From positions 2,542,001-2,606,000 of the forward strand of contig OZ374559.1 of the NCBI GenBank assembly GCA_977862235.1: DNA of 64,000 nt, read 5' to 3'. Both the position numbers and the translations under genes were made by a program. The notes beneath the pieces are model-generated. The model made no database searches. It saw nothing but the letters and a program-made list of their open reading frames with translations, and had not been told where the DNA came from. Position 1 is the stretch's first letter. Each line of letters starts with the position of its first letter. Of this stretch, positions 1 to 64,000 are shown piece by piece. The DNA comes from Dudresnaya verticillata. Lineage: Eukaryota.

Positions 1-466
1 TACACGACCCCCTCCGAAAACGCGAACACGTCAACCTGCTTCAGCCTGCCTGCCTTCCTGCGTCTGCGTTTCTTCCAGTGCCGATCGTGTCGGTCACTCG
101 CGCCTTCGCGTCTGTATTTGCCCGCCCTTGGCGTTGGTTGAGCCCCGTCCAAGACGCACGTTCAGTTGCCCATCCGCCTTTGGCGTAGGAACAATTGCCG
201 TCGAAGACGTGTCGTTGAGTAACTTCGCCAGTGGCGTGCGTGAAACCCCGTCGTTGACGTCGTATATATGCACGCGTGCGTGCGCTTATCGCCTAGGGCG
301 TTTCTTTGAGGTTCGCCTTCGGCGTTGTTCGGTCCAGCGTCGTTGACGTGTGTTTTGTTTGCTTCCGCCTTTGGCGTAGTTGACTCGACTTCGGAGTCCA
401 GGACCGTCGTTGACGTATCGTGTGAGTTTCGCCAGTGGCGTGTGATTGCCCAACGTCTCAGACGTA

Positions 467-2773
467 ATGGCGCAGTTCAATGGCCTAAAAGTGGCTGCGC
501 TTTCGGCGGCGCCGGTGTATCCGTCGCCCTTCGACTTTGCCGGGAGGACTCCCCGCAACGATGCGCGATTATTCTCGCGGGCCCCCTGGTTCGACCAGGA
601 GGCCCTGCGACACGAGGACCTCATCACCCATTACGCTGTGAGCGGATTTCTGCCAGGGGAGTTGCCCCTGGCCGTCGTTTGGACGAACGAGTGGCGCCAT
701 CGGTGCGCCATTCCGAGGGGTTGGCTGCGTATTGCCGCCGGTCAGACGCGTGCAGATGCGCATGCGCGTTTCGTCGTTGACGTGTATCGGCGGTTTACCC
801 GCTATCCGGGGTCGGTATTGACGCCCACCGTCTTTGCATTTGACGCAGGGCAGTACTGCACAAATGGCGAAGTTGGGTATGGGGACCTTCTTGGGACGTT
901 GTCATTAAGCCATGTGGCTGTTTCGGCTGAGCCGCGGGTGCTTCAGGAGGCTAACCTCCTTGGTGTACGCTTGAAAGCGGATTTCCGATACTTGCATAGG
1001 ACGGGCACCTTCTATTGGGAGTGCTGCGTCCGTTGGGAGTGCGAAACGCGCCGCCGCAGAGGCGCTTTTGTGCCGTATCAAGATACGCAAGTCGATCGCA
1101 TTGAGCGGGAAAAGTTGCCGCATTGCTTCATTCGCGTCCCGCCGTTGTGGTGGGACTTTGAGGTCTGCGAGGGCTTTGCGGCTGAGTTGCCCCCGTGTGT
1201 CACGTATATTGGCTCCGAGTTGCGGACGGATCCGTACTCCCGATGTTGGATCGTATTTTTCACCGAGTGGGTCATCAACGTAACTTACGCATGGATGTGG
1301 GAAGTGTATGACACCTTCCGGCTATATTATGTGCCGCCACGCGTAGTCAGCCTCCTTGGTGGGCTTGACTTGACCGAAGTGCTGGGCGGTGCCAGGAACT
1401 GTCAAGAGTTCTGGGATCTACGCCATGTGGCGGATAACGTCAACTGGGACGACCCGGCTGCTGTGCCGCCGGGAAACAGGCGCCGTAAGGCAAACTGTCC
1501 GCGTTACGCGATGAGTAGGAATCATTCCGCCTGTGGCGATTGGGTATGGTACAAACCGTGGACCAAACGTCTTACGACGGAGAACATCGCTGAGAGCCAT
1601 CGTCGTATGGACCGCTTCACGCCAGCGAATCACCCACGTGGGTTGCGCAAGAATTGCGACTTTGCGGGGGACTTCCCACCCCACTTGAGCGCCTTGATGG
1701 CGGAGGAGGATGCGTTCCACGCTAGCAGCGGACCGGTTAACCCGTCTGGGACGGACGTCATTACGCCTATGGCGGTTGAGCTTACTGCCGGGGTGACAGC
1801 TCCCGCGACGATTTCGCCAGCCGTGGTAGGACCGTCGGCTGTGGTGCCTGTTGGCTTGCCGTCGGTTGTGCCGTTGGATCTCTCGGCGCCCGTCAATGAC
1901 GGTGATGGTGATGTCATCATTTCTGCGCCCGTGGCGAGTTCTGCGTCTGCAGTTACGCCTCAAGGCGGCTTGTCCAACGTCGCTGACGGTGCGAATCGCC
2001 CTCCTGCAGTGCCAGAATGGACTGAGGAGCAGCGCCGCACGGTGCTCGCATTCTTGCGAGCCACCGGTGTCGTCACTGAAGGGTCTGGTGGGTCATCCAC
2101 GACGCCCCTCGGGCATTCGCTGCTGGCTGCTCTGAAGCCCATCGTTGCTGCGGTTCCGGCGTCGACCGTCGTTGCGACTGTGCCGTCTAACGAAGAAGGT
2201 GCGGCGTCTAATGACGGAGTGGCGAAAAAGCCTTTGTCGCCTAAGGCGGGTTGTGCGGGTTCATCCGCCATTGCGTCCACTGACGTTGCTAACAAAATTC
2301 CGCCAAAGACGAGTGCGGTGGTAGCGCCTACGGCGGTTCCGCAGGCTCCAGTGGCCTCTTCGTCGGTGTCGGATGTTGATCGTTCAACGCCTTTGGCGGT
2401 TAATGCGGTCCCGTCACTGGAGATGCCGGGGCCGTCGACTTCGCCCAAGGCGGTTGAGGATGCTCCGCCGCCAAAGGCGAGTGAGATTCCTGGTGTAGCA
2501 TCTAAGGCGGATAATGACTCTAGCGTTGCGCCTATGGCGGTTGACGAACACTCGTCGCCTAAGGCTGATTGTGAGCCAGGTGCGTCGCCAGCGGCGGATG
2601 TCGCGGCTTCGATGGCAGTGGCTGTGGCGGGTCCCTTGCGGTCCGTCCCTGCCCCTGCTGCAAGCGCACCGTCGGTGAGGGAAGACGACCTCTACGAAGA
2701 GGCGTCAAGAGAATCCGCCAATGGTGTCGGGGATGATGCCCCATCTGGGCCGTCTGCGACGGAAAAGCCGTAG
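467..2773 (+). CDS. Antisense accessory ORF of Gypsy-A (~768 aa, unknown function; Trp/Tyr-rich N-terminal half, Ala/Pro/Ser/Val-rich tail)
   Basis: Uninterrupted ORF (TTG 446, first ATG 467), antisense to pol and 3' of integrase. TATATAT at ~263 and AATAAA at 2958. Shares motifs with 41668-43944 and 8060-10692. Confidence 0.8.
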   Translation: MAQFNGLKVAALSAAPVYPSPFDFAGRTPRNDARLFSRAPWFDQEALRHEDLITHYAVSGFLPGELPLAVVWTNEWRHRCAIPRGWLRIAAGQTRADAHARFVVDVYRRFTRYPGSVLTPTVFAFDAGQYCTNGEVGYGDLLGTLSLSHVAVSAEPRVLQEANLLGVRLKADFRYLHRTGTFYWECCVRWECETRRRRGAFVPYQDTQVDRIEREKLPHCFIRVPPLWWDFEVCEGFAAELPPCVTYIGSELRTDPYSRCWIVFFTEWVINVTYAWMWEVYDTFRLYYVPPRVVSLLGGLDLTEVLGGARNCQEFWDLRHVADNVNWDDPAAVPPGNRRRKANCPRYAMSRNHSACGDWVWYKPWTKRLTTENIAESHRRMDRFTPANHPRGLRKNCDFAGDFPPHLSALMAEEDAFHASSGPVNPSGTDVITPMAVELTAGVTAPATISPAVVGPSAVVPVGLPSVVPLDLSAPVNDGDGDVIISAPVASSASAVTPQGGLSNVADGANRPPAVPEWTEEQRRTVLAFLRATGVVTEGSGGSSTTPLGHSLLAALKPIVAAVPASTVVATVPSNEEGAASNDGVAKKPLSPKAGCAGSSAIASTDVANKIPPKTSAVVAPTAVPQAPVASSSVSDVDRSTPLAVNAVPSLEMPGPSTSPKAVEDAPPPKASEIPGVASKADNDSSVAPMAVDEHSSPKADCEPGASPAADVAASMAVAVAGPLRSVPAPAASAPSVREDDLYEEASRESANGVGDDAPSGPSATEKP

Positions 2774-3975
2774 CTTTGTTGGATCGTTAAGAACGGTTCG
2801 TGGGCGCGAGAGTGCGTGTGGTGTCGCTCCGCTTGTCCCGCAGCGGGGCGGCGAGCGAGGGATTCTTACGTCATAGACGGTTAGTGCCGCGTCTCACGAC
2901 GTAGGTCGTAGTGGAAGGTCATACGGGCACGGGGGTTACCCTCGCTTGTGAAGCCCGAATAAACTTGACCGTTATCAAAAGTAGTTGCTTATGTGTCCGC
3001 TTGATGTAGAGCGCTGCGATAGCGAATAGTATGTAGCCGACGGGTCCCGTTCGTATAGACGTTGTTGTTGTCTGTCCGCTGTAGTAGCGTTTGCGTAAAA
3101 GCTTGGGGCAGTGCCGCCTTGATGACGTTTTCCCTTTTCTTGATGCCGCTACAGTAGCGTAAGTCCTTTTGGGAGGACCCATATTCTTATGCCGCTTAGT
3201 CGTTTTGTTCAGATCATGATTCCGCTTGTTAAGCGAATATGTAGTTTGGGAGCCGTTTATCGGTTGGCTTTTCGTCCTTGACGTAGGGCATGTTGGGTTA
3301 GCGTCGGGGACGGTTAGGTTGGCGATGCGCCGCGAGTTGGAAGCGTTTCCTGCGACTCCTGGGTGCGGCTGCCGCGCCCAGCGGCGGAGTCATTTTTGCG
3401 ATTAGCGCGTCGTGCACGAAACGTAGCTCAACTCCATCTTCGGCGACTGTTTATTCTCTCGTGTTTGCGGGCGACCCCTTTTTCGACTTGAGACACGTCG
3501 TTGACGTTCGCGGTCGTCACCCTCGAGGTGGTTGCGTGCGCCGCCCGTAAGGGTGACGAGTTTCGGACTTGGCCGTGGTTGGCGCGCCTGGGTGAGAACG
3601 TCGGAGACGGTCTGTCGCGTCCGTGCTTGGTTGCCTCGTGGGCGCTCGAAGTGCTTGGGCACACACTTGTCAGGTTCTCGTTTGTTGGGCGCCGCCGCCT
3701 GGCTGGTGCCTTCGCGTTATTGTTTTCACATTAAAATTTTCCATTTCGTTTGTTGCCCGATTTCGTGTGGTGCGTGCGCCCTCCACGCCTTCTGACTACT
3801 GTCAGCCGTTCTATCCTTACGGACCCCCTCCGAAGAGGGTTGCCTATTCGCGTGTCGCCAACCCAGTCGTCCTTGATCCGGTTGATTACAGCCCCCGTCG
3901 TCCGTAACGAGTGAACGTCTGCGTCAATCCGTATGTGGCGTGTGTTTTCGCTTCCAGCGTCCACCCTGACTAGGG

Positions 3976-5769
3976 TTACCCGCGCTGCGCGTCGTCGATG
4001 TTTGGCGGCAATCGCGTGTGCTTCTGACGATGATACCGCACAACGTGCGATCGCGGTAGACTGGACATTGGTTCTCAGGTATTCGCTGAAGCGGGGTATC
4101 CAAACCACTTGACGCGGTAGAGGATCTCGCCGTCTTCCGCGTGTGCGTGCGACTCGATGCGTTCAATAACGTATTCTTTCCCGCTCACAGCGATCGGCTT
4201 GGATGTGGGCCCTTCCAGTGCCATTGGCGGTTCGTCTCGTTGCGTGATGGGCGTCTTCACCGGTTCTGCAAACCGTACTCGACGAGTCGATCGCCTAAGG
4301 CGCTGGGTCGGTGCCCCGAGCGCTTGCGTAGCGGGTTGTGGTTCGTCGCTTTTGTATACGGGTTCCCCGCTCCTAACGGCGTCCTTCGCGTTAGCGCGGT
4401 CTTCCTCATCGTCAGTCGATGCGCTCGAAGCGGGACCTACCGTAGTAGCTGGCGAAGCCGAGGTTGCGTGTTCCATTCGCGTACGGATGCCTGGACCCTC
4501 CTCCTCGTCGGAGACGGATTGCGATACACCGTCGTCGGGGTTAGCGGCGAAGGGCGAGAGCTCTGCTAACCCGCGACTTCGCGGCGTTGCATTCATTCGC
4601 TCCTGCGAGTCGTCCGTGCTTCGCGGTGTCCCTGTGCCTCCTGCCGGGTCCGCCTGTGGCCTGTCTGGGGTTCCTGCTCCTTCGTCGGTTGACGTGGGGG
4701 AAGTGGGCCCCGGCACGCGAGGTGGTCCCGGTGGTTGCACGGTTGCGGGGGCGGTGTGCCCTGGTGGGGTTGGCGCCCATACCACGCGGTCCCGGGATAA
4801 ACGTTCGCGTTCTCCGCGTCCCTTGTCGACAGTGACTGTCCCGTCGTCGACGTGAGTGACTCGATACGGTCCATCCGCCACAGGCGCGAGCTTGTGCTTG
4901 CGCTCTGAGCGATCGGTGCTCCCGCCGCGGGCGAAGTAATCCTTCCGCACGAATGCAAAGTCGCCCACAGCGATGTTCTCCTTCGATTTCCTCAGAAGAT
5001 TATCGAAGTTCCGTTTGTAACGCGCCTGCGTTTTCGCGAGCGACGCTTTAGCGGTTCCCATCAATGCGGACAGCCAGGTTCGCCATTTGGTGTAGAACTG
5101 TCCGGCAGTGGGCACGCTTTCAAGCGACGGCTCCGCTTCCAGCAACAATGGCCGTGGGGGCTTAGATAGCACCAGCTCGAATGGAGCGAGGTGGGTAGAC
5201 GAGTGCAGTTGCGTATTATACGCGAACGTCAGAGCATCGGTGAACAAATTTCAGTCCCTGGGGTGTTCTGCTACGTAGTGACGCAGAGAGGCGAGGATGG
5301 TTCGATTGAATCGTTCCACTTGGCCGTTACACTGCGGATGGTACGTAGTAGTGAAGATATTCTCCACCCCTAATATGCGGCAGACGTCCTGGAACAACTT
5401 GGCTACAAATTGGGGCCCATTGTCGGACAGCAGCTTCTTGGGTGGGCCATACACAAACACCCAGTGTCGAACAAATGCCTGAGCGATTTCCAATGCCGTA
5501 ATCTTACGTAAGGGGACCGTCCGGACCAGCTTCGAGAAGCGGTCCACGATGACGAGTAGGAACTTATTCCTCCGCTTAGTGCGTATGAGCTCCCCGAGTA
5601 TATCGATGGACACAAACTCGAGAGGGTCGGTTTCTGGGAACAGTTTCATCTCCTTCACGTTCTTTCGCATCAGTACCCGGTTCTTCGCGCAAGTAACGCA
5701 ATTGCGGACGGTCGCGTAACAATCCACCGACATAGACGGCCAATAATACTCGCGTCGAAGCGTATGGTA
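3976..5769 (-). pseudogene. Gypsy-A integrase core plus C-terminal chromodomain (two nonsense codons)
   Basis: CxxC of the zinc finger (CVTC) and the DDE motifs SIDILG, SDNGPQF and NGQVERFN. GPY motif (ADGPYRV). Chromodomain EYVIERI..YRVKWFGY..NT*EP. TGA replaces Trp at 5251 and 4075. Confidence 0.92.
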
Positions 5770-5786
5770 CACTACAAGGCCATTTC
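5770..5786 (+). repeat. Left terminal inverted repeat of the CACTA element
   Basis: CACTACAAGGCCATTTC, exact reverse complement of 25079-25095. Confidence 0.95.
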
Positions 5787-5970
5787 CTAAAATCTGCGAT
5801 ATTTTTAACGTATATTTTCAACCATATTATCACTTGGCCCGGTCCATTGCCGCCTGTCGCCGAAATGCAATTAGCAGTTCTGCTCACGCGCACCGCTACT
5901 GGCGTCACAGGGCAACAGAGGTTGTTTCTGGAAGCTCAATATCGCGGAAGCGACATTCGACACTTTTGCG

Positions 5971-7219
5971 TTGCGATTTCATCAACAGCATTGCACACGT
6001 GCAACGTGTTGGTACCAAATCGTTCGCATCATGCACCTCGAGGTGCACGATGGTTTTGACGAAGAGCCGCGCGCTGTCGCGCATGCTCGTGCCGACGCAG
6101 CGCAAGGCGGCCATGTTTGCCGCTCAGTTCTCGATGACCCTGGCCTTTCTGCTGCTTCGCGCCGCCTCTCGATCTCCCCGATATTCTTCGAATTGCTGGC
6201 TGTGTGGACCGCACACACTCTCCCAAAGACCGCCAAAGCGCCCTACCACCTCATCGAGCTAGGCCCCGGTACAGGCGCATTTCTCTCCACAGCCTTTCCA
6301 GCGCTGTCTTGCCTCGGCCACACACCAACCTCCGTGACGCTAGTGAACACCAGCGACTCGCTGCGCAAGACGCAACGCGCCGCCCTCTCCGCGCCGCACC
6401 TCCCGCGGCGCGGCGCTGTCGTGGACCCCATCACTGGAGCACGTACTGTCAACAGATGGTGGCACCCCGCCACGAAGAGTATTCGTGCTTCACGAGTTCC
6501 TAGACGCGTTGCCCGTGAACGTTTTTCAGCGAGCATCCGATGGAGAGCCCAGCGCTGATGAGTGGCACCAGCGGCTGGTCGACATCGATCCGGACGTTGA
6601 CGACGAGCAGGCGCAATTGCGCCTTGTACTCACGGCTTCGAAGACGCCGGCGCATAAACTGCTGCAGCTGCACCCGCCGCCGCGCGACGCGTGCATCGCA
6701 GAGGTTGGAGCGGAGCGCATAGCAACCGTGCAAGCAGTTGCGCGGGCCGTGAGAGATGGGGGTGGGGCTGCGCTACTTGTTGACTATGGGAAAGACAGGC
6801 ATACTGGCGATACGCTTCGGATTTTCAGCAGACATGAGCAGGTGGACGTGCTGCATCGGCCGGGCGAATGCCAGCTCACGGCGTATGTGGATTTTGCCAC
6901 GGTGCGCAGTGCTGTGGAGATGGTAAGTCGAGAGGGGGCTCAGGGCGTCAGTATGGCGGGGACAGTATCGCAGAGGGAGTTTGGTCTAAGCTTGGGGTTT
7001 TCAGAGAGGTTTCGACGGGTTGTTAAGGTTGTTATTGAACGCGGCGAGAAGAATGGGGAGAGCGGTGAGGTCATTGATAAGAAGATGGAGCAGTTGCAAA
7101 CGGATTATGAGAAACTGGTCGGCAAGACGGGGATGGGTGAATTGTTTCAGGTGGCCACCATTATCCCGGAGAAGATTGGAGACCTTTCAGGCGGACTTGA
7201 AGTGAATTCACTGTCTTAA
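5971..7219 (+). pseudogene. NDUFAF7: Captured, 5'-truncated NDUFAF7/MidA-family SAM-dependent methyltransferase fragment, frameshifted near 6430-6490
   Basis: Motifs ISPIFFELL, LIELGPGTG, HEFLDALPV, GAALLVDYG, DTLR..RHE..DVLHRPGE..LTAYVDF, VSQREF and MGELFQV match the MidA/NDUFAF7 family. The N-terminal GDF.TSPE region is missing and recognisable similarity starts at about 6170. Confidence 0.85.
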
Positions 7220-8059
7220 GACGTAGGATGTGTATCGGTAGCACTACCTTGGCATGCAAGCTTCGCGAGGGCAACTTTCCTTCTTTGCAGACAGTCGAGT
7301 GCTGAGGCGATCAGCTGTATCGAATGGAGCTGCACCGACATCGCGATGGTACCGCGGTACCTGTACAGGCGCAATTGCAATTAATCGAGAGCCGATTCGC
7401 ATCCCCCGGTTCTGCTAGCAGAAGCTTCGAGCAGTGCGGATGGTAAGCAGTAATTCTTCCAGGAAGGATGCAGCAGTCTCACTGCGCTCAGTGTTCACTT
7501 CACACTCAGCAGATTCACTCAATTGAGCTAGCTTTCGAACTACGCTTTGAGAGTCCCTCCCTAAGTCTCAGAGTCTGCCGGGGCTAAGCAACGCCATAGA
7601 CACTAGGCGCTCAATATCATCAACACCAGCGGCTTCTACACACGGTTCCGCCCATGCAAAATTTGAAGCATTACCTGCCTTGAGCCTGCTACGAGCTGAT
7701 CCCGGTTCCTTCCGCATGACAGAGCGTATCTCTTCCACCAGCGGTTTGAAGGGGGTGACCGTACGATTATGAACAACACAGGTCTGAAAATGGGCAGCCT
7801 CCGCAAAATTGTGGCCCTCACCATCGCGCCCAAATGAGTTTCCGATGAATGCAACCGGCGTGGCGCTGAACTTTCTTTTCCGCATTGCGCACACGCCCCG
7901 GGTAATGGACGGTTTGTAGGGATGCGCCGCCTTTTGCACTCCACAACCTTTCAAAGGCAGATTGACTCTCTTTGGGGTCTAGCTTTATTGATGCACCATT
8001 TGTTACATTGAGCAGATTTGAACTCATTCAACGAGATTCTCAGTTCTGAACAACACTAC

Positions 8060-10692
8060 TCAATGCTTCTTTGCTACACCACCCTTACTTCCCGAACCCT
8101 TCGCAGCTCCGGAACCGGCACTACTCTTACCACATTCAGCAACATGACCAGATCCCTCCAGTACCGCGCGCATTTCCGCGTCCATGGTGGGTGGGTGCCG
8201 GCTCATTACGCTATTGGAGCCCGGGTTGGCTGCCGACGCATGCTCCGCAATACCTGCGTTCGGTTCCGACGTCTGCTGGGACACAGCCCCATCCCTGTGA
8301 GATATCTTATTCGGACGTGAATCACCGCTCCGGGTCTGAAAGCCATTAACTGCTGCACTGCTGGGTCCGGCGTTCGCCTCAATCCCAACTGTGCTCGACG
8401 AACCCTTAAGAGGGCGCTTTCCTGCCGCGATTGCTTCTATATTATTGGCAATGCTGCCAGGCATCGGCACTTCGGGGATGGCCACTGCCTGCGTTCTTCT
8501 GTTCGGTTGAAATGGGCTGTCTATTCGTCGAATAGGAGTGCCCGGTCGAGGCGTGCGGGTTCCCGTTTCTTTTCTCAGCGGAGTGCCAGGACGCGTACGC
8601 GTGCCACGAGCATCCGGCTCGCGAATGTCAAGCACTGGAAGCTGCTCAGCGGAGCCGGCGGGCTGTTCTCTGGCCGCTGTTGTGCGCTCTTGAATAGCTG
8701 CTTCCCACGGGGGGATTGGCTGCTTATGGACTCTTTCCCCTATAGCAGACTGAGCCATGGCGTTGAAAGGGGTGTGGTGACTGTGACCGCCTCGCCCTCC
8801 TGTGGCACATGGATCTTGATACCCTTGACTTGACGTTTGATATCCTCGGACACCCTCACCGCGTTCGCGACTTGCATACCTGCTCGGTGGAGCCCTAGTA
8901 GTTCCCATATCACCAGCGTACTGGTTGAAATCGAACGATGAGTAGCTTGCCTGGTTGGCAGCTGTACGAGTGCTAGGACCCACGTAATCGCGTTGATTTG
9001 CGTAATGATCCGTGGTGTACACTCGGCGACCGTAACCAGCGCCCCTGTCGTGTTCACGATACGATCCATACTCCAGAGCGGGCTTCTTCGGATACATCAT
9101 CCTGTCGACGATGCCGTAAAGAACCTGCTGCGCCCCCTTTCTGTGTCCTTATGCTCTTTAGCTTTCTGTTCTGCGATCGCATGTTCGTTAGCGTTGACCT
9201 GCATCATGATGTCAAGCACTTGACGTACACTGGGATCACCGTTTGAAAAGTTCCAGTACGCAGTGACGTGGTGACGAAGCCCGCGAATTGCGTCGATATC
9301 GTGTCGGTCCATCTTGCTTTCCAGAGTTGTACTGTCCACGGTGTCATTGACATAACCTTCGGAGAACTCCATCTCATACTCTTCCTCCGTCCAGGTTCTT
9401 CTGGTGATGTAACTGTAGTACGTTGTGGTTCCAGAGTCGCGTACGCGGTCGGCTGTAGGCTCAAAGCCGGGGCCACTCACGGCCCATACAAACTTGCTGA
9501 AGACCGTCTCCTCGTTCACAAATCCGATCCAATTGTGCCAGTCCTTGTGGATTGCCTCTGCCTCATGCATCAGCTTCAGAATGGCGGCTGCCGGTACACC
9601 ACTGATGTCAGACACTTCGCCAAGATTATCATCGAGAACTCTAATTGTGTTTGGGGTGAGGACAAACATCTTCGAACCGTAAACAGCTTCATTAAACCAA
9701 GCCAGCATGAACATGACATAATACTCCATTTGAAGTACGAATAGAAGCCTTCGTGAGCGTTCTGAAAGCGGAGGTCCTGATTCCGAAACCACTTTCTCTG
9801 CACACTGCACAGCATCCCTCAGCTCCGTAAAGAAGTAGTACAAAACTGGTGGCGTGTAAACAGGAAGTGCCGAGGGCTGCTCGATATCCCAAACCCAGTT
9901 CTGGACCTTGGGATAGTACCCAGATAGCACATCGATTGGCAGCATTGACGTCTCAGGGCTGTCATGTGGGAGCCATAGCCTGTACCTATTACGGTTGAAG
10001 TGCTCCCGAAAGAATCCCGGACGCTTGCTGAAGGCGTGGAAGTGCCTTTTAACAAGCGAGTGCTTAAGCATAGGAATATCTTGCGGCACCAAGGCGGCTA
10101 CAGTGAGGCTGGGTGCCTCCCCCGCTATGGCCTCCATGTTGAGATATTCCTCCATGTCCTCGAGGTAGTGGCATTCTTTCGCTTCCCGCGCATGTGTCCG
10201 TGCAGTTCGAAGAGTCGTGGGTACATCAAATAGACGCTTAGCCCGCATGAACTTCGAGAACTCGTTCATGCACTTCTGTACGCCGACCTTTTCGGAAGCC
10301 TTCTTGAACAGAACCATGTCGGTGCGCGCGTTGGTGTTTCCTTGAACAAGATCGCGGTAGCTGTTCGTCTGAGACGGTTCCAGGTTCCACTCATGGTGAC
10401 CGCTGAGATTCTCAGCATCAATACTTGTCACAAGTGACCGTTCTTGGTCACGTCTGCCGTAAGCATATCGGCGATCACGGATGCGGCGTCCCCTTCCCAG
10501 GCCGTGGCGAGTTCTTCCACGATATCCTCCTCTTGAGAACTCATCATATGCTCCACGACCGCTGCCGTGGCTGAAGCCGTTATGAAACTGGTTAGCGTAC
10601 GCGTGACCATGATCGTTTCCATAAGCGTCGCTATTAACATGGGTGTTGCTCGGTCCAGCCCCATCCCCCTGCTGGTACGGGTTACCGGACAT
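8060..10692 (-). CDS. CACTA-borne homolog of the Gypsy antisense-ORF family (ATG 10692; probably one ~870-aa gene with a frameshift near 9135)
   Basis: ORFs 9097-11073 and 8060-9100 overlap, and the second frame reads GAQQVLYGIVDRMMYP across a G run. Core motifs KRPGFF, WDIEQPSALPVYTPPVLYY and EYYVMFMLAWFNE align with the two Gypsy antisense ORFs. RGG-rich N-terminus. Confidence 0.7.
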
Positions 10693-10739
10693 GTCGATAT
10701 CCAAATAGCAGCTAGCGACAGGGGCGACTCGATCGAGTG

Positions 10740-11520
10740 AAGCGGGCAGGCGGGCGAGCGAGGCAGCCCGGTGAGTGGGCACGGCGAATAGTTCAACAGC
10801 AGAAACTGACCAGGACGACGCGAAGCGGGTGGGCGAGGGAGCCCGATAGGCGAGCAAGCGAGCCAGACGAGCGGGCGCGGCGAGTAGAGCATAGCGTGTG
10901 GCGGTAGAAGCGACACGGGCGATGCGAAGCGGGCGGGCAAACGAGCCAACCAGGCGAGTAAGCGAGCCAGGTGAGCGGGCGCGGTGAGTAGAGCACAGCA
11001 GTAGAAAGGATTCAGGCGACGCGAGGCAGGCGGGTGGTGTAGGAAGGTGCGGAACGCAGAATGAAACCAGCACAAGCGCCCACGGCGACGCGAGGCGAGC
11101 AGACTAGCAAGGTAGCCAGGGGAGTGGGCGAGGCAAGAAGTGCAACAGCGAGCAACCAAGGTGACGACAAGCGGGCGGGAGCGCGAGACAGCCAGGCGGG
11201 CGGGCGCAGAGAGTAGTTCACCAGCAGCGAGCGGCCAAGGCGACGCGATCGCGTGAGGCGGGCGGGCGGGCAAGCGAGGCAGCCAGGCGAGTGGGCACGG
11301 CGAATATGTCAACAGCAGAAAGTGGCCAGAGCGACGCGAAGCCGGTGGGCGAGGGAGCCGGATAGGCGAGCAAGCGAGCCAGACGAGTGCACGCGGCGAG
11401 TAGAGCCCAGTAGCAGAAGCGACGCGGGCGATGCGAGGCAGGCGCGCGAGCGACCCAGGCAGGGGAGCAAGCGAGCCAGACGAGCGGACGCGGCGCGTAG
11501 AGCACAGCGGAGATGCGGGA
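10740..11520. repeat. Degenerate GC-rich direct repeats (~520-bp period with internal GCAAGCGAGCCAG subunits)
   Basis: 10773-10890 and 11289-11407 are near copies. The unit (GC)AAGCGAGCCAG recurs at ~10855, 10960, 11370 and 11468. The plus strand is T-poor. Confidence 0.75.
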
Positions 11521-12031
11521 GCAAAGCGGGCGCGTTCGCGATGGCAATGGGAAGAACAGCTACGCAATCCTAGTCGGCGGGTGAGGACGCCGGTCTCGGA
11601 GCGCTGATATCAAGCGTTCGCTGATAATGCCAGAGCCCGAGCGGGCTCGGCCGCCGCGGCCGCGGCGGGCGGCTGCTGCCCAAAGATCCCGCGCGGCGGC
11701 GTGCGCGCGACGGCCACAGGCGCGCACGAGCGCTCGTCAAGGCACTCTTCAGGCCACTGCCGCTTAGATTTGATATGAAATTATATGAAAAAGAGATGTG
11801 CTAGTAAGAGGCCGGTGTTTCCAATACGAGAACACTTGGCCAAATTAGAATGTGTACACAATGAGACGCACCGATTAATCGTTAATTCGTCACGGGGCGA
11901 GTGATCTGGCCAACGCTTTTGACAGAAACCAATAGAACGTACCACACTGGCCCCAACCCGGCGAAAGGCAGACAATTGCCTACGGTTAAGCGTGCGCTGA
12001 TCCCTCCGAGGACCCTACACTAACGTATGTA

Positions 12032-12226
12032 GAGCCATCACTTTTTATCGTCCCGCGGACAATGCCATTGAAACCCCTTGTTGTACAGTGCTGTATCCTT
12101 GCCACGGCAAAAATGTAATTTTTATGACCGTACATAAATAAAGTATCAGGAGCCATCACTTTTTATCGCCCCGGGGACAATGCCATTGACAACCCTTATT
12201 GTACATAACAGTACTGTATCCATGCC
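12032..12226. repeat. ~75-bp imperfect direct repeat, two copies
   Basis: GAGCCATCACTTTTTATCG...GGACAATGCCATTGA...TGTATCC.TGCCA at ~12032 and ~12150. Confidence 0.75.
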
Positions 12227-13566
12227 ATTTTTATTGCGTCGTGCCCTGTGTTACATATGACACGCTGTATACAACACATGTGTAGTGTTGTGCTGTTTCC
12301 AGCGTCACATATGCATATGTAATTTTGCATGCGACACTCATATCAATTAATTGATACAATTGTATAAATGCGTTTTGGCAGTGCCTACGGCATAATACTT
12401 GGCTATTTTATAAATATGCTGGACGTTTTATTATACAGAATGGTGGAACAGAAGCAACAAAACTCTTCGTTAGTAAATTTTTCATTACATTGTTTCCTCC
12501 CACTGTGTTAAAACTTTGGCTCCAAGCGTGCATTCATCTATTGCCTGGGCTGATATCAGTCCATATGGGTATCTGTGTGTTGCCACGGCCTACATTCCAA
12601 TTGTATCCCCTGTTTTAAATGTGCGTACGCAGTAAGATTTGGCTATAGCCATGGGTATTTCAATACCCTATATATAGCCTATTATTGACAATCAAATCAG
12701 CTTGGTGCAACAATAGGAGCGAAACCTCCATGCCATAGATCATCCCAATTTGTAACTCCAATATGTTGGAAACCTCGCTTCATGTGTATGTGAACATGTT
12801 TTAAAATGGATTGGAATTACAATAACGATACGTGTTAGTATACAATCACCATATACTGATTAATCATAAAACAATTGTTCTATAAACCTTGGCATGGCAT
12901 GCCATGCATTGAAAGCCATGTGTATTTATTAAGGCTTTCATTTTCATCAGCATAGAAGTGAAAAGTAATTGTTTCCGTGTCAGGCTTTACATAGGAAAGC
13001 ATGCCACTGCCATTTGTTGCTTCAAACGGGTGGTCCTGGGCATCGCGTACGCGAGATATTTGAAACACTGATTTATTATGCAGGCAAGAACGGCCGTGGC
13101 AGGTTATAATCACGTGCCGTAGCGTAATCGAACGATTGCTTTTGATGGGGGTTGCTAGGAATGTAGCTACATTTTCTTGCGCCGTACAGCAATACTAGTT
13201 ACTAATTGACTCCCCTTTCGCTGAACAACCTTCCCTGAACAACCTTACCTTAACAGAAGCACTGTTACATTCCCTATGATATATCACCTGCCCTTATCAT
13301 TCATCCATCTGTACAGAAATACTGGGACGCAGAAGAGAAGAAATTGGTACGGTTGTCACTACTGCCCGTACAATATTTCTGTTGTACCAAATACACTTAT
13401 GACTGTTTAGTTACTACGTGACTTCTATCCCAACAATTGATGCTGTGAACACATGTGTTGCAACTGAGTTGTTCCCATCTGACTGGCTGTGCCAGACGTT
13501 ATCATTCGATAAACGTCACCATTTTGTTCGGAGTGTTACGCCGTACGATTCAGAAAGTCAGAAAGC

Positions 13567-16500
13567 ATGAATTACGATCTGAGTGAGAAGAGAAGAAGGC
13601 GTCGCAGCACACTTGATCAATCTACCTGGCTTCAAGATCTCAGGGCAAGACGAATAAGGAAAAATATCAGAACTGAGTACTCTTCTTCTGGTGGAGAGCC
13701 TGGAGGATCACACGGTCCCCAAGTGGACCCTCATCATACAAGTCTTCAAAATCCCTCTGTTGAACCGAACGGCGCGGAAGGACGCGTTGGGAGAAACGAT
13801 ACTCTACCATTAGGAACGAGATATAGGCTAACAAAAAATGCTGAGGAGCACATAGCGCCAGAATGTGCAGCGGAACCTGAACAGGATAACCTCTTTCAAG
13901 AGTTCAGGGATGAAGAAATGGGTAATGCTGCCACGGTCTTAAAACAATTGCGAGAAAAAGATTCTGCTGAGTTCTCAGACGGAGACGATGAAGTCGTTCC
14001 TTCAGCTGCTTGTGCACAAGATAATGGCCTGCCTCCGAGCGGATTACATAGGTCTGAAGAGCTAACTGGCAGGCTCGAGTCTGATGCAGAGCATGAAACA
14101 GAAGAGCAGGGGTCCCTTTTCCGTCGGCATCCGGCAGTCCATGAGAACGTTCGAGGCATGCCTGTGTGCACCTTGGGAACCTCTAGGATGAAGCGTGTAA
14201 TGAGGAGGATGAAAAAATGTGGGCAGAACCATTGCATTTGACTTCAATACTCTGTGTTGTCGGAAGCGTTCGCCATACAGTACTACAATATGAGCTTTTG
14301 AAGCATTTGGTTGAAGATATTACAAGTCCTGGTTCCTTACGTGACGGGGAGCAGGTCAGGATGCCACCATATAAGAGGCTTCATAGATACTTTATTTCGC
14401 TTGTGAACACATGCTTCCCATCCAGCAAACTGGTAAAGCTTCAAAGAAAAGGATCACAAGGTGGGTTGCTGACTAGACACGAATCCCGTGACTCAGTATT
14501 GGATTTGATTGAAGAAGAAGACGTTGAACAGAACAAAGAAGATGGCAGTAATGTATGTGTAACAACAACATCAGTCACGCAAACCCCCTCTTCTGTGTGT
14601 ACACAAGATGATGAAAATGAGAAGGTGAGAGTAATCCTTCCAAGTTCATGGGCGAAGATAGATGTGGCAGCCCCTTTTTTCTTCAATGTCATGTATCCTT
14701 CGTGTTCGAACCGACAAGGTCATTCCAGCGAACAATTCCTGAACAGGTCCAAAATGTTTAGGCAACGTGAACGTGTGACATGTTCATGCGAACACATATT
14801 TGTGCAATCTTCGGAATGGGAAATTACAAACGAAGAGGAAATATGTATAAACGGGGATTGCATTGCCGTTGAAGTCACTACTGGAAGACCGAGCTTCGCA
14901 ACTGGTTACCGCATCTCCAGTACAGGATGTGGATATATTTTCAGGGCCGTCGTTTTGTGCACATGGTGTGTTGCTGCGGAACCCGATGATACAAGCAGCT
15001 TCAAGAAGGCGATAAGTTTGATGCACTCTACGTCTGCTGAAAGAAATATAATGCATAGATTTGGAAGAGGGGCGACACTCCAGAACAGTTCCGTAACTCG
15101 GGTTGTTCCGGGTGACATTTGCACCCTTCTCCGTCCGGAAGATACCACAGCGAATCAGTCGGCGTTCGCCGTTCTCATTCACAGATACTGGAGAGTGCAG
15201 CCCGGAACACTCACCAGAGTTTTATGCTGGGTACGATTTGAAGCTGAACAGCAACCCGATAGCTCAATAGATGAAATTCACTCTCAGTGTGAATGGCATG
15301 CTGTCAAGAAAGTCAACATGGAGCGACAGGCTGGTGAGGAAGAAGGCCATGACCCAAAATATCGACAAGGTCATGGGGACGTCTACAGGATGGTTCTAAA
15401 TATTTCGTGTACAGAGTTCTCTTATTCTGTGATGACTTCCAAGCATCAATGATGATGGGTCCATCCTCATCAGCTGGGGGATGTTATTTGCTGCCATTGT
15501 CTTTGCCGCCACATGCAAGAAGGAAAGCTTCATCTGTTAGAATCATTGGACTTACACCTCCCGGAGTTTCCTCGAACGAGATACTCAGGTACATAACAGA
15601 AGATCTGGTGGTAGCCGGCACCACCGGTGTTCAGGGATTTGCTCCGAACGTTGAAAGCGTCACAATTTTTATCGACGTCATTGGGTTCATCGGAGATTAC
15701 CCGGCGTCTGCTGCAACCGTTGGTGTCATTGGGCACGTAGGATCATCTCCTTGCACGCTATGTGCTTTTAGAAGACTACCTGTTCAGGACGCGAAGGGCA
15801 CAAGATTCGGATACACAACAGCTGTGCATGCCAGCAATTCATCGTTTCTGAGACAAAGTGAAAGACATCAGGCTTTGCGGAAGGGTCAAATTCCAGATAC
15901 CGACGCGAACAAGCTGGGGATGAAGCCGAACGGAGTAATATCAAACAGCTCTTCCCCTCTTCTCTACCTACAACGTTCACTCAAAAGAAGAATGGGCGCA
16001 GTTCCTCTCAACTCGGAAGGCCATCGCGTGGTGTCCGCACTATTCGACCCTTACAGGTCTAACTTTGTGGCTCCGGACCATTTACTAACAGGGGTGTCCA
16101 AGAACATTTTGAATGCCGTTTACGCATCTCTACCTTCGAACGAAATGCGTACCGAAATTGATGTGCGCATATGCGCCTCTCTACAAGAGAATGGATTACT
16201 GACACAGAAGCAGGTATTCAACCACAACAAGAAAAAGCTTCACAGTATGAGCTTATCCTCTGTCTTCTGCGTCCTTTTGGTTTCCGTTCCTGTCTGTCGC
16301 GTAATGAGTTCTCATGTTTCTGGTGAAGATGGGAAGTTTCCTCAAGTGGTCCAGCTACTACAAAAGCTACAGCGCCTTGTAGCTTTCACTTATTGGTGGC
16401 CTGAAAAAGAGCTTGACGGGGCTAACGCTGAAGCGTTTTTGGTGAAAGAGAATGAGAAATATATTTCAGAACTGAGGTGGTTATCAAAGCAGTACGTTCA

Positions 16501-17613
16501 AAGTGTTGAGTCGTTGTGTTCAGTGTTCACTGATATTACGCAGCATCTGGATAGGCCGAACCTTCACCGACTTTTGGAACTGTATGAGCATAGCATACCT
16601 GCTTTTGGGCACGTAAGAGAGTTCATGGAGCTCGTTTTTGAGTGCGCACATCAACCTCTGAAAAGATGTATATCTAGAAGCAATCAGAAAGACGCTCACC
16701 TCTCGGCAGTGGAACACTGCCTAGCAAACGACTGGCAGGGGAGAATTATGGCTGTTAGCAATTATGAAAACTCATGCGATCGCTTACAAAAGCGGTATCT
16801 GAGGCGTCTGTTCTATGGTGAAGTTGCTGATCTGCTGAAAGAATCTGAAGAGAAGGAATTAATAGACGAACTTGACTCAACTATTGTGCAGCAATTTACA
16901 AAAGCTTGCCTATGGCAAATGCAGAAGGATGAGCGAGTTTGCAATTTCGCTCTTGATAGAAGCTCAATGTGGGTACCCAGAAATATAACAGATGCAGAGA
17001 GCATAGCCAAAGAAGTCCCAATTTCCGAAGACGACATGATAAGTTTGTTTTCGGAGATGAAGGATTGGCTAAACACCTGGTTTCCTTCTAACCAACGACT
17101 GGAAGAGAGTGGGACAGATCAGTTCCGACTCTACAGCAGTGCGGGAAGGTACAAAATAAGGAACGACGGGTCTGTAGGAGGAAGATCTGCGGGCTATGAT
17201 ACCATCTATGCGGGAACAACTGTACAGACCTATCTGGAACCGGTTATGAGGGAGAGAAAACTAGTTCAGCCCGTTACAAATGGTGGTGGAGAACTCCAAC
17301 TGTTTGCTGTCGTTGCAATTTTACAGCGATATGAAGAGGTCCCTTGGGCAATTTGCGTGCGCTGCCGTATGGAGCAAGGAGGATACGTTCATGTGGAAAA
17401 TCCGTTTCATTCCTCCACAGTCCAACTTTTGCAGCTCCGTCCTGAAATAAGGAGAGTTGCTCTGTACCACGCTTGCGATCAGGAAACGGGAACCCGAACC
17501 AAATGTCGCATTGATGCTGCAAGAAGAGTGGTATTGCATACCAAGACCCTGCTTGAGGGGGAAGGATGCGTTTTCAAAGGAGACTGAATGGGTACCCACC
17601 CCGATTGGCCTGA
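13567..17613 (+). pseudogene. CACTA/EnSpm (Tnp2/Plavaka-like) DDE transposase split by about three frameshifts
   Basis: ORFs 13567-14241, 14217-15452 and 15407-17587 overlap. CMC-type motifs: LLFCDDF, FIGDYPA, GH...PCTLC, APDHLLTG and HRLLE...FGH....ELVFECAHQPLK. A probable terminal GYPPRLA* ends at 17613. Confidence 0.85.
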
Positions 17614-17652
17614 GGGTGCAACGTTTTTATGGAGAGATGGAGCCCTCCAGAA

Positions 17653-17714
17653 ATTCGTATTGTACGACATGCATGTATAAATATATTTATCCATGCATGT
17701 CGTACAATACGAAT
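17653..17714. repeat. 62-bp near-perfect palindrome between convergent CACTA genes
   Basis: ATTCGTATTGTACGACATGCATG-T-ATAAATATATTTAT-C-CATGCATGTCGTACAATACGAAT, one mismatched pair. Confidence 0.9.
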
Positions 17715-17793
17715 GTATACATGTGTATCTGAACAACTTCCTATGTTAAAAACGACTGTGTTTACTTCATGACATGCTGCCTTTTCAAAGTCT

Positions 17794-20302
17794 TCAAATA
17801 CACCCTATACCCTCATCATCATCTTCCGCTATCTCCTTCCCCTCTGCTCCATCGTCCTGAGTATCATCATTAGGGTTATATTCCTCCATCCCAGCGTAAT
17901 GTAGCCTGTCATACTCCTTCATAGTCATGCGTACGCATTTGTTCTCAAAAAGAGACTTCCGGTTGTACTCACCGGGGAGTAAATCCTGCAAGCTGAGAAC
18001 GCCTGATACAACGCTTGACGGCGAGCATACTTGACCAGCTCTCAAATGACTCTTGTTCAGAAACTGTACAGTCAGGCTCTTGAATAGGTTCGCGATCACC
18101 ATGATGCACTGAAAGGAAGATTCATGCGTTCGCAGGAACAATGAAATGTCTGGTGCGTGGCAATACTCCACGATGAATGACAGCGCCACTTCAACCATAT
18201 GGATAGCACGAGACAATATCTTGCGTTCAGTGTTGTCGTTTCTCTTCTGATTACCAGAACCCGATACCACTTGAACCTGCTGATAACTTGCGTACAGCAC
18301 CATATTTCCCCAGCTCTCAAACAGACCTTTCATGATTCGGTTATTCTCAGCGTCCGCTTCCATAATAAGTTTTGCATCACTCCCTGCAGGACAAACCGCT
18401 CGTTTAGGCACGTCTTCGATTCTGAAAATGTCCCAGATGCCAACTGTATCAGTGTCACTTTCCGTAGGGGACGCTTGAATTAACGAAGGGTCAGCCCATT
18501 TCATTTCGCAAGTAGCCTGTATGGCTTTGGTTCCGAGATCATTCCATGGAACGAGAAGGAATCCTAAGTTCTGAAAGAAGGATTGCTTGACATTTTCACG
18601 GGAGCCGTGGAGGTGTGATCCGAGAACTCGATAAACTCGAAGTGCTCCATGAGTAGCGATGTCATCTCGTGTGGGTGCTTCTTTTACAGAAAGCCCTGAA
18701 CAGGGTCCATCTCGACTCTTCTTGACTCTTTCCTGGATAACCCGAGCCTGGAGAACGTTGTCAGAACTGACGTATCCGGGGGCGAGCCACTTCGGACGGG
18801 CTATCTTTGCTTGATCGCCTCGCTGCACCTAACGGTTTCTCTCGCCTTTCCGTATGGGAGAACTCTTAAATGACTTACCCCATTTATGTGCAGCTTGCTT
18901 CGGGTCACTTAGACTGTTCACAGATACGTCCACTCTTCCGCTGTCAGAATGTTCTTCTCTGAACAAGCCAAATGTGTCTTTGGATACGTTAAAGAAAAGG
19001 TTGCGTACAACTGTGTAGCGGAAGTCGCCATGCAGTTTTCTAATTCCCGTCTCCCATAAGTTGCGAGTTTCCTTGGGCTGTAAGCTGAACAGCAAAGCGG
19101 CCATCACAGCTGCTGACTTGCTCTCGACGTTGCCTTCTTTCGAGCGAAATGTTCTGTTCACAAAGATAGGAACATTATAAGCAAGAACGCGAGAAAGGAG
19201 ACTGGAAGAGAACACAGCGTTCATAGATGGTGTCAATGAATCCAATTTTCTTCGGAATTGAGCAGCTGTGATTCGTTTGGATGCGGTTCGCAGTGCCTCC
19301 CACTTTCACGTTCGACCCTAGCATATGCACGTGTCCACGAAGATCAGCAACATCTCCTTCCAGATTCTTGACAATGTCAAGAATTTTCCGACTAACCTGG
19401 AGCTTCTCCCGGCTTTGCAGCCTGAAATCTTCCAAAAGTTCTTTCCTAAAAGCCTGAAGCATTCTTCTGTTGGCGTTGCTCGCGGAAATCTGTTTCGCAG
19501 CGTAGTCTGAGTGGTCCGATGGACATGTTTCTAACCGCGGACGCGAGACCTTAAAGAGAGGGATATCTCGAAGATCCGGAGTTTCAAATGATCTTCCTGC
19601 AGAAAGACCTTCATTGTCCATTCGCCCAGGGTGTCGAACGCCATGTCCATCGTTTTGAGAACCAGATCTGGTCGGTGGCAATCCACGGCACGAGAGCGGA
19701 GCCAACATGTCACTCTCCTCATCCTCATCATCTGTATTCTTTTTCACCTCATCCCTGCGTGTTGTAGAGGGACTATCTTGATTATCGTTTTCGGTTTCAA
19801 GGATTTAAGGGTTCCCTTTTCCAGGAGAGTGATTCTGCGGCGTACGCTGAGACACTGACCTTTCTTGTGATATCGAGTTGGAAAGCGGGGTCTTCAAAGA
19901 CCTTCGTTTCCTTGTTGGCATTTCACCATCACTCTTTTCCATTTCAGGCTTCTCAGGGGACGGAGCCAATATTCGTTTCGAACCGGAACCGGACGACGAG
20001 CGTCGCGCGGTCACGTCGCCGTTTGGTACGGATAATTTTTCGGGTGTGGCTGTCACCACCCGCTCGAGCTCTTGTAAATGGTTATTCCTCCGCGGTACTT
20101 TGCGAATGCTCGTTTTCAATACAACGTCTTGAATTGGTGAAGCTGTACCTTTTGATCTTGATCGAGGGGAAAATCTAGTAGGCTGAACAGCCTTAGATGC
20201 GGACACAACTCGTTGAGCCGCGGCAGCATCTTGATAAGCCCTCATCTTTTGTGCGGAAGCTGTCTTCTTGCGAACTGCCGAGCGACCCTTCATCATGTAC
20301 AT
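17794..20302 (-). pseudogene. Second large CACTA gene (~830 aa reconstructed), unknown function, possibly a TnpA-like accessory protein
   Basis: Chain of same-strand ORFs 19805-20302, 19175-19747, 18829-19245 and 17794-18828 (the last two separated only by an in-frame TAG). Basic disordered N-terminus, a coiled-coil-like segment and an acidic C-terminus. Confidence 0.6.
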
Positions 20303-21479
20303 CTGAACAGTATTAGACCTTAAGGTACCTTACTCGTTCCCAGTCACGGTTTCGCAGATGAACTCTTACTAGCCTTCCATTTCGTGACCACACTGTATCA
20401 GAGGTTATATGCAGAACTGCTCTTGAGGCCTCATGAGGTCATGAATTCAGTGAAAGTGCCTGTCCAGTATCTGTCTCTCAATGGTTCGTGTTTCGGTATT
20501 GCTCTCGCGCCATTGTGTTGGCGGGAATTCGAGAGGTCGCAAGCAAGGATCAGGTACCTGACACTGCATTAATGCACGATGGACCAGCAATGCGATCAAT
20601 TTCGATTGAAAGTTCTCAATACATACTATAGTCTTGAATCGGTTCCATTTAACGTATCGATGCAGACGATGGCGCGACGCCACGGACAATCTCAGTCAAA
20701 CCCAGAAAGGCGGGAGAACAAATAGAATCATTACAGGAAAATGAGATCTCAACTTCAGAGTGTTGCACAAGCCACTGGATCGATTCATCCAGCGCCCCTC
20801 GTTATTCAGCATTTATCTGTCGCCAAGCCCAGTCCGGACGGATGGGGCCCCATAGGGACTTGGATGCAGATGAAAAGTGTCGCTTCAACAGCAGACACGA
20901 GTGTCACGAACGTGGAGTTTCGACAGGTCAGAGCAACCGCGCATTCAATACGCGATCAATTTGATCGTCTCAGGAGCTGGATCTCATTGGGTGCATGTTC
21001 CATCTGCACTGCTGCTCAGAAGCATGCCATTGTCGTCTCAATACAATAAATGTTAGTGGCCTTAGCACACTTCGGAAGCCAGACGCGATCGAAATGAAGC
21101 ATTTTTGTCGTGCTGGCACGGGCCAGTAGTTTATGGTGGCTTCTGTGGCCTAGAAAAGCCTTGACCGCTCGCGTGCCTTTTTGGTTCAGGCCAGTGCCGT
21201 GTTAGACTGTATACTGTTTATATACATGCACACCGAAGATCTCCGCTGAGACAGCAAGAGCTTCTCTCCGAAAAACAGGAGGCACTCGCGTTCGCGTATT
21301 CGAGATTGTCTCCTCTTTTCCGCGTACGCGTATACGTATAGCTATATGCGTATAAATATTCTGGTTCAAGTAATCCTACCGGCAGGCCATGGTGCACCAT
21401 GGCCATGCTCAAGGAACTGAAGAAGAATTTTGAGTTGATCGACTAGACGGCCGTCACTCGCACGCGTGTTCACGTAAAT

Positions 21480-23076
21480 ATGGTGACGAGAGATCCAAGT
21501 ATTACCGCTTCAAGAACTCGAAGAGCAACAAAATCGTATGCGGTACCGCGAAAGAACGACTTCATAGAAGTGTTGTTGTCCATCGATACACTTCCCGGAT
21601 GTCAGGATCAATGGTGCCTTGCAGAAGTCGTTAATATGTTTGACGAAGAAGAATCAGAACTGAATGACAGGGAATGTCTTGCACGCGGAACGATACGCTA
21701 CCCAAGCAGTGAGCACTGGGCTGAATCTGTTGCCGTTGTCCTGTTTCTGGAAGACTATTTGCTACAAGTCGCTCCGAGTATTGAGTTCTCTGGTAATAAT
21801 GACGGTGTCTCAGCCGATCCCGAAAGCCTATCCCATCCGACGATTTCTTGGCGCTATGCTCGATATCTCGGAGGTGCAACGGAGCCGGAGCCCGAGTCGG
21901 ATGCTGACTGGGGGGAATCTTTTCGTACGAATTCTCGAGTAGAAAGTGTGGGACCCAAGAGCGATGGGAAATGTACAGACCCTTCCTTTCGTAGTACGGA
22001 AGTGTATAGGCTTCGTGAGGCACATGCACACGTGGCGGTTGAACTGGAAAGAGTGAAACGAGAACTCGTGCTTCAATCGCAGAGATTGTCCAGAGTGGAG
22101 CAATCTTCCCTACCTCGTGGTTTCAGCGCGTCAGGTTCGACGATTTCATGTCTTTCTTCTGGATGCGTGACCACTCGACTGCGACACAAACTCGCAATCA
22201 GAATGCAGGGCCCCGTTAAGACAGTTCAGTACGGGAACCCGGTGAAGAAGGGGAGAGCTCAGGGCAGTCAAGTGAACAGGGGAGTATCTGCAGACGGACT
22301 ACTTCAGGGAACAATCAAGATAAGAGTGGATTGCAATCTACAGCAGTTCGAGTGTATGGCACGAGAAATGCGGACGAGACCAAACGGTATGCGAATACAA
22401 TTCGATCCGGAGTTCTCCCACACGCAAGTCCCAGCATCCGGAAGCACTTCGTTCACACTTTCCTTTCCGTCTTTTGCACACTTGTCCGATTGTATTGGCA
22501 TTAACTCCGTTACGGATCGCTTGGAAATGTGCAGGAAATGTGGTTCCTCGCCGACAGGGGATCTGCTCAGGATATTGATATGAGTTTGATTCGGACTCGC
22601 AACAAGCTTCTAGAATTCATATCGCCTCGAGCTTTGCACGCAACGTTGCGTACCCTCCACGACATTCACATACTCATGAGAAGTCAGCGGGCGATTTCAC
22701 TAATGAGGAATTCAAGCGCAAATATCCTGTACTACTTCGAAAAAACAGAGACTGGAACATTGTAGAGAGTCGTTTTACCCATGAGCTTGTATTGAAGCAT
22801 GAACAAGAGCAAACACTCGCGGGGCCCATTTCAGAACTGAACGCCTTTACAATTTCTTGGAAAAGGGCTCCTGATGCGTCATTACGGACTTGGTCGAGAG
22901 AAATAGCGAACGCTGCAGAAGTATTCGGTACTGTTGAACTTTCGCTGCCGTTTATCCAAGTGGTAGGGCAATATCTCTGTGGCGAGATAGGTGGATTAGC
23001 CAATGATGACGTTTTGTGTGAAGTGCTCGCCGGTACTTCCGATAAAAATGTAGGATTGCAAGCCAGAACGAAATAG
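21480..23076 (+). pseudogene. CACTA-borne gene (~530 aa reconstructed) with a possible Tudor/SH3-like N-terminal domain and a coiled coil; frameshift near 22575
   Basis: The 367-aa ORF continues in another open frame (YEFDSDSQQ...KHEQEQ...ARTK*). TATAAAT at ~21352. The N-terminal pattern DFIEV...WCLAEV...GTIRY is only suggestive of a domain. Confidence 0.55.
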
Positions 23077-25078
23077 GCTAGGACAGAACTTCACAATTGT
23101 CTCCATACGGCTAACCTTGTACAAAGGTGCTCGAGCAGTTCCGATCGGAAATGAGCTTCTCCCATAACAATCTTGAAAACACAGGACTATATTATTGTTG
23201 TCCATCATCCGATGGATGCATTGAACTGCAATCCAAATCGATGCCGCTCTTCAGAGTCTTCTTCATCCTGAGTACTCAATGGACGTCCATATGGATATCG
23301 AATCCTGATGCACTGCATCGCCATGGGCGCATGCGGGCAATTCCCTCGTGGGAATCGAACAAACCTCATCTGGCCAACAGGATGAGGCGATATGGCACGT
23401 GCGCGCGGATATCATACCCGCATAGGCATTCAATGCATACCACACTACGTGGACACATTTTTGACCACAAATTTTGATGTGTGCGCTGAGATCGTCATCG
23501 TGCTATTCACCATAACGGCGCTAGCCAATGGTAATGCAGAAATAATACGTTGCAAGTACGTGTCGAAAGAGAACGTTCGTTTCAAACCAGGAGATCATCT
23601 TTGCGGTTGCAACTCTCTCTGGATGCAGTACAGTGGGGCGTTGTCTGTCTGCAGACAACGGTTTTCGACATAAATCTCATTTCAAATGTTCCGCGTACGC
23701 GGACTTTCGGGAGTACATTGATCCCGCAAGATGTTGGGTGCCCTTTTGCCCGCCTGCGCGCGCGCACACACCTGCGGGCGACCTTTGAATGCATCCAGGA
23801 AACGAGTTCTCGAACATCACATTGTCAAATTCTTCATCGGACTTCCCGTCGCATGGAACTGCAGACGCGGCGGCACGCGACGCATTCGTCGGCATGCAGA
23901 CAAGCTGCCGCATCCGCCGCTTCGAATGGATCTACATAGTGAAGAAGTGGAGAAGCGTGTCGTCTTGTTGACCGGTAAGTTATCAAGCCATCAATGTCTG
24001 AGAAGCATCGCTTAGGCCTCTCCAAGCTCCTTTCGGATTCAGCTACTCGAGTAGCTAGCTAACTTACATGGAACAGTCTGCGCACATTTCCGAGCAAGAT
24101 CATGCTGATGTGCTCGCGTTCGGCCTCGTTAATCGGGCTTTCGTAACAATTGGCAAACATGGCCACTTTAATGGTGAGTTCTCACGTCATTGAGGTTTGC
24201 GAAGCTTGGTTTAGGCTATTCGAAGCCTGGGCTAGATGTCAGAGAGTCTGACCACAGTTTCCAGGAAGATCATGTTCTTCTGTTCGCGATTACAGCGAGT
24301 ACTTCCCTACCTAACCTATCTATTCGGTATGTCTATTTGCGAAACAACACCAGCATCTCGCGTACGCGACATTCAAGTGGCGTCTCATTCGGGTGGCGGC
24401 CGTCCGCAGAAACGGACATCGACCGGCGGATGTCCTCGATCGCAGTGATCTGTCAGCACGGGACAACTGGTGGGGCGACCGATCGCTTCTAGTAGGACCA
24501 CCCTCTCTATCATTGGAGTATTCTACTACATCACTGCTACGGATAAACGCCACTGCGCAAAACTGCTAGGGTACATTTTGAAATAAAGGCGCTGAATGCT
24601 ATTGCTTACGGATTACAAAATCTATGCATGGAGCGCAACATCTTAAGGTGTTGAGAGGGGTTCGAAGCCATTGCGCTGAAGATGGCAGAACTGCATGCAT
24701 AAGCGCGTTAGGAAGTTTCGAGCGGGGTACAGAACTGCGAAAGCTGCTAGCGCAGTACTTAGTTCGTCTGAGACAACAATCTGAAGATTGCAGTGACACA
24801 TTGGAATACGAGCACTCGGTTGCACCTTATTGAGATATAGACACGCGACACATCTCGCCGCAGTGTCCTCGTCTCAATGAGTCGGTCTGCTGCAGAAGAA
24901 TAATGGAGCCCAGAACAGTGAAAGCGCACGCGCCGTGCGGATAAATCAGCCGTCGCTTAAGTGATAAACTATTGGCCACGTGCAAGGCGGCAAATCAAAA
25001 TTATAGATATGATTTTATCAAATTCGTGTTGGCCCATGCGCGATGGCCCACGTATTGCCTTATTGTAAAATCTGTTCA

Positions 25079-25095
25079 GAAATGGCCTTGTAGTG
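25079..25095 (-). repeat. Right terminal inverted repeat of the CACTA element
   Basis: GAAATGGCCTTGTAGTG followed by TA. Confidence 0.95.
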
Positions 25096-28045
25096 TACAG
25101 CTTCCGCCCTCCGGGATGACCTGCTAATTTAGCATGATGTCGGAGATGGAGCAATCGAACGTGTAACGCGGATGGTACAACGACTTGGGGTCGGGCCTCG
25201 ACGGTCCGAACCAATAGTCCCTGTTCGTACGTTGCAAACGGTAGGTTGTCCCCGTCGTCTAGACGTTTCCGGATCTCGGAACAGTACTGGTCACTGCCCT
25301 GAGCATGTATCAACTCTTCATGCGTCAATTGACGGCGGAGCACTTCATCCGCCGGTGGCGCGTTTGTAACCAACATCTGGTCAAACTCCTCGAAGTCTCG
25401 TTCGGAAAAATCGACTTCGCCCTTGGCGTTTGACGTATCGCTTTCTGCGTGAGCGTAGCCGTCTTCTGACGAGTGATCCTCGTCTTTGACGCAACTTCCG
25501 TGGTAACACGGGATATCATCGTCGATTGGTTCGACAGTTTCGCCGTTCGTCTGTAGACGTGAGAGGGCATCTGCCTGAGTATTCAGGTATCCCTTTTTAT
25601 ACTTCACGACGAAGTCGAACTCAGAGAGGCGAAGACGCCATCTCATTAACCGTCCAGAGGGGTCACTGATTTCCATGAGCCACCTCAACGACGAATGGTC
25701 CGTATGGACTACGAAGGACTCCATCTGAAGGTACAGTCTCAATGTCGTGATCGAACAGACTACTGCTAGGCATTCCTTTTCGGATACCGAGTAGTTGCGC
25801 TCCGGAGCGGTTAACGAGCGTGACCAGAAGCCAACCGGCTTCCGTTCGCCGTCAGGCTGCGTCTGGAAGAGTGCGCAGCCAACTTGGTATTCGCTCGCGT
25901 CACAATCGACGTAGTACGGTAGTCCTTGCTGTGGCAACGCCAGGATGGGCGGGTGGGTCACCGCTTCGACAAGCGTGCTGAATGCCCGAGCTTGCTCCTC
26001 GGTGAGCGGTTGTAACCGGAAGTCTTGCTCTTTCCTCAACAATTTGTTGAGGGGAGCGCCGACGTGCGCGTATCGCGATACAAACCGTCTATTGACGTTG
26101 CACAATCCGTGAAAGCTCCGTAATTCCTTCTGGTCCCGCGGATGCTTGGCTTCGCATAACGCGGCTGTGACCGTACAGTCTACTTCCAATCGTCCCGGAC
26201 GTATCACATGGCCTAAATAGTTGACGGTCGGGGTGTCGCACTTGGTTAAATTCAATGTCACCCCGGCCCGATGCAAGGTCGAAAGGATCTCGTCAACATG
26301 ACGGAAGTGACTGTCAATATCGTTCGAGAAGATGATCACATCGTAGAGGTAGACGAGGCATGAGCGCCACTTGTAACCAGCAAGCAGGATATCGAGGGTC
26401 CGTTGAAACGTGGCCGGTGCGTTAGTAAGTCCGAAGGGCATACGCTTGTAGCGGAACAATCCGGCATGGCACGTGAACGCCGTCTTGTCGCGATCTCGCG
26501 GATTGATGGGCACCTGCCAGTAACCACTATTGCAGTCTAGGGTGGTGAAGGCGTTCGCTTCCCCTAGGCTGTCAATACATTCGTCGATTCGCGGGAGAGG
26601 GTACGTATCTCGTACCGTTACCGCGTTCAAGCGACAGTAGTCAAGGCAGAAGCGGAGTGTACCGTCCTTCTTGGGAGCAAAGACGACCGGCGACGCCCAT
26701 GGCGATTGTGCGGGTTCGATAACCCCCTGACGCAACATGCGATCCACCTCCGCTTGAGCGAGTTGCCTTTGCTTTGGGCCAGCGCGGTAAGGCGGGGATG
26801 AAATCGGCCTGGAGCCGGGGAGCAAGTCAATATAGTGCTCCGTGGTTGCGATTTCTCCTAATGAACCGTCCCACATCGACGCGTACCTGCGCAGAATCTC
26901 CTTAAGCCGTCCTTGATGTTCGGCTGAGAGATGACTCAGGTCCAACTCGTCCACTGACGGAGGTTTAGCTACAGTTGCTTCGATCGACTTAGCGAACGTA
27001 TCCGGCTGCGCCGTTACCCCATCGTTCGTTTGAAAACGGAAATCTTGATTCGCTTCCTCCTCCGCTGCATGTTCCTCGGTGATACCTAGGACATCGGCCA
27101 GACTTATGTGACTGGGGAACACTGCTGTGGGATGTGGCAACGCGGTAGCGACGGCTTGTCCTTTGACGAGCGCTTGCGGGCGCGGGGAGAAGTTTGCGAT
27201 GAGAATCCGGAACACTCTCAGCGGCTCTACTTGAGCGACTCCGTTAGTAACGGCCAAGGCTTGCCGATCATATCACGTGCCAAACGGTTGGATGGTAATG
27301 CCCTCTGCTCGCTCGGTCGTTACCGAGATCCACTTTTGCGCCTGCGGCGGGATGATCGTTCGTTCCGCAACGCGTATCTTGGGCGACGTTCGCCCTTCGG
27401 CCGTGCCGTACTATTGTTCCGTTGGCAACGGGGGTACGACGGGGGCCGGCGCAGCGAACGGCGCGTTATAGGGACACGGGTCCCGTCGTCCAGCTCAATC
27501 TCGCGACTCCGCGGATAAATCGCTTCGAAAAAGCGGTCGCAAAAGTCGCAGCAGAGTATAACCGGCGCAGCGAGCCGTTCACAGACGATCAACTCCAACT
27601 TGACAACCCTTCGTCCGAGACGTACGACTAAGTCGATAGTGCCCCGGGTCTGAATCGCCTTGTTCTTAGCGTCTGATATGACGGGGAGACTCTTGGATGC
27701 GATCCGTGATCGCGCTTCTAGCGGAATATCGTCAATACGGATGAAATTCGGATCAGCCCCCGTGTCGAGGACAGTGCGTTTACGTGCCAAGGTACCTACA
27801 GTTACGCCTAGATTGGCGTATAATTTGTAGTTCCTTTTGGTCATTACGAACAACTATCCCCGGGCTTGTGGGGGCTGGTACCTACGCCAGGGGCGCTTCA
27901 AGGATGTCTGTGACGAGTCTACCCGCCCATCGGCGTATTTGTTAACTACGTTCGGGCCCTCCTTCCGTGTCAGTACCCGAGGCGGAAGCCTCTCTGCTTG
28001 GTGCGACACCCCAGTGTGAGGAGTTGGTACCCTCATTAGTTTTTC
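25096..28045 (-). pseudogene. Gypsy-A pol 5' part: aspartic protease, RT, RNase H and integrase N-terminal HH
   Basis: Protease VLDTGA. RT motifs WASPVV, LRFCLDY, YPLPRID, RMPFGL and a mutated YLYD. RNase H DCDAS, NYSVSEKECLAV and TDHSSL. Integrase HHAKLAGHPG. One stop at 27854 and a frameshift near 27400. Confidence 0.92.
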
Positions 28046-30494
28046 GCCTGCGGCGGTTGTAGCGGCGCTGTGTAGTGATTGACCACCGTCGGATGACGTT
28101 CTGCTGCATGCGGCATAGGTCCGCCCCGTGGCGACGGTGGTCGTGCTGCACGGCGTGCTGCTTCGCGCGCAGCGCGTTCTTTGCACCGATTGTACGCATC
28201 GGCGGGCAACCCCGCCTTCTCGGCGTCTGTTAAACCTTCGTAGTTGGCGATCGCTTTCTTATACTCGCTCATGCGGAGGAAGCAGTGCGGTGCGATGTGG
28301 CCACGGGAATAACACTGATGACAGATCAACTGTCTGCGAGCGTCTTGACGGAGCGGACCCCTGTCTTGCCAACCTGGCCTCGCCCGATGGACGTGGGGGG
28401 CATAATCCGAGTACGGGACGCGTGGCGCGGGCACAACGGAACGCCCAAAGGCGAGTGTAGGATCCATTGCCTCTGTGTCCTCGTCTTCGACGTAGCTGTC
28501 CGTTGGTAACGCTGACGTTGGCACTGATGCTTGTTCATCGGCCAAATAGAGATCGCCATCGGCGTGTGTTTCCATATCGTCCGCATGACAGGTGACATCA
28601 CGGAACTCAACGGAGGACTCCGCTATCATAGCGCGTGCGGCAGGCTTCGTGCCCCTCGTCTGTTGACGTAGAACCGTTCCGTTGTCGCCAATGGCGGGGT
28701 GCAATGCGCGAGCGGCTTGGGCCGGGGCCATTATATCCCGTCTTACTGACGTCGAGCCGGCCCTGCCGTGTCTTGCACGTTGCGCGTCACCTTCGTCCTG
28801 CGCGAAGTGGACTAAACGTTCAAAAGATAACTCCGCCCTCGGCGTTTCTTCGCGGAAGCGGGCCGCTAAGGACCTGATCGTCGGGTCTAACCCATCGATG
28901 TACAGTGTCATCTTTTCCCATTCGGGATAAACGTTACCGCAACGAATACATGCGCCGGCGAGTCTCATGCCGTAAGTCGTTTCGTCTTCGCCCTGCTTCT
29001 GACTAGTCGATCGCAGGGCGAGGACAGCGTCTCGAATCGCCGAAAGCGTGGCGTACGTGCGGAGTAGGTAGTGCACCGCCTCCGGGTACGATGATACGCC
29101 GCCGCGGTGGCGAGAGGACGTCGATTTGACGGAGCGGAATTGCGTGGCTGCCGTGCCCCTTAAGAAGTACGGCAGCGCGACGAACGCTTGTGCTTCGCTC
29201 ATCTCTAGCGTGTCCGCTTCATCCGCGAACCGCGTTAAAATTCGAGGACCATGACGGGGTCGCTGCCGTTGCAGGCGGCGTCCTTCATCGCTAACTCGAG
29301 TCGCTTGATATGGTCTTTGACCTTCCCAGTTTCGCGTCCAGAGCGCTTCTGTCCCACGGCTTGGAGACGGTATATGCGGTACGATAGCAACTGGTCGAAG
29401 AGAGGATTGGAGGGGCTTAGCTCCTTCAGTCCCTTGTATCGCTTTCCGCGGGGTCGCATTGCACTGCCGTGAGCCACGTGGTCGTCATCGTCTGACGAAG
29501 CGTCTGTTGACCCGCCGTCACTAGACGTGTCTGAAGAGGATGAGGATGAGTCCCCTCGTCGGCGACGGTTCTTCTTCCGCCCATGACGCGACTTGCGGCG
29601 ATTCTTGCCCCGTCTCTTACGATCTTTGCGTCGTCGACGGTCTTCTTCGGAACTATCGTCATCGGACGGCGGCCCTTGGCGCCATTTGGCGGTTTCCAGT
29701 CGCTCTAAGCGGGTTGCTAATCGTTGAAAACGTTCGCGTGAACTCAGTTCCGACTGGGAATGGACCGTCAATGCCGTTGGCTGCTGAGCATCTACTCCAT
29801 GGTTGGGGTTCGTCATCAGACGGGCGAGGTCGGAACGGAGTCCTTGAAGGGCACCGTCCCGATCTTCTTCCAACGTCTGTAGACGGCTAAGGATACCTCC
29901 GACATTTTCGTCGAGCATCTCCGCGAATCGAGCGAGTAAGTTACCGTCTTCGGCGACGCATACTTCCCGAATCCGCTCGCGAGGTATCGTGAGATTCCCA
30001 ACGCGGGCGGATGCTGGGGACGCCACTGGCGGTGTGCGCGCGGGGGTCGACGCCTACGGCGGACCTCCCGTGCTGCGCGGTTGTGCTAACGGCCTCGCCA
30101 GTGAACATCCGGCACTGCCGTGGGGTGAGGGGCAGCAGCCCCTTGGGATTGGTGATTCTTCTACGACGTCGCGCCCCGCAGGGCGTTCTTGGTCGTCGTC
30201 GACGGGTAAGGTTGGTTGGTGGACCGGAACTTCCGGTTGTTTCTCGACGATGTCGGGTTGGGCTCCGTCCTCGAAGGGTCGCTGTTCGGCTTGTACCGTG
30301 TCAGCGGAATCCACGTGCGAGTGGTAGGTTCGGAGGGCCGATTCGATGGGAACGGTGGTGCGGATGACGACGGGTATCGGCGGGGGAGGTACTTCTCCCC
30401 TGTTGAGCGATATACGGGAGTGATCGTGGCCTGGACCGGTCGGGAAGGCCGATGCGATCTCGGGGCTCACGAGGCGCCCAGACCTCGTTGTCAT
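28036..30494 (-). pseudogene. Gypsy-A gag, frameshifted
   Basis: ORFs 30054-30494, 29235-30026 and 28036-29202. Zinc knuckle CHQCYSRGHIAPHC. LLSYRIYRL and GSDPV motifs shared with Gypsy-B gag. Confidence 0.85.
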
Positions 30495-30697
30495 CCGCTG
30501 TAGCGACCGCTCCGACGCGGGGACACTCCCCGGCGTCGATGACGGTCTTCTTGAACTGGGGCCTCACGACGGCGGCGGTCGTGAGGCCATAATGCAGTCG
30601 TAGAGTTGCTTGAACGTTGTGGACGATTAGCGACGGACATCTAGAGACGGAAAGTTGGACGTCGCACGACGGAGTAACTCATTGAAACGTAGCACAC

Positions 30698-30715
30698 TTC
30701 TAGGTCGGGAGACCA
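30698..30715 (-). other. Primer-binding site of Gypsy-A (TGGTCTCCCGACCTAGAA)
   Basis: Lies 2 nt inside the 5' LTR, starts with TGG, and is identical to the first 18 nt of the Gypsy-B PBS. Confidence 0.85.
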
Positions 30716-30717
30716 GT

Positions 30718-31629
30718 TGTAGTGCAAACGTTGTTGACGGAACATCGCCGAGCAGTTCGGGGCTCGCTGGGTACCGACGCCCGTGGCGGTGAGCAACCTC
30801 GCCTTGGGCGACTTGTGGTAGAGCAGTTGAATCGCCTTGGGCGGACTGTAAACGCCCGAGGCGGAAAGGAAGAACAAAAGAGAACAGAAATGGAACACGT
30901 CAAGGACGGGTAGAGACGTGGAAGCACGGGAGGTAGACGCTTAGCCGTAGGCAGCGGTAGGGTACGCGCGTGCTGAACGGGGACGTCTGGACCAAGGCCG
31001 GCTTGCCGGGGTTTACTGTGACGTCTGAGACGGATCAACTAAGTATAGAATTACCTAGCGGCGGCGACGCGGGTGTACGCGTCACGCGGGAACTTGGGAC
31101 ACGTGTTGTCCCGAGGCGCGTCTGACAGATCCGTCCGTCATGCAGCCGCGCTCCTGACAGATCACGCGTAGCTTCCCCGCTCGAGTCCTTACACCTACAC
31201 GTGGATTACTTCCTTACAGCCGCATGCGCCCCATGGCGCCTGCGATCTCGATCCGCACCAATCCCGATCCAGTCCGGATTCGGGCCAGCCATGCGGATGC
31301 GCCAGGCTTACAGGCGCGTGCCCTACACCCCTTAGTCCCGATGTCTGATCCCGATGTGGGATCCCGATTGGATCCGGATTCGGGCCACGCTTACAGCGAA
31401 CGTTCCCGCCACTGCGCCACGCGCATACGCGTGGCGCCGTACAGTGTCCGGGTTCAGGCGTGCGGTCTGCACGCCAAGCGAGCCGTTCTGGCCCAAGTGG
31501 CCAGCGGCATGCGTCGGTGACGTGTTTGCGCGGCGGGCGGGTTAAGCGCGCCGTTGGCGGTCGTCCGTCGGTAGACGCTGCATATCAACCCGCTTGAAAG
31601 CGAAAACGGGGGATCCCCCTGGCACTACA
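30718..31629 (-). repeat. 5' LTR of Gypsy-A (912 bp)
   Basis: Termini TGTAGTGC...GCACTACA form an 8-bp inverted repeat next to the PBS. Partner LTR not in the window, so the outer boundary rests on the terminal repeat alone. Confidence 0.75.
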
Positions 31630-32827
31630 GTTCCGCCCCATTGGAGTCTTCATGAAACGGACCGCCACCTCTGTCGCCTGGCGGAGGGTTTCTAGGTGAG
31701 AAATGTACGTCACAACGCTTGTAGGCGAGGCGGAGTTCGTAGCACTTCTGAAGTGCTTCCTAGAGATCTTCGTCTGGCCAGATCGTGGAAATGACACGTT
31801 TAAAGTGGCGGTTGCTGGTTCAATAGTTCTGGACAATACCAACGTCGTGAGCCTTCAAAAAGTTGAAGAGACGCTTGAAGATCTCATAGTTGGCCACTAT
31901 CTCCGAGCCACTTGTGGGAGAAATATGTCTTCGCGGATTTGCGTCAGGAGGTCTTCACCCTTCAAAGGCTCCTCGACCTGGTCGTATCCATTGAATGTGT
32001 TTATTAACGCCACTTGTTCAATGCCATTAAGCGCCAGGCCCCGCCAGACATTTTGCTGTGTGTTTCTGGGTGCGTGTCTGCTTGTTCCGTCTGTCATCTT
32101 GATGATGGTCTTGTAATGCGCGTTGAGAAATTTGATTTAGGAATGAGCAAAAAGCGGCTGGGTACAATAAACACTTAGAGTGAAAGTAGGCGGTGCGGTG
32201 GACAGCGCTGTCTTTCTCTCTTAGTACTGATCGGAGTAAACTTATCCCTTGGAGTATCGTTTAGCTCCACTTGGTCTGTTACTTAAATCATGATTGTTGT
32301 AACAGTACACAAGGTTTGTGTACTCGCCAGCGAAGGAGAAGGGGTTGGCTCTTCACGACGGCCCCAGAGAGCCACCATGTGCCGAAGTTGGCAGCGAGCC
32401 ATCCTTGAGAACACCAAATAAGCTCTTGCAGCTGGTACTTTACGTTTGTTCTCTCTGAATGTTCTGACCCCGAGAGTAGAGACCTTCTCCAAGTTCCCGC
32501 TCCTACTGTAGTATCTATTTCTAACCACGACCCTTCCCGCCGCGCTTGTTCAACCTAGCAAGCGCGGTGTTCACGACCTTTCGAGGCCTCGCTCCTTACC
32601 ACACTTGCCACGTGTAGTTCAATATTCACATTCCTGTACCTGCCATGCGGTGTGATTTCTGTGCCTGCTTTGACACTTTCTGTCACGCGAGAACAGTCTT
32701 TTCATTTCCAGGATGATATTCGACGATTGGACTTGGTGTTGGATGATCCTGCTTTTTCTGATTCATGCATTGGTTATAACCTTACTATTGTTGCTCCCTT
32801 TACTGCTCGCGCTGTGTCCAAGGCATC

Positions 32828-33628
32828 TGTGGCAGTATGGACGCTGTCAGCAGAAGGGCTTACATGAGCGCCTTCCTTTTCGCGGGACAGGCTGTCCCTT
32901 AATCAGGACAGCTGTCCTTTCATCGCTGTACACGTGGATGACACGTGGAATACGCGTGTGTACACGTGGACTTACAACTGTACACGTGGCGTACACGTGG
33001 CATTGTAATGACGCCAGTTGGACACCCCGTATTGGCTGATTTATGACGCGCCGCTGCGCTCCTACTCACGGATGAGGAGCACCTCTGCGCTCAGGTTATC
33101 GACAGTGCAGCCGGGACCTCGGCTTGCGCACCGGCGCATCCGCCGCCAAGTCCCCTAACTGGAATGCATTCCCACTTTTGACTTGTAAAGACATTACTAA
33201 CCTTTGTATCTATAATCACAGACTAACTTAGACCCCCTTTCGGGCTGATAGACTTTTCGGCTGTCAAGCCCTACTTATGGGGCCCGGAATAGCCGGCGCC
33301 CTCAGAATAAACACTCAGCGGAGTTGTTCGGGAAGTTTCCACCTTTTGGTCGCTCGGACGCTCCGCGCCTGCAGGGGTCGCCCAGTACAGGCCCGGACAT
33401 CGTACGACCAGTACTCTACGAAACACCGGGTCGCAACCTCTATACTTTCCTTCAGTCGGTCGCGCCGAGTCTTTACCGTGCTTCCGCACCCCCCCTTTCG
33501 GGTCATCAGGGCCCGCCTTTTCCAAGCCTCTACCAATCCTCCCTCGAGCTACCACCAATTAGCGTGTGACGACGGACAGCTGTCTTTTCTTGTTCTTTGC
33601 TGTTTCTGGCCGCTGCCATACTGCTACA
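32828..33628 (+). repeat. 5' LTR of Gypsy-B
   Basis: TGTGGCAGTATGG...CCATACTGCTACA termini. Direct repeat of 44767-45567, with three substitutions seen by eye. Confidence 0.97.
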
Positions 33629-33629
33629 G

Positions 33630-33650
33630 TGGTCTCCCGACCTAGAATCG
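33630..33650 (+). other. Primer-binding site of Gypsy-B, probably for tRNA-Tyr
   Basis: The reverse complement CGATTCTAGGTCGGGAGACCA looks like a tRNA 3' end (T-loop CGATT, T-stem, acceptor strand, A73, CCA). G72/A73 fits eukaryotic tRNA-Tyr (inference). Confidence 0.8.
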
Positions 33651-33927
33651 TTTCCTAGGTCGGTTCCCTTCCATTGTTGCTACAATCTTTTCGACATTTT
33701 CTGGTTACAACCACTTCAACCACGGGACGATTCCCAAAAGAAGCGTCAAGTTCAAGACGGAAAAACAAGAGAAGTACGGATTGCCCGGTGAAAGCCTGGG
33801 GAAAACTGTCCCCCGCCCTCATCGGCACTTCCGAAAGCTACGGCTCGTTCAGCTGTCCGTCCGGAAGGGTATACTCCCACGGGCAGCTATCAAACCGACA
33901 ACGGGCGAGTAAGTGTACTCAGGCGCC

Positions 33928-36726
33928 ATGCCTACATCAAATGGCGAAACCACGCGACCTGGCCTCACCGGCCGTCGCACAACCAGCCGGACGGCGAGCT
34001 TATCTTCCGTCCGGCTGACCGGGGTGACCACCCGTGCAACTACGGCAGCAACCGCCTTAGTTCGCAGCCCCTCAGCGGGTACCCTGGGACGTCCTCCCCG
34101 TGACCAAGCGGGAAGCGTCCCTGAAGAAATGGAGTTATCGGCTCGGATAGCTCAAGAAGAATTGCCCGGCTCCGGCGGAGACCGGGCCTTGAACGAAGAA
34201 GAACGGGTTGCAACCCTTACCCCTCGAGTTGGAGCGAGTACGAAAGTCTCGAGTGAAAGTATGGATCGCAATCCCAGAACGCGTGACGCTACGGGCATGT
34301 TGCCACCATCGGTAAACACCCTTGGGTTCACTCCGACCGAGTCAAGCCTTCCCCCGGACATTGGGATGCCTATCCGGACGAAGGCCAATTCTTCCGACGA
34401 ACGGTGCTTCACAGAGCGAGAGATCGGAAGGATGATCCAAGATGGCATAGAACGGACAGTCGGTCCCGAGCTGGCAGCAGCTTTAGAAGTCCAGGTGGAC
34501 GAGCCACTCTCGAGAATCAAAAGATATATCGATGAGTCGGCCGTTCGCCAGAATGGAGAAGTACTGACCAGATTTCAAGAGGAGATAACATCCCGAATCC
34601 GTCTTGGGAACCCCGGCATCCCGCAAGAGGAAGGACTCGCGACGCTTCGCGTTCGAGTTAATTTGCTGGTCGAGCGTGTCGAGGAAGTCCACGACACAAT
34701 GGGAACGCTTTCCCGAGAAGTTGACCAGTCGAGGAACGACGCCCTTGTGGCACTAAGAGGCGTTGATCATAACGCAGACGGCGCACGATGCGCCGATCAG
34801 AATCAAGCCATCGAGCTCCTCCGTAAGGAAATCGATGAAGAAAGGCGAAGAGTCGCGACGTTGGATGCTCGCGTCAGGCGACTGATGCGTGAACGGGATG
34901 AATCCCCTGAAATCCAGAGACGTCGGTCCCCTGTTCCGCGAGGGACACGCGACCGACGTCGACTCTCGCCGCATCGGGATGGAAGAAGGGGTGACGACCC
35001 GTACCATCGCGAGGAGAGGTATCCTCCTAGACAGCCGGACACTCACAGTCAGTGCCCCTGCAGTACCAGACATGGCGATAACCCATGTATGGGACGAAGT
35101 CGAAGTGGATACCGGGACGGCTCCCCGTCACGAGATTATCGGTCGCGACCCGCAACGCCGCAGGGCCGACAAGTGGACAGCCAGCAACGGCAGTCTTCAC
35201 ATCGTGACGCCGAGCCGGAGGGTACATACGGAGCGGACTCCCGAAGCCTACCAAGGTCTTCTTGGATAGGACCACGCCGGTCAGGCCTCAAGGAGTTGGT
35301 ACCACGGAACCCAGCGTTCGCTAACGTCCTTTCGTATCGACGATACCGGTTGTTAAACCTTGACCCGTATAGGGGACCCGAGGTAACGGAATCGACGTCC
35401 CGAAAGATTAAGCGAGTCAAGTCCGTGATGCGTAGTCGACGCTTCGATGGTAGTGACCCGGTATCGATAATCGGCTTCCTAGCCACGCTGAAGTGTCAAT
35501 TAGACCAAGCGCATGTCAGCGAGGGAGCCGCGATCCTTGTGATACCGGAGTTTCTCGAGAAGGACGCCAAAGATCTCTTCGAGGCAAACTTCGACGTCGC
35601 GGGCGACGATAATGGGGGATTCGCCGAATGGCCGGAGGCAGTGAACTACTTACTGCGAAGCTTCGCGAAGGACGTGTACATCGAACGCATAGCTGCCGAG
35701 ATGGACCGCATGTCCCAGGAGCCCGATGAGGATGAGGTATCCTTCTCAAGGAGGCTCCAGAATAACGCGCGAAGGGTCGCCGGAGTGTACTCGGAGCAGG
35801 ACCTCATCACACGGTTCATCCGAGGGTTGCTACCCGCAGTCAAGCCATTGCTGAGTACCACCTCACTGGACCCGGCAACGGCCCGACTCGCGGACTACGT
35901 GGAGCTAGCTACCGCCCAAGGTGATTCCCACCGCGCGCTCGTCGGAGCCAGTCGAAGGAAGGAGAAGTCCTCCGGGCTGCTGCCCCGTAAGAAATTGGCA
36001 ACCCGTGCCGCCCCTGGCAAGTCGAGCAGAACTCTGCTGGTTCGACAAGGGCAACCGGTCTCCCGGGTAACATCACACTCCTATTCGGATAATGACTCTT
36101 CGAGTAGTGACTCAGATGCCAACGGGAAGGCAGTTGCCGCATTCGAACGCGACGCAGGGCCGTCCTCGGTGTCACCGACAGATACATGGTCCGGAGAGCC
36201 TAGTGAGGGCAGAAGCCGTTATGACGCAGTTCAAGCGGTTCTGTCTAACCAAAATCCAAGGCTCCCCGCATGGGCACAACCATCCAAGGCACAACGCCCC
36301 GGATGGGTAACAGTCGATGATCTCCCGAACGATATTTGCTTTGAGTGCTTTGGTGTGGGCCATAAGAAGCCCAACTGCCCTCATTTAGGTCGTACGGACG
36401 ATTTGGAATTTGCTACGCTGATGCGCCAGAATTACTATGCGCTGTCGCGGCAACAAAAAGACTGGCTCGCCGTCGTAGGCCGTCTCCCGAATTTCGCCAA
36501 GAAATCTCCTCCTCCAACCTGGACAGGGCCAGACAACACCGGAAGGCCGGGAAATCAATTCCATCCAAATCGCCAAGTGAATTTCAAGGCGGGATTGAAC
36601 CACCCGATCGACAGGCCGCGGCCTCACTCTCCGAGATCACCTCGCATGGGCGGACGCCCTTTTCCGCCACCACCCCCTTTACCACAATCCCCGGCTAGCA
36701 AGCCCGGCCCACAGCCGAAAAACTAG
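33928..36726 (+). CDS. gag: Gypsy-B Gag (~932 aa)
   Basis: Intact ORF with a coiled coil, a capsid-like region and the zinc knuckle CFECFGVGHKKPNC. Confidence 0.9.
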   Translation: MPTSNGETTRPGLTGRRTTSRTASLSSVRLTGVTTRATTAATALVRSPSAGTLGRPPRDQAGSVPEEMELSARIAQEELPGSGGDRALNEEERVATLTPRVGASTKVSSESMDRNPRTRDATGMLPPSVNTLGFTPTESSLPPDIGMPIRTKANSSDERCFTEREIGRMIQDGIERTVGPELAAALEVQVDEPLSRIKRYIDESAVRQNGEVLTRFQEEITSRIRLGNPGIPQEEGLATLRVRVNLLVERVEEVHDTMGTLSREVDQSRNDALVALRGVDHNADGARCADQNQAIELLRKEIDEERRRVATLDARVRRLMRERDESPEIQRRRSPVPRGTRDRRRLSPHRDGRRGDDPYHREERYPPRQPDTHSQCPCSTRHGDNPCMGRSRSGYRDGSPSRDYRSRPATPQGRQVDSQQRQSSHRDAEPEGTYGADSRSLPRSSWIGPRRSGLKELVPRNPAFANVLSYRRYRLLNLDPYRGPEVTESTSRKIKRVKSVMRSRRFDGSDPVSIIGFLATLKCQLDQAHVSEGAAILVIPEFLEKDAKDLFEANFDVAGDDNGGFAEWPEAVNYLLRSFAKDVYIERIAAEMDRMSQEPDEDEVSFSRRLQNNARRVAGVYSEQDLITRFIRGLLPAVKPLLSTTSLDPATARLADYVELATAQGDSHRALVGASRRKEKSSGLLPRKKLATRAAPGKSSRTLLVRQGQPVSRVTSHSYSDNDSSSSDSDANGKAVAAFERDAGPSSVSPTDTWSGEPSEGRSRYDAVQAVLSNQNPRLPAWAQPSKAQRPGWVTVDDLPNDICFECFGVGHKKPNCPHLGRTDDLEFATLMRQNYYALSRQQKDWLAVVGRLPNFAKKSPPPTWTGPDNTGRPGNQFHPNRQVNFKAGLNHPIDRPRPHSPRSPRMGGRPFPPPPPLPQSPASKPGPQPKN

Positions 36727-39700
36727 TCAGGGGGGACTGGGGTTCCACCCCGGAGCCCCCCGATCATACGAAAACTGAGGGTAGCAACCCGCTTGGCGCT
36801 TTGCCAACTCCCGGTTCATCGGAACGGTCGGATGTCGAGACCCCTCTCGGTCTACCCAAGCAGGTATTAGCTCGCCCGATTGGCCTCCCTCCAGGGCGTA
36901 CGTTCGAAGAGTATTGTAGGAATCCCGTATGCGCGCTGTCACGCTACAATTATAAAGTGGCTGCGGCCGTCGGGACTTCCACTGAAAAACTCACTCGCGT
37001 ATTATCCGTACTGGATTCTGGAGCAGGTCCCAACCTCATCAGAGCTGATGTCCTGTCGAAGGAAGAATTGAAGAAGGTGTCGACTTCACGACCAATCTGT
37101 AATCTAGTGTCGGCCAGCCGGCACAAACTAACTACCCTGGGAAGTATCTCTCTCCTGGTCCGGATTGGAAATTACACGGTACGTCAACCATTTGTTGTTG
37201 CACACGCGCTAGCGGTCGACATGATTCTCGGATGTACCTTTATCGATAATCACGTCGACACGCTGCGCGTGCGCAACCAAACGGTGATACTCCGTGACGG
37301 GTCGGAACACCCCATTCTAAGACGCCAATGTGGTCCACTCCGTCCCGACAGACCAACCGAAACTACGGAGATACCTCCTCGCCCCGTGCAGCGGCATATC
37401 CGCATCGCTCACGCTATTCTACTACCTCCGGAATCGGAAACCTGGGTTGCGGTTACATGCCCAGCCCAGGGTACCCACTTCATGGATGCATTCCAACCTT
37501 TATACAAAACACAAGGAGTCGTCCTGTCCAACGGCATCGCCGAGATCACACCGAACCGCCTGTTCCATGTCAAGGTTGCGAATTTTTGGCGGAACGCCCA
37601 ACAGCTCACGAAGCGCCAACGACTTGGCCGCGCGATACCCGCGCCTTCTAGCACGCCGGTGTACGCTTTGTCCTTTGGGAACACCCCGTCTCTCGCGCCC
37701 GACACGGCCTCGCATCCCGAGTCATTCTCCAATGTGGGGGGGCAGGGCTTGCTGCTGCGATACAACAGTCGTCAACGACGCCCGGCGTGACGGAAGCGGT
37801 GAAAGCGATAACAATCGACGATTTGGACTTAAAACACCTACAGGTCGAGGATCAAAAGCGCGTTTAAGCAAGATGCTTAAGCCATTTGCCCCTATGTGGA
37901 GTGGCCAACTCGGAACGATTAAGGTAACGGAACACCGTATAGAACTCAAGGAAGGGTCGACACCCGTGTTTACCCAACCGTACCGCGCTGGTCCAAAGGC
38001 CAGACAGGCGGAACAAGAGGAAGTGGAGAAGATGCTCCGTGAAGGCGTTATAGAGCCCGCCCGTTCGGAGTATGCAAGCCCCGTGGTCTTAGTCAAAAAG
38101 CCCGACGGCTCGTTACGCTTCTGCGTGGATTACCGTAAGCTGAACGCCATCACCATTAAGGATTCCTATCCACTTCCACGAATGGACGAATGTCTCGATT
38201 CCTTGGGCGACGCCCAGCTGTTTACGACTCTGGATTGTAATTCAGGATATTGGCAGATCCCAGTATGTCCACAGGACCAGCACAAGACTGCCTTCACATG
38301 TCATGCGGGATGCTTCCAGTTCAAGCGAATGCCATTCGGGCTGTGTAACGCCCCCGCGACGTTTCAGCGTACAGTCGGTATCCTACTCTCAGGCTTCAGG
38401 TGGAAAACCTGCTTGGTCTACCTAGACGACATAATTATCTTCTCGAAGAACGTCGACGAACACCTTACCCACGTACGGGAGATACTCACTATCCTGAATG
38501 ATGCTGGCGTCTCGCTGAAACTGCGGAAGTGTAACTTCTTTACTAAGAGTGTCGACTATCTCGGACATGTGATTCGTCCCGGTCTCCTAGAGGTTGCGAC
38601 CAAGAACACTCAAGCAATAGAGGGGTTCACAGAACCACGAACGCAGACGCAACTGAGATCCTTTCTGGGACTATGTAATGTCTACCGACGGTTCGTCCCG
38701 AATTTTGCGCGAGTTGCCGCACCTCTCAATGCCTTTCTACAGAAAGATGTGGAGTTTGATCTACCGCCCTTCGGCAAAAAGGAAACGGAAGCTTTCGAGC
38801 TGTTGAAACGCGCGCTGATCGCCCCACCTATCCTACAACTGCCAAAGCTGGGAAGTAATCTCTCGGTCGACACCGACGCTTGTGAATATCAAGTAGGTTG
38901 TGCACTCATGCAGATGAACGACAAGGGGGAAAGACATCCCATTGGTTTCTGGAGTCGTCGGCTGACGCCCGCTGAGAAGAACTATTCCGTCGGAGAGAAA
39001 GAATGCCTCGCCGTCGTATGGGCCGTGCAGATATTACGTCCATACTTGGAGAGAACGCATTTCGATTTGTACACCGATCATCAAGCACTGAAGTGGATTA
39101 TGAGCATGACCGACGCATCGGGACGCCTAGCGAGATGGCGCTTACGCTTACTCGAGTACGACTTTACAGTCCAATACAAGAAGGGTAAGAAGAACCAAAT
39201 AGCAGACGCTGTCTCACGCCTCCCCACCTATGGCTATACGAGCCGCGAGCCGGATCTGGACATCCCGTGCTATATCATCGAGGATGACACCTCTGAAAAC
39301 ACTACTCCCCCCTCATGGGCTAATGGTCCAATCGAAGCGTGGGAGATCGAGCCCTGTGACGAGCCTACGTCTGCAGACGAGTTGTTAGTGGCGACCGCCG
39401 AGAAGGATGTGGATGAGAAATCACTGTCACTCTTAACTATTGAGGAGCTCCTCTGAGAACAGAAAACAGATCCCTTCTGCCTGCGGATTAGAGCAGGAAT
39501 CGAGGGTGGCCGACCCGGTTGTTACCTCGAAGACGAGTTAGGACTGCTTGTCTGGAAAGCGCCTATTGATGGCGCAAAGCAGGTGCTCATACCCGAAACG
39601 CTACAAGAGCGAGTATTACACCTCGCTCATTACCCCGTAATGGCCGGACATCCAGGCGGCACGCGCATGTATCAAAATTTGCGACGTCAGGTATATTGGC

Positions 39701-41019
39701 CAGACATGGCATTAGCGGTTTATGCAACTGTACGCAACTGCGTGGCCTGTTCCAGGGAGCGAGTACAACTGCGGAAGCACACTTCGTTTATGAAGTTATT
39801 CCCGGCCACTATGCCTCTCGAATTCGTGGGTATCGACATATTGGGGCCGCTTCCCCGTTCAGGCAAAGGTAATGAGTACCTACTCGTTATTACAGATCGC
39901 TTCTCTAAGCTTACCAGGGCGGTCCCGTTGAAGACCATCACGGCTTACACAGTGGCGAAAGCCTTTTGTGACCATTGGGTCTACGTGTATGGACCGCCAC
40001 GATATCTACTCTTGGATAACGGATCCCAATTCGCATCAAAGTTCTTTATGGAAGTGTGTAGCATTCTGCGGATCCGCAATCTATTTACGTCAACTTACCA
40101 CCCCCAGTCGAACGGGCAAACGGAACGCTTCAACCGCACTCTTCTGGCTGGATTACGTCACTTCATCGCTGAGGATCAGACCGATTGGGATGAGTTTACC
40201 CCCGCGTTGACATACGCCTATAACACAACTGTCCATAAGGCAACTGGGTTCGCCCCTGTAGATCTCGTTCTGTCGAACCCCCCTAACTCCATCCTAATGG
40301 AGCGAGCCGAGACGGTCGATGTGGCAAATGTGCCTGCTACCAATGCCAAGAAGCGTTTAACTCGCCGACTCGAAAAACTAGTGGAAACGGCTCTCCCTCG
40401 CTTACGCTTGGCGCAGAAGCGTTATGAAGTCAACTTCAATAATAGGATGCGTCCCGCTAATGAGAAAATACGACCTGGACAGTGGGTATTTGTCCAGCGA
40501 GAGACAAAGCTCAAAGACGCTGACGGCGTGGCACGCGAAGGCAAACTGCTACGAAAGGCATTGGGCCCGTATAAGGTTGTTGAGAGGAGCACTCATGTGG
40601 TCGTGATAGACGTGAAGGGTGAACGCGAGACGATCTCGCTAGATCGCGTAACGCTGGCGCCCACGCCGCACGAGTCGTTAGACGCCCAAGGGGAGACTCC
40701 GACAATAGTCGCGCCGCCTGCGCCAGGGTCTACCTTGGCCAGTCGTGGCGGCGAGCCCCCTCTTCCTCCAATCGAGCCTCCGCGCTCTTTCTCTCGCTTA
40801 CGCAAAACCCCGGCTCGAGAGCACGTATATGATCGCATCGTTGACTACGGCCCGCTGGAACAGCTATATCGGATACGTTGGTATCAGGCCCCCGCCACCA
40901 AGGACACGTGGGAGCCAAGGGGAAACCTCCCCCATAATCTCGTAGCGCGCTACCACCGCGCAAAGGGAATACCTTACGAATCAGGTGGGTTGCAACCCCT
41001 CGGGCTGTTGCCCTACTGA
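36720..41019 (+). pseudogene. pol: Gypsy-B Pol (PR-RT-RNase H-INT-chromodomain), entered by a -1 frameshift; one internal frameshift (~37740-37860) and a TGA at 39454
   Basis: VLDSGA, YLDD, DTDAC/EKECLAV/TDH, HHCC, DILG/LDNGSQF/GQTERFN, LGPY and chromodomain YDRIVD...YRIRWY....DTWEP. Confidence 0.93.
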
Positions 41020-41667
41020 TGTGTGGGCTAGCGAGCCAAGCTAAGAAAACAAGGCGCGAAGCCTCGCGAGGCACTCGGACGAGCGGATGTGGATAGATGA
41101 ATGCTGGCAGAAGCCTGGATAGATGCGCTCTGCGGAGCTGAAACGAATAAGCGTGGTGCCGATTGGCACCCACCCCGACACTGTACATACGCGTACAAAC
41201 GGAAGTACGCTGTACAGCAGCTAACTGAAACAAGAGCCAGCAGTGGCAGCGACGCTTCCCTGGCTCGGGCTCACGGCGAACGCCGCTTGGTGGCGCTTCG
41301 GCCAAAAAGACACAGCCAATCATGGCGGTTCACCTCTCCGGTGCCGTCACCAAACGCACGCCGCGAAGCCCCGCACCAATGACAACGCGGAGCGCCGCTT
41401 AACATTAATTTTGTGCACACTACAGTACACACTGTACTCTAATTTATGGGAAAATTCCCCGGTCAAGGACCCGAGATGGTCCCCACGCTAAGTCAGAGCG
41501 AGGATGGTATGCCGCGGCACGAAGGAGAAGGGTACTCGGTCAATGCAAAGTTTACTCAGGCGTTACAACGCGGAAAGGTCCACTAGCTAATCGGGCGCTC
41601 CCCCACTCACACCTATCTATTATCCCTAGGGAGCGTCCGATGCAAGCACTACAATGTGGAAATGACG

Positions 41668-43944
41668 TCAGTCCGAGTCAGAGTCCATCAGGTCGATGAA
41701 CTCGTTCGGCCGCAACGGCGGATTCGCAACGGGACCTTGCCCCGGCACCATAGTCACGCGACGGACCTCGCGCACGATGCGACGACCGCGTCCGCGCCGA
41801 GCCCCGACTCCCCTCGCCGGAACTTCACCACCCGCCTCGCTAGGCCCAGCACCTCCATCGCCAGACGGCGCGTCACCCTCCTGGAGCCCCATATCCTCTT
41901 CCTCGAGCTCCTCCTTGAGCAGCAGCTCCGTCTTCACGATAACTTCCTGTGGCTCGGCCGCTGCCGGAGGAGCTTCGACGGCGTCAGCAGGAAGAGTCAC
42001 CTCGAGCTGTAGGCCATGGCCGGCGGGCACTTCGGGCACGGGTAGGTTGACCGTCACTTCCATGGGTGAAGCAGGCGGAGCACTCTCATCGGGGGCCCCT
42101 AGTGCCGGTTGGGAAGCTGCAGTAACTGGAACATTGGTCGGCGGACCCGAGGTAGCAAGAGAAGAGCTCTCACGCGGAACAGCGGATGTATCGGCAAGCG
42201 TGCCTTGGCGCGGATCCGCGTTCTGCCCACTACCACCTGGAGCCACAGGAGCAACCGCACTTGGCAGCAAGCTAACGCGGCCTTGATGACCCAAACCCAG
42301 ACGGGAACGGCGCGCAAGTCGCGGATCTCTCGAGACGGAAGCGGAGCCTGACGCGCTCGGCGCGCTCACCGCTGCTGAAGGACCCGGCGCCACGACCCCT
42401 GATGGAGCCTCCTGAGCTTGCTCCGACTCCACGACGGCCTGCTGCCCGATAGGCGGAAGCACGGCCAAAGAAGCCTTCAACGCCTCAATCGGCCCAGGTG
42501 AGCTCACCCAATTGGCTTCATAGTCGCAGAGGACATCCTCGACCCAGTCAGCCAGACTGAAGAGCGTTAAGTTGGTCACCTCCCAATGGACTGCCAAGCG
42601 AATAGCGAACCCCCGCCGATTGAACAAGTCACGAATAGCGGCATCGGCCCTCGCGACGTTTCGCAACCTTGGCGCGTACGGCCCTTGCGGCTGCCCCGAC
42701 ACAGTAACATCCATTGGCGGCACGTCAGCCGGAGTTGCTGGGCCTTCGCTCGGAGCGCTCTGCCAATCCTTGGTGTAACCAGTCATCCGGACGCCCACAT
42801 CCACGAGAAACGTCTCACCATTGCCGGGCTGCGCCTGCAGTAAGTATTCCGGAAGGAGAGGGTGCCACTCGGCCGCGTCGAAATCGACCCAATCGCCTCG
42901 GTCGAACACCGGCGTAATCAAGCCGGTGTTCTCCGGCAAATAGCGGTTCCGCTTACTAACTCGACTCCAGCGGACTCGCTCAACAAAGACGAGGAGCGCC
43001 TCCAAATCGGCGGCATCGTCAGCATTAGCCGTAAGCGGGCCGACGCCAAGTCCACGGATCTCCCCACGCAGGCGGGCGTTAATGTAATACAAGTAGCCAC
43101 GCCGGGCCTCGTACATGAACGTCTGGGCGACCATAACCACCCACTCATTCCGGAATATCATCCACAGGACCCCTTGATGATAACTTTCGTTCATCATGTC
43201 GAGACCCCGATACGCCAAGACTGGCGGATTGCCAACGGGCAGGGAGTAGGAGACTTCGTAATCACGATGGTCCGTTGGGACCGGGACGTACTTCCCCGTG
43301 TAGAACTCGGGCTTGATCGCCACTACCTCCTGACAGTGCGCCGGCACGAAACACCCCGTCCGATGACGATGACGACGCTCGAAGCGGAGAAGGTCGCGAG
43401 GCATCGCCGTATGGGGGTTATCCAGGGTATACTTGAAATTGGAAGTATCGTCCCAACGCGTGACGCGCGCCATGGTATAGGGATAGTTATCCAGTCCGGG
43501 GCGAGTGAGGGGCCTCTCGAAGCTGACTACCTCTAGGCTGTAACCGCCCTTAGACTGAAACACCCGGAGCTCATCCCAGAATTCCACATACATCTGGGAA
43601 TGGTGCTCCACGTAGCGGTGCTCATGTTGGTAGCGCACCAAGGCCAAATCCCAATGTTGGCTAGTTGGCAACGGCGGCAGCCCGATGTTGGTCCCACGCA
43701 GGATGTCAAGGCGGTCGCGCATATTGAGCTCCCACGTACGGGCTTGCGCTTGACGACGGCCGAAACGGCGGATGTCCTCGCGACGGGCGCCGGCCGTTCC
43801 CTTGATGTGGGACAAGTCGGTCCGTACTAACCAGTCGCGGCTACGCGTGATGACCAGCGGCACCCCCGCCGCATCGACGGTGAAACCCTGCACTGCAGTG
43901 CTCGACCCGGCTTGTCCGTGCGCAATGTTCGGATAGCTCGCCAT
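41668..43944 (-). CDS. Antisense accessory ORF of Gypsy-B (758 aa, unknown function)
   Basis: Intact ATG-started ORF between integrase and the PPT, antisense to gag-pol, homologous to 467-2773. Confidence 0.85.
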   Translation of the reverse strand: MASYPNIAHGQAGSSTAVQGFTVDAAGVPLVITRSRDWLVRTDLSHIKGTAGARREDIRRFGRRQAQARTWELNMRDRLDILRGTNIGLPPLPTSQHWDLALVRYQHEHRYVEHHSQMYVEFWDELRVFQSKGGYSLEVVSFERPLTRPGLDNYPYTMARVTRWDDTSNFKYTLDNPHTAMPRDLLRFERRHRHRTGCFVPAHCQEVVAIKPEFYTGKYVPVPTDHRDYEVSYSLPVGNPPVLAYRGLDMMNESYHQGVLWMIFRNEWVVMVAQTFMYEARRGYLYYINARLRGEIRGLGVGPLTANADDAADLEALLVFVERVRWSRVSKRNRYLPENTGLITPVFDRGDWVDFDAAEWHPLLPEYLLQAQPGNGETFLVDVGVRMTGYTKDWQSAPSEGPATPADVPPMDVTVSGQPQGPYAPRLRNVARADAAIRDLFNRRGFAIRLAVHWEVTNLTLFSLADWVEDVLCDYEANWVSSPGPIEALKASLAVLPPIGQQAVVESEQAQEAPSGVVAPGPSAAVSAPSASGSASVSRDPRLARRSRLGLGHQGRVSLLPSAVAPVAPGGSGQNADPRQGTLADTSAVPRESSSLATSGPPTNVPVTAASQPALGAPDESAPPASPMEVTVNLPVPEVPAGHGLQLEVTLPADAVEAPPAAAEPQEVIVKTELLLKEELEEEDMGLQEGDAPSGDGGAGPSEAGGEVPARGVGARRGRGRRIVREVRRVTMVPGQGPVANPPLRPNEFIDLMDSDSD

Positions 43945-44472
43945 GCTGGCTGATGAACAGACGAAGCGGAGCGCCGCGACTCAAACCGGAACTTCTTCCT
44001 GAAAGTCTTGAACACTGCCGACCTTCTCCCTGAGATCTTCCACTTCAGTCTTGAGGTCTCCTACCTGAAACTTGACGGCCTTCTGCCTGAAATTCTTGAA
44101 GGTGTAGCAACACCGGCACACGCGCCCACGCCGAGACGGTGATGCGCAGTAATAGGCGAGCGCGCCGACGATGACGGCTGGTTGTGACGGCAGGTGCGCA
44201 GTGGGGTGAACACCGCCCCGAGGTAATTCGCGGAAACGCCGCTGCGTACGACGCCGTGCAGGGAAGGGCGAGCGTGACTCGTGTTATGGAAGCAAGGACG
44301 CGCGCGCCGCGTGGGAGTAAGGAAGGCGACGGCCGCGGGCAAGCAAGAAGGAGGAGAGCGAGAGAAAGAAGCCGACGGGCGCAGCGCAGCTGACTCGCGT
44401 TGGGGAAAGTGGAGTAGCTGAGGGCTGGCGATGCCGAGGCGTGAGAAATCTCAATCGGGTCGCAACCCCTGG

Positions 44473-44504
44473 TTTATATAGCCGCACAGCCGCGCCAAGA
44501 TTGG
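44473..44504 (-). promoter_or_regulatory. Putative internal antisense promoter (CCAAT plus TATATAAA) for the accessory ORF
   Basis: On the minus strand CCAAT (44500-44504) is followed by TATATAAA (44473-44480), then a pyrimidine-rich leader, ~530 bp before the ATG at 43944. Confidence 0.5.
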
Positions 44505-44754
44505 CTCATGCAAACTCGTGAGCCGCAACGCTCACGAGGCGCCGACGGCCGCGACGCCGCACCGGGCACGCCCCAAACACTGAGGTGATGGCCCGCGATG
44601 ACACGCATGTCAACCAGGCCAGTACGGACGCCGGCCCGACTTAATCCCCCACCGGGCGTGATACACAAACGGCCGTTGGGCGCTCAACCGCTCATGAAGG
44701 AGATTTAAGATTCAGAAACCGCCAATCATAGCCTCGCGGGCCGCTTCGGTCTTC

Positions 44755-44763
44755 AGAGGGGGG
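44755..44763 (+). other. Polypurine tract of Gypsy-B
   Basis: AGAGGGGGG, 3 nt before the 3' LTR. Confidence 0.85.
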
Positions 44764-44766
44764 CTG

Positions 44767-45567
44767 TGTGGCAGTATGGACGCTGTCAGCAGAAGGGCTT
44801 ACAGGAGCGCCTTCCTTTTCGCGGGACAGGCTGTCCCTTAATCAGGACAGCTGTCCTTTCATCGCTGTACACGTGGATGACACGTGGAATACGCGTGTGT
44901 ACACGTGGACTTACAACTGTACACGTGGCGTACACGTGGCATTGTAATGACGCCAGTTGGACACCCCGTATTGGCTGATCTATGACGCGCCGCTGCGCTC
45001 CTGCTCACGGATGAGGAGCACCTCTGCGCTCAGGTTATCGACAGTGCAGCCGGGACCTCGGCTTGCGCACCGGCGCATCCGCCGCCAAGTCCCCTAACTG
45101 GAATGCATTCCCACTTTTGACTTGTAAAGACATTACTAACCTTTGTATCTATAATCACAGACTAACTTAGACCCCCTTTCGGGCTGATAGACTTTTCGGC
45201 TGTCAAGCCCTACTTATGGGGCCCGGAATAGCCGGCGCCCTCAGAATAAACACTCAGCGGAGTTGTTCGGGAAGTTTCCACCTTTTGGTCGCTCGGACGC
45301 TCCGCGCCTGCAGGGGTCGCCCAGTACAGGCCCGGACATCGTACGACCAGTACTCTACGAAACACCGGGTCGCAACCTCTATACTTTCCTTCAGTCGGTC
45401 GCGCCGAGTCTTTACCGTGCTTCCGCACCCCCCCTTTCGGGTCATCAGGGCCCGCCTTTTCCAAGCCTCTACCAATCCTCCCTCGAGCTACCACCAATTA
45501 GCGTGTGACGACGGACAGCTGTCTTTTCTTGTTCTTTGCTGTTTCTGGCCGCTGCCATACTGCTACA
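44767..45567 (+). repeat. 3' LTR of Gypsy-B
   Basis: 801-bp direct repeat of 32828-33628, followed by the TSD GCATC. Confidence 0.97.
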
Positions 45568-47617
45568 GCATCTGAAATTCCTGCAGGGGCCGCCCAAGTC
45601 GCTGAATGGGACAAGCATCGCAAGTACCGCACCGCTTGTACAGCACATTGTATTACGTTTCAGCCGCTGGGCTTTGGCATTCAGGTTGGAATTGGCCCCG
45701 AGTGCTGTACCGCACTCCAATAGCTCGCTTCTTTCCTGGCCACGCCCCGGAGGACACATCCTTTCGTTAGTTTCACCACTGGTTTCCCGCATTCTCCAGC
45801 TCACCGCCCTCGCCGTGAATCGTCGAAGTCCCGTTAGTCCAGGCCTCCCAGTAGTCATCAGCGGCTAAGTCCTTGAGTTTCCACTGTTCGTCTTGCTTCA
45901 ATAAAGTTGTCATGATGATGAAACCTTTTAACTACAGTAAAATAAAATATCATCCGGTGGGCAACAGGCAGTGCGCGGCAGCTCGCAATGGGCGTCACGC
46001 TGTTGACCATTGTCCATCCTGCAAAAGAAGAAGATGCGTCTCTATCGTGATCACCCGATCACAAGTCATGCCCCACTATGTATTTCACAGCCGTTGGTCA
46101 AGGCCGTATCTGTCTTCCTCGCCGGTCACCAGCAGTACGGTATAGCGCTCAACAAAATACGCACACTCTGTGCCCTGGAAAACCCGAGGACTAATCTAAT
46201 GCCCCACTGCAACAGGGCGTGATACTGTAGCACTGGAGATGGTGAGATGGGCCTTTGCTGCTCGCGTGAGCTCACCTTAAACATGGAGTAAAACTTATCA
46301 TCACGTTGCGCGCCATGCGCTGCGACGTTGAACTCCGAAATTTGAATGGAGGAAACTACTGCAGGACAGATCATGAGGCGGACTGGACAACAACGAGCGG
46401 GATGCAACGCGGCTTGCTGACGCTGACTTTGGTTCTCGCACATCGCCGCCACTCTCGTTAAGCGCAACGCCGCCTGCATCCTTGTCAGCATTGCAGGTTA
46501 TAACAGAAAAGTCAGAATAACTTCTAATTGGATTTTAGTATCAACGCAAGGTCTTCAACATCGACCACCTTCCGTAAAATCGACAGCCTCTTAGATATAG
46601 ATAGACAGGAACTCCAAAACAATTGTTAATGTCTCAGGTATAATTTACCCCAAAATGGGTGGCGCTCCGTCTGCTCGAATGTCAAAACAGCTCTTTTCAC
46701 GACAAATAAAGCGCAAAGAGGTACTAAGAAAGCGATGCTACTTCCCGCTAATTGCAACAGGGCCCCATCTCCTGATAGGTTGCAGTTATCGGGATTGATT
46801 CCACTGTACTGCGATTGGATGAAATGGCGCCCTTGCGTTTATATCGAGATCAACCAATCGCAAGTCATGTCCCACTATATTTGATAGCCTTATTTGCAAT
46901 ACAGACGCACAGGGTCGCACAGGGAGCGCCTGCCTTACTGCAACTCGGTGTGGAATACTCACAAGACCCCTTCAAATGGCCTGGGGGAACAATCCTCTCA
47001 CCTTCAGCAAACCCTTTCATCAGATCAGGGAAGGTATCCTCGAACGTGGCTTCTGAACCTTCCCTTCTTTCAGAAAGGCAACGAGCGATCCGCATCAAAT
47101 TGTCTGATTGCCTCTTGCGGTCTGCGTTATGTATTTCCTCATTGTCAAGCTGGAAAACAGACTGAACACATCACAGTGTTCATTGCATGCGTCGAGATTT
47201 CTGGATCCCGATAAAGTAATACGTGCCATGGTGTGCAGCCTGCTGATCTCTCGTTGGGGGCGCTCCTGCTCGTCCGCATGAAGGACAGCACTCGATGACT
47301 ATACTCGAGCCAGGGTTTCGGAAGCCGAACACAACGTTTGGTCTGATTTCGCACCCTGTGCCGAAAGGCCACCTCATTTTCCATTCCAGGCGAGCTCACG
47401 TAGCGGGGAAGCCATTAATGACCAGATTAAACCACCGGTCTTGCTCGGGTTGTTCTCTTGGACTCGTTAGCTTATCGTAGCCATATGATAATTATTCGGC
47501 GCAACTGCTACGAGAGATCACTGCCAGCGTTGTAAGTATCTCAAACGTGCGATGGAGACACGACCAGAGCATCCTTTCTAGTGTGGAGCACACGTGTGTT
47601 TACCATACCACCAATAC

Positions 47618-47733
47618 CATCATCATCATCACAACTTTATTGAAGCAAGACGAACAGCGGAAACCCTAATGACTTCGCCGCTGATGACTACTGGAAGGCC
47701 TGGACTAACGGGACGTCGACGATTCACGGCGAG
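47618..47733 (-). mobile_element. Short 5'-truncated copy of the non-LTR element 3' end, inverted relative to 45809-45920
   Basis: ~115 bp reverse-complement match to 45809-45920, including AATAAAGTTGTGATGATGATG. Confidence 0.7.
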
Positions 47734-48604
47734 ACCACCAATACATGAGTCACGATAATGGCCATTTTCAACTGCAAAATAAAACGCCACTCCATGATTT
47801 TCATCTTACTCCAGCTGGCAGAATTTCCCGTTATGTCCCACTATCTGACGGACAGCATTTCTTGCAATATAGACGAGGGGGTAGTGCAGACCGTTTCGCA
47901 GAAAAGGGGAAAGTCCCAGAATGAAGCTTGCGAACTAAGAGGCAATGAAGGAGGTTAACCCTAACTGCAACATTGCAGAACCAACGAGATTAGGCTAGTA
48001 GAAACCCGAAGGCGAGACAATCAACAGAGACGCACATGAGCGGCTTCCAACGCAATATTACTGCCCTGTTTTTGCTAAGCCCTAGAAGCCTTCTCGCTCC
48101 ATGATGAATAATGTCAATATTTCTACTTGTTACAACAGGTCAGCAGAACTGTTTATAGCAGCCCTCCCTTGCGTGACTCCGGCCCCTTCCTGGCTTTGAA
48201 AAAATGCTTCGCTCTAGTTCCATTATTATCTTTGACTACAATTCTCCAAGAAGATGGAAGAACAACTCTACAGGCCATTCAGCACATGTTTTTATCAAAG
48301 TCACAGCCTCCTTTGCGTTGTTCTTTATGGGAATCAACATCCCCTTACAACCCCTGACGGAAAATGAGAATTCGCTTCATCGAATAATGGACTCACCTTT
48401 CCAGTTGATCCGCATGAGTGATAGATCCACACCAGCTGGCCCCGTTTAGCGGAGCTACTTACTTGCCATTCTTTATATAAAGAACACCCAATGTCCCCCT
48501 CCCCTCATCCCCAAATACCTGACATCTGAAGTTCCAGCTGCTCACACTGCTTCACCTCATCGCTCAAAGTCTAAGAACTGTGTTTTACCCATCCAACCTT
48601 CGAA

Positions 48605-50179
48605 ATGACTGGCAATAACGGTTCTTCCTCGCCTTCAGTATGCACCACCCGCCCACTGCTGAAGATCGGCAGTCAGGACTCTGATTCCATCCGCCAGCTC
48701 CAAGAAATGCTGAACAATATTGCCGGCTCCAATCTCACTGTGGACGGTGTTTTCGGCAAGGACACCAGAACGGCCGTTCAGGACTTCAAGCGAGAAAATG
48801 GGCTTGCCGCCAACGCAGTTGTTGGCCAAAAAGCATGGGACGCTCTGTGTGAGAAATACAGTGGTCCCGAAGACAATACTGAGAACCCAGACAGCAGTGG
48901 TGGCCCAGATGTATGCTCTACTAAGCCGAACCTCAGGTGTGGTTCTACCGACAGCGCGTCTATTCGCCAACTGCAGGAAATGCTTAACAAGTATGGCGGG
49001 CAGAGCCTGAGTGTGGACGGAGTGTTTGGTCCCTACACTGAACAGGGTGTGAAAAATTACCAGACGAACAACAGACTGATAATCGATGGTATTGTCGGAA
49101 ATCAGACGTGGACCTCGCTGTGCGGTAAGTGTGATGGTAGTGGTTCCGGTGGTGAATCCGGTACCCCCGATGTATGCTCTACTAAGCCAAACCTCAGGTG
49201 TGGTTCTACCGACAGCGTGTCTATTCGCCAACTGCAGGAAATGCTTAACAGGTATGGCGGGCAGAGCCTGAGTGTGGACGGGGTGTTTGGTCCCTACACT
49301 GAACAGGGTGTGAAAAATTACCAGACGAACAACAGACTGATAATCGATGGTATTGTCGGAAATCAGACGTGGACCTCGCTGTGCGGTAAGTGTGATGGTA
49401 GTGGTTCCGGTGGTGAATCCGGTACCCCCGATGTATGCTCTACTAAGCCAAACCTCAGGTGTGGTTCTACCGACAGCGTGTCTATTCGCCAACTGCAGGA
49501 AATGCTTAACAGGTATGGCGGGCAGAGCCTGAGTGTGGACGGGGTGTTTGGTCCCTACACTGAACAGGGTGTGAAAAATTACCAGACGAACAACAGACTG
49601 ATAATCGATGGTATTGTCGGAAATCAGACGTGGACCTCGCTGTGCGGTAAGTGTGATGGTAGTGGTTCCGGTGGTGAATCCGGTACCCCCGATGTATGCT
49701 CTACTAAGCCAAACCTCAGGTGTGGTTCTACCGACAGCGTGTCTATTCGCCAACTGCAGGAAATGCTTAACAGGTATGGCGGGCAGAGCCTGAGTGTGGA
49801 CGGGGTGTTTGGTCCCTACACTGAACAGGGTGTGAAAAATTACCAGACGAACAACAGACTGATAATCGATGGTATTGTCGGAAATCAGACGTGGACCTCG
49901 CTGTGCGGTAAGTGTGATGGTAGTGGTTCCGGTGGTGAATCCGGTACCCCCGATGTATGCTCTACTAAGCCAAACCTCAGGTGTGGTTCTACCGACAGCG
50001 CGTCTATTCGCCAACTGCAGGAAATGCTTAACAGGTATGGCGGGCAGAGCCTGAGTGTGGACGGGGTGTTTGGTCCCTACACTGAACAGGGTGTGAAAAA
50101 TTACCAGACGAACAACAGACTGATAATCGATGGTATTGTCGGAAATCAGACGTGGACCTCGCTCTGCAGTAAATGCTAA
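48605..50179 (+). CDS. Tandem peptidoglycan-binding-domain (PG_binding_1-type) protein, 6 repeats of ~87 aa
   Basis: Each unit has L..G....IRQLQEML...G..L.VDGVFG..T...VK.YQ..N.L..DGIVG..TW..L. DNA period 261 bp. TATATAA at ~48474. Confidence 0.9.
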   Translation: MTGNNGSSSPSVCTTRPLLKIGSQDSDSIRQLQEMLNNIAGSNLTVDGVFGKDTRTAVQDFKRENGLAANAVVGQKAWDALCEKYSGPEDNTENPDSSGGPDVCSTKPNLRCGSTDSASIRQLQEMLNKYGGQSLSVDGVFGPYTEQGVKNYQTNNRLIIDGIVGNQTWTSLCGKCDGSGSGGESGTPDVCSTKPNLRCGSTDSVSIRQLQEMLNRYGGQSLSVDGVFGPYTEQGVKNYQTNNRLIIDGIVGNQTWTSLCGKCDGSGSGGESGTPDVCSTKPNLRCGSTDSVSIRQLQEMLNRYGGQSLSVDGVFGPYTEQGVKNYQTNNRLIIDGIVGNQTWTSLCGKCDGSGSGGESGTPDVCSTKPNLRCGSTDSVSIRQLQEMLNRYGGQSLSVDGVFGPYTEQGVKNYQTNNRLIIDGIVGNQTWTSLCGKCDGSGSGGESGTPDVCSTKPNLRCGSTDSASIRQLQEMLNRYGGQSLSVDGVFGPYTEQGVKNYQTNNRLIIDGIVGNQTWTSLCSKC

Positions 50180-52125
50180 TATGCAAGGCCTTGGAGCCAG
50201 TTTATGGAAGCTGGGTACGAATGCGATCGAAAGTGAATATCTTAGGTAGCAGGGGAGACATCAACTGAGTATTGCTCTTCTATGTGTATACACCGGGGAG
50301 CGTAGCATTCTCATGTGCTTGAAATGTTAGCGATGGTAAACTATACTAGAAGCTTTATTGCTTGCTGGCTGAAAGGAATGGGCCCTAATTCACAGAAGGA
50401 TCGCGTTTAGAAATTCCTTCTTGTGCTTGATGCGTTAGTCTTAATAGAGTCCGAATATTATCAGCAGAACCCACGTTGAATTTTCAATCCATGACTCGAG
50501 CTGACGGGCGGCCGTCATGCTGTTCTCTCCTTGAAAACAATTTCTTTTCGGACAGCTTAAGACAAAGAAGAAGACGTAGTGGGACTCCAACTTTGACTAT
50601 CGCACCAACTAGCATATAGATACTGAAGTGGGGTAAACCGAAAAGATACTCTTGACCATAATTGTTTTGTGAGAGAGACGCGTAGGTATCATGGATCCCT
50701 ATTCGTGAAGAAATGTCCTGGAACTATCCTGAAGTGAGGTAAAACGATACTTGAAGCCGTCCGGAAGAAAAGCCCTTTGAACTTGAAATAGATCTCATTG
50801 CATGTGGGTAGGGAGGGTGGGAAGGAAAAATCCTTGCCTTCTTCCTCGGCGTCGCGGCGGAGCAGACGCATTTAGCAGAATCCATCCCTGTTGCTCGCGG
50901 GCGCAACTGTCTCGGGTGCAGCTGCTGGAATCGAGGCGCTGGAGGCACTGACTTGAAGTGCTCCTGTTACATGTGGAGCTGGGTATCAGCTCCCGGCGAT
51001 AGAAATCCATTTCATCAATGATACCAAAATCATCCAAATGAGAACCATACTATTGGGCCTCTTTGATTATGGAACAGGATGTACCACACAGGAAGGAGCC
51101 GGGCAAGCAAAGCGCGCGATCGTGGTGAACACAGGAAGCCCGACCTACAACCGGGAACGATGGTTGAAGCCATCAATTAAAGCTGAGTAGATGTTGGGAC
51201 AATGGGGAGGGGACCGGATGAAAACAACTCTTCCGCGGGTGTCAAACAAAGTCGGTGATCGAAGTATAGTTCTGGCATGTTTGTCGTTTGTGTAAAGTTC
51301 CCAATTTTGTTTGAATGGTAACGTGAATTCAATGGCAGAGCACGGAAACCTGTCGAAGAACTCATCAAATAGTCCTGTCAACTTCTACCAGAAGTGCTTT
51401 AGAAGCATTTCACCACTAGAGGGAGAAATCTTTATTACGAAAGTAAGAGAGAAGCCCCTTAAGGGGGCCTAGAAAGTAGAAGAACTGCAAAATTGGAGGG
51501 CAGAAAGAGTTTTCCTGCTATTTACGCTCACCGCTACGCATTGGAGAGCCATAGAAGGGAAACAAGTAGTGGGGTTAAAAGTTTCTCCGTAGTCGAAGAG
51601 ATACTGCCCTTGCTCATAATGAAGTTGGCTAGCGCTGGGCATTAAGCTTAAAACCGGGGCTAACACGACCATAGATGTCCAAAACCATTGGATGAAGGGT
51701 CGTACTCAAACTACAGCGCACACAGCAGTATTGAGAACTCTTGACGGGTTCGTGGATACGGTAAAACCAGATGATCGTCCTCGCGCCCGTAGTACAGACT
51801 ATTTTTATTTGCACGTTCAGATTCGTATATGCATTAATGAAGTTCTCCCGCTCTCCTCTCCTTAGGCCTCTCCTCGATTATGCCCGGTATAAGTCGGCCT
51901 ACGGGAATTTTCTTACAAGGCGCACTTAGCACATTTCATCTCCCCACTTCGCCGACGACATCATTCCAATAGGATAATATGTTTAGCTTCGGTAAGGACT
52001 GAACAATACTTAATGAACAGCTTTGGAGCCGTGTCTTCGTCTAGTTCCTGTCTACGCCCATCACCCTGCCCGAGTCAATCAGTGAAGAAGCCAGCCAACA
52101 ACTCCACCCTGAATTACACAACGCC

Positions 52126-53121
52126 ATGGTGAAGGGACACAAAGAAGGAGCAAATCCCGAAGCGGGGAGAATCGACAAAGCTCACGGGTCGCGCAGAGCA
52201 AACGGTCTCGAGGTAAAGACTGGAGCTTTCCTCAGTCTTTTGTACAACGCCCCCAATAACACTATTGCAGTCAAAGATGCAAGTGATCAGCTCGGGTTTC
52301 GTGTTCGCCGCCTCTACGATATAACGAGTGTTCTAGCTACAATTGGAGTTCTCAAGAAATGCAAAAGAGGTTTAGTAATGCTGGATGAAAATTTTGCAAG
52401 GGCCTATCCTTCCAATTCTCGTGCTGGATCCAACCCTCAGCACCAGAAAATGGCTACGGGAACTTTCTCACATAATGCAACGATAGCGTCGGACCCCAGC
52501 CTACGTGATGGGAACGTTTCGATGAGAGAAAGGACTGGGCTTCTCGAACAAAATGTTAGCAGCCTACGCCAGCAAGCAGATCTGGCCTACAGAAAGTTGA
52601 AATCCCATCAACGACGCCTCGATGAATTTTATCAGCTCGGCCCGATTCGATATATTCTACCGGAAGAGGGAAACAGAAGTGGAGAGATTATTCGGGGAGA
52701 TCACGTGATAGCAACCAATGTACAGATGGACTCGAGTACGCCCATGCTCGTCCCGTGCCTAGGTGGCCCCGGAAAGAAAAGTCATTGGAAAATTTCACTG
52801 CCTCGTCTGCATGGAGTTATTGCCGCCATTCCGGCAACGCGTGCAATTACAGTACCTCTGGAAAACCAGGAGACGCATGCGGAGCCGCAACGGAATTGGA
52901 AAACACTAAATGTTGCCGATGAAGAGCCCGGTAAAGGTTTTGTATCGTCGGAACTCTCCGAAGAAGCCAACCGTTTTGGCCATGTACCCCATGACATAAA
53001 TCTCTGCGAAAATACAGAAGTGGAGACTTTGGCAGAGTCAAGTTCAAGCCCAGCACAATTGGACGCGGACAGATTTTTCGACTCGATATTCAATGAAAAG
53101 GGACCTGCTGACCAGACTTGA
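52126..53121 (+). CDS. E2F: Divergent E2F-family transcription factor (winged-helix DNA-binding domain plus coiled coil), intronless
   Basis: GL...T..FL.LL...P...I.V..A...LG..VRRLYDITSVL..IGVLKK matches the E2F/DP RRxYD signature. It is followed by a heptad segment and an acidic C-terminus. Confidence 0.8.
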   Translation: MVKGHKEGANPEAGRIDKAHGSRRANGLEVKTGAFLSLLYNAPNNTIAVKDASDQLGFRVRRLYDITSVLATIGVLKKCKRGLVMLDENFARAYPSNSRAGSNPQHQKMATGTFSHNATIASDPSLRDGNVSMRERTGLLEQNVSSLRQQADLAYRKLKSHQRRLDEFYQLGPIRYILPEEGNRSGEIIRGDHVIATNVQMDSSTPMLVPCLGGPGKKSHWKISLPRLHGVIAAIPATRAITVPLENQETHAEPQRNWKTLNVADEEPGKGFVSSELSEEANRFGHVPHDINLCENTEVETLAESSSSPAQLDADRFFDSIFNEKGPADQT

Positions 53122-55273
53122 GCAGACCTGAGAACTATACAGTCTGGATTCATGCTCTTCCCTTCTCTCAATCATAGAGAAACATGCTGGAGGCATAAAG
53201 AAAATTTGAATTTGATAGAGAGATAGAAATGGTAGTTGCTTCAAAGAATATAACAATAAAGATCAAAGTTGAGTAGAACCTTTTAGAATTGTGATTTGCC
53301 ATCTTCCTAGAACGCTCAGACTAACAAAAAGTACTTATTTTATGTATGTTTAATGGTGATACTATGAGCTGTACCTCACATCAACACTTATAAAATCTGT
53401 GGTTACTATCACGCAGCAGCAGGAATAATTACATAACTTAACATAAAAGTACACCAACATGTATCATTAAGATTTGATCTCAATATAAATACAGTCATGC
53501 CTAAATGTTCCTGTTCATAGTATTCCAGTATACATGCATTCGCAGCACATTAAATAGTTCCATTAGGTTTCTCTTCAGATAAATAATTGCCGAGGTGCTA
53601 TCGAGAGTCCCAAACTCCCCAAAAAGGGACTCACTAGTTAAAGCCCCTAGCAACAAAGTGGTATACGCTGCAATTTGCAATATGGCAGAATCGGAAAGAC
53701 CTACTCAAGGTAAGATCCGAATCCAGGAGGATAGAGCTCAGTCGACTAGAATCGCCGACCTTCGCTCAATGAGTTGCGGGGAAGCAAGCTGGTGATATCG
53801 AAAGGATGCTTCAGCAGCTACTAGTTTCCGCAAATTCGGACTGGAAAGGGAAATCTATGAACGTCCCTTCAGCGAACTCTGGGACACGCATACCTTCATC
53901 GAATCAAGATTTGATCGGTCCTGGCTCAGCCTTCCAAGGCGCCGCCGAAAACGCTAGCGACAATATTGACACCTGGAGCTGTCTGACAGATAGCTCAGGG
54001 GTATCGCGTGTTTGATACAATTGACATCCTTTAGAAGGATCTATGGGGCGGTTCACTTGTTATTACGTGGTTCGAATTGTGCGAACTGCACGCCTTTAAC
54101 ACATTACTGTTTGAAGGAAACATAACTGGGGACTGGGTATATGCTACCAGAGAAATCCCAGATAAGCAGAGCAACAGGTTTATCATTACAATAAACCCCT
54201 CAAGTGTTCATTGCATGCGTTGGGCTTAGTGGTGGCTCCAGATAGAATTATCACATTGCTCTAGCATCGTTGAACTCCGAGAATCGAAGTAGGAAGGGAT
54301 GATCAGCGGGCAGGTCCGCTCATATCTCCCGGGCCAAGGCACCAAGAGCAGCGTCGCTGGCAGGGCAGTTCAAAATAAGGCAAGTTCGATGGCGTTCTGT
54401 GTACACAGGCAGGGAAAACGGGAAGTCGACATACTCGGTATTGGAGGTTGGCGTTTCTCGTTGTTCGTCTTGCTTCAAGAAAGCTGTGAAAAAAGTGCTT
54501 CTCTCTCTCATGATGATGATGTACGTGGGGCGTCAATTAGACTCAGGAAGCCCATTTTTCTCACCGAGGGATCTAAAACAGCCCCCGTGAGAGTGAGTGA
54601 TGGTAAACTTTTATGTGAGTGGAATGCATCGACGAGTGCAGTTTTTTTTGCCGGAGGTGCCAATATGTTCGACCGTGGAAAATCCGGTGGTTTCATTGGG
54701 CGACACAAAAATTGAACGAGTCATGCGGTGTCTGCAGAAGAAACTGCGGAGTGACGCGAATTTGATTGGTGAAGAGTCGAACGCTCTCTTCAAGCCGCGC
54801 GTATCGGGAGCAAAGCGATCTTGGGAAGCCAGCGCCTCTTTTCTAGCTGTACCCGGACGGACGAATCCAATAGTTTGCCCAAGGCGGAAAGCAGCAGAGC
54901 GCCAGATCACTTTGATAGATTGGTAAGACCTTCCAAATCATGACAGACGGGAACTTTGCGCTTGTTCGAGTCATAGATTTGAACTCAAAAGACTAACGTT
55001 TGCAATGCCATACCGGGTTTTCTTCAGTAGCGAAAATGACCAGACTTACAATTACAAAGGGGTTCAGCTAAATGTACTAGTCAGAGTCTGCGCTCTAGTT
55101 TGAAGAACGACAACGATATTTACAGCAAGACAATTAAGCCTGAAGATAACTCGATCTGCGATGGAGCTCTCCTGATGATTGCTTCTATGACTGTTCTTGT
55201 CCTTTCTTCTCACTGGTGAGAAGAAAGGACATTTTCACTGTTCTCACTGGTGAGAAGAAAGGACAAGAACAGT

Positions 55274-55617
55274 CATAGAAACAGTCATCAGCTGCAGTTT
55301 GCCAAGGGGAGGGTAATAACTTCCCCAAACATTAACGGCAGTAAGGCAACTGCAGAAGCCGCTGGTGCCAACTTTTATCCACATCCATAGAAACAATCAT
55401 CAGCTGCAGTTAGGCAAGGGGAGGGTAATAACTACCCCAACATTAACGGCAGTAAGGCAGGTGGAGAAGCCGCGAAGCAGCTGCCAACTTTTATCCACAT
55501 CCATATAAACAAAATCATCAGCTGCAGTAAGGCAAGGGGAGGATAATAACTATTCCAAACATTAACAGCAGTAAGGCAGCTGGAGAAGCCGCGAAGCAGC
55601 TGCCAACTTTTATCCCC
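55274..55617. repeat. Three tandem ~115-bp repeats (single copy in the paralogous segment at ~61870)
   Basis: CATAGAAAC..TCATCAGCTGCAG...CATTAAC.GCAGTAAGGCA...TGCCAACTTTTATCC three times. Confidence 0.85.
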
Positions 55618-56608
55618 GCAGGCAGTTCTGCTTTATCCCATTGGGTGATGCCTCCGTGGCTGTGCAAATTTTTGTGAGGCCGCAATAGGCACTTGCAGCA
55701 CAAGGTACGGCAGGGCTCAACACTGTTATTGGATGGTTCTTCTAGTTGGCTCGAAATCAACCAATCGCAAGTTGTGCTCCTTACTCGCACTTAACAAAAT
55801 GTGTGCTCTTTCGCTCTTCACACATCTCGCGTCGATGGGTATTGTTGCCAACCAAAAGCACTGTCACCGCTATACGAACAACCTCTGCAAACGAAAGGCC
55901 TCCCCTCTGCGAAGGATCTGGGACATTTATTTATTCATTCTCGACCTACGCTTATCCCGCAAGGATAAATCTAACGATGCAGCCATGTATTTCCCCTGTT
56001 ATAAACCCTACTTCGTCGAGCTCCTCGTACGAAATACAAGGAAAGGTTCCGAAAGAAAAGACAGTACCTTGTTTCCGGTACTCGATAGTAAGTGAGAGCG
56101 ATGAAACGTGAAACGTGGCCAACGAATCCTTCTATTCATCGATTGATAGGATATCAGCTTGCGCATATCACTGTACAGTCTGTAAGGTGAGGTGAGGTGA
56201 GGAGATTCTATCTGAGTCACGGCCTCCTCTACTTTGCCGCTTCTCTGGAAATCAAAGTCCCCCCTTACGACGCATTATGGAAAGCATAAAGATTCTCTTT
56301 CTCTTACGAAATTTTCCCCTTTCCACTGCATTGGCAAGTGTGGCAGGTCCAGGCCAACCAATTCTCTCCTACGCCCGGACTTCTCAATCTCTGCTCCTGT
56401 TCCCACTCTCCCCTCACTGATAACCACTATAAAAACCGACCCCTGCTCTCCGCATACCTTCTAACCCAACAGCACAAGTTATCAAGTTCTCCTCATCGCT
56501 CAAAAGCCTCATCTCAAAACACCTTCTCCATCCTCGAGCCTTCAAAGCCTGAGTGCTCTAGACGTTCCTCTCGTACTTCATCCGAGCACAACTCTTCCAC
56601 CCTCCAAA

Positions 56609-58435
56609 ATGACCTACGGCAATAACGGGTCTTCCCTTCCGCCTGTGTGCACCACCCGCCCGATGTTGAGTTGCGGCAATCATGACTCTGGCTCCATCCG
56701 CCAGCTCCAAGCATTGCTGAACAAGTGTGGTGATGCCCATCTCACTGTGGACGGAGTGTTTGGTCGCCACACTGAGAATGCTGTGAAAGATTATCAGCGG
56801 AAGAACGGGCTGACTTGCGATGGTATTGTTGGCAACCACACTTGGTCTTCCCTTTGCAGTAAGTGCGGTGGCAATGATTCTGGTGGTGGATCTGGTCTTC
56901 CGAGTGTCTGCTCTACTCGCCCGAACCTCAAGTGTGGATCTCATGACAGGGATTCTATTCACCAACTACAGGAAATGCTTAACAAGTGTGGAGGCTACCA
57001 CCTGACTGTGGACGGAGTGTTTGGTCGCCACACTGAGAATGCTGTGAAAGATTATCAGCGGAAGAACGGGCTGACTTGCGATGGTATTGTTGGCAACCAC
57101 ACTTGGTCTTCCCTTTGCAGTAAGTGCGGTGGCAATGATTCTGGTGGTGGATCTGGTCTTCCGAGTGTCTGCTCTACTCGCCCGAACCTCAAGTGTGGAT
57201 CTCATGACAGGGATTCTATTCACCAACTACAGGAAATGCTTAACAAGTGTGGAGGCTACCACCTGACTGTGGACGGAGTGTTTGGTCGCCACACTGAGAA
57301 TGCTGTGAAAGATTATCAGCGGAAGAACGGGCTGACTTGCGATGGTATTGTTGGCAACCACACTTGGTCTTCCCTTTGCAGTAAGTGCGGTGGCAATGAT
57401 TCTGGTGGTGGATCTGGTCTTCCGAGTGTCTGCTCTACTCGCCCGAACCTCAAGTGTGGATCTCATGACAGGGATTCTATTCGCCAACTGCAGGAAATGC
57501 TTAACAAGTGTGGAGGCTACCACCTGACTGTGGACGGAGTGTTTGGTCGCCACACTGAGAATGCTGTGAAAGATTATCAGCGGAAGAACGGGCTGACTTG
57601 CGATGGTATTGTTGGCAACCACACTTGGTCTTCCCTTTGCAGTAAGTGCGGTGGCAATGATTCTGGTGGTGGATCTGGTCTTCCGAGTGTCTGCTCTACT
57701 CGCCCGAACCTCAAGTGTGGATCTCATGACAGGGATTCTATTCACCAACTACAGGAAATGCTTAACAAGTGTGGAGGCTACCACCTGACTGTGGACGGAG
57801 TGTTTGGTCGCCACACTGAGAATGCTGTGAAAGATTATCAGCGGAAGAACGGGCTGACTTGCGATGGTATTGTTGGCAACCACACTTGGTCTTCCCTTTG
57901 CAGTAAGTGCGGTGGCAATGATTCTGGTGGTGGATCTGGTCTTCCGAGTGTCTGCTCTACTCGCCCGAACCTCAAGTGTGGATCTCATGACAGGGATTCT
58001 ATTCGCCAACTGCAGGAAATGCTTAACAAGTGTGGAGGCTACCACCTGACTGTGGACGGAGTGTTTGGTCGCCACACTGAGAATGCTGTGAAAGATTATC
58101 AGCGGAAGAACGGGCTGACTTGCGATGGTATTGTTGGCAACCACACTTGGTCTTCCCTTTGCAGTAAGTGCGGTAACAATGATTCTGGTGGTGGATCTGG
58201 TCTTCCGAGCGTCTGCTCTACTCGCCCAAACCTCAAGTGTGGATCTCATGACAGGGATTCTATTCGCCAACTACAGGAAATGCTTAACAAGTGTGGAGGC
58301 TACCACCTGACTGTGGACGGAGTGTTTGGTCGCCACACTGAGAATGCTGTGAAAGATTATCAGCGGAAGAACGGGCTGTATTGCGATGGTATTGTTGGCA
58401 ACCAAACTTGGTCTTCCCTTTGCAGCAAGTGCTAA
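56609..58435 (+). CDS. Tandem peptidoglycan-binding-domain protein, 7 Cys/His-rich repeats
   Basis: Same PG_binding_1-type motif, 261-bp period, TATAAAAA at ~56428. Confidence 0.9.
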   Translation: MTYGNNGSSLPPVCTTRPMLSCGNHDSGSIRQLQALLNKCGDAHLTVDGVFGRHTENAVKDYQRKNGLTCDGIVGNHTWSSLCSKCGGNDSGGGSGLPSVCSTRPNLKCGSHDRDSIHQLQEMLNKCGGYHLTVDGVFGRHTENAVKDYQRKNGLTCDGIVGNHTWSSLCSKCGGNDSGGGSGLPSVCSTRPNLKCGSHDRDSIHQLQEMLNKCGGYHLTVDGVFGRHTENAVKDYQRKNGLTCDGIVGNHTWSSLCSKCGGNDSGGGSGLPSVCSTRPNLKCGSHDRDSIRQLQEMLNKCGGYHLTVDGVFGRHTENAVKDYQRKNGLTCDGIVGNHTWSSLCSKCGGNDSGGGSGLPSVCSTRPNLKCGSHDRDSIHQLQEMLNKCGGYHLTVDGVFGRHTENAVKDYQRKNGLTCDGIVGNHTWSSLCSKCGGNDSGGGSGLPSVCSTRPNLKCGSHDRDSIRQLQEMLNKCGGYHLTVDGVFGRHTENAVKDYQRKNGLTCDGIVGNHTWSSLCSKCGNNDSGGGSGLPSVCSTRPNLKCGSHDRDSIRQLQEMLNKCGGYHLTVDGVFGRHTENAVKDYQRKNGLYCDGIVGNQTWSSLCSKC

Positions 58436-61400
58436 TTGGCAAGAGGAATGAAAGGAACTGATGACTGCGAACGAAGATGGCTTCTTTTCAGGTAACCATG
58501 GAGGAATGGACTGGGTTGTTATTCTTTTTTTAGCCATCAGCTGGGAAAGGCAGCATTGTCGTCTGCTTTTCATCGCAGCAGCTGAACGTTTACAAAATGC
58601 ATTTTGAATTTAGTTATGAGTTAATAGAAGAAAGTTGAGTATCTGGTATCATTGCGGAACAAAATGTAAGGCTCCCTTACGGAGGATACTACGAATGAAG
58701 ATTTCCCGGGCTATTGGGTTTATTGTCCCTTTACAGGAAAGGGTAGTATGATTGATGTTTTAATACTTGTTCTCGGAGTTCTGCATAGTGGCTATGGTGC
58801 GTACTTCTTTCATCTGATTTTTCACCTGACATCAGCTGTTAGACTTTATGGGTGTTTAGATTGTGCCTGTGTCGGAATCAAAAACGTATGAATATACTGT
58901 TCTGTGGTTGAGTCACCTGTTGGTGTTCAAGAGTGGAAGATAAAAAGAATTTCCGGTGCTCCATATATGCTATTTTCTGTCGTAAGCCGTGTTCTTCTAT
59001 TACGATGTTTACGGGCAATACAAGTTTACTACATTTGATTTAGAGTATAGCGTCTGCTTTGACAGTAGGGACCTAAGATGTTTAGTGAGCAGAAGCATCT
59101 TCTTGCTGCGGTGTTCAATTGCCAGTGTTAATGTTTACCTCTTGAGTTAGAGCACATAATAAATGAAACGGAATAATGAAGAACATCATTACATTTTTAA
59201 TTTGCTTTCATTGCATTCGCCTAAGTGAAGCGATATCAATAGGATCATATTGCACGCATTGATATCCTAAGGCCTCAAGAGATGTCGAAGAAGATATTAA
59301 AATATTAGAAAAGTAGACACGGGTTGCTAAATCGGTTGGGGCTGCGTTCTCTAGAATAAATGCGACCATCCGAAGTTTGCTCAATAGGAATTGAAAGCGA
59401 GGACATAGCATTGTTTTCATCTCGCAAATTGCTCGCTAGCCATAAGTGGACGCATCCGACTGTAGGTGCTGTGTGTATTGCGGAGCGTGTCTGATTACTG
59501 CATGAAATCCCTCCTGGCCCCCTTTTTATTGTTTTCATCTTTATGATTTGGTGTCATTTCGTCGCAGGAGCTGAAACACAGCTCCCTCTAAACAGGAGAC
59601 ACTGCAAGCTACTGTCGTCCTGGCCGAACTTCCAGCAGGCGTCCTGGCCTACATTCCAGCAGGCGCCCAGGGCGACGAGCCGTACTATGTACGCAGCCGC
59701 CCAATCCCCAACACCGGAGAAGGAAGGCAGAGCTTTTTTCCTTCCTTCCCTCCCACCCTCCCCCATCGACCCATTTCTAGTTCAATAAGGGCATTCTTCC
59801 TTTACACCGACTATTGGCTTCAGAATTTCTATACAGGCCTGAAGAAAGGGGCTATGTCAACGACCCTTTCGGAAAACAAACTGATCAAGAGTATTTTCTT
59901 TAGTAGTAACGAACGTTAACGTTTATATGTTAGCGTGACGACCCGGTTCCTCTATTTGACCCCTATTCCAGTTGAGTTTGCTTATATAGAAATTTTATTT
60001 TCATAGCCGCATTGAGAAGACCACAAGGCACACAAAGTGATAAAATAGACTTCACGTCAACTTAAAACAATGATTTATCTGTTTATGCGTGGTGTTCAAA
60101 CAATTCGAATGTTCACTGAATACAGATTAGCAGCGAACCGATTAGTAAGCCGATACAAGCCATCGATGAGAAGATCGATGAATTGTTGCGCACTCTCGAT
60201 AATCTAGTGGACTCACCACGAAGGACTGAACTCGGTGGTTGTACTAAGCATAAGACCTTAGTCTATCTGAAGCCAGTATATACAACCATCCCATAGGAAC
60301 CAATCTCTCCATCTCCCCCTTAGCACCCTAGCAATTACTCAGTTCTACAGTAAAGCTACAAAGTCTATATCAAGGCATTCACTGGTATTCTAAGAGACTT
60401 CTTTTAAATTATCTTCGATGTCTTGCCGTTTAGTATTTATTGTAGTGGGCCACCAGCCACCACTGGTGGCTCGTTCATGGTCTTGCTACGGTATTAACAG
60501 TAGTCAGACCCAGTAACCGTTCACGTTACTGCAGTTCGAGTTGTACGAACTGGACGCCTCTACAACTTTAGAGTTTGAAGGAAACATAACTGGAGACTGG
60601 GGATATTCTACCGGACAAATCCCAGATAAGCAGAGCAATAGGCATGTAATTACCATAAAACCCTCAACTTGTTCATTGCATGCGTTGAGATTAATGGTGG
60701 CTCCCGATAGAATTATTATATTGCTCAAGCATCGTTGAACTCTGAGAAGCGAAACCTGAAGAGATAATCAGCTAGCAGGTCCGCTCGTGTCTCCTGGGCC
60801 AAGGCACCAAGGGCGGGGTTGCAGGCAGGGCAGTTCAAAATAAAGAAAGTCCAATGGCGTTCTGAGTGTACACGACAGGGAAAACGAGAAATCGACATAC
60901 TCGGTACTGGAAGTTAGGGTTCCCCGTTGTTCGTTTTGTTTTTTCAAGCCTATCAATAAAGTTGTGATGATGATGTACCGGCGGGCGTTCATTAGACTCA
61001 AGAAGCCCATTTTGGTTACTGAGAGAAGTATCATAAAAGCAGCCCCCGTGAGAGTGTGGGGAAGGCATCGACGAGTGCAGTTTTATTGCCGGAGGTGCCA
61101 AAATGTTCCTCCATGGAAAAGCCAGTGGTTTCATTGGGCGACATCAAAATTCAACGAGTCCTCCGGTGTTTGCAGAAGAGACTGCGGAGTGACGCGAATT
61201 TTATTGGTGAAGAGTCGAACGCCCCTCTCTCTCTTCAAGCTGCGCGTAATGGGAGCTGGGGAGCTAGCTCCTCTTTTCTTCGAAGCTGTACCCGGACGGA
61301 CGAATCCAATAGTTTTCCCATGGCGGAAAGCAGCAGAACGCCAGATCACTTTGATAGATTGGTAAGACCTTCCAAATCATGACAGACGGGAACTTTGCGC

Positions 61401-62866
61401 TTGTTCGAGTCATAGATTTGAACTCAAAAGACTAATGTTTGCAATGCATTACCATGTTTTCTTTAATAGCGAAAATGACCAGATTTGCAATTACAAAGAG
61501 GTTAAGCTAAATGTACTAGTCAGAATCTGCTATCTAGCTTGAAGAACAATAACGATATTTACAGCAAGGCAAATAACCCTGAAGATAATTCGATCTGCGA
61601 CGGAGAGTTATGCAACACTGCTCGCAGAGATTTAAGGTCGCCAGAACAACTCGGAGATTGGAAGCCTTCACGGAGCAACGACAGCCAGTGCCAGACTCTG
61701 CATCTGAAGGGGAGGCCAATACGGCACTTTACGTATATGTAACGTGGCGTACGTATGCTTCAAGTTCAGCATCCGCTTGCCCTTCACGGAAGCTGTGCAT
61801 ATGTGCTCACCTCACGAGACGAAATGCGAGGACATAAGGAAGACAGTGAGAAGAAAGGACTAGAGCAGTCATAGAAACAATCATCAGCTGCAGAAAGCAA
61901 GATGAGGACAATAACTCCCACAAACATTAACAGCAGTAAGGAAACTGGAGAAGCCGCTAAGCCGCTGCCAACTTTTATCCCCCCAGACAGTTCAGCTTTA
62001 TGCCATTGGTTGATGCCACTGCTGTGCTTCTTACTCGAACTCAACAAAATGTGTGCTCTTTCGCTCTTTACACATCTCGCGTCTATGGCTATTGTTGCCA
62101 CCCACACACACTGTAACCGCTATACCAACAACCAACGCAAACGAAATGCCTCCCCTCCGCGAAGGATTTGGGATAAACCGCCAATTCTCTTAATAATCCA
62201 CTGTGTTGTTTGTCTCGATTGGAGTACTTGTATTCTCGAGGCCTGCTCTATTCACTCTCGATCTACGCTTATCCCGCAAGGATAAATCCAACGATGCAAG
62301 CCATGTATTTCCCCTTTTACAAACGCTACTTTTTCGAGCTCTTCGTGCGAAATACAATGAAAGGTTCCGAAAGAAAAGAGAGTACCTTATTTCCGGTACG
62401 CATTAGTAAGTGAGCGCCATGAAACGTGGAACGTGGAACGCGAAACGTGAAACGTATCAAACGAATCCTTCTACTCATCCCTTGATAGGGTATCAGTTTG
62501 CGCAAGAAAAGCGATTACCCTATTTCCGGTGCGCAATAGTAAGTGAGCGCCAGGAAACGTGAAACCACAATCTCCCCTTTCCACTGCATTGGCAAGTGTG
62601 GCAGGTCCAGGCCAACCAATTCTCTCCTACGCCCGGACTTCTCAATCTCTGCTCCTGTTCCCACTCCCCCCTCACTGATAACCACTATAAAAACCGACCA
62701 CTGCTCTCCGCATACCTCCTAACCCAACAGCACAAGTTATCAAGTTCTCCTCATCGCTCAAAAGCCTCATCTCAAAACACCTTCTCCATCCTCGAGCCTT
62801 CGACGCCTGAGTGCTCTAGACGTTCCTCTCGTACTTCATCCGAGCACAACTCTTCCACCCTCAAAA

Positions 62867-63892
62867 ATGACCTACGGCAATAACGGGTCTTCCCTTCCAC
62901 CTGTCTGCACCACCCGCCCGATGTTGAGTTGCGGCAATCATGACTCTGGCTCCATCCGCCAGCTCCAAGCATTGATGAACAAGTGTGGTGATGCCCATCT
63001 CACAGTGGACGGTGATTTCGGCCAGAATACCGAAAGGGCCGTCCGGGAATACCAGCGGAAGAATGGGCTTGTCTGCGATGGAGTTGTTGGCAACCAGACA
63101 TGGTCCTCTTTATGTAGCAAATGCAGCGGCGTTGCTGGGGTTCCAGAAGTATGCTCTACTCGACCGACCCTCAAGTGCGGATCACACGACAGTTCTTCTA
63201 TTCGTCAACTTCAAGCAATGCTTAACAAATGTGGAGGCTACCACCTGACTGTGGACGGAGTGTTTGGTGGCCACACTGAGAATGCTGTGAAAGATTATCA
63301 GCGGAAGAACGGGCTGACTTGCGATGGTATTGTTGGCAACCACACTTGGTCTTCCCTTTGCAGTAAGTGCGGTGGCAATGATTCTGGTGGTGGATCTGGT
63401 CTTCCGAGCGTCTGCTCTACTCGCCCGAACCTCAAGTGTGGATCCCATGACAGGGATTCTATTCGCCAACTACAGGAAATGCTTAACAAGTGTGGAGGCT
63501 ACCACCTGACTGTGGACGGAGTGTTTGGTCGCCACACTGAGAATGCTGTGAAAGATTATCAGCGGAAGAACGGGCTGACTTGCGATGGTATTGTTGGCCA
63601 CCACACTTGGTCTTCCCTTTGCAGTAAGTGCGGTAACAATGATTCTGGTGGTGGATCTGGTCTTCCGAGCGTCTGCTCTACTCGCCCGAACCTCAAGTGT
63701 GGATCTCATGACAGGGATTCTATTCGCCAACTGCAGGAAATGCTTAACAAGTGTGGAGGCTACCACCTGACTGTGGACGGAGTGTTTGGGCGGCACACTG
63801 AGAATACTGTGAAAGATTACCAGCGGAAGAACGGATTAGGCTGTGATGGCATCGTGGGTAATCAGACTTGGACTTCCCTTTGCAGTAAGTGA
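62867..63892 (+). CDS. Tandem peptidoglycan-binding-domain protein, 4 repeats
   Basis: Paralog of 56609-58435 with an identical N-terminus. TATAAAAA at ~62686. Confidence 0.9.
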   Translation: MTYGNNGSSLPPVCTTRPMLSCGNHDSGSIRQLQALMNKCGDAHLTVDGDFGQNTERAVREYQRKNGLVCDGVVGNQTWSSLCSKCSGVAGVPEVCSTRPTLKCGSHDSSSIRQLQAMLNKCGGYHLTVDGVFGGHTENAVKDYQRKNGLTCDGIVGNHTWSSLCSKCGGNDSGGGSGLPSVCSTRPNLKCGSHDRDSIRQLQEMLNKCGGYHLTVDGVFGRHTENAVKDYQRKNGLTCDGIVGHHTWSSLCSKCGNNDSGGGSGLPSVCSTRPNLKCGSHDRDSIRQLQEMLNKCGGYHLTVDGVFGRHTENTVKDYQRKNGLGCDGIVGNQTWTSLCSK

Positions 63893-64000
63893 TGGTAAAC
63901 TTTTAATGGTTGTTTTAGGTGTCCCGCTCGGGCGACTTAAAGGCCCATGTGCAGGCACATCAGGATCAGCTACAGTGGCAGAGGGCTGTCACTGTAGTGT

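What the first reader, a model, noticed from the sequence alone, without database searches (positions are those of the whole stretch)
467..43944. One unrecognised protein family is carried by two Gypsy retrotransposons and a CACTA DNA transposon
Seen: three ORFs (467-2773 +, 8060-10692 -, 41668-43944 -) share collinear motifs. These are YLHRTGTFY / RHRTGCFV / SKRPGFF; then RVPPLWWDFEVCEGFAAELPPCVTY / PVPTDHRDYEVSYSLPVGNPPVLAY / PKVQNWVWDIEQPSALPVYTPPVLYY; then FFTEWVINVTYAWMWEVYDTFRLYYV / IFRNEWVVMVAQTFMYEARRGYLYYI / LQMEYYVMFMLAWFNEAVYGSKMFVL; then NVNW / RVRW / KDW and DWVW / DWVD / FVW. Each has a long disordered tail. I recognise no known domain. Known analogies are the antisense extra ORFs of plant Tat/Retand elements and the VANC anti-silencing proteins of VANDAL elements. 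Inference: this is a mobile accessory gene exchanged between class I and class II elements, possibly an anti-silencing or trans-activating factor.
Basis: partly seen in the sequence, partly recalled or inferred. Interest (0 to 1): 0.9.

Follow-up and report, generated by a model that had tools for sequence, protein, structure and literature searches.

The report
Accessory gene shared across transposon classes
One unnamed protein family is carried as an extra gene by two retrotransposons and, in a distant form, beside the transposase of a likely DNA transposon in what is likely a red seaweed, and it likely helps these unrelated jumping genes stay switched on against the host's silencing.

Summary
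Largely confirmed. ORFs 467-2773 (A) and 41668-43944 (C) are homologous (E 4e-14). They lie antisense to the pol of two chromodomain Ty3/Gypsy elements; C lies between pol and the 3' LTR of a complete young one. '8060-10692' is two frames: 9097-10692 (B, holds the core) and a tail. B is a remote member: E 3e-12 against a profile without B-like rows, HH probability 98%. The family has 475 clusters at 50% identity, no Pfam match in the 150 listed, and a confident mainly helical model of about 300 aa. B belongs to a deep subfamily. No Gypsy remnant surrounds it. Two B-like proteins share exact contig lengths with close relatives of the neighbouring EnSpm/CACTA-like transposase, so the pairing likely recurs. 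Element ends were not found. The sharing is ancient; direction unknown. Likely role: a trans-acting factor that keeps its own element expressed (inferred, about 0.4); an enzyme is the main rival. Precedents in kind exist (plant PMD/MAIN/VANC, red-algal Plavaka PAG genes). No sequence tie to PMD/VANC was found; identity of B with PAG1 could not be tested.

The parts
1..466 (+). 5' leader of ORF A with short repeated motifs (13-16 nt, 4 copies each) and a TATA-like site near 263
   Evidence: 37 repeated 10-mers against 0.5 expected, 0 of 500 shuffles; TATA-like site
467..2773 (+). ORF A, 768 aa: conserved core (about nt 791-1651) plus low-complexity tail; antisense to the pol of Gypsy element A
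   Evidence: AlphaFold2 model of aa 52-410, pLDDT 93, pTM 0.91
4021..5781 (-). Integrase and chromodomain of Gypsy element A; the rest of pol is absent, and the PPT and 3' LTR would lie left of the window
   Evidence: Pfam rve E 4e-14, Chromo E 1e-4 below cut-off; tblastn
8060..9148 (-). Second frame downstream of B; probably B's low-complexity tail after a frame break
   Evidence: relatives P0098/P0127/P0144/P0116 run on as one ORF with a coiled coil and tail
9097..10692 (-). ORF B, 531 aa: divergent subfamily of the same domain, head-to-head with the transposase
10690..11540 (.). Degenerate tandem array (unit about 90-100 nt, 7-11 motif copies) directly upstream of B
   Evidence: 185 repeated 10-mers against 6.9 expected, 0 of 500 shuffles
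13567..17587 (+). EnSpm/CACTA-like DDE transposase, split over three frames (relatives are single ORFs of about 1240-1300 aa)
   Evidence: 56 homologues; invariant D-x-F, D, CxxC, PDH, HRxxE, ExxH; class label from recalled motifs, no Pfam hit
17653..17714 (.). 62-nt near-perfect palindrome between converging ORFs
17794..20302 (-). Further frameshifted ORF set, probable accessory gene of the same DNA transposon
   Evidence: no Pfam match at E 0.001
21480..23076 (+). Further frameshifted ORF set, possible accessory gene of the same DNA transposon
   Evidence: no Pfam match at E 0.001
32828..33629 (+). 5' LTR of Gypsy element C (802 bp), followed by a PBS at 33630; 5-bp target-site duplication GCATC
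33928..41019 (+). gag, protease, RT-RNaseH, integrase and chromodomain of element C (one frame change and one stop within pol)
41668..43944 (-). ORF C, 758 aa, antisense between pol and the PPT
44475..44504 (-). CCAAT-like and TATA-like boxes about 540 nt upstream of ORF C: candidate internal antisense promoter
   Evidence: motif match only, not shown to function
44767..45568 (+). 3' LTR of element C, 3 mismatches in 802 bp against the 5' LTR, preceded by a purine tract

Best explanation
The three ORFs encode one family of transposon accessory proteins, carried antisense by chromodomain Gypsy retrotransposons and, as an anciently diverged subfamily, beside the transposase of a likely EnSpm/CACTA-type DNA transposon, and the protein likely acts in trans to keep its own element expressed against host silencing. 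Shown: homology of A, B and C; Gypsy position antisense between pol and the PPT (element C, L001); a conserved core of about 300 aa with variable low-complexity tails; very wide divergence around a few near-invariant residues. Strongly inferred: B belongs to the DNA transposon. Inferred: the gene has its own promoter, the core recognises element-specific repeats or the chromatin on them, and the tail recruits host factors, in the way VANC proteins act for VANDAL elements. Because Gypsy and EnSpm share no transposition machinery, the target is more likely something host-side that both face (chromatin, transcription, small RNA) than gag, integrase or transposase.
For: Homology. Family size: 475 clusters at E<=0.001, 195 at 1e-10; of the 150 listed, 107 A-like, 39 C-like, 4 B-like. 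Gypsy context: elements A and C; L001 has the homologue antisense, inside PPT-LTR-PBS-gag; L002 has a decayed homologue antisense to an RT/RNaseH remnant. That is 2 of 2 loci fetched. DNA-transposon context: no gag/pol/LTR remnant at 5.8-24.9 kb. 2 of 9 B-like proteins (both of those on contigs over 10 kb) share exact contig lengths, 23367 and 11317, with members of transposase clusters close to the window's; 0 of 36 A/C-like proteins do; expected by chance 0.08, P about 0.003. Near-invariant R131/E135/Y138, E191/R195, Y247, E267 in A numbering (86-97%; A itself has C at 131) are kept in the B subfamily. Repeat arrays lie upstream of A and B and in LTR C, as VANC targets are tandem repeats (PMC5735166, passages). 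PMD is shared by Gypsy and MULE elements and its host forms act in silencing (PMC5418596, passages).
Against: There are no expression, localisation, binding or activity data. The core is not net basic (K+R 12.3%, D+E 12.9%), which is no support for DNA binding. No significant repeat array lies upstream of C (83 of 500 shuffles reach it), and only two-copy matches occur in L001. No TIR/TSD encloses B and the transposase. B's GC3 (0.58) is nearer the Gypsy ORFs (0.57-0.67) than the other ORFs of the element (0.42-0.48). The contig-length match is indirect: the DNA was not seen. Context is known for only 4 A/C-type copies. The hits came from a profile that included B, which biases the 128-row test slightly; the A+C-only test is free of this. 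The B model used an alignment dominated by A/C-like rows, so its agreement with A is partly circular.
Confidence: 0.42

Rival explanations
1. The core is an enzyme. The Arg/Glu/Tyr cluster kept in both subfamilies is an active site that modifies DNA, RNA, a nucleotide signal or a histone mark, and it may serve anti-silencing chemically, as proposed for the SET/methylase and oxygenase cargo of red-algal Plavaka elements.
For: Five charged and two Tyr positions stay near-invariant across proteins under 50% identical and across the deep B split. The core is net neutral. Plavaka cargo genes are predicted enzymes (bioRxiv 10.1101/2025.02.11.637652, section 8 read).
Against: The pairs lie i,i+4 on predicted helices and could be structural salt bridges. 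There is no invariant His in the B subfamily. A itself lacks two of the conserved Arg.
Confidence: 0.22
2. It acts on RNA: a suppressor of small-RNA silencing, or an export/stabilising factor for element transcripts, like viral accessory proteins.
For: The core is Arg- and aromatic-rich (R 10.5%, W 3.7%, Y 4.4%). A host-side RNA pathway would be common to both TE classes. Retroviral antisense regulators are raised as analogies for Retand TRP28 (PMC11963269, discussion read).
Against: No RNA-binding family match. A non-specific suppressor would need less family-by-family divergence than seen.
Confidence: 0.15
3. It is a brake or addiction factor: it limits copy number of its own element, or makes loss or silencing of the element costly.
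For: Antisense placement with a candidate promoter of its own allows expression when gag-pol is off. ORF C is intact in a young element whose pol has two breaks.
Against: No partner gene or toxin-like family match. There is no positive evidence.
Confidence: 0.1
4. B is not part of the DNA transposon. It is a separate insertion or an old Gypsy fragment next to it, so the family is Gypsy-only.
For: No termini found. Higher GC in 8060-11700 than in the transposase region.
Against: No Gypsy remnant nearby. B-like proteins form their own clade, SH-aLRT 100 in a quick tree. Two exact contig-length matches with the closest transposase clusters.
Confidence: 0.08

Closest known systems
Plant mobile domain (PMD, PF10536; MAIN/MAIL1) and VANC anti-silencing proteins of VANDAL MULEs (PMC5418596, PMC5735166, PMC13547354; passages read)
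   Same: An accessory domain found in Gypsy elements and in DNA transposons; conserved core plus variable regions; tandem repeats in the element. VANC is reported to be structurally related to MAIN.
   Different: No Pfam match at E<=0.001 in any of the 150 listed members; PMD, DUF1985 and DUF287 do not appear even at E<=1 in the 60 rows of A10. The class II carrier here is EnSpm-like, not MULE. No host member is known here, and no activity is shown.
Plavaka accessory genes PAG1-3 of red-algal giant EnSpm/Plavaka elements (bioRxiv 10.1101/2025.02.11.637652; abstract, sections 8 and 28, passages read; supplements closed)
   Same: A large EnSpm-type element with several accessory ORFs, one beside a tandem array. 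PAGs are reported to move among TE families. PAG1 has no known domain.
   Different: No methylase/SET (PAG2) match in this element. B has no invariant His and no beta-sandwich in its confident core, so it is not PAG3-like. The text read names no LTR carrier.
Antisense pol-3'LTR ORFs of Retand/Tat elements, TRP28 (PMC11963269; abstract and discussion read)
   Same: Antisense ORF between pol and the 3' LTR, often with tandem repeats, function unknown.
   Different: Retand is non-chromoviral and angiosperm, and TRP28 was not matched. This family is in chromodomain elements and has a class II subfamily.
Giant En/Spm families of Chondrus crispus, 16-20 kb with 4-5 ORFs (as cited in PMC6431247; one passage read)
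   Same: About 15 kb or more with four ORF units around an EnSpm-like transposase (8060-23076).
Shared ORF3s of bdelloid LTR and Penelope-like retroelements (PMC5408684; abstract only)
   Same: The same accessory ORF type is found in unrelated mobile elements.
   Different: Those are known enzymes and are shared among retroelements only.

Membership tests
Chromodomain Ty3/Gypsy LTR retrotransposon (element C) | Two LTRs with TG...CA ends, target-site duplication, PBS and PPT | tested here: met
   802-bp LTRs at 99.6%, 5-bp TSD, PBS at 33630, purine tract before 44767
Chromodomain Ty3/Gypsy LTR retrotransposon (element C) | gag, PR-RT-RH-INT order | tested here: met
   Pfam Retrotrans_gag, RVT_1, RT_RNaseH, rve in order; protease region by tblastn to related elements
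Chromodomain Ty3/Gypsy LTR retrotransposon (elements A, C) | Chromodomain at the integrase C-terminus | tested here: met
   PF00385 E 1e-4 and 5e-4, both below the gathering score
EnSpm/CACTA (CMC) DNA transposon | DDE transposase with CxxC and His motifs in the insertion domain | tested here: met
   Invariant D27, D84, C134/C137, P241-D242-H243, H405, E409, E430, H433 in 28 rows; assignment of these motifs to CMC is recalled, not from a call
EnSpm/CACTA (CMC) DNA transposon | Match to Pfam transposase models (Transposase_21, Plavaka) | tested here: not met
   No such hit for the window ORFs or 12 relatives
EnSpm/CACTA (CMC) DNA transposon | CAC/CCC-type terminal inverted repeats with 2-3 bp TSD | tested here: inconclusive
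   No convincing pair in two scans; the copy is decayed and no other copy is held
Complete Plavaka element with PAG1-3 cassette | PAG2: DNA methylase plus SET domain near the transposase | tested here: not met
   No PF01555/PF00856 hit in the ORFs scanned between 6.3 and 24.5 kb; not all short frames were scanned
PAG3 (ParB-like plus 2OG oxygenase) | Metal-binding His triad and double-stranded beta-helix | tested here: not met
   No invariant His in 7 B-family rows; confident part of the B model is helical; residues 343-431 are low confidence
PAG1 | Sequence homology to Bostrychia PAG1 | not testable with these tools
PMD/MAIN/VANC | PF10536, DUF1985 or DUF287 sequence match | tested here: not met
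   0 of 150 listed hits at E<=0.001; not listed at E<=1 for 60 rows
PMD/MAIN/VANC | Shared three-dimensional fold | tested here: inconclusive
   Whether a VANC/MAIN structure is in the libraries searched is unknown; the VANC21 structure paper is not held
PMD/MAIN/VANC | Sequence-specific binding to element repeats and loss of silencing marks | not testable with these tools
   Needs ChIP/EMSA and expression tests
Retand TRP28 antisense ORF | TRP28 domain in a non-chromoviral Tat/Retand element | tested here: not met
   No such Pfam hit; carriers have chromodomains

The most novel reading that the evidence does not exclude
A large, ancient protein family with a new fold is the shared anti-silencing factor of red-algal mobile elements. 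Hundreds of chromoviral Gypsy lineages and a giant EnSpm lineage each carry their own version, which recognises element-specific repeats or acts enzymatically on host chromatin. It would be an independent red-algal counterpart of the plant PMD/VANC system that crosses the class I/class II divide.
Probability: 0.3. Interest if true: 0.88.

Novelty: new variant of a known kind. Interest (0 to 1): 0.72.

Why it matters
Few transposon-encoded counter-silencing proteins are known, and the function of antisense ORFs in Gypsy elements is an open question. This family is large (475 clusters), has a confident model and a short list of invariant residues, and is kept by two unrelated transposon classes. 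That points to a host-side target and gives direct tests: which residues to mutate, which repeats to probe. If it is anti-silencing, it would help explain transposon-driven genome growth in seaweeds and could supply many natural sequence-specific chromatin regulators.

Tried and rejected
No whole genome is held, so copy number, dN/dS and the host-gene test were not run. Sequencing runs: none was listed for 7800-17600; no RNA holder listed, which is no evidence on expression. Word-indexed protein searches with A and B found nothing; the full HMMER scan did. The protein atlas gave no result. PDB sequence search: best E 0.48 (UHRF1 chain 6vee_A), not significant; none for the transposase profile. 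Fold searches: Foldseek found 0 matches at E<=0.001 in PDB and BFVD for the A model; VIA-align best Z 2.1 (rmsd 5.5, 108 aligned) for A and 3.5 (rmsd 3.8, 107 aligned) for B among 48,161 chains. A missing match shows neither that the folds differ nor that the fold is new. PHROGs and NCBIfam: nothing but coiled-coil noise in 13 proteins. Locus scans for B-like genes (metagenome, viral, genome contigs), for A/C-like genes in viral contigs and for the transposase found no relatives. TIR scans were negative; the CACTG pair 11945/21196 has no TSD and was rejected. A nested Gypsy fragment around B was rejected. A SUMO-interaction-like motif in the tails occurs in only 3 of 65 and was rejected as a family feature. 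Literature searches that found no description of this family. Repbase (1181 C. crispus families, PMC4455052 passage), subscription journals and the Bostrychia supplements were not visible and may already hold these ORFs. No complex prediction was run.
Full report
Observation. ORF A (467-2773 +, 768 aa) and ORF C (41668-43944 -, 758 aa) are intact. A and C align at 27% over 160 aa, E 4e-14, far above 1000 shuffles. B is marginal pairwise (E 0.004-0.03). With an HMM from A and C alone it is the best non-self hit among 686 six-frame segments (E 0.001) and beats all 1000 shuffles of itself.

The family. A profile of the three cores found 475 clusters at 50% identity with E<=0.001, 195 at 1e-10 and 25 at 1e-30; only the best 150 were listed. 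By best pairwise score, 107 are A-like, 39 C-like and 4 B-like. An HMM from 128 A/C-like cores (cut from 148 rows; 20 dropped as too short; no B-like row) scores B at E 3e-12, 42 bits against at most 7.7 in 1000 shuffles. It scores the four B-like proteins at 5e-16 to 3e-5. Profile against profile gives probability 98.3%, E 1.6e-14 over 244 columns. One caveat: the rows were collected with a profile that contained B. None of the 150 has a Pfam match at E<=0.001 (54, 96), and none resembles the gag, pol or transposase queries. None of 45 members of 20 clusters looked up carries a name; their sources are ENA, Logan and JGI. The core is about 300 aa with near-invariant D126, R131, E135, Y138, E191, R192, R195, E232, Y247, W261, E267 in A numbering (86-97%). 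R131, E135, Y138, E191, R195, P242, Y247 and E267 are also kept in B. Tails are A/S/G/P-rich and variable. AlphaFold2 gives a confident, mostly helical model of A residues 52-410 (pLDDT 93, pTM 0.91). B's core has the same order of helices at high confidence, from an alignment dominated by A/C-like rows. Fold-library results are told under Tried and rejected.

Gypsy context. Element C is complete: 802-bp LTRs with three mismatches, a 5-bp target-site duplication, PBS, gag, PR-RT-RH-INT, chromodomain and purine tract. ORF C lies antisense between pol and the purine tract, with CCAAT- and TATA-like boxes about 540 nt upstream (motif match only). ORF A lies antisense to the integrase-chromodomain of a truncated element. 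Both loci fetched from metagenomes agree. In L001 (JAAUYE010037022.1) the homologue is antisense just inside PPT-LTR-PBS-gag, which I read as a collapsed or tandem LTR. In L002 a decayed homologue is antisense to an RT/RNaseH remnant. Context is thus known for four A/C-type copies only.

DNA-transposon context. B is head-to-head with a frameshifted ORF set at 13567-17587, whose 56 relatives include single ORFs of about 1240-1300 aa. They keep D-x-F, a second Asp, CxxC, PDH, HRxxE and ExxH. From recalled motif knowledge this is an EnSpm/CACTA-type DDE transposase; Pfam does not name it. Two more broken ORF sets follow (17794-20302 -, 21480-23076 +). The result is a four-gene block of 15 kb or more, like the 16-20 kb En/Spm families with 4-5 ORFs cited for Chondrus crispus (PMC6431247, one passage). 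No termini were found. No gag, pol or LTR remnant lies between 5.8 and 24.9 kb. The strongest outside evidence is indirect. B-like P0164 and transposase P0232 are each on an ENA contig of 23367 bp, and B-like P0166 and transposase P0244 each on one of 11317 bp. These transposases belong to clusters 45% and 52% identical to the window's. I examined 10 of the 56 transposase clusters at member level, and I did not see the contigs' DNA. Against inclusion of B: its GC3 is 0.58 while the other ORFs of the block have 0.42-0.48.

History. In a quick tree of 56 rows (50 of 98 long A/C-like cores, B, four B-like, the L001 protein), the five B-type proteins form one side of a long branch, SH-aLRT 100; A, C and L001 fall on the other. 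The tree is unrooted. The sharing is old and its direction is unknown; it is not a recent capture from a Gypsy like A or C.

Host. No call names the organism. A florideophyte red alga is my inference from the giant multi-ORF EnSpm-like block and recalled features of such genomes.

Mechanism. Nothing here shows activity. The two carriers share no transposition proteins, so a host-side target is the simpler reading. Repeats far above shuffled controls lie directly upstream of A and B and in LTR C, but not upstream of C. VANC proteins bind motifs in tandem repeats of their own element and have conserved domains with variable regions (PMC5735166, passages). The plant mobile domain is carried by Gypsy and MULE elements and its host forms act in silencing (PMC5418596, passages); VANC is reported to resemble MAIN in structure (PMC13547354, passages). 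I therefore favour a trans-acting factor that keeps its own element expressed (0.42). The neutral core and the invariant Arg/Glu/Tyr set leave an enzyme open (0.22), which could serve the same end. RNA-level action (0.15), a brake or addiction role (0.10) and a Gypsy-only family (0.08) are the other rivals.

Relation to known systems. It works like the Retand antisense ORFs in position (PMC11963269, abstract and discussion) and like PMD/VANC in distribution, but matches neither by sequence. Red-algal Plavaka elements carry three accessory genes said to move among TE families (bioRxiv 10.1101/2025.02.11.637652, sections 8 and 28 and passages). Searches found no description of this family. Earlier scan notes held no look-alike sequence.

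Verdict. This is a real, large family without a Pfam name, shared by class I and very probably class II elements. It is a new variant of a known kind of accessory gene; the function is inferred only. Interest 0.72.

Noticed in passing
window 48605-50179, 56609-58435, 62867-63892 (+): Three intronless ORFs made of tandem 87-aa units, each with a PG_binding_1 peptidoglycan-binding domain and CxxC linkers (6 and 7 Pfam stretches in the first two; the third was not scanned). A bacterial-type binding module amplified in a eukaryote.
   Followed up: no
window 24969-31631 (-): A third Gypsy element (D) with a 913-bp 5' LTR, the same PBS as element C, gag and RT-RNaseH, cut off before integrase, so its accessory region is missing.
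   Followed up: partly
window 6031-7219 (+): Frameshifted SAM-dependent methyltransferase (Methyltransf_28) gene copy wedged between element A and ORF B.
   Followed up: no
window 45809-47733: 1.9-kb element with about 114-bp terminal inverted repeats at 93% and no ORF of 150 aa or more: a non-autonomous DNA transposon.
   Followed up: no
window 52126-53121 (+): E2F/DP-family transcription factor ORF between the peptidoglycan-binding repeat genes.
   Followed up: no
window 32927-33001 and its copy in the 3' LTR: Clustered copies of a CACGTG-containing motif in the LTR of element C, a likely host transcription-factor site array.
   Followed up: no
window 33630, 30715; L001 3320: Three divergent Gypsy elements share nearly the same PBS sequence; the primer tRNA was not identified.
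   Followed up: no
window 17794-20302 (-) and 21480-23076 (+): Two further broken accessory ORF sets of the DNA transposon with no Pfam match; the pieces tested also had no PHROG or NCBIfam match. Either could be PAG1 or a TnpA-like gene.
   Followed up: partly
P0212: A relative of this transposase is labelled as a protein of a Chlamydiota MAG, probably eukaryotic contamination of that bin.
   Followed up: no
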